Shown: positions 1 to 64,000 of the stretch, one piece after another
How positions within the stretch are numbered: position 1 is the first letter of the stretch
Layout of the letters: each line of letters starts with the position of its first letter
Source of the DNA: an uncultured virus (IMG/VR IMGVR_UViG_3300047476_001538)
Taxonomy: Duplodnaviria > Heunggongvirae > Uroviricota > Caudoviricetes
Strand: one strand, 5' to 3'
Virus record (IMG/VR): IMGVR_UViG_3300047476_001538
Coordinates: 11,772 to 75,771 of that record
DNA length: 64,000 nucleotides
Made by a program: the position numbers and the translations under genes
The notes under the pieces: generated by a model
Told to the model about the DNA's origin: nothing
Database searches by the model: none
The model's input: the letters and a program-made list of their open reading frames with translations, nothing else

Positions 1-207
1 ATAAATGTCATAGTTTCTAATACTTTTACAACTTTAAATGAACTAAGACCTTACTTTGAAATTGCCAAGATGTATGATATAATTCCTACTGTAATTTATT
101 GTCAAAATCAATTTGAATCTATTCATAATGTTCCCGAAGAAACCATTGAAAAGATGAAAAAAAGATTTGTATATGACCTAACCTCTTTATTTGAAGAATT
201 TCGATGA
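1..207 (+). CDS. C-terminal part of an AAA_33/N4BP2-like P-loop (polynucleotide) kinase, truncated by window start
   Basis: Frame 1 reads NVIVSNTFTT..ELRPY..SIHNVPEETIEKMKKRF to TGA at 205-207, overlapping the next ATG. Confidence 0.7.
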   Translation: MNVIVSNTFTTLNELRPYFEIAKMYDIIPTVIYCQNQFESIHNVPEETIEKMKKRFVYDLTSLFEEFR

Positions 208-758
208 CTACATACGTGACATCAGATTGTCATTTCGGACATAAGAACATCATTAAGTTTGAACCTGTATCAAGACCATTTTCTTCAATAGAAGAAATGG
301 ACGAGGTTCTTATTGAACGATGGAACTCCAAAGTAAAAGAAAATGACGAAATCTATATTCTAGGAGATTTTTCTTTTCATAAAGTCAACAAGACTGTAGA
401 AATCCTTGGAAGACTATCTGGTAAGAAATATCTGATTGTTGGTAATCATGACAATCATCTAATTAACCACGATTCTTTTAAGGAAATGTTTGTTGGTTAT
501 TATGATTTGTTAGATAACAAAATTGCTGGTAAGCATTATGCTATGTGCCATTATCCGTTATTGAGTTGGAATCGCAGTCATTATGGGTCAGTGAATCTAT
601 TTGGACACCTCCATTCAAGTTGGAAGGGTAATAGACAACAGTTGAACGTCGGAATGGATTGCCATAACCTGTATCCTATTGCTTTTGAAGAAATTGATAG
701 TTTGTTGGCGGCATTGCCAGAAAGAAGTTCAGAACTACCCGCGGAGGAAAGATTGTGA
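204..758 (+). CDS. Calcineurin-like metallophosphoesterase
   Basis: Motifs SDCHFGH, LGDF, GNHD, CHYP, GHLH. Confidence 0.9.
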   Translation: MTTYVTSDCHFGHKNIIKFEPVSRPFSSIEEMDEVLIERWNSKVKENDEIYILGDFSFHKVNKTVEILGRLSGKKYLIVGNHDNHLINHDSFKEMFVGYYDLLDNKIAGKHYAMCHYPLLSWNRSHYGSVNLFGHLHSSWKGNRQQLNVGMDCHNLYPIAFEEIDSLLAALPERSSELPAEERL

Positions 759-1138
759 GTAAAATTATTGAAAAACTATTATCGCCTATGGCAAAAGAAG
801 TCTGGATTCTGTTGGAAAATCCAGACGATTGGATTCTTGATTATGAGAACAAACCTCCATGCGCCATAGCACATAAAGATACTCACATTGGTCTTTGGGT
901 TGCTAATGGAGTTTGGTTCTTAGATGGATATGGTAAGGAATTTTATGAATATGACGAAAGGGGATGGGCCACCGAAATATTATTTTCCTCAAAAGCGCCA
1001 AAGATTGGATGTTTTGATAGACATATTCTATGGCGAAGAGTTACAAAAGTGCTAAAACATTTATCTCCGAATAAACAAACTCATTTATTAAATGAATTGA
1101 GAGGTTATAATGAACGAAATAATCGAACAAATCAATGA
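755..1138 (+). CDS. Hypothetical protein
   Basis: ORF coupled to both neighbours by overlap. Confidence 0.6.
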   Translation: MSKIIEKLLSPMAKEVWILLENPDDWILDYENKPPCAIAHKDTHIGLWVANGVWFLDGYGKEFYEYDERGWATEILFSSKAPKIGCFDRHILWRRVTKVLKHLSPNKQTHLLNELRGYNERNNRTNQ

Positions 1139-1499
1139 AATTGATAATGATGGCGGATATGATGGTTACGAAGTTGCAACGAATAAGCAAAAGATATTGC
1201 TTGTTATTGCTAATTTTAGCAAGTGTTGTGAACAATGGGGTTACTTTTGGTGCAATGATAATACGGAAGAATTCGTTGGTTCTGTATTATCTGATGTTAA
1301 AGTAGTTGACACTGCTTTAAACGAACAAACGTATAAGGATAATAGTGAAGGTGGAGTGTATGAAGGTTGTGTAATGTTTGTTAATTTAGAAACTTCAAAG
1401 GGAACATTACAATTCGTTGCTTATAATGATCATAATGGATATTATGGACATACGGCAAAGGTAATAGCAGAAAATTTTAATTATGAGGCTTATTTATGA
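1110..1499 (+). CDS. Conserved phage hypothetical protein
   Basis: RBS GAGG; CCE..W and HNGYYGH motifs. Confidence 0.7.
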   Translation: MNEIIEQINEIDNDGGYDGYEVATNKQKILLVIANFSKCCEQWGYFWCNDNTEEFVGSVLSDVKVVDTALNEQTYKDNSEGGVYEGCVMFVNLETSKGTLQFVAYNDHNGYYGHTAKVIAENFNYEAYL

Positions 1500-1711
1500 A
1501 TCCAAATCCAAACTGTGATAAAGAGTGTAGATTTAGTGTAGGTTATAGTTGTAGAACTGATGTGTATTATCCTCCGGTTTATGATAAACACGGAAATAAC
1601 ATAAATCCGGATAGAAATATTTCTACTTATACCATGTCCTGTTCTACTTGCGGAAAATCTTGGAATTGTTCAACGCAGTTAGGCGAAACCACTTTTACAG
1701 AAATGAAATGA
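1496..1711 (+). CDS. Small Cys-rich (zinc ribbon-like) hypothetical protein
   Basis: CxxxC and CxxC motifs; ATGA overlap. Confidence 0.6.
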   Translation: MNPNPNCDKECRFSVGYSCRTDVYYPPVYDKHGNNINPDRNISTYTMSCSTCGKSWNCSTQLGETTFTEMK

Positions 1712-1865
1712 AAGAAATAACATATTTAATTTATATTATATTCTGGATAATCTTAGTCATTATTTTTATCATTAGCAGCATATTCTCCTCATCGATGGGC
1801 ATTGAAGGAGCAAAACCTACATACTCAGAGAAGAAAACTCTTTGTAAAGAAGATGATGTTTCTGC

Positions 1866-1894
1866 TTGACTTTTCCTATAAGTTCAAGTACAAT
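1866..1894 (+). promoter_or_regulatory. Sigma70-type promoter
   Basis: TTGACT-N17-TACAAT upstream of the RNA ligase. Confidence 0.7.
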
Positions 1895-1925
1895 ATATTT
1901 TTGATTGATGACCTAAGGTGAAATT

Positions 1926-2945
1926 ATGAGACAGATGGCAACTATTAGAAGGATCGAAGAGATTCGTCCTATTCCAGACGCAGATAAGATTTGTTCTTAT
2001 CGTGTGGGAGGTTGGTGGGTAGTAGATTCTATCGGAAAGTATTCTGTAGATGATCTTGTAGTTTATTGCGAGATTGATAGTTTTATTCCGCATGAGATTG
2101 CTCCTTTTCTTTCTAAGGGAAAAGAACCTAGAGAATATGAAGGCGTTAAAGGCGAAAGATTAAGAACTGTAAAATTGAAGGGGCAAATTTCACAGGGACT
2201 TCTACTTCCATTAGAACCTACTTGTTCTATGATTGAATCTGAGTTACTTGAAAGTCTGGATGTTTCTAATCATTTAAATATTCAGAAATATGAGCCTCCA
2301 ATTCCCGCCCAATTAGCAGGATTGATTAAGGGTAATTTCCCTTCAAGAATTCCTAAAACCGACCAGGAACGAATTCAGAATCTTTCAAAAGAATTTATTC
2401 AATGGAAAGAACAAGGATTAACTTTTGAGATTACCGAAAAGTGTGATGGGTCTTCAATGACTTGTTATGTCATTGATGATGTATTTGGGGTATGTTCAAG
2501 GAATCTCGATCTTAAATTTGATGAAAATAATACTTTTTGGAAAGTAGCAATTGCTAATAATTTTGAAGAGAAACTAAAATCCTTCGGTAAAAATATTGCT
2601 ATTCAAGGGGAACTTATCGGAATGGGTGTAAATGGTAATATTTACAAAATGAACAATCATAAATTTGTTTTGTTTGATATTTACGATATTGACGAAGGAA
2701 GATATTTTAATTCCGAAGAAAGAAATGAGTTTGCTGCTGATTTTGGCATTGAACACGTTCCCGTAATTCAGTTTAATTCCTTGGTAGAGTTTAATGATAT
2801 TCAATGTGTGTTGACTTTTGCAGAAGGAAAGAGTATAATCAATCCTGTTGTAGAAAGAGAAGGTTTGGTATTTAAGTGTGTGGAAAAACCTGATATTTCC
2901 TTTAAATCTATATCAAATCGTTTCTTGATTAAGAATGGAGATTAA
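1926..2945 (+). CDS. RNA ligase, DRB0094/Rnl5 family (N-terminal OB fold plus ligase domain)
   Basis: Motif I TEKCDGSS, QGELIG, FVLFDI, REGLV, FKSIS; OB-like N-terminus. Confidence 0.9.
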   Translation: MRQMATIRRIEEIRPIPDADKICSYRVGGWWVVDSIGKYSVDDLVVYCEIDSFIPHEIAPFLSKGKEPREYEGVKGERLRTVKLKGQISQGLLLPLEPTCSMIESELLESLDVSNHLNIQKYEPPIPAQLAGLIKGNFPSRIPKTDQERIQNLSKEFIQWKEQGLTFEITEKCDGSSMTCYVIDDVFGVCSRNLDLKFDENNTFWKVAIANNFEEKLKSFGKNIAIQGELIGMGVNGNIYKMNNHKFVLFDIYDIDEGRYFNSEERNEFAADFGIEHVPVIQFNSLVEFNDIQCVLTFAEGKSIINPVVEREGLVFKCVEKPDISFKSISNRFLIKNGD

Positions 2946-3038
2946 ACTGAAGCGTGAACACCACGATTGCATTGTGGCATGCGCTGATGAAGTGATCGCA
3001 TTTGACCGCAATCAGAAAAAGAAGGAGTTGGAAGAACC

Positions 3039-3428
3039 ATGGCAGAAGTAACACGTAATAGACTAAGCAACGCGGCCAACCCATTTCAAGGGGACTTCAA
3101 GAAAGTCCTTTGTGTTTGTTCGGCGGGACTACTCCGCTCACCAACAGCAGCATGGGTATTGTCTCGTGATCCGTGGAACTTCAATACCAGAGCCGTTGGG
3201 TGCAATGAGGAATATGCTCTGGTAACATTGGACGCTGTTCATTTGGCATGGGCCGATGAGGCGGTAGTATTTGACTACGCTCAGAAAAAGTTAGTAGAGA
3301 ATCTGCTTAACAAGTATGAATGGAAAAGGCCAGTACATAATCTGAATGTACCAGATGAGTTTAACTATCGTGAGGAAGCGTTGGTGAATCACTTAACAGA
3401 AAAATTCACTGAACTTTATCCAACATAG
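3039..3428 (+). CDS. Low-molecular-weight tyrosine phosphatase-like protein
   Basis: CX5R(S) loop VCSAGLLRSPTA; WAD; VPD. Confidence 0.85.
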   Translation: MAEVTRNRLSNAANPFQGDFKKVLCVCSAGLLRSPTAAWVLSRDPWNFNTRAVGCNEEYALVTLDAVHLAWADEAVVFDYAQKKLVENLLNKYEWKRPVHNLNVPDEFNYREEALVNHLTEKFTELYPT

Positions 3429-3450
3429 CGATATCAACATAATGAACTAC

Positions 3451-3475
3451 CAGAGGGACCATGATGTCCCTCTTT
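3451..3475. terminator. Intrinsic terminator hairpin between convergent genes
   Basis: AGAGGGAC-catgat-GTCCCTCT. Confidence 0.6.
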
Positions 3476-3501
3476 GCGTATGCATCGGTCGCAAAAACTG
3501 A

Positions 3502-4218
3502 TCATTTGCTGGAGTATCTGTTGCCCTTTGCTATGTTCTCATCGGCCCACAGTGGCTGAAAGTTGGTGTAGTGGTTAAGTGCAATGATCTCTTCTTCTGT
3601 TTTACCCCATGACACAGGAGTGATGTGATCCAGGTGCCACTCGCTCCTGTTCTCCCATGACATCCCCGCGACAAATTGAGACTCAATGTGTATCTTGAAT
3701 TCTTCAAGCGAGCATCCCAGAATCTCATGAGTGCGTGAGTTTTTAGAGAAATTGTTCCCACGAAAGGCCTGGCCGACGAGGCACCTGACCCTTTGCGTCA
3801 GAGCATACAACGGATCGCTTACTCGTTTTTGTCGATAATATTCTTCATTCCGCTTGTCAATCCGCTCTTTGTTGGACAGATAGTATTGTCTGTGGCGTTG
3901 TTTTATGCGTTCTTTATTGGTTACGTCGTATTCTCTTCTGCGCTCCTTGAGGCGATCTTTGTTGAGTTGGTTGTACTCCTTGTTGTACTCTTTTCTACGC
4001 TCTTTGTTGAGTTGGTTGTACTCTTGGATACGCTCTTTGTTGAGTTGGTAATACTCCTTGGCTTGCTCTTTCCTGTGGTCTTTGTTGGCTTGTCTATAAG
4101 CCTTGTCGCACGATCTGCACTTGTTTTGCAATCCGTCCTTGTTTGCCTTGCATGCGCTGAAGTCAGTAGTAGGTTTTGTTATTTTGCAGACACTGCAAAT
4201 CTTGGTGTAAATAGTCAT
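3502..4218 (-). CDS. HNH-type homing endonuclease-like protein (zinc finger, repetitive helical linker, HNH)
   Basis: CxxC..CxxC, EYNQLNKER repeats, WHLDHITP..NFQPLW..N; start at ATG 4218 after a GGGAG RBS and minus-strand late box at 4277-4284. Confidence 0.8.
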   Translation of the reverse strand: MTIYTKICSVCKITKPTTDFSACKANKDGLQNKCRSCDKAYRQANKDHRKEQAKEYYQLNKERIQEYNQLNKERRKEYNKEYNQLNKDRLKERRREYDVTNKERIKQRHRQYYLSNKERIDKRNEEYYRQKRVSDPLYALTQRVRCLVGQAFRGNNFSKNSRTHEILGCSLEEFKIHIESQFVAGMSWENRSEWHLDHITPVSWGKTEEEIIALNHYTNFQPLWADENIAKGNRYSSK

Positions 4219-4276
4219 GCTGATTGCTCCCATAAGCGTTAGAGTGAGCAGGAATCCCCATTCCGTGGCTCGCACT

Positions 4277-4327
4277 TATTTATCTTTCTTGTGTATCTGA
4301 TACAAGGATTTCCTTCGTTGATAAATA
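4277..4327. promoter_or_regulatory. Back-to-back T4-like late promoter boxes
   Basis: TATTTATC (4277-4284, minus) and GATAAATA (4320-4327, plus). Confidence 0.7.
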
Positions 4328-4354
4328 GCTTATTACCTACGGTTGTCAATCCAT

Positions 4355-7300
4355 ATGAATATACAAGAATTGTCTACGTTTAGCCTTCGTGACTCATTGA
4401 AGTTTCACGACGAACTCAATCCTGCTCTATGGGACGAACACGAGCAGTTGAAGCCCGAAGTCAGAGAAAAGCTGCTTCAGATTGCAGAGGATTTTCAGGA
4501 ATACCTTGGAGTCGACAATCTGGATCTTAAGGATATTACGTTGTCTGGCTCAAATGCCGCCTTCAGCTATAACAAGCACAGTGACATTGATTTACATTTG
4601 GTGGTGGATATGCCAGACGATGAGGTATATCGTGAGTTATTTGATGCCAAAAAGTATGCCTATAACGATCAACATGATGTAAAAATAAAAGGATCGCCCG
4701 TTGAATTGTATGTTCAAGACGCCAACGAAGAGCATTATTCTCAGGGTATCTATTCTGTGATGAATGACGAATGGATTGATGTTCCAAAAAAACGCTCATT
4801 GGACGTTGATGATAGCAGCGTAAAAAACAAGTTTGAGGACGTTAAACGTCACATAACTGATGCCATCAATTCAGATGACTTTGATACGCTCTCTGGTGTT
4901 CACAAGCGTATCAAAGCAATGCGCCAATGTGGATTGGAAAAGAATGGTGAGTTTAGTATTGAAAATCTGACGTTCAAGATGCTCAGAAACGAGGGATGGA
5001 TTGAGAAATTGCTCAATGCCAGAAACAAAGCTAAAGACAAAATGCTCAGTCTTGCTGAAAAGAACAAGAAGAAGCAAAAAAGAATATATGGGTTTAGCAC
5101 ACCAGAATTACTACAATCTGACGTAACCAATACTTGGGACGGTGTGTCTGATAGCACTCAAGATTTTTTGAATGAAGACGTAACCAATACTTGGGACGGT
5201 GTATCGGATAGTACTCAACAATTTTTGAATGAGAAAGATTCTGAATCTCATAAAGAGGTAATCAAGGACTTCATTTTGTTTTGTAAGAAATACCTAAAGA
5301 TAGCCAAGTTACCGAAAGTAACACTAAAGAAGGATGCTAAGTGGTCATCTGAACACAAGACGTTTGGTTACTACAATCCAAATGACAATAGCCTGACAAT
5401 CAATCTGGCTGGCAGAAACATTGTTGATTCGTTAAGAACCATTGGTCACGAATTAGTGCATTGTAAGCAATTTGAATCAGTAGATATGCCAACCAATTCT
5501 GGCGAAACCGGCAGTGCAGCAGAAAATCATGCTAACAGTGTTGCTGGCATACTAATGAGAGAATACGGACAACTCCATCCAGAATTATTTCAAATGCCAG
5601 TATTAGCAGAAGCATCAGGGTACATTCCAACGGCGGCGCAAGCACATGATCCGAGATTTGAAATGGCATTGAGTTGTGATGTTCATCCTGGTACATTGGG
5701 CAGAGTGGCTAACGCATTTGATTTGAATACTGATTCACAAGGTAAACCACAGATTGCTAATCCTAATGGCCGAGTAGTCAGAGAAAACTGTATTGAAGAG
5801 CAAACATTGTTTGAATCGTGGCAAGATTTCAAGAGTCAAGAAGAATTGATCGAAATCTTCGATAAAGAGGTTGTCTATGATTCCGTCAAGGACATGATTG
5901 AAAAATTTCACAATCGTAACAAAGAGTATGTTTATTCGCCATTCACTGATGTGGTTCAATCTCCGGCAATGAAGAGTAATGATTTATTTGCAGTACGTGG
6001 CAGAAATAAAAAAGACAAATCAATGGAGTATCATTTGGTCAGCACTCGCCATGAAAACGGCAAGATAGGTGATAGTTCACAATGGAATAATGAGGCCCTA
6101 AAAGATGCTATGAAGTTCGTTATTGAGGACGCAACCAACTTTGTCAATAAAGGCTCTCGTATTAAATTAATGACTGATGATGCTGCGTTGTATGATCAGT
6201 ATCTTAGAATTGCTAATCTGATGACACAACGCATCAATAGAGAAAGGCAACATGGCGGAGAATTTCAAGTAATAGAGGCTGGAAAGACTAATTCAATCGA
6301 TGGTCAATATTTAGATACTATTTTGATCAGAGGAACACCAACGAAAAAAATGGAGTCGCTTCGGAATGACCAAACCAAAACCAGCTACATCCCCAACGAT
6401 ATCAATAAGCTAACCTTTGAATCGTTTGATCACTATCGCCGTTGGTGTCAATCTCCAAAAACCAATAGCAACAGAAATCCAATGTATCATCCTAATAGAT
6501 ACCAAGGTATTTTTATAGACAGTAAAGATTTGCGTGAGACAAACGATATATTCACGAAAAGAAAGCAACAAGGAAAGGAATTTTCAAATGAATTCCTATC
6601 ACTTGATGATCGTGAAAATGTTGCTTTAAAAGTAGGTAATAAGATTTCTGTATTATCGTGTATCGTTGCACCCACTGATAAAATTAGCAGAATTGAGCTA
6701 TCCGGTTTCGTTACTCCTAAAGAGATAGCAAATCTACTGCTATCAACCGATGATAAGATTGATGCCATTGAATTTACCGATGGCACACAATATCCTGAAA
6801 AAGCACAAGAAACTATTGTAGATAATATAAACCTTGTCAATACTGTATTCTTTCCAGACAAACACACAGCAGATTATGCTATGACCGCAACTGAATTACT
6901 GTTATGGGGAATGGAAGGAAAAGGGTGGAAAATTGAGCGATACATGAGTGAATCTGCTGATAATTTGGAAGAATCACTTTGGGAAGAACTTCAGAATCAC
7001 AAAAGTGGTGATAATGTCAACAACTTCCAAAAATGGTTTGGCAATAGTAAAGTGGTTGACGACAACGGCAATCCTCTCAGAGTTTATCATGGAACAGCCG
7101 GTGATTTCCCGTCTTTTAGTTCAAAATTTCAGGGTAAAACAACCGGTGCTACTAGCTCCAAATCAGGATTCTTTTTTACATCATCACCAACTACAGCAAA
7201 ATCTTATGCTGACTATGCAGCATTAAATGCAAAAGTGCAACAACTATTGGATCAAGCTGATGCTGCTGAAAAGAAAGGTGATTGGGATTTGTATGATGAA

Positions 7301-10237
7301 AAGATTCAACAGGCCGAAGAACTTGACGCCAGTTTTGGTGATCCAAAAAACAGAGCGCAAGGGCAATCTACTATTCCGGTATTCTTATCTATTCAGAACC
7401 CAATAATACTTGATGCTCAGGGTGAAAATCCATCTGGTATTGGTGGTATTGATCCGTTGATTAAAAAAGCTAAATCAAGAGGACATGATGGCGTGATTAT
7501 CAAAAATTTTGATGATTCTGCTGGACTTTTTAATGATGTATCCGATCATTACATTGTATTTAATGCGAATCAGATAAAGTCTGCCATTGGCAACAAAGGC
7601 TCTTACAATCCTGATAGCGATGAAATTGTAAACGAAAATCAGAATAATTTTAAATCATGGTTTTCTGGATCTAAGATAGTTAATCCGGATGGCACACCAA
7701 AGATAATGTATCACGGAACACACAAAGATTTTTCTTCTTTTGTTAAGACCGCCGGATCAAAAGCAATATTCGTATCAAGTGATCCTAAATTTGCGAAGGA
7801 TTATGCTATTGGAAGTGGTGGCAATATTCTTCCTGTGTACATTCGATCAGTAAAGCCATGGGATTATTTGGATGATTCAGATAATCAAGCACTCCAACAC
7901 TATTTGGGATTATCCGACGAGGATATAAAATGGTGGCAGGGATTTGATGAGGGAGAACTTTACATGGCAGCAGTTAGGGGAAAATGGGATGCCATTGAAT
8001 CAGACGAATTTCAGAAATTTCTCCAATCAAATGACTATGATGGATTTTATGTTATCGAAAATGACGCTAGAAATTTAGGAGTATTTAATGCAAATCAGAT
8101 AAAGTCTGCCATTGGCAACAAAGGCTCCTACAATCCTGATAGCGATGAAATCGTAGATGAAGCTATCTCCAAAACCGGCGAGTATGGAAAAGTAGTAAAA
8201 ATAGTCAAGCAATCTATCGTAGGAGCGGTTCAACAATTCCAGAAAAGATACCCTGAAATCAGAGAAAGTAATATGTCGTTGAAGGAGCATTATTCGGCAA
8301 TGCAACCATTGCTTGAACGAAGTTTGGGTGACAATTTCAATATGTACTTCGACACGCCTGTTAGATTTGAAGAACTAAGTCAAGGTCGTGGACAATATAA
8401 CAATGACGGAACTATCACGCTCAGTAGCGATTTTACAAAAACTTTGACTCGGACATTAGTGGATGCATTGTTTGATTGGTCGCCTGAACCAGCCAGCCAC
8501 GATGAGCGGTTAAACAAATACGTCGATATTAGCAAGTTCACCGAATACGAAGAGTTAGCACAAGACCTCTTTCAAACGAGACCTCATGCAATCAATGACC
8601 TCGTTGAAACATTTATTCACGAATATGTTCACGCCGAACAGCACAAAAGAATAGCTCAGAAGAATACTAAAACAGGCAAATTTATGCCCAATCAATACTA
8701 TTCGTATTTGCAGCGCAATCGGGCTTTATTTGCTAAAGCCGTTCAGAACTTAGAAACTGATGAAGATTGGCAAGCGTATCTATCTTCTCCTCAAGAGATA
8801 ACGGCACACGCGCATGATCTTGCTAATAAAATAATACAAGGTGCTCTGTTTGGACAACAGATTGATAATATCAGTCCGGAAGAGGCTGATATTTCCATGA
8901 AAATACTAAAGTCCACCTTGCAGCAGGCGGCTAACTACAATGTACTACCCAAATACCAACAATATGATATCTTTGACCGCAACAACAAGCAACATAGAAA
9001 AATCGTTAATAGATTCTTGAAGACAGTGTATCAAGAAGTAGCTGCCGCTATTCAAACGCTACAAAATAAAGTTCAATCTGGTAATTTATCAGAATCACTT
9101 GGTTCACCTTATCCATTGAATCAAGGATTAAATCTTGATAGTGTTGTATCATATACATGGAAAGATGAAAATAATCTTAAAGGTAGTATCGGATTCATGC
9201 GAGGTGGATATGACGAAGATTGGGAAATAACATTCAATGTAGGTGGAAAATTTAATATTACCAATAAAGGTGATGCATTCAGAATATTCGCCACGGCTAA
9301 GGATGCTGTTAAAAGATTTATGACCACGCCGCAAGGTAAAGGAGCAGATAGAGTTTACTTCTCTGCCAAAACATCTGAACCAACCAGAGTGAAGCTGTAT
9401 GATAAGTTAGCTCAAATGATGGTGAAGAATGGATTCAAATTGCATCATACTGAAATGGAAGGCAATCAGAAGTATTATTACCTTGATACGCCAAATCAAG
9501 GTAAAGAAGTAAAAGAATCACTTGATAATACACTGCTTGAAGTATTAAAGAATCCAGTAGATCACAATTCATTTAGTGATCTATCAGATATGGTCAACTC
9601 ACAAAATAAAGGAAAAGCGATGAGCGGTCATACTAATGTTATGGCGACTCCAGAAATGAGGAAAGAAAATACATACATTATCAGATTCATGGATAATGAT
9701 CGTAATATTCAATATCATATCTGCACACTTGGAATGGATGGTGGTCAACGAAAAAAAGCATCAGATGTAGATCCAAAAATAGGATTGGATGCGTTGAATA
9801 TTATCTTTCATGATGCTAAGTTTTATCTTGAAAAGAAGATGCCAGTGTTGATCATAGCCCCAGATAATAAACGTAAACACAGTTATCTGAAAATGGCAAC
9901 ATTGTTAAAAAATCAAGTAGACAGTTCATTAAACATAGAAGATGTTGGGATGATAACAGGCGTTGATGGAGCAAGAGGACTCGGTTTCAAAATTGTTGAA
10001 ACTCAGTATAACAAGCTGACTGGAATTGATCCATCATTGGCAGAAGCACAAACAGTGGCCAAAATGATGCCAGCGGTCAAGCTGTGGAAGGCACGGGTAA
10101 AAATCAAGCAACCAAACTACATCGGATACGTAGAAGCTCAAGTGACTGCACCGGATATGCGCACTGCTCGTAATATGCTCAAGGCGCTCTATAATGTTCC
10201 GGAGCATGAGGTTGGATCAGTGACGTTGGTCAAGTGA
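4355..10237 (+). CDS. ~1960-aa polyvalent protein, probably virion-internal: Pol-beta NTase, two zincin domains, two ART-PolyVal-like domains and several unknown modules
   Basis: SGS..SDIDLH; HELVH (5447) and HEYVH (8618); two copies of NF.xWF..SK.V...YHGT...FNANQIKSAIGN; late box upstream. Confidence 0.85.
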   Translation: MNIQELSTFSLRDSLKFHDELNPALWDEHEQLKPEVREKLLQIAEDFQEYLGVDNLDLKDITLSGSNAAFSYNKHSDIDLHLVVDMPDDEVYRELFDAKKYAYNDQHDVKIKGSPVELYVQDANEEHYSQGIYSVMNDEWIDVPKKRSLDVDDSSVKNKFEDVKRHITDAINSDDFDTLSGVHKRIKAMRQCGLEKNGEFSIENLTFKMLRNEGWIEKLLNARNKAKDKMLSLAEKNKKKQKRIYGFSTPELLQSDVTNTWDGVSDSTQDFLNEDVTNTWDGVSDSTQQFLNEKDSESHKEVIKDFILFCKKYLKIAKLPKVTLKKDAKWSSEHKTFGYYNPNDNSLTINLAGRNIVDSLRTIGHELVHCKQFESVDMPTNSGETGSAAENHANSVAGILMREYGQLHPELFQMPVLAEASGYIPTAAQAHDPRFEMALSCDVHPGTLGRVANAFDLNTDSQGKPQIANPNGRVVRENCIEEQTLFESWQDFKSQEELIEIFDKEVVYDSVKDMIEKFHNRNKEYVYSPFTDVVQSPAMKSNDLFAVRGRNKKDKSMEYHLVSTRHENGKIGDSSQWNNEALKDAMKFVIEDATNFVNKGSRIKLMTDDAALYDQYLRIANLMTQRINRERQHGGEFQVIEAGKTNSIDGQYLDTILIRGTPTKKMESLRNDQTKTSYIPNDINKLTFESFDHYRRWCQSPKTNSNRNPMYHPNRYQGIFIDSKDLRETNDIFTKRKQQGKEFSNEFLSLDDRENVALKVGNKISVLSCIVAPTDKISRIELSGFVTPKEIANLLLSTDDKIDAIEFTDGTQYPEKAQETIVDNINLVNTVFFPDKHTADYAMTATELLLWGMEGKGWKIERYMSESADNLEESLWEELQNHKSGDNVNNFQKWFGNSKVVDDNGNPLRVYHGTAGDFPSFSSKFQGKTTGATSSKSGFFFTSSPTTAKSYADYAALNAKVQQLLDQADAAEKKGDWDLYDEKIQQAEELDASFGDPKNRAQGQSTIPVFLSIQNPIILDAQGENPSGIGGIDPLIKKAKSRGHDGVIIKNFDDSAGLFNDVSDHYIVFNANQIKSAIGNKGSYNPDSDEIVNENQNNFKSWFSGSKIVNPDGTPKIMYHGTHKDFSSFVKTAGSKAIFVSSDPKFAKDYAIGSGGNILPVYIRSVKPWDYLDDSDNQALQHYLGLSDEDIKWWQGFDEGELYMAAVRGKWDAIESDEFQKFLQSNDYDGFYVIENDARNLGVFNANQIKSAIGNKGSYNPDSDEIVDEAISKTGEYGKVVKIVKQSIVGAVQQFQKRYPEIRESNMSLKEHYSAMQPLLERSLGDNFNMYFDTPVRFEELSQGRGQYNNDGTITLSSDFTKTLTRTLVDALFDWSPEPASHDERLNKYVDISKFTEYEELAQDLFQTRPHAINDLVETFIHEYVHAEQHKRIAQKNTKTGKFMPNQYYSYLQRNRALFAKAVQNLETDEDWQAYLSSPQEITAHAHDLANKIIQGALFGQQIDNISPEEADISMKILKSTLQQAANYNVLPKYQQYDIFDRNNKQHRKIVNRFLKTVYQEVAAAIQTLQNKVQSGNLSESLGSPYPLNQGLNLDSVVSYTWKDENNLKGSIGFMRGGYDEDWEITFNVGGKFNITNKGDAFRIFATAKDAVKRFMTTPQGKGADRVYFSAKTSEPTRVKLYDKLAQMMVKNGFKLHHTEMEGNQKYYYLDTPNQGKEVKESLDNTLLEVLKNPVDHNSFSDLSDMVNSQNKGKAMSGHTNVMATPEMRKENTYIIRFMDNDRNIQYHICTLGMDGGQRKKASDVDPKIGLDALNIIFHDAKFYLEKKMPVLIIAPDNKRKHSYLKMATLLKNQVDSSLNIEDVGMITGVDGARGLGFKIVETQYNKLTGIDPSLAEAQTVAKMMPAVKLWKARVKIKQPNYIGYVEAQVTAPDMRTARNMLKALYNVPEHEVGSVTLVK
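5120..5233 (+). repeat. In-frame 57-bp tandem duplication
   Basis: DVTNTWDGVSDSTQ(D/Q)FLNE twice. Confidence 0.95.
7556..8155 (+). repeat. 75-bp direct repeat (7556-7630, 8081-8155) ending each ART-like domain
   Basis: gtatttaatgc.aatcagataaagtctgccattggcaacaaaggctc.tacaatcctgatagcgatgaaat.gta, 3 mismatches. Confidence 0.95.
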
Positions 10238-10263
10238 TAAATATGAGAAATGAGGAGATCATA

Positions 10264-11145
10264 ATGACTAGATCACTGTACGAAGACTTGTTAAAAGGAT
10301 ACAGAGACAATCTGATTCGGCGGCAGGCATTGACAGTCACTGAATCAAGTTCACTGAAATATATTCTGAAGATGGCTGGGATCAATCATTTGTTTGAAAC
10401 GACTTCTGAAGTTGATACATCAAAGTCAGGGTCAGAAAAAATACTTAACAGAAGATTGGTGGAATCAGAGATCATCGATGAGTTAAGAGGCGTTAAAAAA
10501 TACCATGATCTAACATCCGATCAATTGATGGCACAGATTGCTCAAGATTATAATTTGCAAATTTTAGGTTCTGGATTATTTGGCACAGTTATCCAGACCA
10601 AAAACCCCGACACCGTAGTAAAGGTATTTGAAAGTGATGATGCTTATTTGCGATTTTTAGAAATGGCAAACGCTCATCCTAATGTACATTTCCCAAAAGC
10701 CAAAGGATTGCCCAGACTTATGACTGCCTTTTACAAAAGGCACTCAATCCAGCCGGACAAATTCGTCGTGCTTGAATTAGAAAAACTATATCCATTGGAC
10801 GATGATATAGCTGATTTTTGTGAATCTCTGGCATATCAGACGATTGATGAGGAGCCACTGGTCCTACCAGATGGCTCGCAGAACTCAAAACACATGACAT
10901 ATGCACAACTGATTGGAGATTACCCGTGGATATCAACATTAAAACGGGCTATGAATATGATCATTGACTGGGACTTAGGAGAAAATGATATGAATGCGGG
11001 TAATTTTATGAGGCGGAAATACGGAACGATTGTTATTATGGACCCGGTTTATGATCCAAACAGCGTTGCTTGGTCAGTGGCAGCGTTGCCGGCAAACCAA
11101 CCAAAAAACGTACAGGGACCACATTATAGAAAAAAATCAATTTAA
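10264..11145 (+). CDS. Ser/Thr protein kinase-like protein (T7 gp0.7-like)
   Basis: LGSGLFGTV, VVKVF, NDMNAGNFM, IVIMDPV; GAGGAG RBS; GATAAATA at 10236. Confidence 0.8.
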   Translation: MTRSLYEDLLKGYRDNLIRRQALTVTESSSLKYILKMAGINHLFETTSEVDTSKSGSEKILNRRLVESEIIDELRGVKKYHDLTSDQLMAQIAQDYNLQILGSGLFGTVIQTKNPDTVVKVFESDDAYLRFLEMANAHPNVHFPKAKGLPRLMTAFYKRHSIQPDKFVVLELEKLYPLDDDIADFCESLAYQTIDEEPLVLPDGSQNSKHMTYAQLIGDYPWISTLKRAMNMIIDWDLGENDMNAGNFMRRKYGTIVIMDPVYDPNSVAWSVAALPANQPKNVQGPHYRKKSI

Positions 11146-11176
11146 TTGATCTTACTGTAACATCAAGAAACACTTT

Positions 11177-11230
11177 AAAAACAGTTGACATTCTGATTTT
11201 TTCTGTATAATGCTTTTCATACAAACCAAC
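11177..11230 (+). promoter_or_regulatory. Repeated early promoter element, copy 1
   Basis: aaaaacagTTGACA-N15-TATAAT..catacaaaccaac; related copies at 12.95 and 47.15 kb. Confidence 0.8.
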
Positions 11231-11300
11231 GAGCAACATCAATCAGTGACGTTGGTCAAGTGATAATTCAGATAAATACTTCATTACTATATGAATTATT

Positions 11301-12980
11301 ATGTCACACTTCTCCAAAATCCTTGAATCACTGATGAACAATGATGAAACAACTGCTTATCAGTTGTTTCATGAATTCGTCGTGGAATCCAGTAGAGCAA
11401 TCTACGAAGAGAATCAACTTGATGAATACTTAACACCGGACGAAGAAGCAGAGGTAGCCAAGTGGAAGAAAAGAACACCCCAAGCGACAAAAGCGACCAA
11501 CCATTTCTTCGGCAGTGATGAGATAGAAGATATCTATCGCCCATTGGTAGATTTAGATGGTAAATCCGAAGTCCATGCTGCTATTGAACAAGATATTGGT
11601 ATTCCTATTTCAAGTGATGATTATAAGAAAGGAATGGTAAAGGACAAAGATGGCAAGCAAATCCGTATTGGTAGTGCAATAAGTGACCCAAAACTGCGAA
11701 CTGCGTTTAAGACCGATCCGCTAAGAAAAGGGCAATCAACAAAAGCGGCATCAAGAAATGTTAGAATTACTCGTAGTCCCACTGGAGTGGCCGGACAAAC
11801 ATCTCATGGGCAATCATGGGAAGGTCATTCTTGTAAGAATTTCAACGATGGCTCAAATCGGCGCTATCTCTGTCACGAAGTAGAACACGGCACAGTGGTT
11901 GCTTATCTTACCGACAAAGAATCAGGAGAAGAAATAGCAAGAGGGACATTTCAGCCATATACGAACAAAGAAGGCAACTACCTATACAGATTGGACTCGT
12001 ACTATGGTGAAAATAATGCTCAGTTCAAGAAATACTTGAAGCAATTGGAAAGAGAACTATCACAACCGCATTCTGGTAGTCTGATGTATGACATACATCC
12101 CGATGTATATAATGATAGTAGAGTTAAAAAATCTCTTCCTTATGGTGCAACTGCCGAGGATTATAAAAACTCCCTTGAACAAGGAGAATTGGAGTTAAAT
12201 GAAATACCAGAAGAATTACGAACGCCAGCGATATGCAAAATCGCTGTTAGTCAAGATGGCACGGCATTGAAATATGTGCCAGAAGAATTGCCAGAATACG
12301 CAAAACTATGCAAAATCGCTGTTAGTCACGACGGCTGGGCATTGAAATATGTGCCAGAAGAATTACCGGAATACTTAAAGATATGCAAAATCGCTGTTAG
12401 TCAAGATGCCTGGGCGCTGCAATATGTGCCAGAATACCCAAAACAAATGAGAACACCAACATTATGCAAAATCGCTGTTAGTCAAGATGGCATGACGTTG
12501 GGAGATGTGCCAGCAGAATTGAGAACACCAACGTTATGCAAAATCGCCGTTAGCCAAAATTGGCGGGCGTTGTATTATGTGCCGGAAGAATTGCCAGAAT
12601 ATGCAGATATATGCAAAATCGCTGTTAGTCAAAAAGGGTTTGACTTGAGCCGTTTACCAAAAGATTTGAGAACACCAACGCTATGCAAAATCGCTGTTAG
12701 TCAAAATGGACTGGCGTTGCGACTCGTGCCAGAAGAATTGCCAGAATATGCAGATATATGCAAAATCGCTGTTAGTCAAGATGGCAGGGCGTTGGTACAG
12801 GTGCCAGAAGAACTAAAAACACCGGAAATATGCAAAATTGCTGTTAGTCAAAATGGTGTGGCGTCGCAATATGTGCCAGAAGAATTACAAAATGAAGTGC
12901 TCAGATTTTTGTACAACAAGAAAAACAACAAGGATAATTTTTCTAAAAAACAGTTGACATCATCAACATTTTCTGTATAA
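11301..12980 (+). CDS. Late protein: shared N-terminal leader, variable middle domain and 9 DUF4116-like repeats
   Basis: N-terminus nearly identical to 45486; CKIAVSxxxxALxYVPEEL repeats; GATAAATA at 11271. Confidence 0.85.
   Translation: MSHFSKILESLMNNDETTAYQLFHEFVVESSRAIYEENQLDEYLTPDEEAEVAKWKKRTPQATKATNHFFGSDEIEDIYRPLVDLDGKSEVHAAIEQDIGIPISSDDYKKGMVKDKDGKQIRIGSAISDPKLRTAFKTDPLRKGQSTKAASRNVRITRSPTGVAGQTSHGQSWEGHSCKNFNDGSNRRYLCHEVEHGTVVAYLTDKESGEEIARGTFQPYTNKEGNYLYRLDSYYGENNAQFKKYLKQLERELSQPHSGSLMYDIHPDVYNDSRVKKSLPYGATAEDYKNSLEQGELELNEIPEELRTPAICKIAVSQDGTALKYVPEELPEYAKLCKIAVSHDGWALKYVPEELPEYLKICKIAVSQDAWALQYVPEYPKQMRTPTLCKIAVSQDGMTLGDVPAELRTPTLCKIAVSQNWRALYYVPEELPEYADICKIAVSQKGFDLSRLPKDLRTPTLCKIAVSQNGLALRLVPEELPEYADICKIAVSQDGRALVQVPEELKTPEICKIAVSQNGVASQYVPEELQNEVLRFLYNKKNNKDNFSKKQLTSSTFSV
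12205..12890 (+). repeat. Coding tandem repeat, nine units of ~72-78 bp
   Basis: Near-invariant atgcaaaatcgctgttag..gtgccagaagaatt framework. Confidence 0.95.
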
Positions 12981-13012
12981 TACCCTCCATACCAACCAAC
13001 AACGAGGAAAAA
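12946..13012 (+). promoter_or_regulatory. Repeated early promoter plus RBS, copy 2
   Basis: TTGACA (12954)-N16-TATAAT (12976), then ctccataccaaccaacaacGAGGAaa. Confidence 0.85.
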
Positions 13013-13016
13013 TCAG

Positions 13017-13391
13017 ATGGCAATTCAGGATAATGTTTGGTTCCACTGCGTAAAATCTAACTGGGTTGAGCGCGATTGGAATAACGAAGATGATGGCAAA
13101 AAGCCAATGATATCATTCTTCAGTGATGCTCATAACAAGGCATTTCACTTTTACTATGATCCAGATTCGTCATCGCTATACGATTTCAATATTGAAATTT
13201 TCGGCGACGATGAGGCTGACGATGATTATCAATGCTTCAACACCTTGGCAGAAGGAATTGAATTTATGAAGGCACTGAATCTTGAAATTCCGCTTGACGT
13301 TGCAAAAAAGTTTGGTTATGATTGCGCCGTTTATCAGAACTATGTGGATGATCGTGCAGTTGATGCATCGCCCGATAGCCTACGTTTTTAA
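13017..13391 (+). CDS. Early acidic hypothetical protein
   Basis: Strong promoter and RBS directly upstream. Confidence 0.75.
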   Translation: MAIQDNVWFHCVKSNWVERDWNNEDDGKKPMISFFSDAHNKAFHFYYDPDSSSLYDFNIEIFGDDEADDDYQCFNTLAEGIEFMKALNLEIPLDVAKKFGYDCAVYQNYVDDRAVDASPDSLRF

Positions 13392-13418
13392 TTCACCTGA
13401 AACAATTGGAGAAACAAA

Positions 13419-13724
13419 ATGAAAAAGTGGTACGAAGTTCATAATTATGCACAAGGTGATGAGTACATCACCGAAAATTCCGATATCAATAATACCGATA
13501 ACGTTTGGACTACGAAGATTCCATGGGATTTTAAACCAGCAGATGATTATGAGCCACCCAAGCCCTATCGTTTCTCTACAAAAGTTGAGGCAACACGAAT
13601 TAAGGATCAGATTAAAGCAGCCAGACTTGATGAGTGGAATAGAAACAGCCATATTTACAAGATTTACGGCGATAAGAAACCAAGTTGGAAAGTATATTCT
13701 TTTTCCGAACAAACGGGAGAATAA
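13419..13724 (+). CDS. Hypothetical protein
   Basis: GGAG RBS. Confidence 0.7.
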   Translation: MKKWYEVHNYAQGDEYITENSDINNTDNVWTTKIPWDFKPADDYEPPKPYRFSTKVEATRIKDQIKAARLDEWNRNSHIYKIYGDKKPSWKVYSFSEQTGE

Positions 13725-14014
13725 TGATGAAGCAAGCAATATATGATGAAATGTATGCTCAGTTTCAAGAGGGCAAAATCACCGACAAAGAATGGTATCG
13801 GTTCTGCTATGAGATACTTGGAAGAACTAACAAATCAAACATCATTGACCAACGCAGGAGAATAATGATGAAGCAAGAAATGTATGATGAAATGTACGCT
13901 CAGTTTCAAGAGGGAAAAATCACCGACAAAGAATGGTATAGGTTCTGCTATGAGGTACTTGATGAAATCATTGAGGAAAACAAAGAAATCATGGTTCGAC
14001 TTAAAAATCGCTAA
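13724..14014 (+). CDS. Small protein with an internal duplication and a second in-frame start at 13865
   Basis: MMKQ..YDEMYAQFQEGKITDKEWYRFCYE twice; the 105-bp repeat includes the RBS. Confidence 0.75.
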   Translation: MMKQAIYDEMYAQFQEGKITDKEWYRFCYEILGRTNKSNIIDQRRRIMMKQEMYDEMYAQFQEGKITDKEWYRFCYEVLDEIIEENKEIMVRLKNR

Positions 14015-14028
14015 TCAGGAGAATAATC

Positions 14029-14967
14029 ATGGGAGGCAATGTTTTCGGTGATAAAACCACCTCAATCAAAAAAGAGTGGATTGAACCCACATTAAAAGCC
14101 TATTTTAACGAGCTAGCTGCTATCTTTCCAAACAAGAAAGATATTCTCAATCTTGAGAATTTTACGCTGCTGGGATCAGCCGGCAAAAAATCAATCAGTG
14201 GCGATATTGATTTGGGTATTGATCTATCAATGATTCTTGATGAACCAGTATCGGATGAATCTATCATTGAATGGAACATTGATCCTATTGCTGTAGTAAA
14301 AGAAACTGAATTACTTCAAAAGAGAGCAAAAACAGCCACACCAGAGCAATCCAGAAAAAAAGCGTTCTTTAAGCTGATAACCAAGTATATCAATGATCAC
14401 GCAAATCACATTTATTGCGACGAAAAGAAAGTATCAGAAGGAAATATATTCAGCTTATTCCCTCAGTACAATGTACATAATGTAGTACAGGATAGCGCCG
14501 TTCAAATTGATTGGATGGTTGGCAATCTTGATTGGTTAAAATTTAGCTATTATTCTACTGTATATCCAGCAGATTCCAACATCAAGGGACTTTGTAGAAC
14601 ACAATTGATTCTCTCTATGTTCCAATCGGTTGGGCTATCGTTCAATCATGTTAATGGCGTCAAGGATAAAGAAACAGGTGAAATCCTTGCATCAACCTCA
14701 AACGATGCTATCAATCTGCTCAATCATAAATTAAATCTGAATCTGACCGAAGAAATCACTCAGAACTATTATTCACTCTATGAACAGGTGAACCAGTGCA
14801 ATCGGCGTGATACTATTCTGAATACATTTTTACGGATTCTTGATTCAACCAGAGTTGGAGTGCCGGATAATCTGAGAGAAGAATGGCGACAACGAAAAGA
14901 ATCCTTGAATTTAACAGGAAAATTTTTACCAGAAAATGATCCAATGCGTGAATTTTTATCGGAGTAA
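14029..14967 (+). CDS. Pol-beta-superfamily nucleotidyltransferase-like protein
   Basis: LGSAGKK..SGDIDL and VQIDWM. Confidence 0.75.
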   Translation: MGGNVFGDKTTSIKKEWIEPTLKAYFNELAAIFPNKKDILNLENFTLLGSAGKKSISGDIDLGIDLSMILDEPVSDESIIEWNIDPIAVVKETELLQKRAKTATPEQSRKKAFFKLITKYINDHANHIYCDEKKVSEGNIFSLFPQYNVHNVVQDSAVQIDWMVGNLDWLKFSYYSTVYPADSNIKGLCRTQLILSMFQSVGLSFNHVNGVKDKETGEILASTSNDAINLLNHKLNLNLTEEITQNYYSLYEQVNQCNRRDTILNTFLRILDSTRVGVPDNLREEWRQRKESLNLTGKFLPENDPMREFLSE

Positions 14968-14972
14968 TTTTA

Positions 14973-15839
14973 ATGTCAGGTGCAACCGGCGCGGAAAGAA
15001 TCAGAAGTCGTGATGATTATGTTCGCTTTTTGGAATCATATAGCAATATAATCTCAGCTTTTAATGGATTCAGATCACTTCAATCATCGGGTAGCTATTG
15101 CTCCGATTTATCAAAACAATCGTTTGGTGATATTGATATTGTGGTTCACTTTGAATCTGAATTATCAAAAAAAGATTTGAAACTACAATTGATTAAATAT
15201 CTTGAGGGATTGCCATCTGATACTATTGTTGAGTTTACTTCAGAAAAGTATAAGGGAAAGAGAAGCTATAATTCTGGTGAGATTGTTACTGTGAGGTATC
15301 ATGATGCTGACTTGGGTTACAGTGTTCAGATTGACAACATTATCGCATTGTCGGAAAACGAAGCTGAATTTAAGGTATCGTTCTTGAATATGCCAGCCGC
15401 AAAACAAGGATTGATTTTAGGTTTAGTTAAAACCGCACTGCTAGAAAATGATGCGAAGGGAATCTTTGATATTCTGAATATTCAAATAGAACCATTAAAT
15501 GATAATCAGGAATATGAATTTAATCTGAGTTCATCTGAGCTTCAATTAAGGAAGGTAACCTATATTCCTAATACATTCACTCAGAGTGATCGTGAAGTGA
15601 TTTGGCGCTCTGTTGACTTTGATGATGTTCTTAGCGTGTTGCCTCAGTATAACTTGAATCAGGGATTTGAAACATTATTAAATGTTGCTAAATACACTAT
15701 ACAGCATCCTCGCAGTTTTAATAGAGTTCGTGGTGTTTTTTCTTCAATGATAAGTGTAAAATCAGGTGAGAAAAATACTCCTAAAGGAAATGAAAAGCTA
15801 CATTCACTTATGTTGGTTGAGGAGGCATTTTTACCATGA
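14973..15839 (+). CDS. Pol-beta-superfamily nucleotidyltransferase-like protein
   Basis: SGSY..FGDIDIVV and VQIDNI. Confidence 0.75.
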   Translation: MSGATGAERIRSRDDYVRFLESYSNIISAFNGFRSLQSSGSYCSDLSKQSFGDIDIVVHFESELSKKDLKLQLIKYLEGLPSDTIVEFTSEKYKGKRSYNSGEIVTVRYHDADLGYSVQIDNIIALSENEAEFKVSFLNMPAAKQGLILGLVKTALLENDAKGIFDILNIQIEPLNDNQEYEFNLSSSELQLRKVTYIPNTFTQSDREVIWRSVDFDDVLSVLPQYNLNQGFETLLNVAKYTIQHPRSFNRVRGVFSSMISVKSGEKNTPKGNEKLHSLMLVEEAFLP

Positions 15840-15847
15840 GTTAATCA

Positions 15848-16783
15848 ATGAAAATCAATGATATTATTAAAGAAGACGTATCGCAACAAGAGCTATCACA
15901 AATAGAAGTTTTTGCTAATAGATTATGGCATAAGTATGGCATAGATATTGCATTTACAAAGCACTTTTTAGATAGAGTAAACGACTCAAGAAATAAAAAA
16001 CCAATCTCAGCCGCAGAATTAGTTCGCCTATTCAAAAAAGAATACGAACGGAATGGCAAGAAAATAGCTTCGTTGGACAATGGCGAACAAGGCGTATTTA
16101 AAGACACCTCCACGGATATCAACATTCCATTTGCTGTGAGTGATCGGAATAACGATCACGAATTATTTGCAAAAACAATAATGCGAAAAAAGAACTTCGC
16201 ATCCTCAAGTCCAGTGTTTGCTGTAGAAGAAGATCCATGTTGGAAAGGCTACAAACAATATGGAACCAAGAAGAAGGGCAAGCGCACGGTTCCAAATTGC
16301 GTTCCCGTTAGCGAAGATTATGATGAATACAATGATGAAGCTGGAATGGCAGATAATAATCTTGAGACCATCAAGCGGGCCGCAGAAGGGTTAGATGACA
16401 TTATTGCCGGCGACAAAAATCTACCAGAGTGGTGTCAAGAAAAAATCGCAGTAGCCAAGTATATTTTAGTATCCGTTTGGGATTATATGCTCAGTGAAGA
16501 AAATCAAGAGATTGATGAAGATTGGCAAAAAACCAACAAAAAAGACAAAACTGATGGCATGAGCAAAAAAGCGGTAAATGCTTACAGAAGAGAAAATCCC
16601 GGTTCAAAATTAAAAACAGCGGTGACCACGAAGCCGAGCAAACTAAAGAAGGGTAGCAAAGATGCCAATAGAAGAAAAAGTTTTTGTGCTCGCTCAAATG
16701 GTCAAAGAAAACAGCATAACATAGATTGTTCTAAGACGCCGGACAAACCAATTTGTAAGGCGAGGAAACGGTGGAATTGTTAG
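15848..16783 (+). CDS. Modular protein with internal-protein-like leader; possible RelE/RegB-like N domain and DUF6321-like C domain
   Basis: MKINDIIKE; FTKHFLDRVND; CWKGY..VPNCVP; RRENPGSKLK..RRKSFCAR. Confidence 0.7.
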   Translation: MKINDIIKEDVSQQELSQIEVFANRLWHKYGIDIAFTKHFLDRVNDSRNKKPISAAELVRLFKKEYERNGKKIASLDNGEQGVFKDTSTDINIPFAVSDRNNDHELFAKTIMRKKNFASSSPVFAVEEDPCWKGYKQYGTKKKGKRTVPNCVPVSEDYDEYNDEAGMADNNLETIKRAAEGLDDIIAGDKNLPEWCQEKIAVAKYILVSVWDYMLSEENQEIDEDWQKTNKKDKTDGMSKKAVNAYRRENPGSKLKTAVTTKPSKLKKGSKDANRRKSFCARSNGQRKQHNIDCSKTPDKPICKARKRWNC

Positions 16784-16795
16784 GAATAATATCAA

Positions 16796-17803
16796 ATGAG
16801 AGCAAAACAGTTTGTTTTTGAATCCAAGGAACAAGAGTGGCGATATATCTGGAATCTAAAAGATTCAGAATCCCTGACTACTGAAGAATGGTGCAGAGTA
16901 GTTGAACGACATCACTGCGGAACTCTGATTGAGAATGACGTGAGTGATAACACGAGAATATTTGAAATGCTCAAAGATTTCGGAGTGGCCAAGCCCGAGG
17001 TAGGCGAGCATTATATTCCAGTCACTGTTATGGCAGCGTCTAGCTTGATGATTTACGACATTGACGGGCGTTGTCCCCCAGAGAGTAAGCCTCGTCTGTT
17101 GGAGTTGGTGAAAATTAAAAACGGCGATTATTATTTTGACAACAACGGCAGAATTCAACGTTATCCACAAGAGTGGCAATCTAAGGTAATGGTAGCAGAG
17201 ACTCTGTGCATTCCAAACCTTGAACAGTACAGGGAAATGGTTACCATGCTGCGGTTGGCCACTGACTCGGATAAGTTCAATAACTTATTGACCGAATCCT
17301 TGACCAGTCCATATCCTCTGAAACTGGAATATGCTGATAGAAGCAAGATTGATTATTCGTTCAGAACTGATTCTGATGCCAAAGGCGATATTGAATTCTG
17401 GTCAAAAGGTCAAAATTCAGAATGGGAAATGGCCTTTACTATCGACGGCAAGGTTGAACACCAAAATAGAAATACGGGTGAGGTTTTCAGAATATTCGCC
17501 ACCGCCGCTAAAAGCGTTCAAATGTTCTTGAATACACCCGAAGGTTATAATATGTCCACTCTGAACATAGAGGCCAGTACTCACGAATTGTCAAGAGTTA
17601 AACTCTACGATAGAATGGTTCCTATACTATCTAAGCTGGGATTGAAGTTTGCCGGCACGGACAATGTCGGACAATACAAAAACTACCACTTTGTCAATCC
17701 TGATAATCCACCTCAAGCAATATCTGAACCCAATAAAAACTGGCGAGATAGTGCTGACTGGGAATTTATCGAAAATATCCGATCTGAACGGAGAAAACAA
17801 TGA
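16796..17803 (+). CDS. Modular protein with internal-protein-like leader and recurrent PYP/FRIF domain
   Basis: MRAKQFVFE; LTE-SLTSPYPL..GEVFRIFAT..SRVKLY. Confidence 0.8.
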   Translation: MRAKQFVFESKEQEWRYIWNLKDSESLTTEEWCRVVERHHCGTLIENDVSDNTRIFEMLKDFGVAKPEVGEHYIPVTVMAASSLMIYDIDGRCPPESKPRLLELVKIKNGDYYFDNNGRIQRYPQEWQSKVMVAETLCIPNLEQYREMVTMLRLATDSDKFNNLLTESLTSPYPLKLEYADRSKIDYSFRTDSDAKGDIEFWSKGQNSEWEMAFTIDGKVEHQNRNTGEVFRIFATAAKSVQMFLNTPEGYNMSTLNIEASTHELSRVKLYDRMVPILSKLGLKFAGTDNVGQYKNYHFVNPDNPPQAISEPNKNWRDSADWEFIENIRSERRKQ

Positions 17804-18018
17804 GAGCAAAAGAATTTATTACAGGTTTAACAGAAAATGCCAGCGTTGGTGGCACAAGTAGCGGCTCTGTGGCTGCCGTTAGTATGCCATTAGGTGGCAC
17901 TATTAGCAGAGGCGGATCATTATTGTCAGGTCAGTCCACCGATGAAGAATTTCCAAATACTCCTGAGCATATTCGCAAAATGGCCAAGCAATGGAAGTCA
18001 AGTAACAAGAACAAATAA
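17800..18018 (+). CDS. Small protein with internal-protein-like leader
   Basis: MRAKEFITGLTE followed by an Ala/Ser/Gly-rich segment. Confidence 0.7.
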   Translation: MRAKEFITGLTENASVGGTSSGSVAAVSMPLGGTISRGGSLLSGQSTDEEFPNTPEHIRKMAKQWKSSNKNK

Positions 18019-18052
18019 TTTTTGCTAAATACTCCATTACACAGGATTCATT

Positions 18053-18490
18053 ATGTTAGCAGAACATCTAAAAATACTATTAGCCAGTACATTCTCGTAC
18101 TATATTAAGGCGAGCTTTTTCCACTGGAACTGCTCAGGAATGGCATTTCCAAGTTATCACAAGTTGTTCGGTGATATCTACGAAGGAGCACAAGACACGA
18201 TTGATACGATTGCCGAAGAGATTCGCACTCTTAGAAGCCATGCACCAGGATCATTGATTAGATATTCTGAATTGACGGTCATACAGGATCAAATAAAAAT
18301 ACCAAAATTGGAGCTAATGATCTCTGAATTATTGGCTGATACTGAGACGATGATTGCTTTGGTTAATGAATGTTTGCAATATGCAAAAGCCGAAGAGAAG
18401 GCCGACATAGAAAATTACATGGCTGAGTTGATTGCTTTTTATAGTAAGTATCGTTGGCAACTTGAAAGCTGCCTTGAAATAGAGGAATAA
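18053..18490 (+). CDS. dps: Dps family ferritin-like protein
   Basis: HWN..G..F...HKLF..IY..DTIAEEIR; GCTAAATA at 18024. Confidence 0.9.
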   Translation: MLAEHLKILLASTFSYYIKASFFHWNCSGMAFPSYHKLFGDIYEGAQDTIDTIAEEIRTLRSHAPGSLIRYSELTVIQDQIKIPKLELMISELLADTETMIALVNECLQYAKAEEKADIENYMAELIAFYSKYRWQLESCLEIEE

Positions 18491-18493
18491 GTC

Positions 18494-19765
18494 ATGTACG
18501 ATCCACTAATGAATGACATTCTCGCCAAGCTCAATTCAGTTGAATCTGCTGCTTCAAAAAGAAACAACACACCCAATCAACATTCTGGTAACGAAATGTT
18601 GGATATTCTAAAAAGGTTTGATTTGGCAGAATCCGGTAATAGCAAACTCACGCCTGTCAATGTCAAGCATGGACTGAATAAACAACAAAAAGCAGTTGGA
18701 CAAGTAGGACCAGAGTTCAAGCCGAAGACGACTAAGGTGCTTACTGCGCCAACTGACCCAAAAAATCCGTTCGCTGGTAAGTTAGTCGGCGGAAGTGAAT
18801 CTCGGCGCAATACCAAGCCAATGATTGACGAGGCAGAAGTATCAGAAGATTTATTATCAGATATCAAGAAGAGTCTATCGGATTATATAAAGCAAATTGA
18901 TAGCATTGAGAAAAAAGACACGGACCTGAAAAAGAAGGACAACCGAGATACCGACCTAAAAAAGAAAGACAAACGAGACAGAGATTTTATTGTTCGGAAG
19001 GTAAAAGAAGACCCCACTCAGGAAAATCCGATTATTCAACCTAAGCCGGCCTCATTGGTCAATCCAACTGTTGCTGATACCGGTGCCAATCAGACTCCCA
19101 CCGTAGATACTGATTCTTCAAAAGGTGTTCAACCAGTTGGCGAGACGCTAAACGATCCTTACAAAGTAGTATTGCGTGAGAACAGTTCTAGGTTTGTGTC
19201 ATTCGTTGGGCATACCGACACAGGCGCAGAAATAGATGTTTACTTTACGAAACACGAAGACGATGACGAATATAACACATGGGAAGTGGAATTTGGTGTA
19301 AATGGGTCGTTTAACATCACTAACAAGGGCGACGCCTTTAGAGTGTTTTCCACTGTTTCGTATGCATTACAAACGTTTCTCGGTATGCGTCAAGGTCTAA
19401 AGGCAGATCGTATTTATTTTACAGCAAAAGAACCATCAAGAATCAAGCTATATCAGCGTCTTTCTAAAATGATCGTTGATTACGGGTTCAAGCGTGTACC
19501 ACTATCTGAGCCGTGGAAGTTTCTATTTGATCTTAATGAAGATGGCAGTAGTCAAGATAGATCATTTACCGCTGAATCAATCAAATCTCACGAATGCAAC
19601 GGCAAGGTATTTGAAATCGTAGAGGGTGAGCATGGTGGATTTCATATTCGCCACAATAATAAATTATCACCATCTAAATTCAAGACATTTTTAGAGGCTG
19701 ATACCGCACTTCAATTATTCACGCATCGTTTATCCACTACCGGTGATTATAGAGAAGAACAATGA
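18494..19765 (+). CDS. Modular probable virion protein with PYP/FRVF domain
   Basis: VGE-TLNDPY..FNITNKGDAFRVFST..EPSRIKLY, shared with the polyprotein. Confidence 0.75.
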   Translation: MYDPLMNDILAKLNSVESAASKRNNTPNQHSGNEMLDILKRFDLAESGNSKLTPVNVKHGLNKQQKAVGQVGPEFKPKTTKVLTAPTDPKNPFAGKLVGGSESRRNTKPMIDEAEVSEDLLSDIKKSLSDYIKQIDSIEKKDTDLKKKDNRDTDLKKKDKRDRDFIVRKVKEDPTQENPIIQPKPASLVNPTVADTGANQTPTVDTDSSKGVQPVGETLNDPYKVVLRENSSRFVSFVGHTDTGAEIDVYFTKHEDDDEYNTWEVEFGVNGSFNITNKGDAFRVFSTVSYALQTFLGMRQGLKADRIYFTAKEPSRIKLYQRLSKMIVDYGFKRVPLSEPWKFLFDLNEDGSSQDRSFTAESIKSHECNGKVFEIVEGEHGGFHIRHNNKLSPSKFKTFLEADTALQLFTHRLSTTGDYREEQ

Positions 19766-20241
19766 GAGCACATGAGTTCATAACGCCAGAATCAGATAAT
19801 TTAGTATGGTTCCACATAGAGGGAAAACCGGCTATTGGTATCATAAAAAAGAAATTCGGCAAGGTAATTCGTGAATGCGGTGGTGTATTAAATGTTCCCG
19901 GCAAATACTGGACCCTTATTCAGAATTTAGCTTATACTGCTGGCGGATTGGCTGAACTCACTGATATGCCAAAGAAATGCGCCAAAAAAACTAAAGTCAA
20001 GTATAATGATAATACTGTAAACATAAATACTGCTACGAAAACAATCACATTTGAATCATTGGATGATGAGGATGATTTGGAAGAAGAGGAACAAGAAAAT
20101 GTTCTTACTCCACAATTTGATTTAGCAACTGATAAAATCAATGATGCTGGCGCTGGAGTGCAAGCTCATACTCAAATAGATAATTACGTGCAAAGTGCAT
20201 CTGCTACCCAAAAGCCCATTAAGAATGTACCATCACCATAG
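19762..20241 (+). CDS. Hypothetical protein with internal-protein-like leader
   Basis: MRAHEFITPE. Confidence 0.7.
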   Translation: MRAHEFITPESDNLVWFHIEGKPAIGIIKKKFGKVIRECGGVLNVPGKYWTLIQNLAYTAGGLAELTDMPKKCAKKTKVKYNDNTVNINTATKTITFESLDDEDDLEEEEQENVLTPQFDLATDKINDAGAGVQAHTQIDNYVQSASATQKPIKNVPSP

Positions 20242-20248
20242 AACACCA

Positions 20249-20332
20249 AGGACCGTTAGCCGTTGTGGTTAACATAGGCGTCAGGCTTAGGATTGTGCCT
20301 GATATCAGAGAGACTCGCTACCTTTTTCTGAT
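20249..20332 (+). ncRNA. Candidate structured RNA (three hairpins) upstream of the replication operon
   Basis: Stems 20255-20273, 20281-20302, 20304-20332 in a GC-elevated intergenic stretch. Confidence 0.45.
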
Positions 20333-20366
20333 TTAAAACAATTCACTTTTACGGCAGGGAAGAACA

Positions 20367-20474
20367 ATGGACTATGAAAATTTTGTTGGATTTGTGATGA
20401 CTATCATCGTGGCTCTATACTTCATAGGGGCAACCACTTCAATTTTACTCAGTGAGTTTGGTGTCTTCCAATGA
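20367..20474 (+). CDS. 35-aa predicted membrane peptide (not in ORF track)
   Basis: MDYENFVGFVMTIIVALYFIGATTSILLSEFGVFQ, AGGGA upstream. Confidence 0.45.
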   Translation: MDYENFVGFVMTIIVALYFIGATTSILLSEFGVFQ

Positions 20475-20600
20475 TTGTTATATTCACCTAAGCCAATTCA
20501 CCTTTTTTCTTGAATTCTCTCACAGCATCGTCTATACTAACCCAGACGATGAGAAATCCTTCACATCAATTTTTAACCACAACTCATATGAGGAGTACAA

Positions 20601-20864
20601 ATGTCCGCAAATAAGGTCTTTAACGCAAGCGAAAAAGTTAAATTGCAACAAATCATCAACGAAGGCATGAATGTCATGTCGGAAATTGAGGTTCTTAACG
20701 AAGGGCTAAAAGATACTATTAAAAACATCGCAGAAGAAATGGATATTAAGCCAGCGGTATTAAAAAAGGCAATCAAAATTGCTCACAAAGCTGGATTTAC
20801 TCGCGAATCAGAAAACCACGAACTACTTGAAACTATTTTAATCACGGTAGGAAAAACTATTTGA
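20601..20864 (+). CDS. T4 DsbA/GapR-like dsDNA-binding protein
   Basis: Helical protein EGLKDTIKNIAEEMDIKPAVLKKAIK; GAGGAG RBS. Confidence 0.7.
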   Translation: MSANKVFNASEKVKLQQIINEGMNVMSEIEVLNEGLKDTIKNIAEEMDIKPAVLKKAIKIAHKAGFTRESENHELLETILITVGKTI

Positions 20865-20865
20865 T

Positions 20866-23520
20866 ATGTATGTAGATGCTTTTCTAGAAAAAGAAAAGAA
20901 TACAGTCTACGTTGTTGAACGATCTACTCACGGTAAAAGGATATACCGTGAGTATCCGGTAGAGTATGTATTCTATTACCCAAACCAATACGGGAATCAT
21001 CAGAGTATTTTTGGTACTCCCGTATCAAAATTTAAAACAAACAATCATAAAGAGTTCAGAAAAGAACTATCAGTCCATTCTGGTGCAAAATTATTTGAAT
21101 CAGATATTAACCCGGTATTCCGATGTTTAGAGAATAATTATCTTGATGCTACACCACCCAAACTTAATGTAGTATTCTTTGACGTGGAAGTGGCGTTTGA
21201 TCGTGACCGAGGCTATGCGCCAACCGATGATCCATTTAATGAAGTAACGGCAATCACTGTTTATCTTGATTGGATGGATCAAATAATCACACTTGCCGTT
21301 CCACCAAAAAATCTTACGATAGATACTGCCACTGATTTAGTGAAGGACTTTAGCAACACCTATCTTTTTGATACAGAAAAACAAATGTTATCTGTATTTT
21401 TGGATATGTTGGACGATGCTGATATTATCACTGGTTGGAACAGCGGTGGATTTGATATTCCATATCTCGTAAATAGAATCGCCAAAGTATTAACAAGAGA
21501 CGACAATAGAAAATGGTGCTTATGGGATCAATCCCCAAAAAGAAGAGTGTATGAGCGATTTGGAAGTGAGATTTTAACTTATGATTTAGTTGGTAGAGTT
21601 CATATGGACTACTACGATCTATACCGTAAATTCACTTATGAAGAGCGACATAGTTATTCATTGGATGCCATCGGTGAATACGAGTTGGGAGATCGTAAGG
21701 TGTCCTACGAGGGTTCACTTGACCAACTTTATCATCAAGACTTCAAAAAGTTTATTGATTATAATAGACAAGACGTTATGTTAGTATTCAAGCTGGACCA
21801 AAAGCTAAAGTTCATGGAACTGGCAAATACGCTGGCTCATAAAAACACGGTACTACTACCGACTGCATTGGGTTCGGTTGCCATGATTGAGCAAGCGATT
21901 ATCAACGAAGCTCATAAACAAGGAGTGGTAGTACCAGACAAGACAAGATCGGATGGAATAGACACTCAAGCAGCGGGTGCATATGTTGCGGTTCCTGTAA
22001 AGGGAATGCATGAATATATCGGTTCTATTGATATTAACTCACTATATCCTTCTACACTTCGTGCATTGAATATGGGTCAGGAAACTATTGTTGGTCAAAT
22101 TAGACCAACGATGACCGATGAGCATATTGCTAATTTAATGAGGGAAGGCAAGAAGGGTGGAGAACTATGGGATGGGCTATTCGCTACATTAGAGTATACC
22201 GCTGTTATGGAAATGCGAGATACACCTCTGATTTTAGATTGGAACGATGGTAAATCAGAAGAATTATCTGCCAGATTAATTTGGAAGTTGATATTTGATA
22301 GTGATTTGCCGTGGGGATTATCAGCCAATGGTACTATTTTTACATTCCAAAAAGAAGCAATTGTTCCAGGTCTTCTGAAAAAATGGTATTCTCAGAGAAA
22401 AGAATTTCAAGCTAAATTGAATAAACTGATTGAGAAAGATGCACCAAAAGAAGAAATAGATTATTGGGATAGACAACAGCACTCTATCAAAATTTTCATT
22501 AATAGCCTCTACGGCGCAATTCTCAACCAGCATTGCAAGTTTTTTGATAAAAGAATAGGCCAATCTACCACATTAACAGGTAGATCAATATGTAAGCATA
22601 TGGCGGCAAAGGTAAATGAACTAATATGCGAAGAATACAATCATGAAGGCAAGTCAATAATTTATGGTGATACTGACAGTTGTTATTTCTCAGCGTGGCC
22701 GATAGTAAGCAAAGACCAAAATGCAAAATGGGACAAGGAAATAGCCATTCGTGTATATGATTCAATTGCAGATCAAGTTAATGAATCATTTCCGTCCTTT
22801 ATGGAACAAGCATTTCATTGTCCACGATCTTTTGGGGAGATTATCAGGGGTGGTAGAGAAATTGTAGCAAGGCGTGGGATTTTCATAACCAAAAAGCGTT
22901 ATGCAGTGATGTATTATGACAAGGATGGACACCGATATGACAATGATGGCAAAGTAGGTAAACTAAAAGCGATGGGATTAGACTTAAAGCGATCCGATAC
23001 CCCAAAATTCGTTCAAAAGTTTTTAGTAGAGATACTTGAAGACGTGCTAAATGGCGGTAACAAAGAAGACGTTATTGAGAAAATTCTTGCATTCAAACTT
23101 CAATTTATGGAATTACCATCATGGGAGAAAGGAACTCCAAAGAGAGTGAATAATCTTACCAAGTTCACTGTAATGTATGATAAAAACGCAAGGTCCAATC
23201 TTCCCGGTCACGTAAGGGCGGCAGTCAATTGGAATATCTTGCGAGAAATTAACAAAGACAACAAGGTCATGAAAATAAATGATGGTCAAAAAACTATCGT
23301 ATGCAAGCTAAGAAATAACGCTTTAAATTGGACATCTATTGCATATCCGATTGACGAACAACATCTACCAAAATGGTTTCTTGAATTGCCGTTTGATGAT
23401 AATCTGATGATGACCACAATCGTAGATAAAAAGATTGACAATGTCATTGGAGTATTGGATTGGAATTTAAGAGAATCCACTGAACTAACAAACACTTTTC
23501 AAAGCCTATTTGACTTCTGA
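20866..23520 (+). CDS. Family B DNA polymerase
   Basis: Exo FFDVEV, GWNSGGFD, YNRQD; pol SIDINSLYPS, KIFINSLYG, YGDTDS, KKRY. Confidence 0.97.
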   Translation: MYVDAFLEKEKNTVYVVERSTHGKRIYREYPVEYVFYYPNQYGNHQSIFGTPVSKFKTNNHKEFRKELSVHSGAKLFESDINPVFRCLENNYLDATPPKLNVVFFDVEVAFDRDRGYAPTDDPFNEVTAITVYLDWMDQIITLAVPPKNLTIDTATDLVKDFSNTYLFDTEKQMLSVFLDMLDDADIITGWNSGGFDIPYLVNRIAKVLTRDDNRKWCLWDQSPKRRVYERFGSEILTYDLVGRVHMDYYDLYRKFTYEERHSYSLDAIGEYELGDRKVSYEGSLDQLYHQDFKKFIDYNRQDVMLVFKLDQKLKFMELANTLAHKNTVLLPTALGSVAMIEQAIINEAHKQGVVVPDKTRSDGIDTQAAGAYVAVPVKGMHEYIGSIDINSLYPSTLRALNMGQETIVGQIRPTMTDEHIANLMREGKKGGELWDGLFATLEYTAVMEMRDTPLILDWNDGKSEELSARLIWKLIFDSDLPWGLSANGTIFTFQKEAIVPGLLKKWYSQRKEFQAKLNKLIEKDAPKEEIDYWDRQQHSIKIFINSLYGAILNQHCKFFDKRIGQSTTLTGRSICKHMAAKVNELICEEYNHEGKSIIYGDTDSCYFSAWPIVSKDQNAKWDKEIAIRVYDSIADQVNESFPSFMEQAFHCPRSFGEIIRGGREIVARRGIFITKKRYAVMYYDKDGHRYDNDGKVGKLKAMGLDLKRSDTPKFVQKFLVEILEDVLNGGNKEDVIEKILAFKLQFMELPSWEKGTPKRVNNLTKFTVMYDKNARSNLPGHVRAAVNWNILREINKDNKVMKINDGQKTIVCKLRNNALNWTSIAYPIDEQHLPKWFLELPFDDNLMMTTIVDKKIDNVIGVLDWNLRESTELTNTFQSLFDF

Positions 23521-23534
23521 TTTAACCTTTTTCC

Positions 23535-23569
23535 TTGACACATTTTACCATAAACAGTAAAGTTAAATA
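23535..23569 (+). promoter_or_regulatory. Sigma70 promoter with overlapping late-like box
   Basis: TTGACA-N17-TAAAGT; TTAAATA. Confidence 0.6.
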
Positions 23570-23595
23570 GCAATCAACAACAATATGGAGAAATA

Positions 23596-24318
23596 ATGAA
23601 AGACTATCTTCACGATTTAGTGAGTCACACATTTGATTTAGGTGGTATCGGCTTAATTAAAATAACGGGAACCGATACAGAAACTCTCATCAATGCTGTT
23701 GCAGACGATAAATCTGTGGTAGTAGAGGGAAAGTTTTTAAAGCCATCTGCCGATTTTATTGGCACGTTTGGTATGCCCAATCTTAGCAAGCTAAAGATTC
23801 TTCTCAATCTACCTGAGTATAAAGAGAATGCCAAGCTAACATTGACTCATAAAGAAGAAAATGTTCCTGATGGCATTGATTTTGAAAATGCCGCAGGGGA
23901 TTTTCATAATAACTACCGATTTATGGCACAAGCGGTAGTTGACGAGGCTTTGCGTGTTCCTCGGTTTAAGGGCGTCAATTGGCACGTTGAATTTCAACCC
24001 ACCGTAGTTGGTATTCAGCGATTAAAGATGCAAGCACAAGCACATAGCGAGGAAACCAGTTTTCAAGCTAAGACTGAAGAGAACGATCTTAAATTCTATT
24101 TTGGAGATCATTCTACTCATGCCGGTGATTTTACATTCCATCATGGTATATCCGGCAATCTGAAGAAACCTTGGTCATGGCCGATTAAATCAATAATCTC
24201 CATTCTTGATCTTACTGGAGATAAGATTTTTAAAATCAGCGACGATGGCGCGGCAATGATTACGGTTGACACGGGTCTTGCCACCTATAATTACATTTTA
24301 CCAGCACAAACAAAGTAA
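23596..24318 (+). CDS. Probable DNA sliding clamp
   Basis: 240 aa, two-lobed beta-rich pattern, ends YNYILPA, directly after PolB. Confidence 0.55.
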   Translation: MKDYLHDLVSHTFDLGGIGLIKITGTDTETLINAVADDKSVVVEGKFLKPSADFIGTFGMPNLSKLKILLNLPEYKENAKLTLTHKEENVPDGIDFENAAGDFHNNYRFMAQAVVDEALRVPRFKGVNWHVEFQPTVVGIQRLKMQAQAHSEETSFQAKTEENDLKFYFGDHSTHAGDFTFHHGISGNLKKPWSWPIKSIISILDLTGDKIFKISDDGAAMITVDTGLATYNYILPAQTK

Positions 24319-24326
24319 CTAAGAAA

Positions 24327-24590
24327 ATGGCTAAAGTAAAAAACCAACCAAACCCAGCAGTAGCAAAGATTTTTGATGATCTTGCTAAATTTTTGAACTT
24401 TTGCAGAGATTATGGATATCGGTTTAACGAATCCGATCTATACAACTTCAAGAGCTACCCTTGGCAACAATATAACAAGTTTATCAATGGAAAGAACGCC
24501 AAGGATATGTGGGCAGAAGACATCAGGCGGTTAGGAGGAAGATTCTCCAAACCAGTATTCACTTCAAGTGATCCAAGCACTACTGCTTAA
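24327..24590 (+). CDS. Conserved phage hypothetical protein
   Basis: IFDDL..F..FCR.YGY.FNE.DLY. Confidence 0.7.
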   Translation: MAKVKNQPNPAVAKIFDDLAKFLNFCRDYGYRFNESDLYNFKSYPWQQYNKFINGKNAKDMWAEDIRRLGGRFSKPVFTSSDPSTTA

Positions 24591-24651
24591 AATCACTACA
24601 TGACTCTTGGGTAATCTGATTACCCAAGAGTTTTTCTATAACAAGTATAAT

Positions 24652-24936
24652 ATGACAGAAAAAATATCTTCTCCAAACCACTATCAAGGATTAAATGACC
24701 TTGAAGTTATTGATGTTATTGATATATTCAATCTGAATTTTTCACGCGGGTGTGCTGTTAAATACGTTCTTAGAGCAGGACACAAGTTAGAAGAAGGATA
24801 TACCAAGGAAGAAAAAGAAATAGAAGATTTAGAAAAAGCGATTTGGTATATTACGCACGAAGTAAATTTAATAAAGGAAAGGTCGTCCATTGCCGATACA
24901 GAAATTCTCACCATACCAACATCTCAGTCTAAATAG
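24652..24936 (+). CDS. DUF3310 / T7 gp1.7-like nucleotide kinase domain
   Basis: SPNHY..EVIDVI..G.AVKY..RAG.K..EDLEKA.WY. Confidence 0.8.
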   Translation: MTEKISSPNHYQGLNDLEVIDVIDIFNLNFSRGCAVKYVLRAGHKLEEGYTKEEKEIEDLEKAIWYITHEVNLIKERSSIADTEILTIPTSQSK

Positions 24937-24962
24937 TTTCGGCATGTAACACAGGTAATTTA

Positions 24963-25787
24963 ATGAAAAATTCAAAAAATCACAAATATAATATTGCTAT
25001 TCTTCTTCCAACAAGAGGAAGAACTGATGCTTTAAATCGTAGTATTGTTAGTCTGGTAAATCGGGCATTAGATAAAGATAAAATTCAATTACTATTGGCA
25101 TTTGACAACGACGATAACATTGGATATGATTACTTTGAGAAGGAAATTGTTCCTTATCTTGAATCCAAGGGCGTAGATTATGAAGCATTTGAGTTTGATT
25201 CATTGGGATACGAAGGATTGAATCAATATTACAACTCTCTTGCGAAGAATGCTGACGCAGATTGGTTCTTCATTTGGAACGATGATGCCATCATGGAATC
25301 AACCGGATGGGATAGAACTATCGCCTCTCATACTGGAAACTTCAAGCTACTAGCAGTTAGAACTCATCGCGATCATCCTTACAGTATTTTCCCAATTATT
25401 CCAACCGAGTGGCACGATGTAATGGGCTATCTAAGTCGTCATCAGATGATTGATGCCGAGGTAAGCCATATTGCCTATATGCTGGATATATTTGAACGTA
25501 TTCCCGTATATGTAACTCATGATCGGTTTGACTTGACTGGAAATAATTTGGATGAAACCGAAATAAACCGAGTCAGATTTGAGGGTAATCCTGATAACCC
25601 ATTAGATTACTCTAATATTCATAACATTCATGGAAGAGTAAAAGATGCTGAATTTTTATCAAAATATCTTCAGTCTAAAGACATGGATATGTCTTGGTGG
25701 GAAAATGTAAAAACAGGTAAACAAGATCCATGGGAAAAATTAGCAGCTAATGATCCTAATGGCCAAACAGTGAGAACATCAAAATAA
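24963..25787 (+). CDS. GT-A fold glycosyltransferase
   Basis: ILLPTRGR, FDNDD, WNDD (DxD-like). Confidence 0.8.
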   Translation: MKNSKNHKYNIAILLPTRGRTDALNRSIVSLVNRALDKDKIQLLLAFDNDDNIGYDYFEKEIVPYLESKGVDYEAFEFDSLGYEGLNQYYNSLAKNADADWFFIWNDDAIMESTGWDRTIASHTGNFKLLAVRTHRDHPYSIFPIIPTEWHDVMGYLSRHQMIDAEVSHIAYMLDIFERIPVYVTHDRFDLTGNNLDETEINRVRFEGNPDNPLDYSNIHNIHGRVKDAEFLSKYLQSKDMDMSWWENVKTGKQDPWEKLAANDPNGQTVRTSK

Positions 25788-27016
25788 TGAGTGATATAAA
25801 CGTAAGTACAAAAATAGATAAGTGTATTATTACCGGCGAATCGGTTGTTTCCGTTTTAGATTTGGGACAACACTCTTATGCGGATACATTTATCAATGAA
25901 GATCAATTGAATCTATCTGAGCCTGTGTTTCCGTTGCAAGTAAATTTATGCCCATCTTCTGGTCATTTACAACTCGCTTATGTAAGTCACGCCGAAGAGC
26001 GATACAATTTGTATAGCTATAGCTATACGTCAAGCAATTCTGCATTCTCGCGAAATCATTGGGATAACTATGCTCGCGAGGTTAAGAATAGGTTTAGCCC
26101 AACATCATTGGTAGTAGAAGTTGGTAGTAACGATGGTTACTTGGTTGGCCAATTTTCTGATAGTTGCAAAAAAGTATTAGGCGTGGATATTTCAGGAACG
26201 ATGTGTTCAATTGCCGAAGATCGTGGTGTACCATCAGTTCAGGGTGCGTTTAATAGCAATTTAGGAAAAGAATTACAAGAACTTCATGGTTATGCTGATG
26301 TAGTTATTGCTAACAATGTATTAAATCATGCCAATGATCCTGTGGATTTTTCAAAAGGAGCAGCTACCTTAATTGGAATCAACGGAACATTCGTTTTTGA
26401 AATGCCCTATTGGGTAAGTATGTTAGAAAGCGGTCGTTTTGTAGATCAGGTATATCATGAGCATATTAGCTATTTTACAATGAAAAGCATTGTAGCAATG
26501 TTAAGTAAGGCAGATTTGGTAGTATCTGATGTCGAGGTTGTAGACTATCATGGTGGAAGTATTCGCGTATATGCGCGATATAAAACATCGGCAACTCAGT
26601 CTCCATTAGTGGATTCTTATATCAAGCATGAAGAAGAAAGTGGATATTTTACCAGTGAGTTTTATGACGCACTTGTTAAAAAGTTTTCACAACAACGCTC
26701 AGAATGGTTAGCTAATTTTTACAGAATTAAAAATGAAAACCCAAATGCCATTATCATTGGAGTCGGTGCTGCCGCTAAGGCAATGACATGGCTGAATTAT
26801 CATGGAATCAATAAAAATGATCTTTGTTACATCACGGATTCCAGTGAATTTAAGCAAGGAAAATATACCGCGCTAAGTAGAATTCCTATAGTGTCCGACA
26901 ATATATTCGCTGAATATCATGATCCCTATGCGCTCGTATTGAGTTGGAACATTGGTGATCGGCTAAAAGAAATCTTACTTAGTATTAACCCAAATATCAA
27001 ATTTATCTCACAATGA
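25787..27016 (+). CDS. NDP-sugar C-methyltransferase (TcaB9-like C3-methyltransferase)
   Basis: LDLG.H.YAD, EVGSNDG, NVLNH, YHEH..YF, HGGS, GAAAK, K.GK, LSWN. Confidence 0.9.
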   Translation: MSDINVSTKIDKCIITGESVVSVLDLGQHSYADTFINEDQLNLSEPVFPLQVNLCPSSGHLQLAYVSHAEERYNLYSYSYTSSNSAFSRNHWDNYAREVKNRFSPTSLVVEVGSNDGYLVGQFSDSCKKVLGVDISGTMCSIAEDRGVPSVQGAFNSNLGKELQELHGYADVVIANNVLNHANDPVDFSKGAATLIGINGTFVFEMPYWVSMLESGRFVDQVYHEHISYFTMKSIVAMLSKADLVVSDVEVVDYHGGSIRVYARYKTSATQSPLVDSYIKHEEESGYFTSEFYDALVKKFSQQRSEWLANFYRIKNENPNAIIIGVGAAAKAMTWLNYHGINKNDLCYITDSSEFKQGKYTALSRIPIVSDNIFAEYHDPYALVLSWNIGDRLKEILLSINPNIKFISQ

Positions 27017-27423
27017 AACGAATCAATATTTATAAACCCATTCCAGATTCTGGATTAGAAGTTCACAATGATGACCGAGGATGGATTGCTGATGTATTTT
27101 ATGGCACCAGCATCAATCATGTTTGTATTCTAAAGAACAACCCTAACGCTGTTCGTGGCAATCATTATCATAAAAACACGGTTCAACACACGCTGTTGAC
27201 CAAAGGAAAAATGCGCTACTGGTGGCAAGTATCTGATAAAAGCCAAGCCTCTAATTTTATTGACGTTGAGGTTGGTGATCTTATTACTAGTGAACCCAAT
27301 GAGATTCATACTCTACAGTTTTTAGATGAAGACTCTGAGTGCGTTGTTTTTACAGAAGGACCTCGCGGTGGTGTAGATTACGAGTCTGACACATATAGAG
27401 TGGAGTCTATTATTTCAGAATGA
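27013..27423 (+). CDS. Cupin NDP-sugar epimerase/isomerase (RmlC/FdtA-like)
   Basis: DDRG, RGNHYH, P.EIH. Confidence 0.8.
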   Translation: MKRINIYKPIPDSGLEVHNDDRGWIADVFYGTSINHVCILKNNPNAVRGNHYHKNTVQHTLLTKGKMRYWWQVSDKSQASNFIDVEVGDLITSEPNEIHTLQFLDEDSECVVFTEGPRGGVDYESDTYRVESIISE

Positions 27424-28013
27424 AAGCTTTAGTATTTGGAGCCTCTGGTGGCATAGGCAATGCAACTGCTGGTCTTCTTAACGACAAGGATCATCAAGTA
27501 ATCAGATTATCCAGTGTAAATGTTGATTTTACCGACATCGATAGCTGTGATGTTATATATTATTACTTGAAAAAGAACGACCCAGATGTTATAATCAATT
27601 GTGCCGGATATCTGACAGACAATTGTGAATCCGGACATAATACGCTCTACATCAACGTAGAATCAAATTGGTCTATCATCAGATATTATATGGATAATCC
27701 GCCTATTAAGCCTGTTCATATTGTTTTAGTGGGCAGTAGTGCGTATAGAGAGGGGAAAAAGCAATACATGATGTATTCAGCGAGTAAAGCTGCCCTTCAT
27801 AATTTATGGGAAGGTGCCGCTGACTACTTTAAAAACACCAATGTTACGATAAGCATCATTCATCCCGTGAGAACAAGGTCTAAGATGACAATCAATAGAT
27901 TTTCACCAGATTTGGATTATTTTGAGCCAGAAGAAGTGGCAGAAAGAATACTATCAATGATTGATGATAATGAAAGTAAGTGTATTAAAATATCATTCGA
28001 GGAAAAACAATGA
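27420..28013 (+). CDS. Short-chain dehydrogenase/reductase
   Basis: GASGGIG, INCAG, YSASK. Confidence 0.9.
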   Translation: MKALVFGASGGIGNATAGLLNDKDHQVIRLSSVNVDFTDIDSCDVIYYYLKKNDPDVIINCAGYLTDNCESGHNTLYINVESNWSIIRYYMDNPPIKPVHIVLVGSSAYREGKKQYMMYSASKAALHNLWEGAADYFKNTNVTISIIHPVRTRSKMTINRFSPDLDYFEPEEVAERILSMIDDNESKCIKISFEEKQ

Positions 28014-28780
28014 AAAAATTAGGACTATTGGGTAAGGGAACCGTCGGTTCCGCAGTATATGAGGGACTGAAATCAATCGGACATAATATGTCATATTATG
28101 ATCCATCCCATCCAGAAACAAAATTTGAAGACATTCTTGATACTGAGTGTGTATTTATTTGTGTACCAACCGATCAAGCCGACAACGGTGAGTGCGATGT
28201 ATCCATCGTGAACTCGGTGGTTGCTCAACTTAACGAAGTTGGCTACAAAGGACTTGTTGCTATCAAGAGCACGGTTGTTCCGGGAACTTCGGCAAGGTTA
28301 CAAGAAGAATATCCTTCTTTGCGAATGGCATCAGTTCCGGAATTTTTAAGAGCAAAAACAGCATTGGCCGATTTTGTATACAACCATGATGTGTTGGTCA
28401 TCGGGACATTCAATGAATCAGATGCTAATTTGGTTGAAGAAATTCACGGAAGTTTGCCAAAATCAGTGAGCAAGATTTCTCCCACGGAAGCAGAGATCAT
28501 TAAGTATTTTAACAACGTACATCATTCTGTATCTATTATCTTCGCAAATATTGCATACGAAGTCTGCAAGCGGCTTGGTGTAAATTACAGCAATGTTTAT
28601 GAAACTATTATCAAGCGAGAATGCTTCAATCCTGCCTATCTGAAGTGTAACGACAATATGCGTGGATTTGGCGGTCATTGTTTGCCCAAGGATACCAGCG
28701 CATGGAATAATCTGATTAAAAATCTTGGTCTTGAATTTGAATTGATTCAAGCTGCTCTTAACGATAATAAGAGGGTATAA
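28010..28780 (+). CDS. UDP-glucose/GDP-mannose 6-dehydrogenase lacking the usual C-terminal domain
   Basis: GKGTVG, CVPT, KSTVVPG, PEFLR, GFGGHCLPKD. Confidence 0.9.
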   Translation: MKKLGLLGKGTVGSAVYEGLKSIGHNMSYYDPSHPETKFEDILDTECVFICVPTDQADNGECDVSIVNSVVAQLNEVGYKGLVAIKSTVVPGTSARLQEEYPSLRMASVPEFLRAKTALADFVYNHDVLVIGTFNESDANLVEEIHGSLPKSVSKISPTEAEIIKYFNNVHHSVSIIFANIAYEVCKRLGVNYSNVYETIIKRECFNPAYLKCNDNMRGFGGHCLPKDTSAWNNLIKNLGLEFELIQAALNDNKRV

Positions 28781-29685
28781 TGGCAAAAATTCTTGTAACA
28801 GGAGCCAGTGGTCTGCTTGGAACAGAGATATGCAAGCAGCTGAAAGATTCAACTAATCATATTGTTACTGCACTTGATAATCATTCTCGTTCTGATTCTA
28901 TTCCCCCATGTGATCAATGGGTAAGAGCAGATTTGAGAAATAAGGATACATTAGATCATCTTGGGTTTGATTGGGATTATATCTATCATTACTCTGCTAT
29001 CAATGGCACCACCAACTTCTACGAACGCCCAAATGAGGTGTTGACCAATAACTTTATTAGCGATGTATCAGTTTTTGAGTTTGCATCCAAGTGTAAAAAT
29101 CTAAAAAAGATTATTTACGCAAGCACCAGTGAAATGGTTAGCGACGAGCCGCTATGTCCAACCCCAGAACTCAGTGATATCACTATAAAAGATATTCATA
29201 ATGCTCGTTGGAGTTATCGTATCGCTAAATTAGCCAGTGAAAACTACTTAGCCAATAGCAAATTACCTTATGTCACTATTCGTTATTTTAATATCTATGG
29301 TCCCGGTAGCAAGGCTGGTCATTTTGTTGCAGACCAGATTGCCAAGATTAAGCGAGGAATCTTTGAAATTGTCGGTGGCGATGAGTCTCGCAGTTTTTGC
29401 TATATTGAGGACGCTATTCAAGCAACTATCTATTGTGGCGAACATGTCGGCGGCACCGTCATCAATGTTGGCAACGATCAGGAAACGAATATCGGAGAGG
29501 CGTGTAAAATTATTGGAACGCTCATGGGTTATGAAAATGCGCAATGGACCACCATTCCAGGCAGAGATGGCAGCACCAAGCGGCGTTTACCTGATATTAA
29601 CCGATTACGATCTATTATGCCTTCATATTCTCCGAGAACCTTTACAGAAGGGATGATTGATATTGTAAGAGAATTGTCACTTTAA
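28780..29685 (+). CDS. NAD-dependent epimerase/dehydratase (UDP-glucuronate decarboxylase-like)
   Basis: TGASGLLG, ASTSE, RWSY..AK, RYFNIYGP, RSFCY. Confidence 0.85.
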   Translation: MAKILVTGASGLLGTEICKQLKDSTNHIVTALDNHSRSDSIPPCDQWVRADLRNKDTLDHLGFDWDYIYHYSAINGTTNFYERPNEVLTNNFISDVSVFEFASKCKNLKKIIYASTSEMVSDEPLCPTPELSDITIKDIHNARWSYRIAKLASENYLANSKLPYVTIRYFNIYGPGSKAGHFVADQIAKIKRGIFEIVGGDESRSFCYIEDAIQATIYCGEHVGGTVINVGNDQETNIGEACKIIGTLMGYENAQWTTIPGRDGSTKRRLPDINRLRSIMPSYSPRTFTEGMIDIVRELSL

Positions 29686-29688
29686 TCA

Positions 29689-29729
29689 TTGACGAGGTTG
29701 AGTGTTTCTGATATAGTTAGACACTCAAC
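29689..29729 (+). promoter_or_regulatory. Sigma70 promoter inside an inverted repeat
   Basis: TTGACG-N17-TATAGT; arms GTTGAGTGT/ACACTCAAC. Confidence 0.65.
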
Positions 29730-29746
29730 ACTATGAGATAACCAGT

Positions 29747-30259
29747 ATGAAAAATGTGTTAATTGATTGGAAAACTATTGAGAATTATACACTTGAAATT
29801 GCTCGACAGATTTCAAGTAGTCGTTGGCAACCTGACTATGTCGTAGGCGTAACACGTGGTGGATTGATGTCTGCCACGTTGTTGAGCGACTGGTTTAATT
29901 GCCCAATGCACACGTTGGAAGTTCATTTTAAAAGAGGCGAACCCGACGGATGCGAATCCGTGTTGTGGATGGCAGAAGATGCTTTTGGTGAACACGGAGA
30001 TAAGAAAAACATTCTGGTTATTGATGATATAAACAAGGCAGGGAATGTCATCAATTGGATAATAAATGATTGGCAAGATTCTTGCCATCCAACTGATCCT
30101 CGCTGGGAAGATGTATGGGGGAATAATGTACGATTCTCGGCATTAGTTGACAAGCCTTGCGGAAAAATTCTACATCACGTAGATTATAGCGCAACGTCAA
30201 TGGACCTTGACGACGAATGTTGGATACATATGCCTTGGCAAAATTGGTGGATGAGGTAA
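29747..30259 (+). CDS. Type I phosphoribosyltransferase
   Basis: VVGVTRGG; ILVIDDINKAG PRPP loop; PW. Confidence 0.85.
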   Translation: MKNVLIDWKTIENYTLEIARQISSSRWQPDYVVGVTRGGLMSATLLSDWFNCPMHTLEVHFKRGEPDGCESVLWMAEDAFGEHGDKKNILVIDDINKAGNVINWIINDWQDSCHPTDPRWEDVWGNNVRFSALVDKPCGKILHHVDYSATSMDLDDECWIHMPWQNWWMR

Positions 30260-30264
30260 TTATT

Positions 30265-30690
30265 ATGAGAGCAGGAGATTTTCACAACATGGTTGGTCAA
30301 CGAAGATACGTCACTCGCCCTAATCGCGAGTGGGAGTGTTTTAAATCGGCCAACAGTCATTTACACAGAAGCAGGGATGCCTCACTGACAGCAGGATTAA
30401 CATTCTGCACGTCTGGTTATACTTCTGGTGGACAACAACCCCTTTATCATACTCCGGTATACGAACTTGGGGTGATAGATAAGTCTACGAATCGGGCTAT
30501 TCGTTGGTTGCATCCTGATTTTAAAGAGGATTTCATCAAGGAATGCGAGAGTAAAGGAATTGATTGGACAAATGCAATTGATGATCTATCATTTGTTACT
30601 ATTGACGATTATGATGAATCTCGTTCAAAAGTAAGAGAATTGATATCGGAATTTTACAAATCCCACCCAGGATATGACATATACGATTAG
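30265..30690 (+). CDS. Hypothetical protein (paralog of 40877)
   Basis: Shared AIRW.xP.xK..F..EC..K.ID motif; GAGG RBS. Confidence 0.7.
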   Translation: MRAGDFHNMVGQRRYVTRPNREWECFKSANSHLHRSRDASLTAGLTFCTSGYTSGGQQPLYHTPVYELGVIDKSTNRAIRWLHPDFKEDFIKECESKGIDWTNAIDDLSFVTIDDYDESRSKVRELISEFYKSHPGYDIYD

Positions 30691-30723
30691 GTCTAATTAG
30701 ATTATCAACAGGGAAATTATTTT

Positions 30724-31833
30724 ATGTATTTTTTTACAAGTGAAAGCGTAAGCGAAGGTCATCCGGATAAGGTGGCCGATGCTATTAGTGATGCTATCTT
30801 AGATTTGGCATTATCAGTAAAAACAACTGAAGCAAAACAAGCTACAAGAGTGGCTTGCGAAACCATGGTCACAACCAATAGAGTTATTGTGGCCGGTGAA
30901 TACAAGGGTGTATTAAATGACACCGATGTAGAGGCTACCATTAAACAGGTGGTCAAAGATATAGGATATGAACAAGATGGATTTAATTGGAAGACTTTAA
31001 AGATTAGTAATTATCTTCATGGTCAAAGTGCTGATATTGCCTTGGGAACAGATAATCTTGGTGCCGGTGATCAGGGAATTATGTTTGGTTTCGCAAACGA
31101 TGATACCGAAGAGTATATGCCAGCAGCAATTTATTACAGTCACAAGATAGTAAAGCGATTGGCCGAGATTAGAAAAGCAGGTGAGTCTATGCTTGGACCC
31201 GATGCAAAGTCTCAGGTCACTATAGAATACACTGTTGACAATCGCGTTGATAACATACCAAAAATTGTATGTTCAACCCAACATTCTTCAGATAGCGAAA
31301 TTAAGCAAGTCAAAGAATTGGTGCTGAATACTATTCATGAAGTTATTCCTAGCCATTTACTCACTAATAACACCGAGTATCTAATCAACCCTACTGGAAG
31401 ATTTGTAATTGGTGGACCAGATGGAGATTGTGGTCTTACTGGCAGGAAGATTATCGTTGACACTTATGGTGGATATTCACCACATGGCGGTGGTGCATTC
31501 TCTGGCAAGGATCCATCCAAGGTTGATAGGTCGGCGGCATATATGTCTCGCTATCTTGCTAAAAACATTGTCAGCCATTATGGTGGTAGATCAGCAACCG
31601 TTCAGCTATCTTATGCCATTGGCGTAAAAGAACCTACTTCAATCTTTGTTATGTTGGATGGTAAAGTGAGAGAAGACATTGCATCAAGAATTAAATGTTT
31701 GGTAGATTTAACGCCGAAGGGTATCATTGACAGGTTTGATCTATTCAGGCCGATTTACAGAAAAACAACCAACTATGGACATTTTGGCAAATCCGACAAT
31801 GATCTGGCTTGGGAAAACATCAATCTATTTTAA
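30724..31833 (+). CDS. metK: S-adenosylmethionine synthetase
   Basis: FTSESVSEGHPDK, GAGDQG, GGGAFSGKD. Confidence 0.97.
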   Translation: MYFFTSESVSEGHPDKVADAISDAILDLALSVKTTEAKQATRVACETMVTTNRVIVAGEYKGVLNDTDVEATIKQVVKDIGYEQDGFNWKTLKISNYLHGQSADIALGTDNLGAGDQGIMFGFANDDTEEYMPAAIYYSHKIVKRLAEIRKAGESMLGPDAKSQVTIEYTVDNRVDNIPKIVCSTQHSSDSEIKQVKELVLNTIHEVIPSHLLTNNTEYLINPTGRFVIGGPDGDCGLTGRKIIVDTYGGYSPHGGGAFSGKDPSKVDRSAAYMSRYLAKNIVSHYGGRSATVQLSYAIGVKEPTSIFVMLDGKVREDIASRIKCLVDLTPKGIIDRFDLFRPIYRKTTNYGHFGKSDNDLAWENINLF

Positions 31834-31842
31834 TTAAGTAAA

Positions 31843-32217
31843 ATGAAATGGTTCAGTAATCTTTTCAAAAGAAAGAAAAAACAAGTTAAGAAAAAAGAAG
31901 CGTTAAGCGAGATAGAGGTAGCCACTCAACGAGGCGAACCTTATGTTGCTATTTTAAGCATGGACATTGATCCAAATAACCCACACGAAGGTTCGTTTGA
32001 ATTAGAATGGAATGATAAATTTCTCACGACCTTGATTCGTCATGGATATCAAAAATCGGAGAATGACACGGATGCTGATATTGTGGATCGGTGGTTTGTT
32101 ACTTTGTGTAGGCATGTAGTATTAGAGACATTTGAACAATATGAGGCTATGTTGCCTGATGTTCACCGAGTAATTAAACAAAAAAATATTGGGGACGGAT
32201 TTTCAGAAGCCTCTTGA
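31843..32217 (+). CDS. Conserved phage hypothetical protein
   Basis: EPYVAIL..FELEWN..IVDRWF..LCR. Confidence 0.75.
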   Translation: MKWFSNLFKRKKKQVKKKEALSEIEVATQRGEPYVAILSMDIDPNNPHEGSFELEWNDKFLTTLIRHGYQKSENDTDADIVDRWFVTLCRHVVLETFEQYEAMLPDVHRVIKQKNIGDGFSEAS

Positions 32218-32254
32218 CTCATTGACGACGATATGATATAATAATCATATCGTC
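32214..32254 (+). promoter_or_regulatory. Sigma70 promoter with the -10 box in a palindrome loop
   Basis: TTGACT-N17-TATAAT; arms GACGATATGAT/ATCATATCGTC. Confidence 0.7.
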
Positions 32255-32268
32255 ACAGGAGAAATTAA

Positions 32269-33282
32269 ATGCGTTTTTTGTTAGTGGATTTGGCCAATAC
32301 TTTTTTCAGAAGTAGGCATGCTGCGTTTAGATCATCATCTATTGATGAAAAAATTGGTATGGCTCTTCATATCACCATATCATCGGTCAATTCATTGGCC
32401 AAAAAATTTGATCCAGATCATGTCGTTTTCGCTCTCGAAGGAAGATCATGGAGAAAGGATTTTTATGAACCTTATAAAAGAAATAGGCAAGTTGCCAGAA
32501 ATGCTCTCACAACGAAAGAACAAGAAGAAGAGCAATTATTTTGGGAAATTTACGAAGAACTTGTAAATTATCTTACCACAAAAACAAATTGTAGTGTAAT
32601 CCGATGTCCTACAGCAGAAGGTGACGATGTTATTGCCCGATGGATTGCCATGCATCCAAATGATCATCATACTATAATCAGTTCAGATTCGGACTTCGCC
32701 CAATTATTATCTGAGAATGTAAATCAATATAATGGTATTGCCGATGAATTGATTACCCTTGATGGCATCACAACCATTGATGGCAAACCAATTCTTGATA
32801 AGAAAACCAAGGAACCAAAAGCAGCACCGAATCCAGAATGGTTATTGTTTGAGAAAATCATTCGCGGAGATACATCTGACAATATCTTTTCTGCTTATCC
32901 TGGCGTAAGAACAAATGGCTCTAAGAACAAAGTTGGACTGAGAGAAGCATTTGATGATAGGCATAAAAAAGGATGGGCATGGAATAACCTACAATTGCAA
33001 CGATGGACTGATCATAATGGCGATGAGCACAAAGTGCTTGATGATTACAATAGAAATAAAATCCTCATAGACTTGACATGCCAACCAGAAGATGTTAAAC
33101 TTCAAATAGACACATCCATCAGAGAAGGCATTACTGAGGAATCTGTATCACAAGTAGGGGTAAAATTCCTTAAATTCTGTGGCAAACATTCTTTAATAAA
33201 GCTCGGTGATCAGGCGGAATCGGTAGGAAGATGGATGTCTAAAGTATATTGCGGAGAAGTAAAAAATGACAGTGATTGCTAA
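32269..33282 (+). CDS. rnh: T4-type RNase H (5'-3' exonuclease/flap nuclease)
   Basis: VD..N.FFR, SWRK..Y..YK.NR, EGDD, SSDSDF.QL, GDTSDNI. Confidence 0.9.
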   Translation: MRFLLVDLANTFFRSRHAAFRSSSIDEKIGMALHITISSVNSLAKKFDPDHVVFALEGRSWRKDFYEPYKRNRQVARNALTTKEQEEEQLFWEIYEELVNYLTTKTNCSVIRCPTAEGDDVIARWIAMHPNDHHTIISSDSDFAQLLSENVNQYNGIADELITLDGITTIDGKPILDKKTKEPKAAPNPEWLLFEKIIRGDTSDNIFSAYPGVRTNGSKNKVGLREAFDDRHKKGWAWNNLQLQRWTDHNGDEHKVLDDYNRNKILIDLTCQPEDVKLQIDTSIREGITEESVSQVGVKFLKFCGKHSLIKLGDQAESVGRWMSKVYCGEVKNDSDC

Positions 33283-33691
33283 ACCGATTGTTGACAAAAA
33301 ATTCTGGATTCTAACTGAAAACGACGTTAAGGTTGGAAACGTAGAGGCAGATAACACTGGTTATCAGATTAAAATCAACAATCAGGTAACTCATGTAAAG
33401 TCAATAAAAAACATTGAAAAAATCATTGATGTAACATTTCAACCAGCTATCGGAGTCAAACACAGAAAGGATACGGTTCATGGGTATCCTGCTGGAAAAA
33501 ATATTCATAATGCTGTGTGGGATTTGACTCAAAATCTACCATTGTTTACAAAAACAAAAAGAAGTAAGTGTTGGTTTGCGGCTGGTTGGTACAAAGTAAC
33601 TCGTGAGGACGCAACATCCAGTATTTACTGCCCAAAATTGATTATTTTACGAAGATATCCCTACGAGGGACCATTTTATCAGGAGACATAA
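33266..33691 (+). CDS. Conserved phage hypothetical protein
   Basis: Operon context; LPLFTK..SK..FAAGWY..CPK. Confidence 0.75.
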   Translation: MTVIAKPIVDKKFWILTENDVKVGNVEADNTGYQIKINNQVTHVKSIKNIEKIIDVTFQPAIGVKHRKDTVHGYPAGKNIHNAVWDLTQNLPLFTKTKRSKCWFAAGWYKVTREDATSSIYCPKLIILRRYPYEGPFYQET

Positions 33692-34053
33692 TGAGCGTAT
33701 TTTTAGATCATGAAAAATTCATGACAGCATGTGATCAGAGCGTAGGTATTTTAAATGAGGATCAATTCAATCTATATAAGCGATTGATTGATGAAGAGGT
33801 AGAAGAACTGAATGAGGCTATTGATGCTAAAGATCGTGTAGAACAACTTGACGCATTGTTGGATATTTTAGTCGTGTCTATCGGCGCAATACACTCACTC
33901 GGTGTAGATAGCGAAGGTGCATGGAACGAGGTTGTTCGTAGTAACATGAGTAAGATTGATAAAGAATCTGGCAAGGTATTAAAGCGAGATGATGGCAAGG
34001 TATTAAAGCCGGCCTCATTTAGTCCACCCAATCTTGTTCCATTTGTGAAATGA
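33691..34053 (+). CDS. All-alpha NTP pyrophosphatase (MazG/PRA-PH-like)
   Basis: EEVEEL, DALLD, SNMSK, DGKVLKP. Confidence 0.88.
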   Translation: MSVFLDHEKFMTACDQSVGILNEDQFNLYKRLIDEEVEELNEAIDAKDRVEQLDALLDILVVSIGAIHSLGVDSEGAWNEVVRSNMSKIDKESGKVLKRDDGKVLKPASFSPPNLVPFVK

Positions 34054-34280
34054 CCAAGGAATACAAAATAAAATCAGAAGATATCGTTGGCGTTGGACAA
34101 GATGATTGCTATCTTGATCCAAGCGATCCCGCCTATGCGCTATTAGGCAATGATAATCTATTGCACAAGCACAGGGTTGTTGAGGAAGAAAAGAAGATAG
34201 AATCATGGGAAGACAAGTATGCTCGAGAGCATAACATCAAGCCAGGTTCACCGGCATGGTTTGCACTGAGGGGAAAATGA
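34050..34280 (+). CDS. Hypothetical protein
   Basis: NIKPGSPAWF; coupled overlaps. Confidence 0.7.
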   Translation: MTKEYKIKSEDIVGVGQDDCYLDPSDPAYALLGNDNLLHKHRVVEEEKKIESWEDKYAREHNIKPGSPAWFALRGK

Positions 34281-34504
34281 TTCAAATTCAAAAATTTATC
34301 AATAAAATTCGGTCATTTGATGCCAGAGGTGTTCGTGACTTCACGATGCCACTATCTGATGCGAAAGACTTGCATACAGAAATAACATCACTGTTGCTAC
34401 AGATGGAAGATATGCGATCAAAACTTATTGAACAGGTAGAAAGTCAAGAGATCACTAACACCATTATGTCGGGTGGCTCGTTTAAGGAAAGCAATTCAGG
34501 ATGA
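34277..34504 (+). CDS. Hypothetical protein
   Basis: ATGA overlap; ends ..MSGGSF. Confidence 0.7.
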   Translation: MIQIQKFINKIRSFDARGVRDFTMPLSDAKDLHTEITSLLLQMEDMRSKLIEQVESQEITNTIMSGGSFKESNSG

Positions 34505-34507
34505 AGT

Positions 34508-34789
34508 ATGACAAAACAAACCATTATTTTAGAGCACGTAGATAAGAAAACATTTAACTCTGATCAAATTGTAACCTCTGATGGTTTGTTTACTATTTGC
34601 TATGATGATAAGCCCATAAATTATCGTAAATGCAATATACTATCTGATTTAGTGAAAACCCAGTATAAGAATACGACATTTACCAATAAAACAAGGGCTA
34701 TTACTCAAGCAAAAAAATTGAATAAGTTGTTTAAGACAAACAAGTTTACAGTAGCGATTCTCACAAAAAGTGACCAAGTCTATCCTTAA
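34508..34789 (+). CDS. Conserved phage hypothetical protein
   Basis: AKKLNKLFKTNKFTV. Confidence 0.7.
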   Translation: MTKQTIILEHVDKKTFNSDQIVTSDGLFTICYDDKPINYRKCNILSDLVKTQYKNTTFTNKTRAITQAKKLNKLFKTNKFTVAILTKSDQVYP

Positions 34790-35147
34790 ACAAGCACTCA
34801 CGGCTCAGATATTAGAGAAAATTACTGAATACGACGAGTTAGCCGATAAAACCAGCTTTTATGATATATGGATAAATCCACAAAAACATCGTGGGTTTAG
34901 GCTAACGAACACTGGTTATTTTATATTCAGAGACATAATAAAGGTAAGCGGATTTGAGTTCAAATTAAAAAACACAAAAATAGACACGAGAATGCTTTTT
35001 GCGCTTGACAAACATCTAAAAATGCCCTATTATATAGAGAGTGATAAAAAGATGCCGTGTAAATTGATTTTATTTGGCAGCGATGAAGCCATGATGATGT
35101 CTTTGTATAATGATTTACATGACTTTTTGGAATCATATAGATTATGA
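34770..35147 (+). CDS. Conserved phage hypothetical protein
   Basis: GFRLT..GY, LDK..PYYI. Confidence 0.7.
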   Translation: MTKSILKQALTAQILEKITEYDELADKTSFYDIWINPQKHRGFRLTNTGYFIFRDIIKVSGFEFKLKNTKIDTRMLFALDKHLKMPYYIESDKKMPCKLILFGSDEAMMMSLYNDLHDFLESYRL

Positions 35148-35314
35148 TCGTTTGTAGTTGTCGCGTGATATCTACAACCGATTATGAAAATATCGGTGAG
35201 TTAATTGACAGAATCATGTCCGATGATGCGGATTGTGGTAGCTGTCAAGCCGATATTGAAGCCTTACTCAACTATGTTGAGTTTTTAAAACACAATGAGG
35301 AAAATAAAAAATGA
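35144..35314 (+). CDS. Bfd-like [2Fe-2S] ferredoxin, 56 aa (not in ORF track)
   Basis: MIVCSC...DCGSC; ATGA overlaps at both ends. Confidence 0.75.
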   Translation: MIVCSCRVISTTDYENIGELIDRIMSDDADCGSCQADIEALLNYVEFLKHNEENKK

Positions 35315-35532
35315 AATTTGTAACTATTATTGCAGCAATGCTTCTTACTGTTGGTTGTGCGAGCAAGGGCGATCTAGCTGCGCTGAGTGGTCGTGTAGAT
35401 GCACTTGAAGGTCAACATAAGGTCATTGAGTCCGAACACGCTGACGTAAAGGCAAATCAAGAATCATTCAAGGCCGAACTTGATGAGCAGAATGCAAAGC
35501 TGGATCGTATCTTTGCAAAAGGTCGCAAGTAA
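35311..35532 (+). CDS. Lpp/OprI-like outer-membrane lipoprotein
   Basis: Lipobox LTVGC, coiled coil, ends LDRIFAKGRK. Confidence 0.8.
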   Translation: MKFVTIIAAMLLTVGCASKGDLAALSGRVDALEGQHKVIESEHADVKANQESFKAELDEQNAKLDRIFAKGRK

Positions 35533-35546
35533 AAGCTAAATAGGAT

Positions 35547-35606
35547 ATGAGGACTGCTCCATTGCGATTGCGATGGTGAACAGACTGGCCCAGTAGCAGT
35601 CCTCGT
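35547..35606 (+). ncRNA. Candidate three-way-junction RNA after a late box
   Basis: GAGGACTGCT/AGCAGTCCTC closes two hairpins; GCTAAATA at 35535. Confidence 0.5.
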
Positions 35607-35618
35607 TTTATCGTGAAT

Positions 35619-36206
35619 ATGAAAATTTCAGAAATTGTTAAACCATTAACTGAGGCGATCAACAATCCTTATCCTATAGTCAAGTTACGACCGACTGCTT
35701 GGGAAATTCACATCACTGATGACAAAAGCGACTCAAATAAAATAACCTATACTATAATAGTTAATGTCGCAGTATCTTCCGTAAAGAACTTTAAGATGCT
35801 ATCTCTGTTATTCCGAGACACTAATTCCGGAAATATGAATTTAGTCAATCATTTTAAAGGTGCGGGAGCATCTAGAGTATTAGCCTCAATAAAAGAAATA
35901 ATTTCAAGATATCGTGGAATTGATTTAATGGTGTTTATACCTTCAGACACAAACGTGGAAGTAGAAGGAAAAAAGGCTAGACTATACATGATAGTGTTGA
36001 ATATGCTGAAAAATTCAGGATTCTTCGCAGAGATCGGTCAAACCTCAATAAACGAAGTTGATGTATGTTACGCTATTCCGAATGGATCACCAATATGGAA
36101 AATGAATCAAAAGCAAATCGATGATTTAATTTTTGATTTTGGAATAGCTAAACAACAAGGTTCAGTCATTGGACCAAAACAAGACGCTGATAACATTGAA
36201 TACTGA
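35619..36206 (+). CDS. Protein with internal-protein-like leader and divergent PYP domain
   Basis: MKISEIVKPLTE-AINNPYPI..ARLY. Confidence 0.75.
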   Translation: MKISEIVKPLTEAINNPYPIVKLRPTAWEIHITDDKSDSNKITYTIIVNVAVSSVKNFKMLSLLFRDTNSGNMNLVNHFKGAGASRVLASIKEIISRYRGIDLMVFIPSDTNVEVEGKKARLYMIVLNMLKNSGFFAEIGQTSINEVDVCYAIPNGSPIWKMNQKQIDDLIFDFGIAKQQGSVIGPKQDADNIEY

Positions 36207-36238
36207 TTGGCTTACTCAGCCAGTGTGCGAAAACGAAT

Positions 36239-36697
36239 ATGAAAATTTTTGAAATAATATTGGATCAAGTGAGCAACACTGCTCTATTTGAGATGGCTTT
36301 TGAAAGAAAAAATGCCATCAATGCTGTAAGAGGCAAAGCAAAGCCTATAGTAGATCATTTAATTTACTTATTGATTTACAAAAACTCAAAAGCAAGAAAT
36401 CACTGGAAAAGTGAGTTATCAGCATTTATTGATAGCATTGATTATTTGTATTTGAAACCTAGCAAAAGAAAACTGTCAGGAAATGATTATTATAATCTTT
36501 TGTTTGAAGAACCGTTGGGCGGAGATATAATTCAAACTGAAAAACTAATAAATCAGGCTATTAGAAAAGAAGGCAATCCTGATATAAAAGTAAACCCATA
36601 TATACTCAAGGAATCCCTTGAAAAAATCATACATAAATTAAGTTTTGATTTAGCAAACGATCAATACATATCTATAGATGATTATGAGAATTTTTGA
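36239..36697 (+). CDS. DUF29-like helical protein, paralog 1
   Basis: MKIFEII..LFE-MAF; DHLI.L..NHW..E. Confidence 0.7.
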   Translation: MKIFEIILDQVSNTALFEMAFERKNAINAVRGKAKPIVDHLIYLLIYKNSKARNHWKSELSAFIDSIDYLYLKPSKRKLSGNDYYNLLFEEPLGGDIIQTEKLINQAIRKEGNPDIKVNPYILKESLEKIIHKLSFDLANDQYISIDDYENF

Positions 36698-37160
36698 AAT
36701 AATATTGGATCAAGTGAGCAACACTGCTCTATTTGAGATGGCATTCAAAAAACGAGAGGTCAGAGACAAGTTTGTCAATCAAAGCTATCAAATCGCAGAA
36801 CATTTAGTGAAAATCTTAGCATATGATGATCCGCAAAATTACAATCATTGGTGCGCCGAGATCAACGCTTTCCTAAAACCTCTTTGGGCTCTTCGTTGGG
36901 ATGGTAAAAAATTACTGAGTAAAGAAGAGATAATGAAATGCTTGTGGAAAAGTTTTTTAGAAAACGGAGAATACGATATTCAAGGAATAATCAAGAGTCT
37001 TGATATGATTGATGGTTATGCTGCCCCAAGAAATATTCGCACCACTTCGCAAATAAACTCTACCTTGATAAACATATACACCAAGTTAAGTGACTTATTA
37101 TCACGAGGCAAAAGAACGCCAATTCAAACTATACTACAAGAATTAGGCGTGAATTTATGA
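36684..37160 (+). CDS. DUF29-like helical protein, paralog 2
   Basis: Leader nearly identical in DNA to paralog 1; EHLVK..NHW..EI. Confidence 0.7.
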   Translation: MRIFEIILDQVSNTALFEMAFKKREVRDKFVNQSYQIAEHLVKILAYDDPQNYNHWCAEINAFLKPLWALRWDGKKLLSKEEIMKCLWKSFLENGEYDIQGIIKSLDMIDGYAAPRNIRTTSQINSTLINIYTKLSDLLSRGKRTPIQTILQELGVNL

Positions 37161-37642
37161 GAATTTCCGAAGTTATCCTTGACAAATTAAACGAAACTGC
37201 TCTATTTGAGATGGCTTTTGATAGGAAAGAAGCCATAAAAAAGTTTCAGAATCTTGACTACCAGATTCAAAGACATCTTATTAAAATAACAGCGTTCAAA
37301 GATGGGTTAAATTACCAACATCATTGTGGAGAAATCAACGGTTGGTTAGATCATCTAAATGATGTAAAATGGAACAGAACTCAATATCTTAGCAAATATA
37401 TCATCATGAAATGCTTATGGGAGGGTCCATTGGGTCATGGTGCTATTGCTGTTGAAGATGGCGTGAAAACTCTGATCAGAGTACATCGGTACAGTGTGCC
37501 GCGAAACGACTTATCCATTCACAGAATATATGAACTGCTATTCAAAATTTACGATGAAATGTCATTTGATTTGAGTAATGGAAACGTAAACAACATTCAG
37601 CATTACTTGACAAAAAACGGCTATTACGTACAGAATCCCTGA
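37157..37642 (+). CDS. DUF29-like helical protein, paralog 3
   Basis: MRISEVI..LFE-MAF; RHLIK..HH..EI. Confidence 0.7.
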   Translation: MRISEVILDKLNETALFEMAFDRKEAIKKFQNLDYQIQRHLIKITAFKDGLNYQHHCGEINGWLDHLNDVKWNRTQYLSKYIIMKCLWEGPLGHGAIAVEDGVKTLIRVHRYSVPRNDLSIHRIYELLFKIYDEMSFDLSNGNVNNIQHYLTKNGYYVQNP

Positions 37643-37690
37643 CAAACTTTCACTATCCTTTGGTAAATACAGTATTACTCAGAGGATAAT

Positions 37691-37804
37691 ATGGAAAAAA
37701 CTGTAACCGTTATTTTAAAAACTACTTTGTCAATATTTCTTTTATCGCTTGCTTTTTCTGTTGGGTGGTTTCTGAATCAAGTGATGAAAAATATTATTAC
37801 GTAA
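37691..37804 (+). CDS. 37-aa predicted membrane peptide (not in ORF track)
   Basis: GAGGA RBS, late-like box GTAAATA; hydrophobic segment. Confidence 0.5.
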   Translation: MEKTVTVILKTTLSIFLLSLAFSVGWFLNQVMKNIIT

Positions 37805-37850
37805 GCGACGTGTGATAAATAAAAGAGTAGGAAGGCAACACCCGACTAGC

Positions 37851-37930
37851 CTATCAAAAAGTATACTGTCTACTGGCGTATGAGACAACACTGCTCATAA
37901 TAAAGGTCCAAACAGTATACTTTTTGATAG
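37851..37930 (+). ncRNA. Long hairpin with internal bubble, candidate ncRNA
   Basis: Perfect 19-bp inverted repeat; inner TATGAG/CTCATA stem; GATAAATA at 37814. Confidence 0.5.
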
Positions 37931-37969
37931 ACGAGAAAGGATTTGAATTAAACAATGGTTGTATATCTT

Positions 37970-38280
37970 TCAAAGTGAAGGCATTGCGGACGGCGGTTCG
38001 ATCCCGCCCATTTCCAAAAATTTCTCTTCAAGATCATTCGACTGAGTGATCTTGTGGGGAATGACATGGTTTCGACGTGGTGAGATAGTGGAGAAGGCAA
38101 CCCGAGAGATGTCTGACGTAATCAGCATAAACATTATAGATGCTAAATCTACAAAAACTTCTGGAACTGTTACTGTATCTGGTAAGGGCATGAAATTTTC
38201 TGCTCGCACCGCTGTACGTGGAGTTGCGCTAGCCTAAGAAACTGGCACCAGCGGAGTTGATCACTCTGTTACAAGAACGA
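37970..38280 (+). ncRNA. ssrA: Circularly permuted (two-piece) tmRNA; outer ends approximate
   Basis: T-arm GGCGG-TTCGATC-CCGCC plus CATTTCC-A (38009-16) precedes the 5' strand GGGAATG (38057-63; G3.U70) and GGTTTCGAC; tag frame 38142-38237 ends VALA. Confidence 0.9.
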
Positions 38281-38285
38281 TTAAG

Positions 38286-38312
38286 AAAGCCCCTTTATTG
38301 GGGCTTTTCTTT
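38286..38312 (+). terminator. Intrinsic terminator after tmRNA
   Basis: AAAGCCCC-tttatt-GGGGCTTT plus T-tract. Confidence 0.85.
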
Positions 38313-38314
38313 GC

Positions 38315-38343
38315 TTGACATTCAGCAAACATTGTGTTATCAT
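38315..38343 (+). promoter_or_regulatory. Sigma70 promoter
   Basis: TTGACA-N17-TATCAT. Confidence 0.75.
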
Positions 38344-38374
38344 ATATTTTTTAATTACGCTTTAGGAGGATCAT

Positions 38375-39256
38375 ATGGGATCTTACACTAAGTTGTTGGC
38401 TAAACACATCAATCCGCCCCACTGGCTCGAAGACAATGTGATGTTCGAGGGCCTAACTGGTTCAGTTGCTTATGCTGTATCTAATGATATGTCAGATATG
38501 GATATTGTCGGATTTTGTATTCCGCCTAAAGAAATTGTATTCCCTCATTTAGGCGGAGAGATACCAGGGTTCGGTACACCTAAACCACGCTTTGATGACT
38601 TTCAAAAGCATCACATCAAACACGATCAACGTGAATATGATATTACCATTTACTCAATTGTAAAGTTTTTTCAATTGGTAATGGAGAACAATCCTAATAT
38701 GGTTGATGCTTTGTTCTTACCAAGGCGTTGTGTATTACACAGTACTCAGATTTATGAACATGTTCGGGATCACAGGAGTATGTTCTTGCACAAAGGATCA
38801 TGGTACAAATTTAGAGGCTATGCTTACAGCCAATTAAGTAAGATTAGAACTAAAAGCAACGCTTCTAATCCCAAGCGACAGGCTTCTATCGAAAAGTACG
38901 GCTACGATGTTAAATTTGCTTATCACATCGTTAGGTTGATGCTAGAAGTCGAACAAATTTTAGCTGAACACGATCTTGACCTACAACGTAACTCTGATAT
39001 TCTAAAAACTATTAGAAACGGAGAATGGACTTTTGAAAATATTGAATCTTGGTTTGATAACAAAGAAAAGTCACTTGAGATGTTGTATGCTAATTCAACA
39101 TTGCCCGCTAGACCAAATGAATCTAAAATTAAATCACTGCTAATGGAGTGTTTAGAGATGCATTATGGATCACTTGAGACCGTTATTCAAGTGTCTCCGC
39201 AAATGTCAAATTTAGTTGATGAATTAAAACGATTAACAGAGAAATATAATAGGTAG
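38375..39256 (+). CDS. RlaP/Nuc-transf-like nucleotidyltransferase
   Basis: GSVAY..SDMDIVG, NPN, GYA, YDVKFAYH..RL. Confidence 0.85.
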   Translation: MGSYTKLLAKHINPPHWLEDNVMFEGLTGSVAYAVSNDMSDMDIVGFCIPPKEIVFPHLGGEIPGFGTPKPRFDDFQKHHIKHDQREYDITIYSIVKFFQLVMENNPNMVDALFLPRRCVLHSTQIYEHVRDHRSMFLHKGSWYKFRGYAYSQLSKIRTKSNASNPKRQASIEKYGYDVKFAYHIVRLMLEVEQILAEHDLDLQRNSDILKTIRNGEWTFENIESWFDNKEKSLEMLYANSTLPARPNESKIKSLLMECLEMHYGSLETVIQVSPQMSNLVDELKRLTEKYNR

Positions 39257-39262
39257 TGCAAT

Positions 39263-39679
39263 ATGAAACTATTCTTAGATTGCGAATTTAATGAGTTCAA
39301 AGGTGAATTGATATCTATGGCTCTGGTGGCCGAAGATGGTCAAGAGTTCTACGAGGTGTTAGCTTGTCCTTCTCCTGGTCCCTGGGTCAAGGAACACGTT
39401 ATTCCTATTTTAAATAGAAACCCAGTAACTTTTGACATATTCCAATGGTTGTTGCAGGAATTTCTAATGCGATTTGATAGAATTCATATCGTTGCTGATT
39501 GGCCAGAAGACATCAAACACTTTTGCGATTCACTGATAACTGGACCAGGTGTGCGATTGAATACTCCGCCTCTGACAATGTCAATTCATCGTTTTGATGC
39601 TGAATCAACTCTGCCACATAATGCACTACACGATGCCAGAGGCATTATGGAATATTGGTTAAACAACAAGTACAACTAG
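39263..39679 (+). CDS. DEDDh 3'-5' exoribonuclease (RNase AS-like)
   Basis: FLDCEF, WVKEHV.P, HNALHDA. Confidence 0.8.
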   Translation: MKLFLDCEFNEFKGELISMALVAEDGQEFYEVLACPSPGPWVKEHVIPILNRNPVTFDIFQWLLQEFLMRFDRIHIVADWPEDIKHFCDSLITGPGVRLNTPPLTMSIHRFDAESTLPHNALHDARGIMEYWLNNKYN

Positions 39680-40245
39680 CGGTAGCCAATCTTCATGAAT
39701 CTGTCGTAAGGATTGCCCTCAACGTCTTTTACTTCAAGCTCGCCCACAAATAGTGTCTTAGATAGCGGATACTCATTATTAAAATCAGTTAGTGTTTCTA
39801 TTCCATTAGACCGTTCTTGATGATTCTTGCCTTGTAATGCTACAACGGTGCCCGCTGGAATATTCTCAAGCCACTTTGAGCCGAGAATGTCGTTGGTAGA
39901 TGAATTAATGATAAGAATATTATCGCCTTGAAATTCAATGTCATTGGCATCTTTGCAAACAGAAACAATATCAGAATAACCTTTTTTCTTGACAAGAGAA
40001 TCAAAATAAGTTATCTTGCGTTGATTATTATCAACACAGATTATTGTATCAAAGGTAATGTCAAACTGATTTATTACAATAGCTGTAGCACCATACCATG
40101 AACCAAGTACATAAATATTATCAAACTCATTGAGACCCATTGTAACTAGGGTCTGGCTTAGCCACATTTTGGAAATCAATAGATCACGCGATACGGAGCC
40201 TTTAGGGGTATCTGGTGATGATTCAATAATATCTTTAATTTTCAT
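39676..40245 (-). CDS. Class I SAM-dependent methyltransferase-like protein with internal-protein-like leader
   Basis: MKIKDIIE; VLGSWYG, CVD, INSS, RFMKIG. Confidence 0.7.
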   Translation of the reverse strand: MKIKDIIESSPDTPKGSVSRDLLISKMWLSQTLVTMGLNEFDNIYVLGSWYGATAIVINQFDITFDTIICVDNNQRKITYFDSLVKKKGYSDIVSVCKDANDIEFQGDNILIINSSTNDILGSKWLENIPAGTVVALQGKNHQERSNGIETLTDFNNEYPLSKTLFVGELEVKDVEGNPYDRFMKIGYR

Positions 40246-40253
40246 GCAAATGA

Positions 40254-40826
40254 TTAGAGAGAAGCTGCCTCTGCTTTGAGTTCATTCAACTGAGCATCAT
40301 AGGAATCACACCAACGATATACCCAATTCTTAATCTTAGCAAACACACTTGAGAACATACCTTCTTTGATTGGTTCAATTTTTAGACTGGGTGCTTTTTG
40401 TGTGACGGTAACCATTTCCTTCTTTAATCCTTCGAGAACTGTGATAAGTTCTGGCGTAAGATGATTGGTCAATTTATCAAGAATATCTTTATATTTTGGT
40501 GTCACTGTAGGAGCCGGATCCTTGCTCAATGTAATGATAAAGCTCACTGTTTCAATCACTCTGGTTCTTATTGCATCTTCAGCATCAAATAGATCAGCCA
40601 CATCCTCTCTGGATGCTTGTTTTACTTCTTCTTTTAGTTGCTTTATTTCTGCTTCCAGTTCTTGAATTCGGTTGACACGTTGAGATAACTTAGTAAAAGA
40701 TTGACTTTTGTAGCTTTTTAGTGAGGCTGTTACCTTCTTATCATCGCCCGCATATGATACATCTGGGTTATCGGTGATTCTGCCTTCACATAGATTGATT
40801 AGTTTTCTAAAATCTGTTGGGTTCAT
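40254..40826 (-). CDS. Late hypothetical coiled-coil protein
   Basis: GAGGA RBS and minus-strand GCTAAATA (40853-40860); leader FRKLINLCE-G. Confidence 0.75.
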   Translation of the reverse strand: MNPTDFRKLINLCEGRITDNPDVSYAGDDKKVTASLKSYKSQSFTKLSQRVNRIQELEAEIKQLKEEVKQASREDVADLFDAEDAIRTRVIETVSFIITLSKDPAPTVTPKYKDILDKLTNHLTPELITVLEGLKKEMVTVTQKAPSLKIEPIKEGMFSSVFAKIKNWVYRWCDSYDAQLNELKAEAASL

Positions 40827-40876
40827 ATTATCCTCAATAAATATCGTTTTAGTATTTAGCAGGAATTTTAAAACAC

Positions 40877-41350
40877 ATGATTACTCCATTTAAGCATCCA
40901 TTAACAAAAGACACACCAACAAGAGAAGATTTCTTCAATTTGGTTGACGTTACGTCCGATGACATGAACGAAACTCTTAATCAGATTATGAAATCAAGAT
41001 CAATAGATCATAGCTGGAAATGCTTTGACGGGCCTATTCATGTTTATGCCACAAACAGAAGCACCGATAATTTATTTGTGGGAGCGAGTACAAAAACGAT
41101 GTTCGTTCCGAATTATGAGGGTTCTCGGTTATACAATGGCTCTGAATTTGAAATGATTTTAGAAACAGCAGTCATCAATGTTATTTCCGTGAAAGCTATT
41201 CGTTGGATCAATCCGTTGTATAAGGATATGTTCGTAGAAGAATGTAGAGAAAAGAACATTGATATCAATAAAGCATTTGGTACGTTGACCTATGATACAT
41301 TTGATCGGTTTAACAGCTTTAAAGAAGCTGCATTGTTGTTGATGAGGTAA
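40877..41350 (+). CDS. Hypothetical protein (paralog of 30265)
   Basis: AIRWINP.YK..F.EEC. Confidence 0.7.
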   Translation: MITPFKHPLTKDTPTREDFFNLVDVTSDDMNETLNQIMKSRSIDHSWKCFDGPIHVYATNRSTDNLFVGASTKTMFVPNYEGSRLYNGSEFEMILETAVINVISVKAIRWINPLYKDMFVEECREKNIDINKAFGTLTYDTFDRFNSFKEAALLLMR

Positions 41351-41354
41351 GGTT

Positions 41355-42050
41355 ATGAATTTTTCCTTCGCATTCGATGTTGACGGCACTTTGACGTTAA
41401 GTCGTCAAAAAATTGATTCGGATTTTGCAGAGTGGTTTCTCAATTGGGTCAAGAAGCATAAGGTATACATTGTTACTGGCAGTGATTATGAAAAAACTGT
41501 AGAACAATTGGGACAAGAGATATGTGATTCGGTGGCTGGTATCTTCAATTGTTCTGGTAATGCTTTTTATATAAAGGGCGAATTACAATCATCCAATGAA
41601 TTTAAGCTAAACGACAGCCAAATGGAGATATTAAATCGTTATTTGTCTAAGAGTCCATTTCCTCTGAGAACCGGAAATCACTTTGAACAACGACAAGGAA
41701 TGTGTAATTTTAGCGTGGTTGGAAGAAATGCCACCATAGAAGAGCGGCAACAATATTCTGATTATGATGGTCGGGTTGCGGAACGTCAGCGTATTGTTAC
41801 TCAATTTAAGCATTGTTTTCCTGAGTTGGACGCAGTTCTTGGTGGTGATATTAGTATTGATATTTTTCCGAAGGGCAATGATAAGAGTCAAGTTGCTGAA
41901 AAATTGAAGCCATTTGTTTATTTTGGTGATCGTGTATTTCCGGGTGGAAATGATTACACTATTGCTAAGGAAGCAGAGGCTCATTATAACGTGAAAGATT
42001 GGCAAGAAACTCGGAGGATTATAGAATTGTATTACAATGAGAGCATATGA
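41355..42050 (+). CDS. Eukaryotic-type phosphomannomutase (HAD-IIB)
   Basis: FDVDGTLT, TGSD, NFS.VGR, GGDISIDIFPKG.DK, FGD..GGND. Confidence 0.9.
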   Translation: MNFSFAFDVDGTLTLSRQKIDSDFAEWFLNWVKKHKVYIVTGSDYEKTVEQLGQEICDSVAGIFNCSGNAFYIKGELQSSNEFKLNDSQMEILNRYLSKSPFPLRTGNHFEQRQGMCNFSVVGRNATIEERQQYSDYDGRVAERQRIVTQFKHCFPELDAVLGGDISIDIFPKGNDKSQVAEKLKPFVYFGDRVFPGGNDYTIAKEAEAHYNVKDWQETRRIIELYYNESI

Positions 42051-42570
42051 ATTTCTCAATGAGGTTTTAAATTCCGATGTACCCACAACAACCGATGATG
42101 ATTTAAGAAAATCAATTATTCAAACGTATGGTAAGAATATCATCTCTGGGCATACTTCTGTTTGGCAATCTGAAATAATGAAAAAAACCGGCGTGTGGGT
42201 TGTGAAAATAATGGATCGCTCTCGGCAGATTCAATATCATATTATGTCAGATGATGTTGAAGCAGGAGATGTAAAAACCGCAGATCAAATTGATTCCAAA
42301 ATAGGATTAGATTGTATGAACATTATTGCCAAGGATGCCTTGAGTTCCTTGAAAAACGGATATCCTGTGATTATTCTTGCACCAACCGAAGATAAAATAA
42401 TGTCATATAGTCAAATGGCAAAAATGCTATTGAGGTCAAAGAAAAGCGAGTTTAAACTGACCGAGCCATTTACTACATTGGGACTTGATAATATCCAAAG
42501 ATGGGGCATTAAGATTTTTGAAAACTATATTCCTAAATTGTCTGATGTGAAGTATGCACAGAAAAGATAA
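42037..42570 (+). CDS. Protein with internal-protein-like leader; stand-alone copy of a polyprotein module
   Basis: MRAYEFLNE; IQYHI..KIGLD..NII..DA..PV.I.AP. Confidence 0.8.
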   Translation: MRAYEFLNEVLNSDVPTTTDDDLRKSIIQTYGKNIISGHTSVWQSEIMKKTGVWVVKIMDRSRQIQYHIMSDDVEAGDVKTADQIDSKIGLDCMNIIAKDALSSLKNGYPVIILAPTEDKIMSYSQMAKMLLRSKKSEFKLTEPFTTLGLDNIQRWGIKIFENYIPKLSDVKYAQKR

Positions 42571-42578
42571 ATACAGTA

Positions 42579-43217
42579 ATGAGAGCGCATGAATTTATAA
42601 ATGAACGTGAGGAACCCATCAGTATTGGACCAAAAGGCAAACAAATGGTCGAATACGATGGTCTTGTATTACAAATAAAAGATGATGGTGTTACCGTTAC
42701 CGTCCATGCTTATCCATCTATAGATGATGCTCAAAATTATAAAAACACAATGGCGTATGTAGTATTTGATCGTGATCATAATACCTTAATTGCCGATGAT
42801 CTTGCAGTATATGATCCATACAAAGGACAAGGCGTTGCGAAAAAAATGTATGATTATATTAAATCCCTTGGATTTCGCATTTTAGCTAGCGATGATCAAA
42901 CAGCGGCTGGAAAGCATTTTTGGGAGAAGAATAAAGGCAACGACGGGATTTGGGAATCAGAAGAAGAAATCATCAACGAGCTAACTTTTTTTGGCAGTCA
43001 ATGTACTAAGGACTGCTCCGGACATCGCTCTGGCTACCTTTGGTCTCGTCGCAAAAATGCTCAACAGGTTCCACAATCACATAGTCCATCATTTAATAAA
43101 GGTGCTGCGATTGGTATTCAACATATGCGCCAAGGTAGGAACCCAATCGGGGCAAGCGGTATCCGTGGTCAACGTGGTCGCTACAGAAAATTCATTCCGG
43201 GAAAAACAGACGAATAA
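42579..43217 (+). CDS. GNAT acetyltransferase-like domain plus Cys motif, with internal-protein-like leader
   Basis: MRAHEFINE; YKGQGVAKKMY..QTAAGKHFW; INE-L..CTKDCSGH; GATAAATA at 42566. Confidence 0.75.
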   Translation: MRAHEFINEREEPISIGPKGKQMVEYDGLVLQIKDDGVTVTVHAYPSIDDAQNYKNTMAYVVFDRDHNTLIADDLAVYDPYKGQGVAKKMYDYIKSLGFRILASDDQTAAGKHFWEKNKGNDGIWESEEEIINELTFFGSQCTKDCSGHRSGYLWSRRKNAQQVPQSHSPSFNKGAAIGIQHMRQGRNPIGASGIRGQRGRYRKFIPGKTDE

Positions 43218-43307
43218 TTGCCGATTGCATTAACAGTAAACAATCTATTTTCTCAATTTTCACCCACTGTCATAATATTGTAACACTAATAGTGTTAAAT
43301 AGTTCTT

Positions 43308-44105
43308 ATGGAAACCAAACACTATAGAACTATATTCTTGTCCGACATTCATCTTGGATCAAAAGATTCAAAGGCAGAATTATTGTTGGACTTCTTAAAA
43401 CACAACACAGCGAACACCTATTATCTTGTTGGCGATATCATAGACCTATGGAAAGTCAAGCAAAATAAGTGGAAGTGGAAAAAGTCTCATACCGAGGTTG
43501 TCAGAAAATTTCTGAAAATCTCAAAACACGCCAGAGTAATCTACGTTATCGGAAATCACGATGAAGCAATCAGACCGTTTATAACCCATGGAATCGGTAT
43601 AGGAAAAATCGAATTCGTCAACAAAATAGATTTTATCGGTTCAAACGGAAAACGCTATCTGGTCATTCATGGTGATATGTTTGATGGCATCGGTGACATT
43701 GCTCCATGGTTGGGATTTTTAGGAGACAAGTCGTATGATTTACTGCTTGATCTCAATACAAAATACAACTGGATTCGGCATAAATTTGGCTTTGGCTATT
43801 GGTCATTCAGCAAGGTTATAAAGAAAAAGGTGAAAAATGCTGTTGACTTTATCTTCAAATTTGAGCATAATTTAGTAGATTACTGTAGAAGAAAATTTTA
43901 CGACGGGGTGGTGGCAGGTCATATTCATCATGCTGAAATAAAATCAATTGAAGGGATACATTATCTTAATACGGGCGATTTTGTTGAATCGTGTACAGCT
44001 ATCGTAGAGCATTTTGATGGCGATTTTGAGATAATAGTCTGGGAAACAATAAGAGCACCCGAACATGAAATGGATATTGCTTCTGACAGCGATCAACACG
44101 TTTAA
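43308..44105 (+). CDS. LpxH-like UDP-2,3-diacylglucosamine hydrolase family metallophosphoesterase
   Basis: SDIHLG, GDIID, GNHD, HGD, GHIH, NTGDFVESCT. Confidence 0.88.
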   Translation: METKHYRTIFLSDIHLGSKDSKAELLLDFLKHNTANTYYLVGDIIDLWKVKQNKWKWKKSHTEVVRKFLKISKHARVIYVIGNHDEAIRPFITHGIGIGKIEFVNKIDFIGSNGKRYLVIHGDMFDGIGDIAPWLGFLGDKSYDLLLDLNTKYNWIRHKFGFGYWSFSKVIKKKVKNAVDFIFKFEHNLVDYCRRKFYDGVVAGHIHHAEIKSIEGIHYLNTGDFVESCTAIVEHFDGDFEIIVWETIRAPEHEMDIASDSDQHV

Positions 44106-44244
44106 CGATAATGATCGTCCGGCACATATGACGATTGAATTTCCAAGCTTGGCAGCGTGTCAAGCATCAGCAAACACAATTCAATATGAATTGAATTTCA
44201 AAATATACAAAGTGGAACACAAGTGTCAAGAAAAAAACTCTTAA
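44065..44244 (+). CDS. 59-aa small protein (not in ORF track)
   Basis: MKWILLL..EF.S..AC..C, similar to 47502. Confidence 0.5.
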   Translation: MKWILLLTAINTFNDNDRPAHMTIEFPSLAACQASANTIQYELNFKIYKVEHKCQEKNS

Positions 44245-45257
44245 TTATAACAGATACGACGAGCAAACAAACCAATGGTGTTGTGAGAACACTATCAAAA
44301 ACAGTTGATTGTCTTTCAAACGACTTTGAAATTACGATCATTGATCCAAGTAAATTCAATGGAATATCTCTGCCATTCTATAAAGAAATAGATGTTGCGT
44401 TAAACACTTGGAAAATTGGAAAAATGATTGAATCGGTCAACGCTGATTTCGTTCATATTGCCACGGAAGGACCAGTTGGACTTGCTGGTAAACTATACTG
44501 CGATAGTAAAAAGTACCGATACACCACATCGTATCATTCAATGTTCCCTGAGTTCATGCGAGATATGTTGAACATACCAGAAAATTTTACTTACTGGTAT
44601 TTTAGGTGGTTCCATCTAAAGTCACACAATGTATTAGTGCCTACTTATAAAATAAAACATTTGCTTGAGGATAAAGGATTTAAGAATCTGGTAGTATGGA
44701 AAAGAGGCGTTGATAGAAACGTATTTAATTCCTCTTGTAGAAGCAAGCCCATTGATTCTCATCTTAAAGTCATTTTATGTGTGAGTAGGGTTTCAAAAGA
44801 AAAAGGACTTGATGATTTTTGTAAAATTCCTGTAACAGATGGTTATCTAAAAGTGTTGGTTGGTGATGGTCCGTATCTACAAGAATTGATGCACAAATAT
44901 CATTCAGAAGCGGTAGCATTTGTTGGGAAAAAGACTGGAAAAGAACTGTCCGAATTGTATGCCAATGCTGATGTTTTTGTATTCCCTTCAAAAAATGATA
45001 CATTCGGTCTTACGCAATTGGAAGCAATCGCATCTGGAACACCAGTATTGGCATATAAAAATACTGTATCAGATGAAATTATTGTGTCTGGAAAAAGTGG
45101 ATACTTGGTTGAAAAATTCGGGATGGCCGCTATCATGGCTGCGATAGAATTGCCAAGAGAATACGTAGAAGAAGAATCTCACAATTGGACATGGAAAAAG
45201 TGTTCGGATATTTTCGCTAATAGCTTAATTACCAAAAATGAAAAAAACAATCACTGA
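44223..45257 (+). CDS. GT4 (GT-B) glycosyltransferase
   Basis: NGVVRT, HIATEGP.G, RGVD, DTFG..LEA.ASGTPV. Confidence 0.9.
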   Translation: MSRKKLLIITDTTSKQTNGVVRTLSKTVDCLSNDFEITIIDPSKFNGISLPFYKEIDVALNTWKIGKMIESVNADFVHIATEGPVGLAGKLYCDSKKYRYTTSYHSMFPEFMRDMLNIPENFTYWYFRWFHLKSHNVLVPTYKIKHLLEDKGFKNLVVWKRGVDRNVFNSSCRSKPIDSHLKVILCVSRVSKEKGLDDFCKIPVTDGYLKVLVGDGPYLQELMHKYHSEAVAFVGKKTGKELSELYANADVFVFPSKNDTFGLTQLEAIASGTPVLAYKNTVSDEIIVSGKSGYLVEKFGMAAIMAAIELPREYVEEESHNWTWKKCSDIFANSLITKNEKNNH

Positions 45258-45435
45258 TATTGCAGCTAAACACTCATGGGCGCTTCAACTGACTCGTCCC
45301 TGGGAAATTGAAAGATATGCTCATGCAAATTCACCCGTTGCGGATATAAATCGTCGTTCATTGCTTGCCAAAACGAAGGCGGTTGTCGCTTATGATCGGA
45401 TTATCAATGACTTACCGACCGGAATAAAATTTTGA
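45238..45435 (+). CDS. Hypothetical protein
   Basis: Short ORF overlapping the GT4 end. Confidence 0.45.
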   Translation: MKKTITDIAAKHSWALQLTRPWEIERYAHANSPVADINRRSLLAKTKAVVAYDRIINDLPTGIKF

Positions 45436-45485
45436 TTAAAAAGTGTTGATAATAAGATAAATAATTCATTACTATATGAATTATT

Positions 45486-47135
45486 ATGTCACACTTTACT
45501 AAAATCCTTGAATCACTTATGAACAATGATGAAACAACTGCTTATCGGTTGTTTCATGAGTTCGTTGTTGAATCCAGTCGAGCAATCTACGAAGAAGTGA
45601 ATCTCACAGAAGCCAGTTATGATGGCATGATTGCTTCAATGAAAGCTAAGTATCCCGATTTCCAACAAGAGATTGCTGATCAACTCAAGTGGGCAAAAGC
45701 TACGCTCAAGAAGGACGAAAAAATCGTTTGGTACATGAAGAACGTTGGCAATATGCTCGCTGATCAACAGGCCGGCAAGCAAGTACCTGATATAAAAGAA
45801 ATTCAGAATGATCTTGGCCACTTCTTTGGCTTCAATATACCGGCGATTGATCAATATCAATTCGGTAAGAAATCATATGATGAAATCATCAATGATTTAC
45901 AATCAATAGAACAAGATTGGAGTGAAAAGCAGTCCAAGCGTAATTTGCCACCCATAGAACCACAAGAAGGCGACTATGAACTGATGAAATTCCCTGATGG
46001 GAGTGCTTGGTGGTGGGTCGACAGAGCCTATTGCGAGAAAGAAGGCAAACACGGCAAGCATTGCGGGAACGTAACTGGAAAAAGCAAACCAAATCAGCGA
46101 ATATTGAGTCTTAGGAAGAACGGTCAGGTATTACTTACATTCATCCTTGAACCTAACGGCAATTTAGGGGAGATGAAGGCATACAATAACCAGAAACCAA
46201 GTGAAAAGCTTCATCCTCAGATCATGAGTTTATTACTAAGCGACAAGGTAAAAGGCATACAAGGTGGTGGTTACTTAGCCGACAACAACTTCTCGGTATT
46301 TGATTTATCTGATGAAAACTTACAAGTAATTCAGAATAAAAAACCTAATCTTATAAGCGATCAAATTAAAGTAAGTCCTGGTCAAGCACTACAAGCACCG
46401 GCTTGGGTAAGGAAAACATATATGAATGAGATAAGCAAACTATCAACTGGCTTACAATATCTGATTGACCCAAATACCGGTGAATACACCAATGATCCAG
46501 CTGCATGGGATAAAGCAATTCAAGCAGATTCAAAATTATCATTGAATGTTCCGAGTAACATGATTGATCGCTACAAAGATGTGATATTGAGTGTTTTGAA
46601 AAGAACTCCCAAATTTCTCATATCACGAGCAAGCAGAGATATACGAAGGAATTTTGAAATATTGAAAGAATTTGTGCAATTGAGTTATAAAAATATAGGG
46701 TATGTTCAACCGACTACTCTGGGTTATACTAAACTATGCAAACGCGCTGTTAGTAATGAGGGCATGGCGTTGGAATATGTGCCAGAAGAATTGCCAGAAT
46801 ACGCAGAAATATGCAAAATAGCTGTTAGTCAAGATCCTTGGGCGTTGCGATGGGTGCCAGAAGAATTGCCAGAATACGCAGAAATATGCAAAATAGCTGT
46901 TAGCCAAAATGGCAGGGCGTTGCATTATGTGCCGATAGAATTGAGAACACCAACATTATGCAAAATCGCTGTTAGTAATGAGGGCATGGCGTTGGTAGCA
47001 GTGCCAGAAAAATTAAGAACACAGGAAATATACAAAGCCGCTGTTAGCCAAAATGGCAGGGCGTTGGAATATGTGCCACCCGAAATCAAAGACGAAGTGA
47101 AAAGAGCAGTAGAACAAGAAAAACAACAAGGATAA
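45486..47135 (+). CDS. Late protein: shared leader, PcfJ-like domain and 5 DUF4116-like repeats
   Basis: N-terminus as 11301; EG..HCG..ILSLR..EMKA.NN.KP; CKIAVS repeats; GATAAATA at 45456. Confidence 0.85.
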   Translation: MSHFTKILESLMNNDETTAYRLFHEFVVESSRAIYEEVNLTEASYDGMIASMKAKYPDFQQEIADQLKWAKATLKKDEKIVWYMKNVGNMLADQQAGKQVPDIKEIQNDLGHFFGFNIPAIDQYQFGKKSYDEIINDLQSIEQDWSEKQSKRNLPPIEPQEGDYELMKFPDGSAWWWVDRAYCEKEGKHGKHCGNVTGKSKPNQRILSLRKNGQVLLTFILEPNGNLGEMKAYNNQKPSEKLHPQIMSLLLSDKVKGIQGGGYLADNNFSVFDLSDENLQVIQNKKPNLISDQIKVSPGQALQAPAWVRKTYMNEISKLSTGLQYLIDPNTGEYTNDPAAWDKAIQADSKLSLNVPSNMIDRYKDVILSVLKRTPKFLISRASRDIRRNFEILKEFVQLSYKNIGYVQPTTLGYTKLCKRAVSNEGMALEYVPEELPEYAEICKIAVSQDPWALRWVPEELPEYAEICKIAVSQNGRALHYVPIELRTPTLCKIAVSNEGMALVAVPEKLRTQEIYKAAVSQNGRALEYVPPEIKDEVKRAVEQEKQQG

Positions 47136-47141
47136 TTTTGC

Positions 47142-47208
47142 AAAAACAGTTGACAACCTCAAATCTTTCTGTATAATACTCTCCATACCAACCAACAACG
47201 AGGAAACG
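47142..47208 (+). promoter_or_regulatory. Repeated early promoter plus RBS, copy 3
   Basis: TTGACA (47150)-N16-TATAAT (47172), ctccataccaaccaacaacGAGGAaa. Confidence 0.85.
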
Positions 47209-47211
47209 AAA

Positions 47212-47436
47212 ATGAAATGCAAAATTCTTCTCACCATTGACAACGTTTCATTTTATACCACGGCATCTGCCATCAAGAATGGTGTAGGGCAGTCTCAAAC
47301 GATCAATGATGCTGCTCGTGCGGTATACAAGGAACTGATAGGCTACCGAAAGGGAGAATCAAATATTCTCCGCAAAACCATAGGATGCGGTGGCACCGGA
47401 TATTTTGGGCATAACGCTCAAATTAATTTGGTCTGA
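47212..47436 (+). CDS. Early hypothetical protein
   Basis: Follows promoter and RBS. Confidence 0.7.
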   Translation: MKCKILLTIDNVSFYTTASAIKNGVGQSQTINDAARAVYKELIGYRKGESNILRKTIGCGGTGYFGHNAQINLV

Positions 47437-47439
47437 CGC

Positions 47440-47468
47440 TTGACAACCACCAAAAAACACTGTACAAT
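47440..47468 (+). promoter_or_regulatory. Sigma70 promoter
   Basis: TTGACA-N17-TACAAT. Confidence 0.75.
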
Positions 47469-47501
47469 TTACTTTCACTTCAACTCTCAGGAGATAATAT
47501 C

Positions 47502-47693
47502 ATGACTTGGCTACTTGTTCTGTCTATGTTTTCCAACCCAGATGGCAACTATGTTCGTGCGTTCAACACCGAAGCTGAATGTACCAAAGAAATGAAGGCA
47601 TTTATCAAAAAGAATGATGGCAACACCGATATTAAATATATCGGTTGCACCTCAACGCAATCAGCAATGGCTTCAATTGGTGACGACGAGTGA
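47502..47693 (+). CDS. Small hypothetical protein
   Basis: AGGAG RBS; F.TE.EC..C. Confidence 0.7.
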   Translation: MTWLLVLSMFSNPDGNYVRAFNTEAECTKEMKAFIKKNDGNTDIKYIGCTSTQSAMASIGDDE

Positions 47694-47896
47694 GCCAATC
47701 AATATGGATGGTGAACATCGCAGTCGGATGTTCACCCGCATTATCAAACGAAGAACTCATCAACCGAATCCAAAGAGCATTAGATTCCGAGTTCAATGAT
47801 GATTCCTTTGCTGTAGTAAAAAATTCATCTATCGTTGACGGACCAGAAAAAGTATTTTTAACCATGATTCACAACAAGGAAAACAAAAATGTCTGA
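47690..47896 (+). CDS. Hypothetical protein
   Basis: GTGA overlap. Confidence 0.55.
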   Translation: MSQSIWMVNIAVGCSPALSNEELINRIQRALDSEFNDDSFAVVKNSSIVDGPEKVFLTMIHNKENKNV

Positions 47897-48275
47897 TATT
47901 GATTATTCAAAATTCCCAATCATATCCACCCACGATTTTGAGTATGTAGAAATTGATGCACTCAAAATCGAGGATGATGTTTATGTCGCAATGCTAAACT
48001 TCTTCAAAGAAAACGAGGAAGAAGATAATTCGGTACATGGTTTTTCACTTGATACAGCAATTTATGGAGAAACACTAAAAGAAGTGTTTGATAAAATAGG
48101 ATTCCTATTTGGCTCGGGATTATTTGATAATATCAATGTTGGCACTCACGGCAGTCTTTGGGGCGTTGATGGCGAACGAATTGATTCAATTTGCTGGATG
48201 CACGAAGGTGGCATAGATGTTGATCACGATCATGATGAATCCATTTCAGAAGAAGTGAAGCCCACACTACATTAA
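47889..48275 (+). CDS. Acidic hypothetical protein
   Basis: AAGGA RBS; ends PTLH. Confidence 0.7.
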   Translation: MSDIDYSKFPIISTHDFEYVEIDALKIEDDVYVAMLNFFKENEEEDNSVHGFSLDTAIYGETLKEVFDKIGFLFGSGLFDNINVGTHGSLWGVDGERIDSICWMHEGGIDVDHDHDESISEEVKPTLH

Positions 48276-48279
48276 AACG

Positions 48280-48510
48280 ATGAAAATAATTTTAATTCTA
48301 TTCGCACTTTTGTCCACAAACATTAGCGCAAATCAACCGGGTGTAATCAACCCACCCAACACGTTTACTGCTCTTGTGCGTTTTAACAATGGCACGACAA
48401 CGACCTTAACCATTAACGCGATCAATATGTCAATCGCTCGGGATTTAGCACAAGCACAATGTGGTGGACCCAGTAATTGCACCATAATGGTCGTAAGTTC
48501 AAAAAATTAA
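48280..48510 (+). CDS. Small secreted hypothetical protein
   Basis: Signal peptide-like N-terminus. Confidence 0.6.
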   Translation: MKIILILFALLSTNISANQPGVINPPNTFTALVRFNNGTTTTLTINAINMSIARDLAQAQCGGPSNCTIMVVSSKN

Positions 48511-48527
48511 CCAAAAGGAAACACACA

Positions 48528-48731
48528 ATGAAAATCAATATGATGATGGTAATCGTAGCAATCGCATTCTTCACTCTGGCGACCTACTTGGGAGCACAAA
48601 TTTACAATGATCACCAAGCAATCAAGGCTGGACTACAACAATGTTTGGTTCAAACAAAGAATGGTATCTATCATAAGCTATGGGCTACCACTTGTGACAA
48701 ATTGATTATTGAGATTGAATCCGACAAGTGA
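48528..48731 (+). CDS. Small membrane protein
   Basis: AAGGA RBS; one TM helix; AGLQQC. Confidence 0.6.
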   Translation: MKINMMMVIVAIAFFTLATYLGAQIYNDHQAIKAGLQQCLVQTKNGIYHKLWATTCDKLIIEIESDK

Positions 48732-49303
48732 AATTAGATCAAGCCATCGGCACATGGGACTATGCGATCACCAATAGTGATTGCCAAAATGTAATTAAAT
48801 ATTTTGAAAAAATGAATTCTATGGGCATGGCTATTTCTCGCCAAGATGAAGGAGAATCGGCTCTTATCAAAAAAGATAGAGCCGTGTTTCTTAGTCCATC
48901 TATGCTCATCAATTCAATTGACGACTCTTTTTGGACACCGATTCTCTCCAAAGTATGGGAGTGTTATCTTGAATACGTATCGCATTATGAGATACTAAAG
49001 AAATATGATTCAAACAGAATCGTATCATTTAAAATTCAAAAAACAGTAGAAGAAGAAGGATATCATGTTTGGCACTCAGAAAACATGAGTGTAAATTGTA
49101 GTCGTAGATTATTAGCATGGGCGGTCTATCTGAACACCGTAAATCAAGGTGGCGAAACTGAATTTTTACATCAACGGCTTAGAGTAGAAGCGATAACCGG
49201 TCGTGTTGTTATGTGGCCGGCCACGTTTACTCATGTTCATAGAGGTAATCCGCCATTGAGTGGTGAAAAATACCTTCTCACAGGATGGATAGAACTTGCT
49301 TGA
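48728..49303 (+). CDS. 2OG-Fe(II) oxygenase
   Basis: YHVWHSE, YLN..GGETEF, THVHRGNPP, KY..TGW. Confidence 0.9.
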   Translation: MKLDQAIGTWDYAITNSDCQNVIKYFEKMNSMGMAISRQDEGESALIKKDRAVFLSPSMLINSIDDSFWTPILSKVWECYLEYVSHYEILKKYDSNRIVSFKIQKTVEEEGYHVWHSENMSVNCSRRLLAWAVYLNTVNQGGETEFLHQRLRVEAITGRVVMWPATFTHVHRGNPPLSGEKYLLTGWIELA

Positions 49304-49328
49304 CATCTTCGTGCTACTAAGATAAAAT
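49300..49328 (+). promoter_or_regulatory. Sigma70 promoter
   Basis: TTGACA-N17-TAAAAT. Confidence 0.7.
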
Positions 49329-49357
49329 GATTCATTGCCCACACACGGAGACTTAAC

Positions 49358-49540
49358 ATGAAATTTGAAAAGCGCAAGGGTCTTGAAGGTCCGTTTACCT
49401 ATCCTAATGGCAGAACGCTATATTATGATAACAAGGAAGGTCAATATTGGGATCCGTTATCGGATTTTTACATTGATCATGAAGAAATTGCAATGTTACA
49501 ACAGCAAATATTTGACAAGATTTCTGGTAGTTTTTCATAA
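49358..49540 (+). CDS. Conserved small phage protein
   Basis: GLEGPF..GR.LYYD.KEG.YWDP..D. Confidence 0.75.
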   Translation: MKFEKRKGLEGPFTYPNGRTLYYDNKEGQYWDPLSDFYIDHEEIAMLQQQIFDKISGSFS

Positions 49541-49552
49541 AGGGTTTACAGT

Positions 49553-50092
49553 ATGAGAGCAAAGGAACTGTTTGAAAAGTTGAATCATTACAACGACGGC
49601 ACAAGAACTTTGTTTGAAAGCATTGCTGTACCAGAAGTCAATCAAGCTCTTATAGATTGGAACAAACATCAACACAACGGAGTGTTGATAGGCGGTTGTG
49701 CTCTTAGCTTTTACGTCAGACCAAGGACTACAATGGACGTTGATGTTCTTTTTTTAACAGACGATTCGATACCAAAAGAAGTCAGTGGTTTTAAAAGAAC
49801 AAGACCTTCTGCATTTCAACATAACAAAACACATGTTGGGATTGAACTCGTCACTTCACTGTTGATAGGAATATCACAAGAATTAACTCAAAAAGTTTTT
49901 GATACTGCGATGATCTCCGACAATGTTAAAATCGCAAGTCCATCCGCTCTTGTTGCATTGAAGCTACATAGATTTAATCGCCAAGATCAAGCTGACATAG
50001 AAGAATTGATGAATCATTATACCATCGATTTACAAGATTGGCCACTGTCCGAAAAGGCCAAGGCGCATTACGAAAAAGTACTGACTTGGTAA
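49553..50092 (+). CDS. AbiEii/MenT-like nucleotidyltransferase with internal-protein-like leader
   Basis: MRAKELFE..LFE; IGG.A....RPR.T.DVD; LVALK..R.QD..D. Confidence 0.8.
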   Translation: MRAKELFEKLNHYNDGTRTLFESIAVPEVNQALIDWNKHQHNGVLIGGCALSFYVRPRTTMDVDVLFLTDDSIPKEVSGFKRTRPSAFQHNKTHVGIELVTSLLIGISQELTQKVFDTAMISDNVKIASPSALVALKLHRFNRQDQADIEELMNHYTIDLQDWPLSEKAKAHYEKVLTW

Positions 50093-50168
50093 TAAATATC
50101 AACAAAATCATAACTAACGAAACAAAAGACAAATCGTACATTTATGAAAATTATTCTGAGTTTGTGAA

Positions 50169-50768
50169 ATGAAAATTTCAGAAATAATTACCAATCCGCC
50201 CAGAGATGAATATATTGATCAATATCAGTATCATTTTTCCGATTGCCCAACCGTTGCTACCATTAAAAATTTACAGCTAAAAAAATGCGAATCACAGGAT
50301 GAAATTGAATATGGTCTGATTGATTCCAAGGACCATATAGTAGGCTATTTTTCATTAGATCGGTACGATGACGACATTTGGTCAGTTAATTTAGTTCAAT
50401 TAGCACAGGCATACAAAGGAATGGGATATGGAACATTCTTTTATGATTATGCTATCATGAACGATAAGCTAAAAATTTTATCGGATGCAACAAACACTGA
50501 AGGACAATTTGGCTCAAGAGCATTATGGGAAAGGCTAAAAAATAATCGTCGCTACGAGATAGTAGGATATGATACAAACACTGATTCAGTCATTCCTAAT
50601 GCCACTTCTGAAATGATTCATAATAATAAACCAAATACAAGATGGTTAGCCATTCCTCCATCAGAGACCATAAACGAATCAATTCAACGAATTCAGTCTC
50701 ACATGAAAAAGAGATATGTGGTGTGGTATGGTCCAGGTACCACATCTGAGACCTATTTTAATTACTGA
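50169..50768 (+). CDS. GNAT-like protein with internal-protein-like leader
   Basis: MKISEII; YKGMGYG..Y..SD..T..SRALW. Confidence 0.7.
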   Translation: MKISEIITNPPRDEYIDQYQYHFSDCPTVATIKNLQLKKCESQDEIEYGLIDSKDHIVGYFSLDRYDDDIWSVNLVQLAQAYKGMGYGTFFYDYAIMNDKLKILSDATNTEGQFGSRALWERLKNNRRYEIVGYDTNTDSVIPNATSEMIHNNKPNTRWLAIPPSETINESIQRIQSHMKKRYVVWYGPGTTSETYFNY

Positions 50769-50839
50769 CGCCCGATAAATATGAGTAATCGAAGAGGAAA
50801 AATTATACTGGTTGATTTGTTGATGATAAATAATCAATA

Positions 50840-50913
50840 CGGCCTTGACGAGATTCGAACTCGTAACCTTCCCATTAGTCAAGCAGGCGCTCTGTCCATT
50901 GAGCTACAAGGCC
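50840..50913 (-). tRNA. tRNA-like gene with aberrant anticodon arm (nominal GAC/Val, uncertain), no encoded CCA
   Basis: GGCCTTG/CAAGGCC, GCTC/GAGC D-stem, ACGAG-TTCGAAT-CTCGT; promoter TTGACT-N17-TAATAT at 50948-50920. Confidence 0.75.
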
Positions 50914-50996
50914 GTGTCTATATTACACGATTATCATCAGGCAGTCAAGGTAAATTTTTATGGCAGTCTTCGGCGTAGATAAATAAGATTTATAAT

Positions 50997-51071
50997 GCCT
51001 CTATAGTTTAACGGGAAAAACAAGGGATTTGTAACCCCTAGTTCCCGGGTCAGTTCCGGGTGGGGGCTCCA
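50997..51071 (+). tRNA. tRNA-Thr(TGT) with non-canonical T-loop
   Basis: GCCTCTA/TGGGGGC-T-CCA; anticodon 51030-32; T-loop GTCAGTT. Confidence 0.85.
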
Positions 51072-51077
51072 TTTAAG

Positions 51078-51103
51078 AAAAAGCGCATTTATTGCGCTTT
51101 TTT
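51078..51103 (+). terminator. Intrinsic terminator
   Basis: AAAAAGCGCA-ttta-TTGCGCTTTTTT. Confidence 0.85.
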
Positions 51104-51219
51104 GTTGTCACTTAAAAAGGTGATAAATAAATGTAGGTAATCAGATACACCACATATCCGAAACCGGTCTGGAGGACAACGGCTGTCCCTACGACATTAT
51201 TTATTATCTGGAGGAATCA

Positions 51220-51882
51220 ATGGCAATAATTGCTCTATATGTAAAAACTCATAGAAAAACAGGATTGAAGTATCTTGGTAAAACAACATCCGCTGATCCT
51301 TGTGTGTACAAAGGATCAGGCACTCGTTGGACTCGTCATCTGAACAAACACGGTGATGATGTTGACACGGAAATAATTCGCTGGTGTACTCCAGATTCTA
51401 TCAAATATTGGGGTATATACTTCTCCAATCTGTGGAATGTTGTAGAAGACGATAACTGGGCTAATCTTAGACCGGAAATAGGCGACGGTGGTTTTGGACC
51501 AGAACCAGGAGAGAAAGGAAGAGCCACTCAAAAAATATTGAGAGAAACCGACTCTGAATGGGTTGAGGAATGTAGTAAAGCAATATCATTGGGTGTGCAA
51601 AGATTCTACGAGGAGGGAGGAGTAGGATCATTCACTGGCAAAAAGCACGATATCAACTACTACAACAAACTAAAAATAACTCATCAAAATAACAAGCATC
51701 AACAAGGAGAAAAAAATTCACAGCATGGTACAAGATGGATAAATAATAGTGGATACAACACGAAGTGGAGTATTGACAATTCAATACCACTCGGTTGGAT
51801 GGCAGGTAGAATAATGAAACTACCATCGTTGCCAAAAGATGAAAAACAAAAATTATTGAGTCAGTTTATAGTAGATAAATAA
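51220..51882 (+). CDS. GIY-YIG (Seg-like) free-standing homing endonuclease in the tRNA cluster
   Basis: LYVKTH..LKYLGKT..YKGSG..W; WANL; NUMOD-like GEKNSQ.GT.WIN. Confidence 0.85.
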   Translation: MAIIALYVKTHRKTGLKYLGKTTSADPCVYKGSGTRWTRHLNKHGDDVDTEIIRWCTPDSIKYWGIYFSNLWNVVEDDNWANLRPEIGDGGFGPEPGEKGRATQKILRETDSEWVEECSKAISLGVQRFYEEGGVGSFTGKKHDINYYNKLKITHQNNKHQQGEKNSQHGTRWINNSGYNTKWSIDNSIPLGWMAGRIMKLPSLPKDEKQKLLSQFIVDK

Positions 51883-51895
51883 AATAACAGTTTAT

Positions 51896-51979
51896 TCCGA
51901 GATGACGAAACGGTAGCCGTAGTTGACTGTTAATCAACCGCCGAAAGGCTTGCAGGTTCAAGTCCTGCTCTCGGAGCCA
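51896..51979 (+). tRNA. tRNA-Asn(GTT) with long variable arm
   Basis: TCCGAGA/TCTCGGA-G-CCA; anticodon 51929-31; V-arm GCC-GAAA-GGC. Confidence 0.9.
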
Positions 51980-51991
51980 CATTAAAAATAC

Positions 51992-52020
51992 AAAGCCTCA
52001 ACATTGGGGCTTTTATTTTG
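51992..52020 (+). terminator. Terminator family (related copies at 52351-52378 and 52837-52862)
   Basis: AAGCCTCaacatYGGGGCTTTTATTTT. Confidence 0.8.
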
Positions 52021-52038
52021 TCTCCTATATTTCATCTA

Positions 52039-52067
52039 TTGACATTTATGCCACGGTATGATATGAT
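52039..52067 (+). promoter_or_regulatory. Sigma70 promoter for the GCC tRNA
   Basis: TTGACA-N17-TATGAT. Confidence 0.8.
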
Positions 52068-52079
52068 GTATCTGTAGTT

Positions 52080-52168
52080 GGGGTGGTGGCGGAATTGGTA
52101 GACGCGCTTGATTGCCAATTAAGTGGCTCTTGTATGTCGTAAAGGTTCGAATCCCTTTCACTCCACCA
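52080..52168 (+). tRNA. tRNA with GCC (Gly) anticodon, Ala-type acceptor stem and long variable arm
   Basis: GGGGTGG/TCACTCC-A-CCA (G3.U70); CTTGA-TT GCC AA-TTAAG; 17-nt variable region. Confidence 0.88.
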
Positions 52169-52453
52169 ACTACACCTAAATTTCAATGATTGGCATATTT
52201 TGATAAATACAAATTACAAGAGCCGCTTGATTGGATGCGTTCAAATCCATCACTTCCTTCTGATGGTGGCACATCGGTTACAATAAATAATAGTAGCATC
52301 GTGGTATCACGCTACAACACGTTTGGCTATTGGTACGCTGAACATCTTAGAAGCCTCAACATCGGGGCTTTTATTTTGCCTGTATTTTGCAGCTTGACAT
52401 CTACCGCAACATAGCGTACAATGGTCTATAAATACATAAAGAGGTATATGATC

Positions 52454-52609
52454 ATGAACAACGAATTATCACTAAAAGAAAAGATTATCATAGCAAACAG
52501 CATGGTGACACGTCTTAAAAAACTGAATAAGTTATTTGAAAAGTACGAAAATAAGAATAAAAATGAAAATCACAGAGATAGTAATATCAGACGAACTAAA
52601 GATATTTGA
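52454..52609 (+). CDS. Small hypothetical protein
   Basis: GAGG RBS; TATAAATA upstream. Confidence 0.45.
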   Translation: MNNELSLKEKIIIANSMVTRLKKLNKLFEKYENKNKNENHRDSNIRRTKDI

Positions 52610-52838
52610 GTACATCAAAGATCAGCAGATTGCTAGTGAGATATACGCTCTTTACCATAGCCTTGGTCGAGTAACAGATAATTTTATATACGAGCACTAC
52701 GAGGTATTCGCTCACAGCGACGTATTCGATACATTAAACGACCTTGATCACTTAACTCGTGAAGCAGCAAATATATTTGATCCAAACGATCAGGTGATGG
52801 AAGTGCTGAGATTTCTAACAGACTATTTTGAACGATAA
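52563..52838 (+). CDS. Hypothetical protein with internal-protein-like leader
   Basis: MKITEIVIS..IFE. Confidence 0.65.
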   Translation: MKITEIVISDELKIFEYIKDQQIASEIYALYHSLGRVTDNFIYEHYEVFAHSDVFDTLNDLDHLTREAANIFDPNDQVMEVLRFLTDYFER

Positions 52839-53011
52839 GCCCTCATCATAGGGGTTTTATTTTACCCTCATTTTACCCCCCACGCTCCACCACAATCACC
52901 ACACACTCCAATGCCACAATCATTCAACATTCCTCACCCACCCACCACAACTCACATCATATTTGACATTGACTTCATCATAATGTACAATAAATACCAA
53001 GAAGGTTTACT

Positions 53012-53233
53012 ATGACACCATCAATAGAAAAAATAAAAGAAATGTTAGCTACAAATGGACTATATCCCAAAGCAGGAAAGTCGGATGAAGAAATAATTGA
53101 TGCAGCAAAAAAGATAATCCAATGGACTTTAGGAATGCAAGTGATGCAAAATAAGCGAGAATTGAATGAAAATAAAAGAAATAATCGTGAGTTGGTTGGC
53201 TGGATCAAACTTGATGGAGATGGCGTATCGTAG
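53012..53233 (+). CDS. Hypothetical protein
   Basis: ATAAATA and AAGG upstream. Confidence 0.55.
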   Translation: MTPSIEKIKEMLATNGLYPKAGKSDEEIIDAAKKIIQWTLGMQVMQNKRELNENKRNNRELVGWIKLDGDGVS

Positions 53234-53633
53234 GAACGAAATTGAATCCAAAATTACTGCATTAAGTGATCCAATCACAGATCATCTTATTAAAATTCTG
53301 AAATGGAATGATCCAGTAAACTACAAAAAACACTGCAACGATATTGACAAATGGTTATTTAAAATACAATCATTCAAACTAAAACAAAATCGTAGACCAT
53401 CGCAATCAGATTATTTTCAATGGATGTTTACTGATGTCGCAGAAAATGAAGTAACTGTTAAGAGATTTATTCGCGGATTACATGAATATCATCATTTACC
53501 CATTATTCGTGACGACATTGAGGTATATGATATCCTTAAAGCAATATTTTATCAGTTAAGTTATGATTTGCATCTAAATAGATTTGAAACTATCTTAGAT
53601 TATCTACCAAAACATGAACAAATTTCAAATTGA
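53166..53633 (+). CDS. DUF29-like helical protein, paralog 4
   Basis: MKIKEII..LME-MAY; DHLIKIL..NY.KH..DI. Confidence 0.7.
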   Translation: MKIKEIIVSWLAGSNLMEMAYRRNEIESKITALSDPITDHLIKILKWNDPVNYKKHCNDIDKWLFKIQSFKLKQNRRPSQSDYFQWMFTDVAENEVTVKRFIRGLHEYHHLPIIRDDIEVYDILKAIFYQLSYDLHLNRFETILDYLPKHEQISN

Positions 53634-53796
53634 CATCACTCTTATAGATCGTCTTGATTATTTTAATGATGATCCAGAATCAATTATTACATTACTGCCA
53701 AATACTTTGTCTATTACCAAAAAAGAGCTTAATCAGCTTATTAAACACATTATGATAGAAGACAAGGAATTGATTGAGGAACTCAAATATGTCTAA
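53614..53796 (+). CDS. Small protein, possible Phd-type antitoxin
   Basis: C-terminal helix IMIEDKELIEELKYV; lies upstream of tnpB and doc. Confidence 0.45.
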   Translation: MNKFQIDITLIDRLDYFNDDPESIITLLPNTLSITKKELNQLIKHIMIEDKELIEELKYV

Positions 53797-53963
53797 TGTT
53801 ACTGAGTCTATGAAGGAGTACAAGGATGTACGACGACCCCTCAAACGCATATTCGGCGAGTCATTGCGTAGCAGGACGTTTTGGGGCTAATGGGTGATTA
53901 TCCCCGCTGTTTCTCAGATAAAAAACACTTGACTTCTTGGTCAGGTAATGATATAAATAAAGT

Positions 53964-55313
53964 ATGTTGATTAATAAATCATACAAAATCAGAGCATATC
54001 CCACTTACGAGCAAAAAAGATTATTTGCTCGGACCGAAGGCGCTTGCCGGTGGGTATATAATCGCGGTCTGTATGAGATGTCTGAATCATATCGACAAAA
54101 GAAACGAGGCGAACGAGAAAAATCACTATCAATCAATGATATCAGCAAAGCACTAACTAATTGGAAGAAAGAAGAAGATACCGCTTGGTTGGGTGAAGTA
54201 TCAAGTGTTGCATTATCGCAATCACTCCAAAACCTTAAAACTGCTTTTGATCGCTTTTATAAAAAAATCAGTGGATACCCGAAATATCATAAAAGATTCA
54301 CTGCTTGCGCAATAAGATTTCATTTAGCGGGCAACAGATGTCCAAAAATGGTGACTAAATGGCACAATAAACAAGTCCAACTTCCATCAATTGGCAACAT
54401 TAAAATTGCTCAACCGGAACGATTACCAAATCAATACCCCAAAATGATCACGATGAGTCGTGATGCATGTGGCAGATATTTTATATCTTTTATGGTAGAA
54501 GTGGAACAACAAACATTATCACCTAACGATTCAATTGTTGGCGTTGATTTAGGAGTAAAAACCTTAGCAGTTTACTCAACCGGTGAGCAAGTAAAAGCAC
54601 ACCAAGCACTGAAGAAATTACAAAGAAGATTGAAGCACTTGCAGAGATGTTTAAGTCGCAAAGTTGGTAGTAAAAAAGGTCAAGTAAAATCAAATAGATA
54701 TAAAAAGCAACAAGCACGAGTAAACCGAGTTCATTGCAGAATAAGCGACTCCCGACATGATAGCCAACACAAATTAACACATGATTTAACTTATCGCTTC
54801 GGCATAATATGTCTTGAGGACTTGAACGTCAAAGGTATGATGACTCGTGCCAAGAACAAAAATGTTGCGCAAAAGCGAGGATTAAATAGAGGCATCGCTA
54901 ATGCCGGCTTTGGTGAAATACGCAGACAAATAGAATACAAAGCTAAATGGCGTGGTCGTGAAGTATTTTATGCTAACAGATGGGCACCAACAAGTCGGAC
55001 TTGCAATGAATGCGGTACCTATCAACAAGAATTTAATTTATCCATGCGTGAATGGACGTGTCCAGATTGCGGCACACATCACGATAGAGATTTGAACGCG
55101 ACAAAAAATATTGTTGTGTTCGCTACGGGGCTTGCTCCGGAAGCTATGGTCGGGCAGACCAAAAGTAATGCACGTGGAGGTATAAAAAGACTCAATGCCA
55201 GTGGTAATTTTACCACTGAAACAACTGAGATATCTATGAAGCGTGAACCCAAGAAGTTTTATCAAATCAACGAGGTCTTACCAAACGAGGTAGGACACCG
55301 AGGCTTGGTATGA
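53964..55313 (+). mobile_element. tnpB: TnpB RNA-guided endonuclease (IS200/IS605/IS607 type), no tnpA nearby
   Basis: HTH KSYKIRAYPT..CRWVYN; RuvC GVDLG, LEDL, DRDLNA; zinc finger CNEC..CPDC; promoter TTGACT-N17-TATAAA(TA). Confidence 0.92.
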
Positions 55314-55717
55314 CAGGCGGGGATGCCATTAGTTCTAAATCATTTTCTGATTTGGCTATCGGATTGAACGTATTGGCTGGCGAGAGTGGCATGGTTGATG
55401 TTGGGAAACTTGAGAGTGCTATCTCATCGTCTGAATATTATTCCTCATTTGAAGACAAGGTTGCTTCTATTATCAGAAGTATGATTAAAAATCATGCCTT
55501 TAGAGACGGCAACAAAAGAACTGCTGTTATGATGTTTAGATTGTTGGTGGCTCATTCCAGAAGAAGAATGAGTTTTAGTAACAAGGAATTAGTTGATTTG
55601 TTTGCTGATATAGCGGCCAATCATTATTCTGTTGAGGAAATACGAGATAAAATTTTCAAGAACGTATCAGAGGATTGTATGCGACACTGGCTCGATGTAA
55701 TTAAAAGAGGAGACTAA
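55310..55717 (+). CDS. doc: Fic/Doc family protein (Doc-like)
   Basis: NHAFRDGNKRTA; LESA; KVASI. Confidence 0.85.
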   Translation: MTGGDAISSKSFSDLAIGLNVLAGESGMVDVGKLESAISSSEYYSSFEDKVASIIRSMIKNHAFRDGNKRTAVMMFRLLVAHSRRRMSFSNKELVDLFADIAANHYSVEEIRDKIFKNVSEDCMRHWLDVIKRGD

Positions 55718-55930
55718 TGAACAAACTACTATTCATCATTCTGCTTGCATCATTGCTAAGTTCTTGCACCATAGGAAGGGAAAATTGCCCTCACAACAAA
55801 AATCTACCAAAGGGTCGTCAGTGTGACACCTTTTTACTTTAATCTTTTTGCTTGAAAATTTCAAGCAGAGTAGATACAATATCTTTACTACTGCTAATGT
55901 AGTTTACTTTTTAATTAAAACGGAGAACAA

Positions 55931-56491
55931 ATGAAGAAACTTTCTATTATCGTTATGTCCATGCTGATGGCTAATGCTGTTATTGCTGCTGAAAATCCTG
56001 CGAAGCAGATCAAGAAGCAAATGTGTTTTGAAACTTACCCTCGGACTACTTATGATACCAATGGTAGTCATGATTGGACAATTAACGAAGTGATTGAAAA
56101 CCCAGGCGTTTACAAGACTTATAAGTTTATCACGGCTAACAAGACCAAGACTGGTGAGAATGTCATTTTTGATTTTAATGGTATTTCTCGTCAATATGGC
56201 AAGGTTATTAACGCAAGTGGTTCTGGTTTTTATGATTCAGAAGAGGGTTGGACTCTTAATGTAAATTCTTCTACTAAGTTAGGTGAGAAGTATTCTGTTG
56301 AAAATCAACCGTATGCCACCAGTTTAGCTACTTGGGATATGTATTCCAGTATTACTTCGCCGGGTGTTGGTGGTGGTTTTATGAAGTTTGAGGCAGTTAG
56401 TGGCCAAATGCCAAGCGAGTTTTATGAAGTGAGCGTGGTTAGTGTGATTGATTGTAAGGACTTTAATCGCAATGCACCAGTGGCTCAATAA
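55931..56491 (+). CDS. Secreted hypothetical protein
   Basis: Signal peptide; GGAG RBS. Confidence 0.75.
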   Translation: MKKLSIIVMSMLMANAVIAAENPAKQIKKQMCFETYPRTTYDTNGSHDWTINEVIENPGVYKTYKFITANKTKTGENVIFDFNGISRQYGKVINASGSGFYDSEEGWTLNVNSSTKLGEKYSVENQPYATSLATWDMYSSITSPGVGGGFMKFEAVSGQMPSEFYEVSVVSVIDCKDFNRNAPVAQ

Positions 56492-56501
56492 GGAGAACAT
56501 T

Positions 56502-56714
56502 ATGAATGTATATGCATTGTTTGGTTCAAATCCTTCACAAGGATTGAACACGCTTCTTGGTATCTTTGATAGTCAAGTAAAGGCTGTAGAGGCATCTGCT
56601 TCGGTTACTAAAGGAATTTATACACAGTTTTATGTATCACCTTATGTGATGAATCAGTTGAAAGCAACCTATTCTCACTCAGAGTTGGTATTCTTTACAC
56701 CTGAAGGTCATTGA
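56502..56714 (+). CDS. Small hypothetical protein
   Basis: AAGGAG RBS; LLGIFDS..KA. Confidence 0.65.
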   Translation: MNVYALFGSNPSQGLNTLLGIFDSQVKAVEASASVTKGIYTQFYVSPYVMNQLKATYSHSELVFFTPEGH

Positions 56715-56723
56715 GATTAAAAT

Positions 56724-56900
56724 ATGAAAGGAAGTAAACATCGTGATCCGTTGAAAACCAAGACGGGAAAGACTCGGCTTGGTCCATTGTCAATCACTCA
56801 GCTTGAAGACCTGATTGAAAAAACTTCTTCCAAGAAGATTAAGGGTAAGTTCAATCAACGATTGGATCAGCTAAAAAGTCGGTTGACAGTAGTAAAATAA
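56724..56900 (+). CDS. 58-aa basic protein (not in ORF track)
   Basis: MKGSKHRDPLKTKTGKTRLGPLS.. Confidence 0.6.
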   Translation: MKGSKHRDPLKTKTGKTRLGPLSITQLEDLIEKTSSKKIKGKFNQRLDQLKSRLTVVK

Positions 56901-56967
56901 TGTGATATAGTATGATACGCATAAATTGTGCGTATCATATTTAATCTTAACTAAGAGGGAAAGTAAC

Positions 56968-57129
56968 ATGGCAGGAACAGTGATTAAGAAATGTGGTTGC
57001 AAGGGTGATCCATCTCATGCAAGCGATTATCAGAATAAGAAATACGGAGAAGGTATGCGAGTAATGTCTTTAGATCAAAAGAAGACTTCAGCAACGTGTA
57101 GTGTTTGTGGCAAAAATATTAAGGTATAA
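56968..57129 (+). CDS. Small zinc-ribbon protein
   Basis: CGC..YQ..KYG.G.RV..CSVCG; promoter TTGACA-N17-TATAGT at 56883. Confidence 0.65.
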   Translation: MAGTVIKKCGCKGDPSHASDYQNKKYGEGMRVMSLDQKKTSATCSVCGKNIKV

Positions 57130-57133
57130 CATT

Positions 57134-57430
57134 ATGGAAATTCGTAGGCCAAGTAGAACTGAATCGGTTGACATTGAACAATGTTTGGAACGGTTTGAAA
57201 ATATGTATGAACTGATCTTAACTGCCGCTCGTCGTACTCGGTCACTGCAACGACATTCTGATCCATGGGGATTGCCGGTTACTCCGATTGATGCGTTGCT
57301 TGAAGCTCAAGATGGTAGACTCAAGAGCGAAGATTATTTGGACAAGAAGGACTCTATTTCTCCTGAAGAATGGTATCGTCGACGTATGATGAATGTAAAG
57401 AATCGTCATAGTTTTAGTTTTGGTCAATAA
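57134..57430 (+). CDS. rpoZ: RNA polymerase omega subunit-like protein
   Basis: EQCLERFENMYELILTAARRTRSL..PIDALLE. Confidence 0.7.
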   Translation: MEIRRPSRTESVDIEQCLERFENMYELILTAARRTRSLQRHSDPWGLPVTPIDALLEAQDGRLKSEDYLDKKDSISPEEWYRRRMMNVKNRHSFSFGQ

Positions 57431-57444
57431 TTGATTTTTAATTG

Positions 57445-57481
57445 AATCACTCCGTTCATTTTTGTTCGGAGTGATTTTTTA
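57445..57481 (+). terminator. Intrinsic terminator
   Basis: AATCACTCCG..CGGAGTGATT plus T-tract. Confidence 0.8.
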
Positions 57482-57553
57482 TTTGTGAGTGAGGGAAAAT
57501 ATTTGCTATCGGAGTTCTTCGTTGTAAATAGCTTTAGACTATGAGGAGTAAAA

Positions 57554-58171
57554 ATGAGTCATTGTAAAATAACAAACAATTCTACGGAACGTGATAGAAT
57601 TGTACACCCATTCTGCTTTATTAAAGAATTATTCAATAAAGAAGAAATTGGAAAGATTTTTGAATACACTAAGACATTAGAAACAGAAGATTCTTATGTC
57701 GGCAGTGGTGCTGGCGGAGAAGTAAATGTTGGAATTAGAAATTCCAAAACACGGTTTTTTATGCCGAACGAAGAGTCCAGTTGGATTTTTGAGAAGATCA
57801 ATAATGGTGTAGAATACATCAATGATCACTTTTATAATTTTGATTTATATGGTTATGACAGCATTCAATATACCGCTTATTCTGGTGAACGGAGTTCATT
57901 TTATAATTGGCACGTGGATGCCTTTTTTGGTGGTCTCACTGAACATCACAGAAAATTATCTATTGTCGTAATGCTATCTGAGCAAGATAAAGATTTCTTT
58001 GGTGGTGATTTTCAAATTACACAAGGAGATCAAGACGATCCTCAGACAATTAAATTTCAACCGGGCATGATGATTGCATTCCCATCGTATACCATGCATC
58101 GGGTTACGCCAGTGGTTAGAGGTATGCGTCAAACACTGGTTACTTGGGTAACTGGTCCAAAATTTAGGTAA
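57554..58171 (+). CDS. 2OG-Fe(II) oxygenase (PKHD-type)
   Basis: WHVD, RKLS, GGDF, FPS..HRVTPV..R..LV.W. Confidence 0.9.
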   Translation: MSHCKITNNSTERDRIVHPFCFIKELFNKEEIGKIFEYTKTLETEDSYVGSGAGGEVNVGIRNSKTRFFMPNEESSWIFEKINNGVEYINDHFYNFDLYGYDSIQYTAYSGERSSFYNWHVDAFFGGLTEHHRKLSIVVMLSEQDKDFFGGDFQITQGDQDDPQTIKFQPGMMIAFPSYTMHRVTPVVRGMRQTLVTWVTGPKFR

Positions 58172-58176
58172 TCATT

Positions 58177-58833
58177 ATGTCATCATTAGAAGAAAAAGGC
58201 TATTTAGAAGTAAAACAAATTATTCCAGTTGAGATTTGTCAACTGTTTACGCAATATGCGTTGATGCGTGAGCGATTCAATTTTAAGCCAGAGAAAAAAG
58301 ATGCTCAGATTCCTGGTCAGCATTCTGTTTATGGTGATTCATTTGCGGAAACATTAGCGATGTTTTTACAACCTCATATTGAAAAGGAAACCGGATTAGA
58401 ATTGGCTCCGACTTATACCTATTATAGAGTATATCGTCCTGGTGCAAATCTTAAACGGCACAAAGATCGTCCGAGTTGTCAGATATCTGCCACTGTGTGT
58501 TTTGGATTTGAATACTTCGGAATGGACGAAGATTATAGTTGGGAAGTGTTCGTTGATCCTGAATCAGTTAATAAGAAGAAGCCAGACGATGAATGGAATC
58601 GGATTGGTGAATATCTATCTTATGGTAATCCCGGAATTGGTTATCGTCAGTCACCGGGTGATGCTATCATTTATAAGGGATGCGAAATTGAGCATTGGAG
58701 AGAACCGTTCAATGCTGGAGAAGGTAGCTATCAAGTGCAAGTATTCTTCCATTATATTGATAAGAATGGTCCATTCTATCCACAGCATCAATACGATGGT
58801 AGAATCTTTATGGGGTCGGGCAGCAAGATATAG
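58177..58833 (+). CDS. 2OG-Fe(II) oxygenase-like protein
   Basis: [14 protein letters not shown]; GDA..Y.G..EHWR; FFHY. Confidence 0.85.
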
Positions 58834-58844
58834 GAGAAAACAGT

Positions 58845-59126
58845 ATGTCAGAAAATCAAATAATCAGAGCCAGCCATATTTTGGTTGATACAGCTAAACA
58901 AGCTGAAGCGATTAAAGAAAAATTGGCAGCGGGCCAAGATTTTGCTGCATTGGCGCGAACAAGTAGTTTATGCCCAAGTAAGGCGAATGGTGGTGATTTG
59001 GGTCAATTTGGACCTGGTCGTATGGTTAAGCCATTTGAAGATGCAGTATTCAAATTGAAAGTGGGTGATATTAGCGAACCGATTCCAACAGGGTTTGGTT
59101 ATCATATTGTCCTTAGAACAGAATGA
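58845..59126 (+). CDS. ppiC: Parvulin peptidyl-prolyl isomerase
   Basis: ASHILV, S.CPS..GGDLG.F..G.MV.PF, GYHI. Confidence 0.93.
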
Positions 59127-59132
59127 AAATCG

Positions 59133-59432
59133 TTGATATTATTAGAAAAAGTGATGCTTGAAAAAGTAATAAAGCCCAAAATAGAGCAAGATGGAGTATT
59201 ATACGAATCTATCATAGATGTTCCAGAAATCATGAAATTTTCTCAAGATACAGAAATTCTATTAAAACGTGCTGAACAAGCAAGAATAAAAGGAGAAAAA
59301 TTATATTCTGGGTTGCCTCTTACAATTGACGACATAGGAAACAATGAATTGTATAATATGTATGTTAAGTTAGGAGATTATAAAAAAGCAAAACTAGAAT
59401 ATGATCGGTTAAATGGAGAAAATCATGACTAA
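59133..59432 (+). CDS. Hypothetical protein (start uncertain)
   Basis: ORF in operon context. Confidence 0.55.
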   Translation: MILLEKVMLEKVIKPKIEQDGVLYESIIDVPEIMKFSQDTEILLKRAEQARIKGEKLYSGLPLTIDDIGNNELYNMYVKLGDYKKAKLEYDRLNGENHD

Positions 59433-59577
59433 ATTAACAGATGTATTGAAAGCTGCATTGGTTCAGAAAGAAAGCAAGTCAGCACCAAAGGCTAAAAAAT
59501 CTTCCGAAGAGAAGGTAAAAGATAAATCAGTAATTAGCACCAAACCTGTTAAAAAAGCGGCTGGTCGTGGTCGTTGA
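59425..59577 (+). CDS. 50-aa Lys-rich protein (not in ORF track)
   Basis: GGAG RBS; ends KPVKKAAGRGR. Confidence 0.6.
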   Translation: MTKLTDVLKAALVQKESKSAPKAKKSSEEKVKDKSVISTKPVKKAAGRGR

Positions 59578-59957
59578 TGAAGTTTGAAGATTATCGTTCA
59601 ATGGTCTTAACTGAATCATTGAACGATCAAATCAACGAGATGGCTCGAATTGGGCCACAACACCATGGTATTCCTAATGTAGTAATATATGCTGGTGAAA
59701 CAAATAAGCGGCATGGATTGCGAGTAAAGATTTCAAAATTCAAGAACAAATGGGTAAAAGGCGATGAAAATAATTTCATCATTCAAATGCCCAGTCTTGA
59801 TTATGATCCACAAGATGTCCCGCGTTGGATTGATAAAAACACCATGGCGAAAATTTTAGGTTGGATTAAATTGAATCAACAGCAATTATATGATTTTGAA
59901 ATTGGTAAAATAATGTATGCCGATGATTTTTATGCTAAAATCTCAAAGTATTCATAA
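59577..59957 (+). CDS. Hypothetical protein with E-cleavage-like leader
   Basis: LTE..INE-MARIG; RHG.RVK; WIKLN. Confidence 0.65.
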   Translation: MKFEDYRSMVLTESLNDQINEMARIGPQHHGIPNVVIYAGETNKRHGLRVKISKFKNKWVKGDENNFIIQMPSLDYDPQDVPRWIDKNTMAKILGWIKLNQQQLYDFEIGKIMYADDFYAKISKYS

Positions 59958-60303
59958 TCAGTCAGATTTAGCAACTGGCTCTACTTGGTTCAAGTCTACG
60001 AAAGATTGGCATGGTTCCGGCGAAGCTGGCACTTCTGTAAAAGTGTTGTTCGTTGAGGATCATTTTGTGTTTTATCACGATAAATCCAACGAAGTTAGAT
60101 GTTTATCTGAATTCGCTTTTAGGTCAACCTACGTATCTGATATTGATAGAATTGATCCATTTTTACCGTATGGATACGCTATGCTACACTTATCCAAAAA
60201 ATATAGTGTAGTAAAGCCTACCAGATGGAATACACCGAAAACAGTTTTTAATCGTTGGTTTCATCGGTATTACAAGATGAAAAAATTCTTCAGATGTACT
60301 TGA
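59917..60303 (+). CDS. Hypothetical protein (start uncertain)
   Basis: ORF filling the gap before the QueF-like gene. Confidence 0.5.
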   Translation: MPMIFMLKSQSIHNQSDLATGSTWFKSTKDWHGSGEAGTSVKVLFVEDHFVFYHDKSNEVRCLSEFAFRSTYVSDIDRIDPFLPYGYAMLHLSKKYSVVKPTRWNTPKTVFNRWFHRYYKMKKFFRCT

Positions 60304-60321
60304 TCTTGCTAAATATGTTCT

Positions 60322-60693
60322 ATGAACTATTTATGGCAAACAATCACAGCAGAATCACTTAAATCAATCCCAAATCCGGCTGTCGGGTATGAACATCATA
60401 TTAGCATACCCGAATTTACTTTTCTCGGGGTAAAAGAGCAGCCGGATTTCGGTATAATTACTATTTGGTTTTATGGAAATACCAAGACTATAGAACTAAA
60501 AAGTCTCAAAGAGTATCTATATCAATATAGAAATACTATTATCTCATATGAGCGATGTATTGATGTAATGTACAATCATTTAATGACTGTGTATGAACCT
60601 GCTCGTCTGAAACTTAAAATTGAATTTAGACCAAGAGGAGGCATCACGAGCACCATGTTTCGCGATTCTGATTGGTATGACTACACGGAATAA
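60322..60693 (+). CDS. QueF-like T-fold protein lacking the catalytic Cys
   Basis: PEFT..QPDF, ELKSLK.Y, ISYE, RGGI. Confidence 0.8.
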   Translation: MNYLWQTITAESLKSIPNPAVGYEHHISIPEFTFLGVKEQPDFGIITIWFYGNTKTIELKSLKEYLYQYRNTIISYERCIDVMYNHLMTVYEPARLKLKIEFRPRGGITSTMFRDSDWYDYTE

Positions 60694-60696
60694 ACA

Positions 60697-61986
60697 ATGA
60701 CAGATTACAAAATTAAAGATATTGGCCTCGCTGAATGGGGTCGCAAAGAAATTTCTATTGCCGAATCAGAAATGCCAGGATTGATGGCATTGCGTAGCCA
60801 TTATGCAGAATCACAACCACTAAAAGGTGCGAGAATTGCTGGTTCATTGCATATGACAGTTCAAACGGCTGTTTTAGTTGAAACGTTGGTTGAATTGGGT
60901 GCCGAAGTACGGTGGAGTTCGTGCAATATTTTTTCCACTCAAGATGAAGCTGCCGCTGCTATTGCCGCTGCTGGTATTCCTGTATTCGCATGGAAGGGTG
61001 AAACAGAAGCAGAATATTGGGATTGCATTGTTCAAACACTATCGGGTCCAAATGATTGGCGTCCCAATATGATTTTGGATGATGGGCATGATTTAACCTC
61101 ATATGTGATTCAGAATCGTCCTGATCTTGTTGAGGAAATTCGCGGCGTATCAGAAGAAACAACCACCGGTGTTCAAAAGATTCGCCAAGCGATTGAAGCT
61201 GGTAATTTTCCATTTAGAGCGATCAATGTAAACGATTCTATCACCAAGGCAAAGTTTGATAATCTATATGGTTGTCGTGAGAGCTTGATTGATGGTATCA
61301 AACGTGCTACCGATGTGATGATTGCTGGCAAGATTGCAGTAGTATGCGGTTATGGCATGGTAGGTAAAGGATGTGCTCAAGCATTGCGTTCTTATGGCGC
61401 TCAAGTTTGGGTAACAGAGATTGATCCGATTTGTGCATTGCAAGCTACTATGGAAGGTTATCGTGTTGTTACGATGGATCAGGCTTGTAGTTTAGCTGAT
61501 ATTTTTATCACTGCTACCGGTAACATTGATGTCATCACCGCTGTTCATATGTCATGTATGAAGCATAATGCGATTGTTGGCAATATTGGTCACTTTGATA
61601 ATGAGATTGAGGTAGCTGGTCTCAAAGGTTGCAAGTGGGAAAATATCAAGCCACAGGTAGATCATATTATTTTTCCTAATGGCAAGAGAATTATTCTATT
61701 AGCAGAAGGTCGTTTGTTGAATCTTGGTTGTGCTACTGGTCATCCTTCTTTTGTGATGAGTATGTCATTTACCAATCAGGTGTTGGCTCAGATTGAACTA
61801 TGGAATTCACCAGAGGCATATGAAGTGGGTAAAATATACATCTTACCTAAGATCGTGGATGAACAAGTAGCGAGATTTCACTTGACTCAATTGGATGCCA
61901 GTTTAACTGAATTAACCGATGAACAAGCGGCTTACTTGAGCGTGGATGGCCGTGGTCCATACAAGTATGAAAATTATTGCTATTGA
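60697..61986 (+). CDS. ahcY: Adenosylhomocysteinase
   Basis: [39 protein letters not shown]. Confidence 0.97.
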
Positions 61987-62007
61987 TTTTTAGTATTTTG
62001 TAAAAAG

Positions 62008-62032
62008 TAAAGCCGCTATTATAGCGGCTTTA
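62008..62032. terminator. Bidirectional terminator
   Basis: TAAAGCCGCTA-tta-TAGCGGCTTTA between convergent genes. Confidence 0.85.
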
Positions 62033-62054
62033 TTGTATCTATGTTAAGAATAGA

Positions 62055-62540
62055 TTATTCGGTTGGTGGATCAACCCATTGACCGCCTTGTTGATAAGCC
62101 GGTGCAAGAATAACATCTACTCGGTCTTTAGCGATAACATCAATATCAGCAAGGTAATTCACGGCGTAAATTGTTTCTTCGCCTTGTAAATTCACTTCTG
62201 GATTTGCGTTTAGATCAGCAGAAAATACTTCTACAATAGTATCGGTTTTTGCTGAGTTAGCAATGTTTACTTTTTCTTGGAAAGTAAATCTATTTCTAAA
62301 CATAAGCGAAGGGATTACCCATACCTCTACGATTGGCGGAGGTGGGGGTGGACTAAAGATTCCAGTGATTGGATCCCATGACCAACCGATACCAGCAACT
62401 TTTTCTTCCGGATAATCAAGTAATTCTACACGATGATTCTCGGCTTCAAACTTTGCTAGTTCTTCTGGAGTCTCAATGACAACAATGTTTGTTACAGTGT
62501 TGCTATCGTTAATTAATGCGTAAGGAATTTGTTCGTTCAT
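62055..62540 (-). CDS. Tail-fibre assembly/accessory-like protein, copy 1
   Basis: YALI..VTNIVV..GIGWSWD..FSPP; RFTFQEK; near-identical copy at 63723. Confidence 0.6.
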   Translation of the reverse strand: MNEQIPYALINDSNTVTNIVVIETPEELAKFEAENHRVELLDYPEEKVAGIGWSWDPITGIFSPPPPPPIVEVWVIPSLMFRNRFTFQEKVNIANSAKTDTIVEVFSADLNANPEVNLQGEETIYAVNYLADIDVIAKDRVDVILAPAYQQGGQWVDPPTE

Positions 62541-62545
62541 GTTAA

Positions 62546-63256
62546 TCACCATATTACCTGTGCGTATCCTGGTCCACCAGAGCCGCCGGCGGTTCCGCCT
62601 AGTCCGCCTCCACCGCCACCACCGCTATTGTTGGCGGTGGTACCTTGTTGGTTGCCACCATCTCCCCAAGACCCGCCGCCGCCGCTGATGCCTCCAAGGA
62701 AAGTCCCACCAACTCCATATGCAGTTCCTCCGTTCCTACCACCAGTTCCCCCAGAAGCCCCGGAGAGTCCCATACCATAACTAATTGCTCCGCCACCGAA
62801 AGATTGGGAGGTCAGAATGGGGCCGGATTCAGGTCCAACTGACCGGAAGGAGAAAGGCGTGACGCTGGATATAATAGCATTCATGCCACCACCGATTGAG
62901 CCATCAGTCGGAGAGGGAGTTCCAATTGCGGCACCACCACCAAGGCCGTATACTCCGTTAAACACCGTTCTTCCACCCTCGATTCCGGGAGCATTACCGG
63001 GGGTTACAATCGGCGTGCCGGCACCGCCGGCACCAATTGTAACCGGATAACCAGTACTGGGTGCAATCACCTTGGTCAAAATATTGGTCGCACCACCACC
63101 ACCACCGTTGGATGTCGCACCGCCGCCACCGCCAACAGCATAAAACGTAGCAGCGGTAGCACTCGATGGTGATGTCCATGTACCAGGAGCGGTAAAGGCT
63201 TGGCCGGACATTCCACCGCCGCCACCCATACTAAAAAATTGAGTTAATGTACTCAT
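62546..63256 (-). CDS. Glycine-rich tail-fibre adhesin-like protein
   Basis: FTAPGTWT.P, VGGGGG, VTIGAGG, GGGGG repeats, ends VIW. Confidence 0.7.
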   Translation of the reverse strand: MSTLTQFFSMGGGGGMSGQAFTAPGTWTSPSSATAATFYAVGGGGGATSNGGGGGATNILTKVIAPSTGYPVTIGAGGAGTPIVTPGNAPGIEGGRTVFNGVYGLGGGAAIGTPSPTDGSIGGGMNAIISSVTPFSFRSVGPESGPILTSQSFGGGAISYGMGLSGASGGTGGRNGGTAYGVGGTFLGGISGGGGSWGDGGNQQGTTANNSGGGGGGGLGGTAGGSGGPGYAQVIW

Positions 63257-63281
63257 TATATTAAATCTCTCTATTAAAAAA

Positions 63282-63638
63282 TTAAATTATTCGCCAACCC
63301 AACGTGGCATTAACGTATTCTAATGTTACACTCACATTACCAACATCAATAGTCATGTCTTGAGCCAAACTCATAATCGGTTGCCCATTACGACCAACCA
63401 CTGTATTGACAACAGCACTCGGCACCCCTATTACAACCAAATCACCAACCGCTGGAGTAGCCGGCAAATTGACAGTCTGAGCGGCAGAAGTTACAAAATA
63501 TCTGTTACCAGCAGTTAACGTTGCAGAGCCTCCAGAAACTACATTGTTCCAATTAGCATAGTCAATAATCTTAGAACCATTGCTTGTTGTGGCACCACCC
63601 GTATATGTGATGCCAGTGCTTGTTAATGATACGGTCAT
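63282..63638 (-). CDS. Tail-fibre/baseplate-associated domain protein
   Basis: TVNLPATPAVGD..V.RNG..I..L.Y..GW; late boxes at 63654-63678. Confidence 0.65.
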   Translation of the reverse strand: MTVSLTSTGITYTGGATTSNGSKIIDYANWNNVVSGGSATLTAGNRYFVTSAAQTVNLPATPAVGDLVVIGVPSAVVNTVVGRNGQPIMSLAQDMTIDVGNVSVTLEYVNATLGWRII

Positions 63639-63722
63639 TGAATCGTCTCCATATATTTATTCTATGGTATTATTTATCAAAATTTTAATAAATCAAATAG
63701 TCAATATTTACTGCAAAGTTTA

Positions 63723-64000
63723 TTATTCGGTTGGTGGATCAACCCATTGACCGCCTTGTTGATAAGCCGGTGCAAGAATAACACCTACTCGGTCTTTAGC
63801 GATAACATCAATGTCGGCAAGGTAATTTACCGCATAAACGGTTTCTTCGCCTTGTAAATTCACTTCAGGATTTGCGTTCAGATCACTAGAAAATACCTCT
63901 ACAATAGTATCGGTTTTTGCTGAGTTAGCAATGTTTACTTTTTCTTGGAAAGTAAATCTATTTCTAAACATAAGCGAAGGGATTACCCATACCTCTACGA
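63723..64000 (-). CDS. Tail-fibre accessory-like protein, copy 2 (5' part outside window)
   Basis: Near-identical to 62055-62332. Confidence 0.75.
   Translation of the reverse strand, partial: VEVWVIPSLMFRNRFTFQEKVNIANSAKTDTIVEVFSSDLNANPEVNLQGEETVYAVNYLADIDVIAKDRVGVILAPAYQQGGQWVDPPTE

Follow-up and report, generated by a model that had tools for sequence, protein, structure and literature searches.

Some fifteen unrelated genes in the 64,000-nucleotide window of uncultured viral DNA analysed here begin with the same kind of short peptide. This shared leader is probably a local form of the T4-type capsid-targeting sequence, such that the tagged cargo would be loaded into the head, trimmed by an S77 prohead protease and injected. 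The sharing of a T4-like tag by so many genes that are otherwise unrelated makes it probable that the phage delivers a large and rapidly changing set of enzymes to its host along with its DNA. The source of the window is a fragment of an uncultured giant (jumbo) phage related to T4. The contig is 75,771 bp in length, placed by CheckV at ca 21% of a genome of roughly 360 kb, and the DNA polymerase in the window is 57–61% identical to those of five large leader-bearing IMG/VR contigs, the polymerase of the best cultured phage being only 47% identical. A 126-kb contig carries a 99% identical copy of gene 49553, and the leader motif has no match in the 43 kb around the polymerase of Atu_ph07.

The leader in the contig

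The motif M[KR][IA]x[EDQ][FILV] was searched for in a six-frame translation of the whole contig, in which it occurs 17 times, 15 of these at the start of open reading frames of 72–335 residues (Table 1). The remaining two are 30265, an ambiguous case of 141 residues that was absent from the original prediction, has an alternative start upstream at 30217 and may be one of the roughly two six-frame matches estimated by chance, and a 12-residue mini-ORF at 59123. Among the called genes, 16 of 132 start with the motif where 0.09–0.24 would be expected (binomial P ~ 2e-24), and it follows none of 441 internal methionines. The original prediction of a leader shared by unrelated open reading frames, for which a frequency no higher than chance had been named as refutation, is therefore borne out.

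In form, the local tags are MRAxEF(I/L)xE or MKIx(E/D)I(I/V)xE, together with shorter and longer variants; the canonical nine-residue peptide accounts for only four of the 16, and three have Asp at position 9. A hydrophobic-x-Glu site with its Glu at positions 7–13 is found in nine of the 16 tagged genes against 20 of the 116 others (17%; p = 0.0015), four or five of the tagged genes having no such site nearby. At tag positions 5–7 the first and third codon bases vary while the acidic–hydrophobic–hydrophobic run of residues is kept, and the DNA upstream of the tagged genes has no conservation, so that it is the peptide on which selection acts.

Table 1. Tagged genes, junctions and related features of the window; a slash marks the putative cleavage position.
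Feature	Position	Strand	Leader or junction	Length (aa)	Remarks
Giant polyvalent protein	4355..10237	+		1960	NTase, two ART-PolyVal and zincin-like modules; no canonical leader
Leader gene	15848..16783	+	MKINDIIKE	311	Canonical 9-mer ending I-K-E
Junction in gene 15848	16517-16519 (codon)		QEIDE/DWQK		Precedes C-terminal DUF6321 module
Leader gene	16796..17803	+	MRAKQFVFE	335	9-mer ending V-F-E
Junction in gene 16796	17294-17296		NLLTE/SLTSPYP		Precedes 'PY' module common with the giant protein
Leader gene	17800..18018	+	MRAKEFITGLTE/NASVGG	72	12-residue variant; small Gly/Ser-rich family
Leaderless protein	18494..19765	+		423	C-terminal PY module
Junction in gene 18494	19142-19144		QPVGE/TLNDPYK		Precedes the PY module
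Leader gene	19762..20241	+	MRAHEFITPE	159	No hydrophobic-x-Glu site after leader
Doubtful member	30265..30690	+	MRAGDFHNM	141	No Glu site
Leader gene	35619..36206	+	MKISEIVKPLTE/AINNPYP	195	12-residue variant immediately before PY module
Leader gene	36239..36697	+	MKIFEIILDQ	152	Asp at 9; helical-bundle paralogue
Leader gene	36684..37160	+	MRIFEIILDQ	158	Asp at 9; helical-bundle paralogue
Leader gene	37157..37642	+	MRISEVILDK	161	Asp at 9; LNE at 11-13; helical-bundle paralogue
Leader gene	39676..40245	-	MKIKDIIE/SSPD	189	8-residue variant; predicted class I SAM-methyltransferase fold
Leader gene	42037..42570	+	MRAYEFLNE/VLNSDVP	177	Canonical
Leader gene	42579..43217	+	MRAHEFINE	212	Canonical; weak GNAT match
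Junction in gene 42579	42978-42980		EEIINE/LTFFGSQC
Leader gene	49553..50092	+	MRAKELFE	179	8-residue variant; DUF6036/AbiEii-like nucleotidyltransferase
Leader gene	50169..50768	+	MKISEIITNPPRDE	199	Weak GNAT match; no hydrophobic-x-Glu nearby
Leader gene	52563..52838	+	MKITEIVISDE	91
Leader gene	53166..53633	+	MKIKEIIVSW	155	Helical-bundle paralogue
12-codon mini-ORF	59123..59161	+			Leader-like remnant or chance match

Other parts of the original prediction are not borne out. Two genes that it had counted among the leader genes do not belong there: the MNIQEL with which 4355 begins is conserved in orthologous giant proteins as the first residues of the NTase module, and the sister-strain homologue of 59577 begins MVTEELRKY. 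Nor is there support for the claim that several of the tagged genes sit behind late boxes. There are only two exact copies of TATAAATA on the + strand, a box lies within 150 nt of only one of the 16 leader genes, and across the clade there is no enrichment of late-promoter boxes upstream of tagged genes, the box in each case being that of T4, which may not be the clade's own promoter. The open reading frame behind the box at 53952, which may be the 'late kinase' of the prediction, encodes a transposase (phrog_506, E = 2.6e-107).

Shine-Dalgarno motifs are scarcer on the tagged genes, being present on four of the 16 and on 75 of the 116 others.

The tag in the clade and its probable T4 counterpart

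A DNA pattern for MRAxEFI, in which Glu9 is not included, was scanned over IMG/VR and matched at least 120 stretches. Among the matches listed, 141 of 155 lie at the start of an open reading frame and Glu9 is present in 131 of 139 unique proteins, its codon being GAA in some and GAG in others, with Ile at P3, and there is no conservation past position 9 of the tag. In other words, the clade consensus is a sharp nine-residue peptide, M-R-A-x-E-F-I-x-E. Once the tag is taken off, BLAST groups the proteins into at least 36 clusters unrelated to one another, and the Pfam families among the tagged clade proteins include GH19, SLT, lysozyme, ADP-ribosyltransferase, GNAT, ParB_N and DUF6321; in two clade proteins a Tat export signal comes straight after the tag. 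A scan with MKIxEII gave a mixed result, 70% of its matches being at starts of open reading frames and 33% of those having Glu9, such that the MKI form alone is a weak marker. Two abundant tagged families of ~125 residues have no tblastn match among 50,697 cultured phage records, and no paper containing them came up in a literature search with six of the leader strings.

The original prediction had likened the leader to the capsid-targeting sequence (CTS) of T4, and MRAxEFIxE does match MKTYQEFIAE, with which both IPII and IPIII begin in the T4 record, at the functional residues. In T4, targeting depends on residues 4 and 7 of the tag and processing on residues 8 and 10, and L/I-X-E is the motif behind which gp21 cuts (PMC9026906), thereby removing the tag from the internal proteins (Mullaney and Black 1996, reviewed in PMC9026906). 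F6, I7 and E9 of the clade tag align with F7, I8 and E10 of T4, the MKI class having Ile where the MRA class has Phe. Common to both systems are an N-terminal tag of ~10 residues on unrelated proteins, a basic position 2, an E-F-I-x-E core ending in the L/I-x-E cleavage site, a clade with an S77 protease and a gp22-like scaffold, and a cargo that varies between strains while the tag is kept. The differences are that the tag has nine residues here rather than ten; that T4 has three or four carriers of the tag, compared with ~15 tagged genes in the 64 kb of the window and at least 36 families over the clade; and that in the system predicted here much of the cargo is enzymatic-looking and the cleavage rule also joins modules.

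An S77 (T4 gp21-type) prohead protease is encoded in all five of the large leader-bearing relatives tested. The 75.8-kb contig, itself ca 21% of the genome, contains no head genes, S77 protease or gp22-like scaffold, and the link between tag and protease therefore rests on the relatives. In the clade relative G005 the protease lies within a head-gene block that also encodes the major capsid protein and a scaffold-like protein. All four [LI]xE sites of the capsid protein lie in its first 42 residues, and the scaffold has 4.7 such sites per 100 residues against a background of 0.86, which suggests that the specificity of the clade protease is T4-like.

By analogy with T4, tagged proteins would be synthesised in the infected cell, where the tag would attach the cargo to the scaffolding core as the prohead is assembled. 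The S77 protease would then cut after the Glu that ends the tag, and also at hydrophobic-x-Glu sites between the modules of multi-module proteins, with the released enzymes remaining in the head and entering the next host with the DNA. It is from this likeness that we infer core binding, cleavage, packaging and ejection, as well as a role of the cargo in the host. If this is true, protein delivery by the capsid would be a large, modular and fast-evolving weapon system of environmental jumbo phages, rather than a curiosity of T4 limited to Alt and a trio of small internal proteins. By means of the nine-residue tag, candidate injected effectors could be listed from metagenomes with a simple rule, the idea of the polyvalent protein would be tied to a concrete processing enzyme, and a candidate portable packaging tag would be available for loading foreign proteins into phage heads.

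The phiKZ group likewise has a giant head with numerous proteins that a gp21-related protease cleaves behind Glu and that are then ejected, the ejection or inner-body proteins of phiKZ, 201phi2-1 and SPN3US being cut by gp175/gp245 (PMC5694885, PMC10052503). In that group, however, the propeptides are often longer than 100 residues, there is no single shared short tag, and the phages are outside the T4 core-gene lineage seen here.

Internal junctions and multi-module proteins

By junction is meant here the point in a longer protein with which the predicted mature N-terminus of a tagged protein aligns. Of the 73 internal junctions, 57 have Glu at P1 and 48 have hydrophobic-x-Glu at offset 0, the counts at any other offset from −8 to +8 being at most 18 and 9, respectively. 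The further claim, that the junctions are protease sites, is thus upheld in the sense that the gp21 rule falls exactly at the aligned position in 48 of the 73. In the window, EEIINE/LTFFGSQC pairs with MRAYEFITE/LTFFGSQC, in which form the Cys-rich module of 42579 is freestanding in L004, QEIDE/DWQK pairs with MRAREFINE/DWQK, and NTLLE/VLKNP pairs with MRAYEFLNE/VLNSD, the product of 42037 being a paralogue of the giant-protein module behind NTLLE/VLKNPVDH. The homologue of gene 17800 in L076 begins MRAQEFIKE/NASVGA, such that the same mature start would result from the 12-residue form and from the nine-residue one.

The giant protein is of the polyvalent type, in that several unrelated effector domains, ART-PolyVal included, are held in one polypeptide: it has two ART-PolyVal stretches (E = 3.5e-39) and weak matches to NTP_transf_2 and the DUF6782 zincin. 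The polyvalent proteins described from phages and conjugative elements (Iyer, Burroughs, Anand, de Souza, Aravind 2017, PMC5512222) are likewise multi-domain and are predicted to accompany the DNA into the host; the difference here is that the junctions carry the prohead-protease rule and that modules exchange with tagged single genes. Its junction sites are FLNE274, FLNE293, IVNE1094, IVDE1269, LSE1580 and LLE1729. There are four [EDQ][FILV][FILV]xE sites against a rough chance estimate of ~1.7, a count that is not significant by itself since two pairs are duplicates. In the giant protein and in gene 18494 alike there are junction sites but no leader, such that each would need another route of entry. 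Given that the junctions follow the rule of the prohead protease and that the modules are interchangeable with tagged genes, processing by the head protease is suggested, instead of or besides that by the proteins' own peptidases.

The alternative is that the polyproteins are processed in the cytoplasm by the zincins or by another protease, the leader being a docking or cleavage handle, and that nothing is packaged. Zincin-like modules are indeed present in the giant protein, stand-alone ones are common among the tagged proteins, and self-processing of polyvalent proteins was reportedly proposed by Iyer and co-workers in 2017. Such an explanation is nevertheless unlikely, as a cleavable nine-residue leader would be useless to a stand-alone enzyme unless it served in targeting. 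Moreover, the sites obey the rule of the S77 prohead protease, a gene for which is present in all large relatives tested; the tag and the T4 CTS agree at the targeting residue and not just at those for cleavage; and a homologous module has been found in virions.

The latter is the DUF6321 module of ORF137 from the T4-like cyanophage S-CREM2, which is 71% identical to residues 222–311 of gene 15848 and, as in that gene, is C-terminal, here behind a Met-Asn-Glu junction (...SSMNE/DWQKANRK). ORF137 has no MRAxEFIxE leader and begins MSDQNFKDY. The proteome of virions purified in CsCl includes it, although its detection there is weak, the values of 4 and 4.1 in Table 3 being read as peptide count and percent coverage (PMC10665884). 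T4-GC119 has no entry in the supplements of Sullivan et al. 2010.

Beyond capsid targeting of individual genes, a wider and tentative proposal is that, in this clade, tagged single genes share one pool of interchangeable modules with the giant polyvalent proteins, for which the prohead protease would be the universal decoder. Modules behind MRAxEFIxE, or behind an internal hydrophobic-x-Glu linker, would be loaded and released in the head, and could fuse, split or swap from strain to strain without loss of delivery, while Tat-bearing cargo would, once injected, be sent to the periplasm of the next host.

Less likely again than cytoplasmic processing is recognition of the tag by some other machinery, be it a radical-SAM maturase, a chaperone or a translocase, or its use as a degradation signal. 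Complete genomes of the clade do encode 11–16 radical-SAM proteins, and a Tat signal follows the tag in two proteins. The present 75.8-kb contig, however, has 16 tagged genes and no radical-SAM gene, the tag is without the pattern of Cys, Ser or Thr that maturase substrates typically have, and its conserved part ends in a protease site which recurs at internal junctions. That the shared start merely reflects a constraint on translation initiation or RNA, or common ancestry or recombination of 5' gene ends, is highly improbable, for although the tagged genes are poor in Shine-Dalgarno motifs and MKI starts are common in AT-rich genomes (as the MKIxEII figures given above illustrate), codons vary with residue class kept, upstream DNA is unconserved, the C-terminal half of the tag is met again at internal fusion points of proteins, and the tagged families, at least 36 in number, are unrelated.

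The cargo

To most of the putative cargo neither Pfam nor PHROGs profiles give a function. The original prediction saw covalent-modification enzymes, and this stands for the NTase, by a Pfam match, and at the fold level for the methyltransferase, while the GNAT matches are below the Pfam cut-off; the ARTs and zincins that it had also named are present in the giant protein, which has junction sites only and no canonical leader. The NTase of gene 49553 matches Pfam DUF6036 (E = 2.6e-5), and the N-terminus of its family is conserved within a longer family-specific stretch over more than 100 homologues. A class I SAM-methyltransferase fold for the product of 40245 (−) is supported at the fold level by its predicted model (pLDDT 84), with Foldseek probability 1.0 to TehB, NodS, O-methyltransferases and others at TM 0.5–0.66; LGSWYG is conserved, in agreement with the Gly-rich motif I, and the Pfam GidB match is only at E = 0.025. 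In the AlphaFold models the leader lies outside the fold and is of low confidence, as for residues 1–12 of 40245 (−).

For the helical-bundle products of 36239, 36684, 37157 and 53166, which had been labelled 'DUF29-like', there is no Pfam match up to E = 5 and no Foldseek match below E = 1, and the best VIA match, 3fcn_A (Z 6.4, rmsd 3.4, 110 residues aligned), is within helical-bundle noise. The stretch 42556–43213 is a cassette which is replaced in a sister strain between flanks that are 98.5–98.8% identical, a swap between strains that resembles those at the internal-protein loci of T-even phages (PMC3012670).

The shared leader peptide

When the whole 75,771-bp contig is read in six frames, the motif M[KR][IA]x[EDQ][FILV] occurs 17 times, and 15 of these occurrences head ORFs of 72–335 aa. 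The original prediction of a leader shared by unrelated ORFs, and commoner than chance, is confirmed: it stands on 16 of 132 genes in our own gene calls, where 0.09–0.24 would be expected (P about 2e-24), and after none of 441 internal Met residues. The DNA 5′ of the tagged genes shows no likeness among them. At tag positions 5–7 the first and third codon bases vary while the residues are kept acidic-hydrophobic-hydrophobic, and thus the constraint acts on the peptide. Two genes that had been included more loosely fall away, in that the MNIQEL of 4355 recurs in orthologous giant proteins (as MDINEL, MNIHEL or MNLKEL) at the conserved beginning of a nucleotidyltransferase (NTase) module, and the homologue of 59577 in a sister strain begins MVTEELRKY.

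A search of IMG/VR with a DNA pattern encoding M-R-A-x-E-F-I, residue 9 lying outside the pattern, found at least 120 stretches, many with two to four copies. Among the matches listed, 141 of 155 are ORF starts, and 131 of 139 unique proteins have Glu9 (codons GAA 106, GAG 25) with no conservation from residue 10 on. The conserved unit is a sharp 9-mer, M-R-A-x-E-F-I-x-E. Stripped of the tag, the proteins fall into at least 36 BLAST clusters (one ~125-aa family with 75 members, 27 singletons), and Pfam matches for 40 representatives comprise GH19 (four), SLT, phage lysozyme, LysM, ADP-ribosyltransferase, GNAT, ParB_N and DUF6321. The MKIxEII form marks such genes less reliably, with Glu9 in only 33%; families are nevertheless not tied to one form, MKIYEIIAE and MRASEFISE, for instance, both occurring in a single small family. 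No relatives of two abundant tagged families turned up among 50,697 cultured phage records, and a literature search found no paper containing the leader strings.

Junctions and likeness to the T4 tag

The reading that we favour, and hold to be likely, is that the peptide is a capsid-targeting and cleavage tag of the T4 type, borne by an enlarged and modular set of cargo proteins in a clade of uncultured jumbo phages. Such a tag would load the cargo into the head, with cutting and injection to follow, each of the three being a predicted step.

In the T4 record, IPII and IPIII begin MKTYQEFIAE and IPI begins MKTFKEFTSTTTPVSTITE; aligned with the T4 sequence, the clade tag has F6, I7 and E9 opposite F7, I8 and E10. 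The first 10 residues of IPIII are enough for head incorporation; of these, 4 and 7 count in targeting and 8 and 10 in processing. Asp10 blocks cutting and leaves targeting unaffected, and cleavage by gp21 follows L/I-X-E (PMC9026906). One misfit is that several window tags have no hydrophobic-x-Glu site nearby. Position 9 is Asp in three paralogues (36239, 36684, 37157). Since Asp10 in T4 blocks cutting only, these three would, by analogy, be loaded and not trimmed there.

The proposed protease-site junctions found support when the mature part (residue 10 on) of each tagged protein in the fetched DNA was aligned inside longer ORFs. In 73 internal junctions, with duplicates collapsed, Glu directly precedes the aligned start in 57 and hydrophobic-x-Glu in 48; at the remaining offsets between −8 and +8 these counts never exceed 18 and 9. 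In the junction logo, acidic residues occupy P6 and P5, L/V/I stands at P3, D/N/E at P2, and P1 is Glu. The longer leader of 17800 has the same predicted mature end as its counterpart in stretch L076. As judged from these alignments, the tag end would work inside proteins as well, which supports a cleavage site.

A tag serving a radical-SAM enzyme might be considered, given that Radical_SAM (PF04055) matches are unusually many for phages in the jumbo relatives (16, 15, 11 and 4 in G005, G006, G007 and G009), but no radical-SAM gene accompanies the 16 tagged genes of the contig, and this idea leaves the junctions unexplained. That the tag's end recurs inside proteins speaks against a feature confined to the N-terminus or to the RNA.

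The capsid-targeting reading also has a candidate protease. A Peptidase_S77 (gp21) homologue is present in 5 of 5 large leader-bearing contigs tested, and in two further jumbo contigs bearing homologues of the window NTase. In the complete genome G005 its neighbours within one block are a gp67/68-like core protein (MNKFEQLIE...) and the likely portal, scaffold and major capsid protein, roles that are read from size, order and N-termini. All four [LI]xE sites of the likely capsid protein fall in its first 42 residues, and the likely scaffold has 4.7 per 100 aa versus 0.86 in the genome, a distribution that fits T4-like protease specificity.

Tagged genes, the giant protein and module junctions (window coordinates; a slash marks the predicted cut after Glu)
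Position or gene	Feature	Observation	Counterpart
49553	DUF6036/AbiEii-like nucleotidyltransferase	N-terminus conserved in >100 homologues	
40245 (-)	Predicted class I SAM-methyltransferase fold		
42579, 50169	GNAT matches	Below cut-off	
4355-10237	Giant polyvalent protein, 1960 aa	Two ART domains, zincin-like modules; junction sites present, leader absent	
42579	Junction	...EEIINE/LTFFGSQC	Separate gene in sister strain L004: MRAYEFITE/LTFFGSQC
15848	Junction	...QEIDE/DWQKTNKK	Stretch L092: MRAREFINE/DWQKTNKK
Giant protein	Junction	...NTLLE/VLKNPVDH	42037: MRAYEFLNE/VLNSDVP
Giant protein, 16796, 35619	PY module (a cargo module)	Preceded by NLSE/, LLTE/ and MKISEIVKPLTE/, respectively	
17800	Leader	MRAKEFITGLTE/NASVGG	Stretch L076: MRAQEFIKE/NASVGA
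30265	Possible tagged start	One of 17 motif occurrences	
59123	12-codon ORF with motif	One of 17 motif occurrences	

Cargo and its turnover

As to what is carried, the expected NTase is among the tagged genes, as is, from its predicted fold, the methyltransferase. The GNATs are represented by sub-threshold matches, and the ARTs and zincins exist as domains, but in a protein without the leader. Both predicted models set the leader apart from the fold, with low confidence. Four helical-bundle paralogues, previously called DUF29-like, have no clear relative except for matches in Campylobacter T4-like phages. One of these, vB_CjeM_WX1 (3001-3951), has two adjoining homologues with starts MIIKETISS... 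and MTFKEFILE..., the latter resembling the T4 capsid-targeting sequence.

Homologues of the DUF6321 module of 15848 occur in 489 records of cultured phages, for the most part T4-like cyanophages. ORF137 of S-CREM2 (108049-109521) ends in such a module, 71% identical to that of 15848 and lying behind ...SSMNE/DWQKANRK. It appears in Table 3 of the proteome of CsCl-purified S-CREM2 virions with values of 4 and 4.1 (PMC10665884), taken here as peptide count and percent coverage. The phage S-P4 homologue was annotated by its depositors as a structural protein. This weak but independent evidence hints that DUF6321-type modules travel in T4-like particles.

The flanks of the contig and L004 are 98.5–98.8% identical, and between them 42556-43213, encoding a 212-aa GNAT-like and Cys-rich protein, is swapped for a different, shorter cargo gene (L004:1716-2020; 84 aa, Cys-rich), a pattern reminiscent of the internal-protein loci that vary among T-even phages (PMC3012670). 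The two sister strains, L002 and L004, have more tagged genes, plus one truncated. Between homologues of 18494 and 19762, L002 has an extra 30-codon ORF (8237-8329) beginning MRAHEFIRE, probably a decayed cargo gene.

Expression signals, misfits and kin of the contig

The placing of leader genes behind late boxes did not hold, exact T4 late boxes being rare and not sited before tagged genes. An exact TATAAATA box at 53952 precedes a 449-aa ORF (53964-55313) that matches transposase family phrog_506 (E = 2.6e-107) and looks like a mobile element within the phage genome. Shine-Dalgarno motifs are rarer in tagged genes (4/16 vs 75/116 others, Fisher p = 0.005), a depletion not seen in the wider clade set. 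Also counted among the points that do not fit is a Tat signal immediately behind the tag in two clade proteins, L031:2992-3609 and L133:413-1294 (MRAVEFIAE/IDRRGFLGALGAG...), where a cut at Glu9 would leave the signal at the new N-terminus.

The window takes up 64 kb of a single 75,771-bp record. With a CheckV completeness of 21%, the full genome would come to roughly 360 kb; the 75.8-kb fragment holds replication and nucleotide and sugar metabolism genes, and no head genes. It encodes a family-B DNA polymerase of T4 gp43 type (20866-23520) that is 57–61% identical to those of five large uncultured contigs of 246–525 kb, three of which are rated 98–100% complete. Among cultured phages, Sinorhizobium phage Phosso and Agrobacterium phage Atu_ph07 come closest (45–48% identity), and Rak2-like jumbo phages reach ~42%. 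Upstream of the window (about −11694 to −5037) is a tandem array of at least eight paralogues that begin MIEY(T/I/K)VKV..NG...WYLNGK, each with a near-identical ribosome-binding region.

Follow-up and report, generated by a model that had tools for sequence, protein, structure and literature searches.

Module boundaries of a phage polyvalent protein largely coincide with candidate prohead-protease sites

Introduction

Polyvalent proteins, which are widespread among phages and plasmids, hold between 2 and 15 distinct effector-type domains (PMC5512222, partial text), and the only published idea that we found on how they are deployed is that they are cut by their own zincins. How one long chain could give rise to many separate effectors is the question raised by a gene in the window, by which we mean the whole 64,000-nucleotide stretch analysed from the uncultured virus record IMGVR_UViG_3300047476_001538. 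The source phage is ~340 kb and is related to T4 and Rak2. An earlier note on this DNA had described a polyprotein of ~1960 aa whose modules are separated by xE sites and also occur as stand-alone genes, and had suggested that the prohead protease cuts it into about 10 effectors. From the sequence evidence presented below, we consider it probable that this polyvalent protein is a prohead-protease polyprotein.

Results

The polyprotein gene and its modules

The polyprotein ORF lies at 4355..10237 (+) and encodes 1960 aa plus a stop, in agreement with the size first given. Although the open frame spans 4343..10237, the ATG at 4355 is taken as the real start since ~108 of the 121 family members begin MNIxEL. 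Scoring of 7997 candidates yielded 358 relatives, 1078-3430 aa long, and there are at least 554 polyprotein loci in IMG/VR. The core, residues 1 to ~460, is covered in 119 of the 120 relatives listed. Against 50,697 phage records, megablast with the gene gave no match and tblastn with the protein matched the nucleotidyltransferase and ART parts only, with no cultured polyprotein relative. Other polyproteins of the family contain glycoside hydrolase 19, GNAT, sigma-70 region 4 and amidoligase modules; effector and lysin domains of this kind are typical of polyvalent, virion-delivered proteins (PMC5512222, partial text). In one relative (L004) the polyprotein gene is split, and Rfam found no intron family in the split gene.

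All of the modules and xE motifs listed in the earlier note are present in the protein, and at least 10 modules are supported by Pfam, PHROG, internal paralogy, AlphaFold or stand-alone homologues. The features along the gene are as follows.

4355..4369, +, N-terminal pentapeptide MNIQE (I-x-E, then L; middle residue variable across the family)
4370..5059, +, module 1, nucleotidyltransferase, residues 6-235, ending S-L-A-E235 (phrog_36119, 6e-47)
5060..5233, +, disordered linker (pLDDT) with two tandem 19-aa spacers at nt 5120-5232 (TRF)
5234..5611, +, module 2, small zincin, residues 294-419, HELVH at 365-369, ending V-L-A-E419
5612..5854, +, module 3, conserved 'SGYIPT...ANPNG' motif, residues 420-500, ending L-I-E500 (119 occurrences in 121 proteins)
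5855..6361, +, module 4, diverged IQYHI-type, residues 501 to ~669 (E 2e-4 to ORF 42037)
6362..6973, +, module 5, 'YRRW', residues ~670-873, ending Y-M-S-E866 and L-E-E873
6974..7636, +, module 6, ART-PolyVal 1, residues 874-1094, ending V-N-E1094 (PF18760, 81.0 bits)
7637..8161, +, module 7, ART-PolyVal 2, residues 1095-1269, ending V-D-E1269 (PF18760, 80.6 bits)
8162..9094, +, module 8, second zincin, residues 1270-1580, HEYVH at 1422-1426, ending L-S-E1580
9095..9541, +, module 9, PYP / DUF6934-like, residues 1581-1729, ending L-L-E1729 (Atlas score 0.92, viral DUF6934 clusters)
9542..10045, +, module 10, IQYHI, residues 1730-1897, ending L-A-E1897 (34% identity to ORF 42037)
10046..10234, +, module 11, 63-aa C-terminal domain, residues 1898-1960

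Both ART copies score above the PF18760 (ART-PolyVal) cut-off of 31.2 bits. The nucleotidyltransferase of module 1 reaches 20.8 bits against PF01909 (pol-beta-type nucleotidyltransferases, cut-off 21), and Foldseek matches it weakly to CdnE, AadA and MNT (lowest E 9e-3); the SLxE at its end is found in 112 of 121 members. Both predicted zincins carry HExxH motifs (HELVH and HEYVH), score 15.4 and 15.2 bits with DUF6782, below the cut-off of 27, and show weak fold matches, which for module 2 are to the minigluzincins 4jiu and 4jix (probability 0.98-1.0); the Foldseek E values of minigluzincins and IrrE against this zincin are weak, at 0.03-0.06. Since an alignment of 27 sequences shows no variation at the HExxH residues H365, E366 and H369 or at E390 and N391, zincin 1 is probably enzymatically active. 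Module 5 is covered by ~9-11 HSPs among 120 relatives, and its Y[LMI]SE end is visible in three of them (P0005-P0007). For the IQYHI module, which has no Pfam match, a GNAT-like fold is tentatively suggested by VIA, where many GNATs had Z of 6-7.5 and the top row (Z 8.0) was an RNase E domain; the best Foldseek E value was 2.7e-3, with none at or below 1e-3.

Cleavage motifs at the module boundaries

The boundary Glu residues are found at positions 5, 235, 274, 293, 419, 500, 873, 1094, 1269, 1580, 1729 and 1897. The motifs in which they occur include FLNE (274 and 293), LAE (419 and 1897), LIE (500), LEE (873), VNE (1094), VDE (1269), LSE (1580) and LLE (1729). The T4 protease gp21 cuts after L/I-X-E (PMC9026906 section 2.5), and the motifs support the view that the boundary sites would suit this published specificity, the V at P3 of VNE and VDE lying outside the T4 L/I rule. 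As the whole polyprotein has 37 [LIVFM]xE motifs, most of them are not boundary sites. The two 19-aa spacers reported previously, which end (D/Q)FLNE, proved to be 2.0 copies of a 57-nt unit repeated in tandem at 5120-5232 (91% matches, TRF). The earlier statement that xE sites separate the modules holds for most boundaries but not for the one between modules 4 and 5 (the former 'YH' and 'unknown' modules, ~residue 669/670), where there is no canonical [LIV]xE.

The best represented junction is the one upstream of GYIPT, where a Glu is found 3-4 residues before the motif in 119/119 occurrences. P3 is L, V, I or F in 101 of these and Q, T, A or K in the other 18, P2 is taken by 13 different residues, and P1' is S, G or A in 118/119.

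Module insertions and deletions in the relatives have both ends exactly after xE. L004 has two modules (348 aa) inserted at E419|A420, between PVLSE| and |ASGYIPT, and in P0003 a 176-aa insert sits exactly between the two spacers, from YLNE| to MAE|DVTSSW. The second ART (module 7) is missing from L004 and P0002, the junction being at ...IVDE|, and P0003 has neither ART and also lacks the PYP and IQYHI modules. An 81-nt repeat is shared by the ends of modules 6 and 7, the two ARTs (7556-7636, with Glu as the last codon, and 8081-8161; 94% identical).

Across the family, we compared 121 proteins by all-against-all BLAST and scored [LIVMF]xE within 4 residues of the edges of the homology blocks. 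Of the 609 block starts, 310 (51%) had the motif, as did 394 (35%) of the 1131 block ends, compared with 16% of random positions; the block edges are not independent, since the proteins are related. When the P1 residue of the pattern was swapped to D, Q, K, S, N, T, R, A or G the frequency was 6-18%; of the ten residues, only E was enriched.

The earlier note had also called for AlphaFold domain parsing. A model of residues 1-482 built from 27 sequences (mean pLDDT 67) has folded domains at residues 19-238 and 298-412, and pLDDT is below 50 at residues 1-18, 239-297 and 413-426. The latter two segments hold E274, E293 and E419, placing the first sites in disordered linkers. Foldseek with this N-terminal model gave no match at E <= 0.001. 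The question on which the earlier reading turned, whether domain boundaries match the xE sites, can thus be answered from three sides, since the boundaries given by stand-alone homology, by rearrangements and by AlphaFold linkers coincide with the sites.

Stand-alone modules and their leader

Several genes of the window carry one of the modules, an N-terminal leader or both.

15848..16783, +, leader-bearing gene MKINDIIKE|D, DUF6321 at the C-terminus
16796..17803, +, two-module protein: leader MRAKQFVFE|S, another module, then LLTE|SLTSPYPL and PYP
18494..19765, +, protein with an internal PYP module, PVGE|TLNDPY before the module
42037..42570, +, stand-alone IQYHI paralogue, leader MRAYEFLNE|V
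42579..43217, +, leader-bearing gene MRAHEFINE|R, weak GNAT matches

The recurrence of the IQYHI module at 42037, claimed earlier, was recovered with residues 1729-1891 of the polyprotein (34% identity to ORF 42037..42570, E 4e-24), as was the diverged copy near 5.9-6.3 kb (residues 492-649, nt 5828-6301, E 2e-4 to the same ORF). The recurrence of the PYP module in ORFs 16796..17803 (E 1e-24) and 18494..19765 (E 8e-23) had been overlooked.

In the window and in metagenomes, the stand-alone modules start with a leader of 9 aa, M-[RK]-A-x-E-F-[ILV]-x-E. It differs little from MKTYQEFIAE, the N-terminus of T4 IPIII and IPII, with 8 of 9 positions alike if K/R, T/A and I/L are allowed. In T4, these ten residues are the capsid targeting sequence (CTS), which is sufficient for prohead targeting and is removed by gp21 (PMC9026906 sections 2.5-2.6). 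The polyprotein's own N-terminus, MNIQE|L, differs from the 9-aa leader and resembles that of T4 Alt (MELITE|L).

The last Glu of the leader adjoins the conserved start of the stand-alone module in the same way as the xE Glu does in the polyprotein. This can be seen by comparing stand-alone MKVYEILNE|AISLT with IVDE|AISKT in the polyprotein, MRAWEFLTE|SFDSPYPY with NLSE|SLGSPYPL, and MRTNEFISE|VIDRPV with TLLE|VLKNPV. For module 4 (alignment A4), the junction ELIE|IFD falls under the last Glu of the leaders. In the two MAFFT alignments made for folding the C-terminal half (A2 and A3), the shared leaders were aligned together and the modules were misplaced.

A phmmer search with residues 1270-1960 against 1.84 billion representatives gave 455 matches at E <= 1e-3, of which the 150 listed were examined. 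Among these 150, [LIVMF]xE was present in the first 16 aa of 74 of the 79 proteins with an N-terminal module, compared with 549 of 1581 control ORFs from related loci. When the leader Glu was projected onto the module start it fell within 3 residues in 46/79 proteins overall (PYP 33/42, second zincin 6/23, C-terminal domain 0/6), and the misses were judged by eye to be due to indels. Stand-alone homologues of the second zincin (~300-350 aa) have the leader followed by AIS[LV][ST]. Stand-alone genes for the C-terminal domain, of 60-81 aa, are present in at least 19 related loci, with representatives that bear the leader MRSKEFVIE|SAKLW...

A stricter leader pattern, in which position 3 must be Ala, matched 14 times in five complete related genomes and never with the reversed control. 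The 9-aa leader, searched as a DNA pattern, was found in none of the four cultured relatives Atu_ph07, Phosso, fHe-Yen9-04 and Munch, nor in T4. The C-terminal half of the polyprotein was represented structurally by an AlphaFold model of the stand-alone IQYHI protein, in which the leader is a helix (residues 3-12, mean pLDDT 65) rather than a free tail; the fold matches start at residues 10-16, after the leader.

Protease and head genes in related genomes

Four of the five complete related genomes (323-364 kb) encode both a T4 gp21-type protease (Peptidase_S77, 84-91 bits, cut-off 27) and a capsid protein of gp23 type; the fifth (G003) had no S77 or Gp23 match. The gp21-, gp22- and gp23-like genes of the relatives are in T4 order. 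In alignment, a Y-L-K-E|N sequence of their capsid protein falls close to the T4 E65 cut, and both capsid protein and scaffold have the same kind of xE site as the polyprotein. The window's own record (75.8 kb, CheckV 21% complete) has no protease, scaffold or capsid gene and gave no match to PF03420, and the protease is therefore inferred from relatives at ~50% identity. The 11.8 kb of the record upstream of the window has no head genes, and only a paralogue family starting MIEYTVKV was seen there. The motif KATAAATA, a candidate late promoter, occurs 18 times against 11.5 expected, a count reached in 2 of 100 shuffles. It precedes the polyprotein gene but also tRNA genes, and we therefore set it aside as an indicator of late expression.

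Discussion

We propose that the polyprotein would be made alongside the head proteins and enter the prohead core, where the T4 gp21-type prohead protease would cut after Glu in exposed [L/I/V]-x-E linkers at ~11 sites. This would free ~10 folded products, with the loss of the short spacers: the nucleotidyltransferase, the small and the second zincin, both ADP-ribosyltransferases, the peptide with the GYIPT motif, one piece of two modules, the DUF6934-like module, a possibly GNAT-like module and the 63-aa domain. The products would remain in the capsid, be injected with the DNA and act on the host. Modules encoded by separate genes would take the same route by means of the 9-aa leader, which appears to correspond to the T4 CTS. 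Since this leader ends in the same cleavage motif, the fused and separate forms would yield the same mature proteins. The proposal of the earlier note that the prohead protease produces about 10 effectors is strengthened by the sites at the boundaries, their gp21-like specificity, the CTS-like leaders and the S77 gene in four of five relatives; on the other side stand the one boundary that has no site and the record's own lack of a protease gene.

A wider generalisation, which we put forward tentatively and hold to be slightly short of an even chance, is that throughout this uncultured ~340-kb phage clade the CTS-like leader with its Glu site serves as a universal joint, allowing effector genes to fuse and split with their mature products unchanged, and that the polyvalent proteins are prohead-protease polyproteins. 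This would tie polyvalent proteins to T4 CTS and gp21, the best understood packaging and maturation system, by a simple and testable sequence rule that applies to a large family (IMG/VR has at least 554 loci, and the C-terminal modules by themselves account for 455 clusters). If true, it would explain the occurrence of the same modules in fused and in separate form, the injected proteome of uncultured giant phages could be read from sequence alone by means of the leader and junction rule, and natural leader and linker parts would be at hand for loading cargo into T4-type capsids.

The nearest known system is that of T4 IPI-III and Alt. The leader MRAYEFLNE of the stand-alone paralogues is almost MKTYQEFIAE, cleavage is likewise expected after L/I-X-E, and Alt is a packaged ADP-ribosyltransferase that is cut at both ends. 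The T4 internal proteins are however single modules with a leader each, whereas here ~10 modules are joined in one chain that has internal sites and CTS-like spacers. In addition, the leader has 9 rather than 10 residues, the ART belongs to the PolyVal family and not to Alt, and the present system is known from sequence alone. In phiKZ-like giant phages (phiKZ gp175, SPN3US gp245), a gp21-related protease processes many head-internal proteins by cutting behind the Glu of a three-residue motif, and conserved N-termini of the ejection or inner-body proteins act like targeting sequences (PMC9026906 section 3.2; PMC5694885). In these phages, by contrast, the motif is S/A-X-E, the propeptides exceed 100 aa and are discarded, and no chain of site-separated enzymatic modules has been described. 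P1 DdrB and DarA and the N4 virion RNA polymerase are also large packaged proteins with MPTase domains, and DdrB and DarA are processed (PMC5512222, partial text), but they undergo one cut or none and have no repeated Glu-specific junction motif. Published polyvalent proteins have many effector domains, including ART-PolyVal, zincin-like peptidases and nucleotidyltransferase types, and the prediction is that they enter the host together with the DNA and are cut up; the processing proposed for them differs in being zincin autoprocessing (PMC5512222, partial text). In the partial texts of PMC5512222 and PMC9503650 we found no reference to interdomain prohead-protease sites or to CTS-like leaders of stand-alone paralogues, and among open-access papers we found none describing this arrangement.

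If that proposal applied here, one or both internal zincins would cleave the xE junctions, and perhaps the co-packaged stand-alone leaders, either in the capsid or after injection. Zincin-like MPTases were put forward as the processing enzymes of polyvalent proteins by Iyer et al. 2017 (PMC5512222, partial text), zincin 1 belongs to the conserved core present in 119 of the 120 relatives listed, with its HExxH, E390 and N391 invariant, and its closest weak fold matches (4jiu, 4jix) are minimal zymogen peptidases. The AlphaFold linkers are nevertheless disordered, with none placed in the zincin, and the stand-alone leaders match the T4 CTS, which gp21 removes. To our knowledge, a preference for Glu at P1 and a hydrophobic residue at P3 is not typical of zincins. 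Together with a variable P1', it is the published signature of gp21-type serine proteases (PMC9026906 section 2.5; PMC5694885). The same type of site is also found in the relatives' capsid protein and scaffold. On balance, self-cutting seems unlikely to us.

Another explanation is that there is no processing, the product remaining one giant multidomain protein in which the xE motifs are leftovers of former leaders or favoured joints for linkers or recombination. There is precedent in the N4 vRNAP, ArdC and TraC1, all of them polyvalent proteins whose delivery takes place without processing (PMC5512222, partial text). The 81-nt repeat at the ART module ends shows that recombination has taken place at the joints, and the leaders, which MAFFT aligned together, have in common a portable sequence by which fusion could be driven. 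Relics should decay, however, yet upstream of GYIPT the P1 Glu is retained in every case, P3 stays hydrophobic and P2 varies freely. Neither Asp nor the eight other residues at P1 are enriched at block edges, and most joints keep only the cleavage part of the leader without M-[RK]-A-x-E-F. We regard this explanation as very unlikely and retain cleavage by the prohead protease as the preferred reading.

That the polyprotein is instead an unpackaged cytoplasmic early or middle protein, its leader being some other signal (such as for Shine-Dalgarno-free translation initiation or localisation in the infected cell), is highly improbable in our opinion, since a translation preference fails to explain E-F-[ILV]-x-E at positions 5-9 or the motif inside polyproteins, the leader matches the T4 CTS at 8/9 positions, and virion delivery has been linked to ART-PolyVal and to polyvalent architectures (PMC9503650, partial text). 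The leader genes do lack a Shine-Dalgarno sequence and have A-rich codons at the start, and 12 of the 84 + strand ORFs of the window share a leader-like start (M-[KR]-[AI]-x-[ED]-[FILV]-[ILVF]), several of them without the final xE. The polyprotein gene also has replication and repair genes (RNA ligase, endonuclease VII, DNA polymerase) and not head genes as its neighbours; T4 ipII, ipIII and alt likewise lie among non-head genes (denV, lysozyme e, DNA ligase).

The polyprotein gene and its modules

The polyprotein ORF, 4355..10237 (+), has 1960 open codons. Its start is the ATG at 4355, as MNIxEL opens the protein in about 108 of 121 family members. The xE and module motifs described in the earlier note were all found in place, including two ART-PolyVal domains (Pfam, 81.0 and 80.6 bits; cut-off 31.2) and an NTase that falls just under the Pfam cut-off (20.8 against 21) and is clear in PHROGs (phrog_36119, 6e-47). 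Its zincin pair held up in part: both modules carry HExxH, but their DUF6782 matches were sub-threshold, and a model of zincin 1 gave weak fold matches to minigluzincins. The two 19-aa spacers proved to be a 57-nt tandem repeat, and an 81-nt repeat, whose last codon is Glu, closes both ART modules. As had been proposed, the IQYHI module has a stand-alone copy, ORF 42037..42570 (34% identity, E 4e-24), and a diverged one within the polyprotein, at residues 492-649 (E 2e-4); the PYP module is also found in the ORFs 16796..17803 (E 1e-24) and 18494..19765 (E 8e-23). In its many effector-type domains, it fits the definition of a polyvalent protein.

The IMG/VR record containing the window is 75.8 kb long and 21% complete by CheckV. 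Since the family-B DNA polymerase shares 42-48% identity with its counterparts in Atu_ph07, Phosso and Rak2-like giant phages, the source is regarded as an uncultured, distantly T4-related jumbo phage.

A constant head, a variable tail and the xE sites

A word-indexed search (7997 candidates scored) returned 358 relatives, which are 1078-3430 aa long and in many cases come from 300-345 kb contigs, and a pattern scan of IMG/VR gave at least 554 loci. Residues 1 to ~480 (NTase, linker, zincin, GYIPT motif) are common to 119 of the 120 relatives listed, and any part beyond is covered by only 3-11 of them. Their other modules differ: Amidoligase_2 occurs in about 80 of the 120 table rows, ART-PolyVal in only two of the relatives listed, and sigma-70 region 4, glycoside hydrolase 19 and GNAT are also present.

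Judged from sequence, the rearrangements in relatives respect the xE sites ("|", proposed cut). Where the window has PVLAE|ASGYIPT, the 94%-identical relative L004 has PVLSE|, 348 aa comprising two modules, and AIME|ASGYIPT. L004 and P0002 lack ART2, the remaining joint reading ...IVDE|SIS; P0003 has a 176-aa insert between YLNE| and MAE|DVTSSW and has neither ART, nor the PYP and IQYHI modules; in P0005 the zincin precedes PIVE|SRLNE| and an ART. The earlier note's equation of xE with module boundaries was supported by all-against-all BLAST of 121 proteins. The motif was sought within 4 residues of those homology-block edges that 5 or more HSPs agreed on and that lay inside both partner proteins. 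[LIVMF]xE occurred at 310/609 block starts (51%) and 394/1131 block ends (35%) against 16% of random positions; as the proteins are relatives of one another, the edges do not count as independent observations. With D, Q, K, S, N, T, R, A or G as P1 the edges gave 6-18%, with no excess over random. Upstream of GYIPT, P1 was Glu in 119/119 cases, P3 was L/V/I/F in 101/119 and P1' was S/G/A in 118/119, while P2 took 13 different residues; conserved P1 and P3 around a variable P2 are the pattern of an x-position.

An AlphaFold2 model of residues 1-482 (27 sequences; mean pLDDT 67, pTM 0.32) has folded domains at 19-238 and 298-412. E5, E274, E293 and E419 fall in the low-confidence stretches 1-18, 239-297 and 413-426, in agreement with the proposed boundaries, and E235 is at the end of the final NTase helix.

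Leaders on stand-alone copies

The stand-alone paralogues in the window begin with a nine-residue leader.

Leaders of stand-alone genes in the window (start, leader, next residue)
15848: MKINDIIKE, then D
16796: MRAKQFVFE, then S
42037: MRAYEFLNE, then V (IQYHI paralogue)
42579: MRAHEFINE, then R

T4 IPIII and IPII begin MKTYQEFIAE|A (T4 record). The review PMC9026906 describes this ten-residue stretch as the capsid targeting sequence, which alone is enough to load foreign proteins into proheads and is removed by gp21, the prohead protease, cutting after L/I-X-E. Among the 2400 six-frame ORFs of 80 aa or more from 81 related loci, a set that includes spurious ORFs, 117 start with M[KR]x(2-5)[FILVM][LIVF]xE, most typically as MRAxEF[ILV]xE. 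As a DNA pattern, the strict leader M-[RK]-A-x-E-F-[ILV]-x-E gave 14 matches in five complete genomes of relatives and 0 in the reversed control; several of these copies follow the polyprotein gene at a distance of up to ~10 kb.

When residues 1270-1960 were searched by phmmer against 1.84 billion representatives, 455 matches reached E <= 1e-3. Among the 150 listed, which were examined, stand-alone proteins correspond to zincin 2 (~300-350 aa), PYP (~140-180 aa), IQYHI (~170-190 aa) and the C-terminal domain (60-69 aa). [LIVMF]xE lies within the first 16 residues of 74/79 N-terminal-module proteins, against 549/1581 control ORFs from related loci. By a crude projection, the leader Glu is within 3 residues of where the polyprotein's module starts in 46/79 (PYP 33/42, IQYHI 7/8, zincin 2 6/23, C-terminal domain 0/6); in the sequences of the misses, Glu immediately precedes the conserved AIS[LV][ST] or KLW start, the offset arising from indels. 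The IQYHI alignment has a single Glu column common to the leaders and the internal junctions TLLE|VLKNP and ELIE|IFDKE. Leaders and junctions thus appear equivalent in sequence. In the model of the stand-alone IQYHI protein, which folds well (pLDDT 79, pTM 0.73), the leader is a separate short helix of lower confidence; fold matches start at residues 10-16 and are mostly to GNAT enzymes with modest scores; a GNAT likeness is tentative.

By reading the list of + strand window ORFs of at least 70 aa, M-[KR]-[AI]-x-[ED]-[FILV]-[ILVF] starts were seen in 12 of 84, several without the closing xE (e.g. MRAHEFITPESD, MKISEIITNP). Should the leader be a capsid-targeting signal, many proteins might be packaged. 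No Shine-Dalgarno sequence was seen upstream of the leader-like genes in the window.

Leader-like gene starts in the window (+ strand)
15848, 17800, 19762, 35619, 36239, 37157
42037, 42579, 49553, 50169, 52563, 53166

Small NTase-like genes lie close to the polyprotein gene (14029-14967, 14973-15839 and 49553-50092); by eye, two have GDIDL/GDIDIVV motifs. Gene 49553 matches DUF6036 (2.6e-5) and starts MRAKELFE, which is leader-like.

Protease, capsid and the proposed processing

Peptidase_S77 was found in 4/5 complete related genomes of 323-364 kb (84-91 bits, cut-off 27), and the protein matches phrog_207 'head maturation protease' (4.5e-56). Its gene is adjoined, in T4 order, by one that is scaffold-like and one for a gp23-type capsid protein; in the fifth genome, G003, neither Peptidase_S77 nor the gp23-type capsid was matched. 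The relatives' capsid proteins have Y-L-[KR]-E|N or L-S-E|S just before the conserved core. Since MAFFT alignment with T4 gp23 places this site ~10 columns from L-T-E65|A, beside a 31-column gap, its correspondence to the T4 E65 cut is plausible but inexact.

Two window paralogues with DUF4116 repeats (1.2e-48), at 11301-12980 and 45486-47135, resemble, from their first ~36 residues (MSHF[ST]KILESLMNNDE...), the N-terminus of a protein whose gene directly precedes that of the head maturation protease in a relative (L085:571-1431; 44% identity over 57 aa, E 2e-10). This may be a common prohead-core targeting domain.

By analogy with T4, we think it fairly probable that this polyvalent protein is a prohead-protease polyprotein. 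It would enter the prohead core together with the leader-bearing proteins, a gp21-type protease would cut exposed [L/I/V]-x-E, spacers and leaders would leave, and about ten folded products would stay and then be injected. If so, it would work as a chain of proteins like the T4 internal proteins. Self-processing by the zincin, proposed for polyvalent proteins in PMC5512222, would suit the zincin's place in the conserved core; it seems unlikely, since it leaves unexplained the gp21-like specificity, the T4-like leader and the like sites in capsid and scaffold proteins. That the polyprotein stays unprocessed, its xE motifs being fusion relics, is less likely still, as it fits poorly with a P2 that varies freely between strictly conserved P1 and P3. 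A cytoplasmic, non-packaged role, with which the neighbouring replication genes agree, is very improbable; T4 ipII, ipIII and alt also lie among non-head genes (denV, lysozyme e, DNA ligase). In the open-access literature searched, we found nothing on prohead-protease sites that separate the domains of polyvalent proteins, nor on the leader.

Other features of the region

In L004 (region 4576-5945), a 398-aa ORF with repeated 'YNNG..F[IV]PGTEP.GW' units interrupts the polyprotein gene after the first spacer. It had no Pfam match and no intron by Rfam, and could be an insertion resembling a homing endonuclease, unless the polyprotein gene is truly split at a junction here. Genes 10234-11145 and 11301-12980 of the window look like inserted cassettes because they are absent from L004. 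The final ~20 bases of the polyprotein gene plus GATAA... (10216-10251) are repeated 1 kb downstream at 11242-11277 (89%), and a 48-nt repeat (11199-11246 and 12969-13016, 75%) flanks the next gene.

Upstream of the window, positions 77-6730 of the same virus record hold a tandem family of seven paralogous ORFs of 101-148 aa, with the common start MIEY[TI]VKV..NG.R.WYLN.K.HREDGPA.

tRNA genes within 50839-52168
minus strand: tRNA-Val-gac
+ strand: tRNA-Thr-tgt, tRNA-Asn-gtt, tRNA-Gly-gcc

GATAAATA precedes a number of gene starts, as well as tRNA-Thr and tRNA-Asn, by 13-30 nt (window 4320, 10236, 11271, 42566, 45456 and 50774-52209). KATAAATA has 18 sites against 11.5 expected, and GATAAATA is possibly a promoter element of the phage.

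Follow-up and report, generated by a model that had tools for sequence, protein, structure and literature searches.

Can a tmRNA gene whose two halves are encoded in reverse order, and whose acceptor end lacks an encoded CCA, rescue ribosomes for a phage, and what purpose could be served by the long peptide tag that it would write? These questions are raised by a locus near the middle of the window, the term used here for the whole 64,000-nucleotide stretch of viral DNA that was analyzed, which forms part of an IMG/VR virus record of 75.8 kb, 21% complete by CheckV's estimate. The original prediction described a circularly permuted two-piece tmRNA encoded by a phage, and asked that ARAGORN or permuted covariance models be run on it. 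Run on the sequence, ARAGORN reports a permuted tmRNA (37927-38328) whose tag is precisely the 31-residue one first proposed, and two Rfam models exceed their gathering scores, RF04321 (tmRNA_permuted) with 110.4 bits (E 1e-20; gathering score 47) and RF01850 (beta_tmRNA) with 102.4 bits (E 5e-30; gathering score 84). The combined support from Rfam and ARAGORN is far above chance. The parts of the gene are as follows.

37957..38016, plus strand: predicted acceptor piece, the 3' half of the tRNA-like domain, encoded first (Rfam alignment, sequence and family covariation fold)
37957-62, plus strand: outer P2 strand GGUUGU, acceptor piece
37969-72, plus strand: middle helix strand, acceptor piece
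37982-37988, plus strand: inner P2 strand CAUUGCG (CATTGCG in the DNA), acceptor piece
37992-38008, plus strand: T arm, acceptor piece
38009-38015, plus strand: acceptor 3' strand CAUUUCC (CATTTCC), from the sequence
38016, plus strand: discriminator A, from the sequence, followed by AAA
38017-38056, plus strand: intervening segment of 40 nt, proposed to be excised, starting AAAA where relatives have CCA
38029-38054, plus strand: 11-bp hairpin within the intervening segment, from the fold
38057..38141, plus strand: 5' part of the predicted coding piece (Rfam alignment and family consensus fold)
38057-38063, plus strand: acceptor 5' strand GGGAAUG (GGGAATG), from the sequence
after GGGAAUG and before the P2 strand CGUGGUG, plus strand: D-loop analogue TGGTTTCGAC / ACAUGGUUUCGA, coding piece
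38076-38082, plus strand: inner P2 strand CGUGGUG (CGTGGTG), coding piece
38089-92, plus strand: middle helix strand, coding piece
38097-38102, plus strand: outer P2 strand GCAACC, coding piece
38103-38118, plus strand: PK1-region hairpin, coding piece
38137-39, plus strand: frame signal UAG, by comparison with E. coli U85/A86/G87 (PMC2481249)
38142..38237, plus strand: tag frame, with resume codon GCU at 38142, 31 codons and stop UAA at 38235-38237 (ARAGORN and homologous tags)
38238..38308, plus strand: 3' trailer of the coding piece and intrinsic terminator (stem 38285-38308, then a T run)
38315..38343, plus strand: sigma-70-like promoter TTGACA-17-TATCAT, assigned to the next gene and marking the end of the tmRNA unit

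The anatomy agrees with the prediction at each of these points. The 3' acceptor half lies upstream of the 5' half, and GGGAAUG (38057-63) pairs with CAUUUCC (38009-15) to give a 7-bp acceptor stem with G3.U70. The three P2 helices, of 6, 4 and 7 pairs, all form in the window and join the two pieces, and folding recovers the 11-bp hairpin of the 40-nt intervening segment. As had been claimed, CCA is not encoded, A38016 being followed by AAA; the resume context is UAGAU-GCU, the 31-codon frame closes with TAA, and a terminator lies downstream of the tag. The U-A-G signal occupies positions -5 to -3 of the resume codon, the same spacing as in E. coli, where the resume signal is U85/A86/G87 and A86 is essential (PMC2481249). 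The family's PK1-region hairpin has two non-pairs in the window, where another register is found that is common to L093, and the segment could instead form a hairpin of 5 pairs closed by a GAUG loop. No promoter of the tmRNA's own could be assigned in the window, and no riboswitch family reaches its Rfam gathering score anywhere in it.

What kind of genome does the gene come from? That it is encoded by a phage, as first proposed, follows from the virus record itself, the T4-type PolB and the phage genes on either side; the tmRNA lies mid-contig, with no contig end or integrase adjoining. The window PolB is 48% identical to that of Sinorhizobium phage Phosso, 45% to that of Agrobacterium phage Atu_ph07 and about 42% to those of Rak2-like phages, making jumbo myophages the closest group, and it is 61-62% identical to the PolB of uncultured phages of 317-344 kb, which include tag carriers with complete genomes of 340-344 kb and a genome that is complete with terminal repeats. 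Several studies have freshwater or lake metagenomes that contain near-identical DNA, and the identical sequence is present at depth in several independent lake metagenomes. We consider it highly probable, judging from the sequence, that the source is an uncultured freshwater jumbo phage and that the gene is a functional two-piece (circularly permuted, beta-type) tmRNA.

The surroundings of the gene include several other features. Just upstream, at 37851-37930, is an inverted repeat whose 19-bp stem is perfect and whose loop measures 42 nt; it follows a GATAAATA box (37813-37820), has no T run behind it, and could be a precursor processing site or a separate small RNA. Between this hairpin and the last upstream gene lies a 37-codon ORF (37693-37806) whose middle is hydrophobic and membrane-like, and three tandem paralogues of 152, 160 and 161 aa (phrog_31822, mutual identity 32-43%) occupy 36239-37642. 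Directly 3' of the tmRNA, at 38375-39679, are a gene for an RlaP-type nucleotidyltransferase (PF10127, of the RNA-repair Pol-beta family) and an RNase H-like gene (phrog_2259). Relatives of RlaP in several other jumbo-phage contigs have tRNA genes within a few kb, and in L044, L059 and L073/L074 the tRNAs begin less than 500 nt downstream. Elsewhere in the window are an 89-nt tRNA-like gene with a GCC anticodon, a long variable arm and an acceptor with G3.U70 (52080-52168) and, on the minus strand at 50839-50914, a tRNA-Val-like gene without encoded CCA.

Permuted tmRNAs were picked up by a pattern scan in 37 viral contigs; L079 and L080, which matched the pattern GGGAATGNNNTGGTTTCGAC, were rejected as chance matches inside coding sequence. 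The nearest relatives of the window's RNA body are low-GC viral copies, with 70-74% identity over the tRNA-like domain and at most 92% over part of it; the bacterial beta-type genes of Rhodocyclaceae and Cupriavidus have 67-69%. The tmRNA gene had no blastn match among isolate phages, against which L091 matched only in T-arm-sized pieces, and a metagenome scan with a T-arm/acceptor word returned only other tmRNA types and no close relative of the window gene. The view that the locus is a fragment of host ssrA, left as the attachment-site remnant of a temperate element or introduced by binning contamination, deserves next to no weight, for while tmRNA genes are frequent integration sites (PMC9004378, PMC11915505) and some IMG/VR matches with host-like tags may be prophage borders, the gene here is complete and flanked by phage genes in mid-contig, a strict exact-pattern scan for the acceptor-piece type in one genome from each of 185,579 bacterial species gave 0 matches, the bacterial beta-type genes (GC 58-67%) are farther away than the phage copies, and the tag profile found just one chance-level match in the order harboring beta-type tmRNAs, of which 401 bacterial genomes were searched.

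Is the RNA fold itself maintained? When 17 unique family sequences were folded to a consensus, each as its two halves fused without the spacer, the acceptor stem, the T arm, the three P2 helices and the PK1-region hairpin all emerged. Compensatory double changes are found in 20 of the 33 pairs of the tRNA-like domain in this 17-sequence fold, and the P2 helices have them in 10 of 17 pairs. The pairs G1-C72, G2-C71 and G3.U70 are invariant in the family, and acceptor positions 4-7 covary. The window forms every consensus pair but two, both in the PK1-region hairpin, and its 40-nt spacer compares with spacers of 29-127 nt in the relatives. By this covariation, the RNA fold is under selection.

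Studies of the tag lead to a much larger family. The tag region is often annotated, spuriously, as an ORF by gene callers, and when this ORF was used as bait against 5.8 billion proteins, it brought in a first relative of 64% identity and a copy of the same tag behind a different RNA body. A profile search then yielded 102 protein clusters, and the core G-[ET]-V-[TK]-V-S-G-K-x-[VIMF]-[KR]-F-[SG]-A-R is present in all 102. The distinct tags number 84, with lengths of 27-33 residues and a mode of 29, and every one has a net positive charge, from +2 to +6, versus about -2 for the E. coli tag. The tags end in LAV (50), FAV (20), VAA (12), ALA (11), ALV (4) and a few other triplets, the canonical LAA occurring in none. 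At least 75 IMG/VR loci encode such a tag, and in 41 of these loci ARAGORN independently calls a permuted tmRNA with a long basic tag. The window tag has the features that define the family (the core G-[ET]-V-[TK]-V-S-(x)-G-K-x-[VIMF]-[KR]-F, 27-33 residues, a net positive charge and three non-polar residues at the end) and aligns with it over its whole length, with a net charge of about +6 and the end -V-A-L-A; it is the second-longest and most basic of the tags. Thus the notion of a tag peculiar to one phage has to be given up, since the window tag is a divergent member of a large phage-borne family. A family tag had no tblastn match in the INPHARED isolate phages, the ESM Atlas gave no usable match for the tag, and no second copy of its motif was found in four jumbo-phage genomes of the clade (two complete, two partial).

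The substitution patterns within the tag fit selection on the peptide, and not on the RNA alone. Between the window and its relatives pS is about 0.68, near saturation, while pN is 0.30-0.36; differences between the window and the other members number 2617, 1871 and 3648 at the three codon positions, with the third position dominating. The pooled pN/pS over the whole tag, variable ends included, is only 0.62. Indels in the tag keep both the frame and the C-terminal motif, and a common SNP of the lake population, 38180 T>C, is synonymous. Moreover, the same tag stands behind quite different upstream RNA sequences, a constancy that is hard to explain by RNA constraint alone.

Transcription is touched on by a single RNA-library sequence, a freshwater metatranscriptome contig (run X20) that covers 38160-38256 of a variant and may derive from DNA; its depth of 3.3 is too low to be taken as expression, and a contig does not reveal RNA ends. 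It contains the 3' two-thirds of the window tag with two differences, behind a different 5' part, and the codon after UAUAAAU is GGC and not GCU, which would make it a glycine-resume variant.

If the peptide is selected, could it simply be the product of an ordinary small protein gene with a start of its own, for example the 42- or 63-codon ORF ending at 38237, and no trans-translation? Such ORFs are predicted by gene callers in about 100 metagenome clusters, and 11 codons before the resume codon there is an AUG. However, what lies upstream of the resume codon is a structured tmRNA body that is completely different between members sharing the tag, and the frame begins exactly after the U-A-G frame signal. 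Considering also that no Shine-Dalgarno sequence was seen for the small-protein ORF, and that L091 has an in-frame stop 12 codons upstream of its resume codon, this explanation is very improbable.

The absence of an encoded CCA raises a more substantial doubt. Among the parsed family members the triplet after the discriminator is CCA in 14, CCG in 7, CCT in 3 and AAA in 4, the window included. The recurrence of incomplete or absent CCA suggests that loss of the encoded triplet is tolerated in the family, which would imply 3' trimming followed by CCA addition. The window has four tRNA-like genes, of which three encode CCA and the fourth lacks it. Neither SmpB nor a CCA enzyme of the PolyA_pol type was found in the fragment, in two complete relatives (G006 and G008 in the case of SmpB) or in three partial relatives, and so host factors are presumably used. 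There is a precedent in phage T4, whose tRNAs without CCA need host RNase BN and the CCA-adding enzyme. The RlaP protein encoded next door was considered as a CCA supplier and dropped for want of support: 36 RlaP relatives have no adjoining tmRNA, the exception being L040, and no long-tag locus has RlaP within 3 kb.

The tmRNA locus of L040 has a history of its own. This closest relative (L040:2725-3935, IMGVR_UViG_3300001580_000005) is syntenic with window 37950-38375, and its downstream protein is 94% identical, but the tmRNA cassette has been replaced. A decayed remnant of a window-type acceptor piece, 84% identical and with an acceptor strand that no longer fits GGG, is followed by an ORF for a SegE-type GIY-YIG homing endonuclease and then by a different, complete permuted tmRNA, in which CCA is encoded, the spacer is about 100 nt and the apparent resume codon is GAC; this gene was missed by ARAGORN. 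Its tag has 26 residues and ends ...ASNDDFALAA. Beyond it, homology to the window resumes in the trailer, terminator and promoter (82% identity, also for the trailer).

The L040 tag (L040:3541-3932) belongs to a second long-tag family in viral permuted tmRNAs, found also in L005, L014, L019 and L251. These tags have about 25 residues, with an N-terminal extension (F-x-F...V-x-V) before a canonical A-S-N-D-x-F-A-L-A-A end, and it looks as if the resume point has moved upstream of an ordinary tag. Four contigs with permuted tmRNAs (L004, L005, L019 and L022) also have one or two CUA-anticodon tRNAs nearby (amber suppressors, labeled Pyl by ARAGORN), the distance being about 5.7 kb in L019 and about 0.3-1 kb in the other three, which hints at stop-codon recoding in those phages. 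Finally, L081 (1395-1464), L082 and the Tara and other contigs L084, L086, L087 and L090 contain mini tmRNA-like genes in standard order and with no tag frame; they combine the window's acceptor stem (GGGAATG...CATTTCC) and a T arm with a short hairpin in place of the mRNA-like domain. The mini gene of L081 lies within a tRNA cluster, directly upstream of a gene for a SegE-type GIY-YIG endonuclease.

Might the window gene, then, be a decaying copy or a decoy, never charged for want of an encoded CCA, and either junk or a blocker of host trans-translation? The replacement of CCA by AAA, the instability of the locus in this lineage as seen in L040, and the frame-less mini genes of related contigs all point that way, as does the precedent of DS6A, in which, as cited in PMC11915505, a frame-less tmRNA-like gene blocks host trans-translation. 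Against this, all stems of the tRNA-like domain are intact with G3.U70 kept, and the tag frame is both open and conserved. The family counts, with AAA in three other members and CCG or CCT in ten, argue that an absent CCA is tolerated, and at least one other tRNA-like gene of the same phage lacks it. It is also difficult to see a decaying copy in a sequence that recurs unchanged, and at depth, in independent lake metagenomes. We therefore regard the decay or decoy explanation as quite unlikely, and return to the functional two-piece tmRNA.

How would such a gene work? The anatomy, the family conservation, the covariation and the conservation of the peptide are matters of observation; every biochemical step in what follows, and the identity of the reader of the tag, we infer. 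A single precursor would start at an upstream promoter and end at the terminator (38285-38308). Host RNase P would cut 5' of G38057, and the acceptor piece would be trimmed back to A38016 and completed by the host CCA-adding enzyme, so as to end in ...CAUUUCCA-CCA, with the 40-nt spacer being discarded. The acceptor stem and the three P2 helices would hold the two pieces together, host AlaRS would charge the RNA through G3.U70, and host SmpB and EF-Tu would deliver the charged RNA to ribosomes stalled on broken mRNA, which is expected to be abundant once the phage degrades host mRNA. Translation would then resume at GCU 38142, adding alanine and the 31-residue basic tag.

What would become of the tagged proteins? 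The complete and near-complete genomes of the clade encode ClpP (257-270 bits), ClpX and a ClpA-like double AAA+ protein. In the complete genome G006 the ClpX gene lies at about 182.7 kb, the ClpP gene at about 207.0 kb and the ClpA-like gene at about 270.3 kb. The ClpX has 398 residues, matches solved ClpX with E 1e-120, and retains the zinc finger and an intact GYVG, while its RKH loop reads RKQ. G001, the closest relative of the window, has ClpP and the ClpA-like gene; no Clp gene is present in the window fragment, which has little meaning at 21% completeness. Two candidate links were rejected. The Clp genes are not specific to the long tag, since ClpP is encoded as well by large phages whose tags are canonical and by one phage that has no tmRNA, and the idea of an altered ClpX reading loop was dropped because a change of just RKH to RKQ, with GYVG intact, is no clear change. 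In three genomes with tags of canonical length (G023:C1:131116-132169, G024:C1:82553-83606 and G028:C1:164046-164924), a ClpP-like gene lies directly beside the permuted tmRNA, at less than 500 nt.

Small, non-polar residues in the last three positions are the general character of C-terminal signals read by ClpX, ClpA and Tsp. The -ALA end of the window tag, one of several non-polar ends in the family, looks like a degron end and not like the loss of one. Most likely the non-polar C-terminus would still serve as a Clp-type degron, and the conserved basic core would bind an adaptor or unfoldase, for which the ClpX/ClpA/ClpP set of the complete relatives could be the partner. A tentative extension, possible on these data, is that the clade uses a private tagging code. 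Here the two-piece tmRNA would write a conserved basic tag of about 29 residues that is found in no searched bacterial genome, and phage ClpX or ClpA with ClpP, or another adaptor, would recognize the core. Truncated host proteins would thereby pass to phage-controlled proteolysis or another fate, independent of host SspB/ClpXP.

Perhaps the tag is not a degradation signal at all. In that case the basic, hairpin-like core would send host fragments elsewhere; they might, for example, be sequestered, bound to nucleic acid or a phage factor, or shielded from host SspB/ClpXP, and ribosomes would be rescued without host-controlled proteolysis. The core of about 15 residues is indeed far more conserved than a simple degron requires, and the uniformly positive charge of the tags, the lack of any canonical LAA end and the failure to find a similar peptide elsewhere, in the four clade genomes or the ESM Atlas, are in keeping with such a role. 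Nonetheless, the last three residues are always small and non-polar, as in the signals just mentioned, and the clade retains ClpP together with a ClpX whose GYVG pore loop is intact and whose RKH loop is nearly so. We judge this alternative unlikely, and keep the Clp-type degron, with a core bound by an adaptor or unfoldase, as the working model.

The kind of gene described here is not new. Phage two-piece tmRNAs have been published, accounting for 53 of 133 unique phage tmRNAs, mostly aquatic (Buchholz 2022, PMC9004378), huge phages carry tmRNAs (PMC7162821), and a 2025 tmRNA database holds 79 phage sequences, taken from RefSeq viruses. Annotations tend to record phage tmRNAs and take them no further. 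The original prediction stands in that a complete permuted gene is present in a phage genome, while the kind had already been described; likewise the 31 residues of the "unusually long" tag are confirmed, yet they fall inside the published range of 8-35 residues (PMC8012679). Judged by the searches made, the new part is a conserved family of long basic tags, of 27-33 residues, seen only on phage DNA; no description of a long basic tag was found in the literature.

This means that the tag itself, beyond the RNA, appears to be kept under selection across uncultured giant phages world-wide, and that it is unlike the bacterial tags seen here. A vague idea of phage ribosome rescue is turned into testable ones, namely which protease or adaptor reads the tag, and whether host proteins are recycled after destruction of the host mRNA. 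For working two-piece tmRNAs, the family suggests that the encoded CCA, the spacer length and the PK1 region are free to vary. In these phages, tmRNA genes are exchanged as cassettes beside homing endonucleases.

The nearest known system is the bacterial beta-type two-piece tmRNA (RF01850), found in Rhodocyclaceae such as Azonexus/Dechloromonas and Thauera and in some Cupriavidus. It shares with the window the permuted order, the tRNA-like domain, the P2 helices and G3.U70, at the roughly 67-69% identity in the RNA body given above. The bacterial copies, however, encode CCA and tags of about 10 acidic residues ending in LAA, and they contain a conserved promoter segment where the window's alignment shows a deletion, whereas the window gene is low in GC, belongs to a phage, lacks CCA and encodes a basic tag of 31 residues. 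Within the long basic tag family (for example L180-L254, L091 and P0003-P0102), the window shares the core, the length of 27-33 residues, the charge, the non-polar end and the beta-type body. Its tag departs from the family in being longer by two residues at the N-terminus, in having T in place of E before VTV, an M within the core and -VALA at the C-terminus, and in carrying the highest charge. In its PK1 region the window is similar to L093, whose tag is different, and the gene neighborhood is not common to the window and the family.

Long tags are known elsewhere as well. In work reportedly done by Gur and Sauer in 2008, a Mycoplasma tmRNA tag of about 27 residues is said to be read by Lon, the extra length being recognized by a protease other than ClpXP. 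There is no sequence similarity between that tag and the window's, and Mycoplasma lacks Clp, whereas the phage clade has ClpX, ClpP and a ClpA-like protein.

Among phages, the two-piece tmRNAs of aquatic myophages (OM43 phage Melnitz, pelagimyophages and cyanophages; PMC9004378) resemble the window in being complete permuted ssrA genes of large, lytic-type phages from aquatic samples, and ribosome rescue and host-protein recycling have been proposed as their roles (PMC9004378). The Melnitz gene is of the alphaproteobacterial type and comes with a glutamine riboswitch; the window gene is of the beta type, with a long basic tag and no riboswitch at the gathering score. The mycobacteriophage DS6A provides another phage-borne tmRNA derivative, which, as cited in PMC11915505, consists of the tRNA-like domain only and inhibits host tmRNA. 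The mini forms in related contigs (L081, L084-L090) are DS6A-like. The window gene is not of this type, for it carries the full, conserved tag frame of 31 codons.
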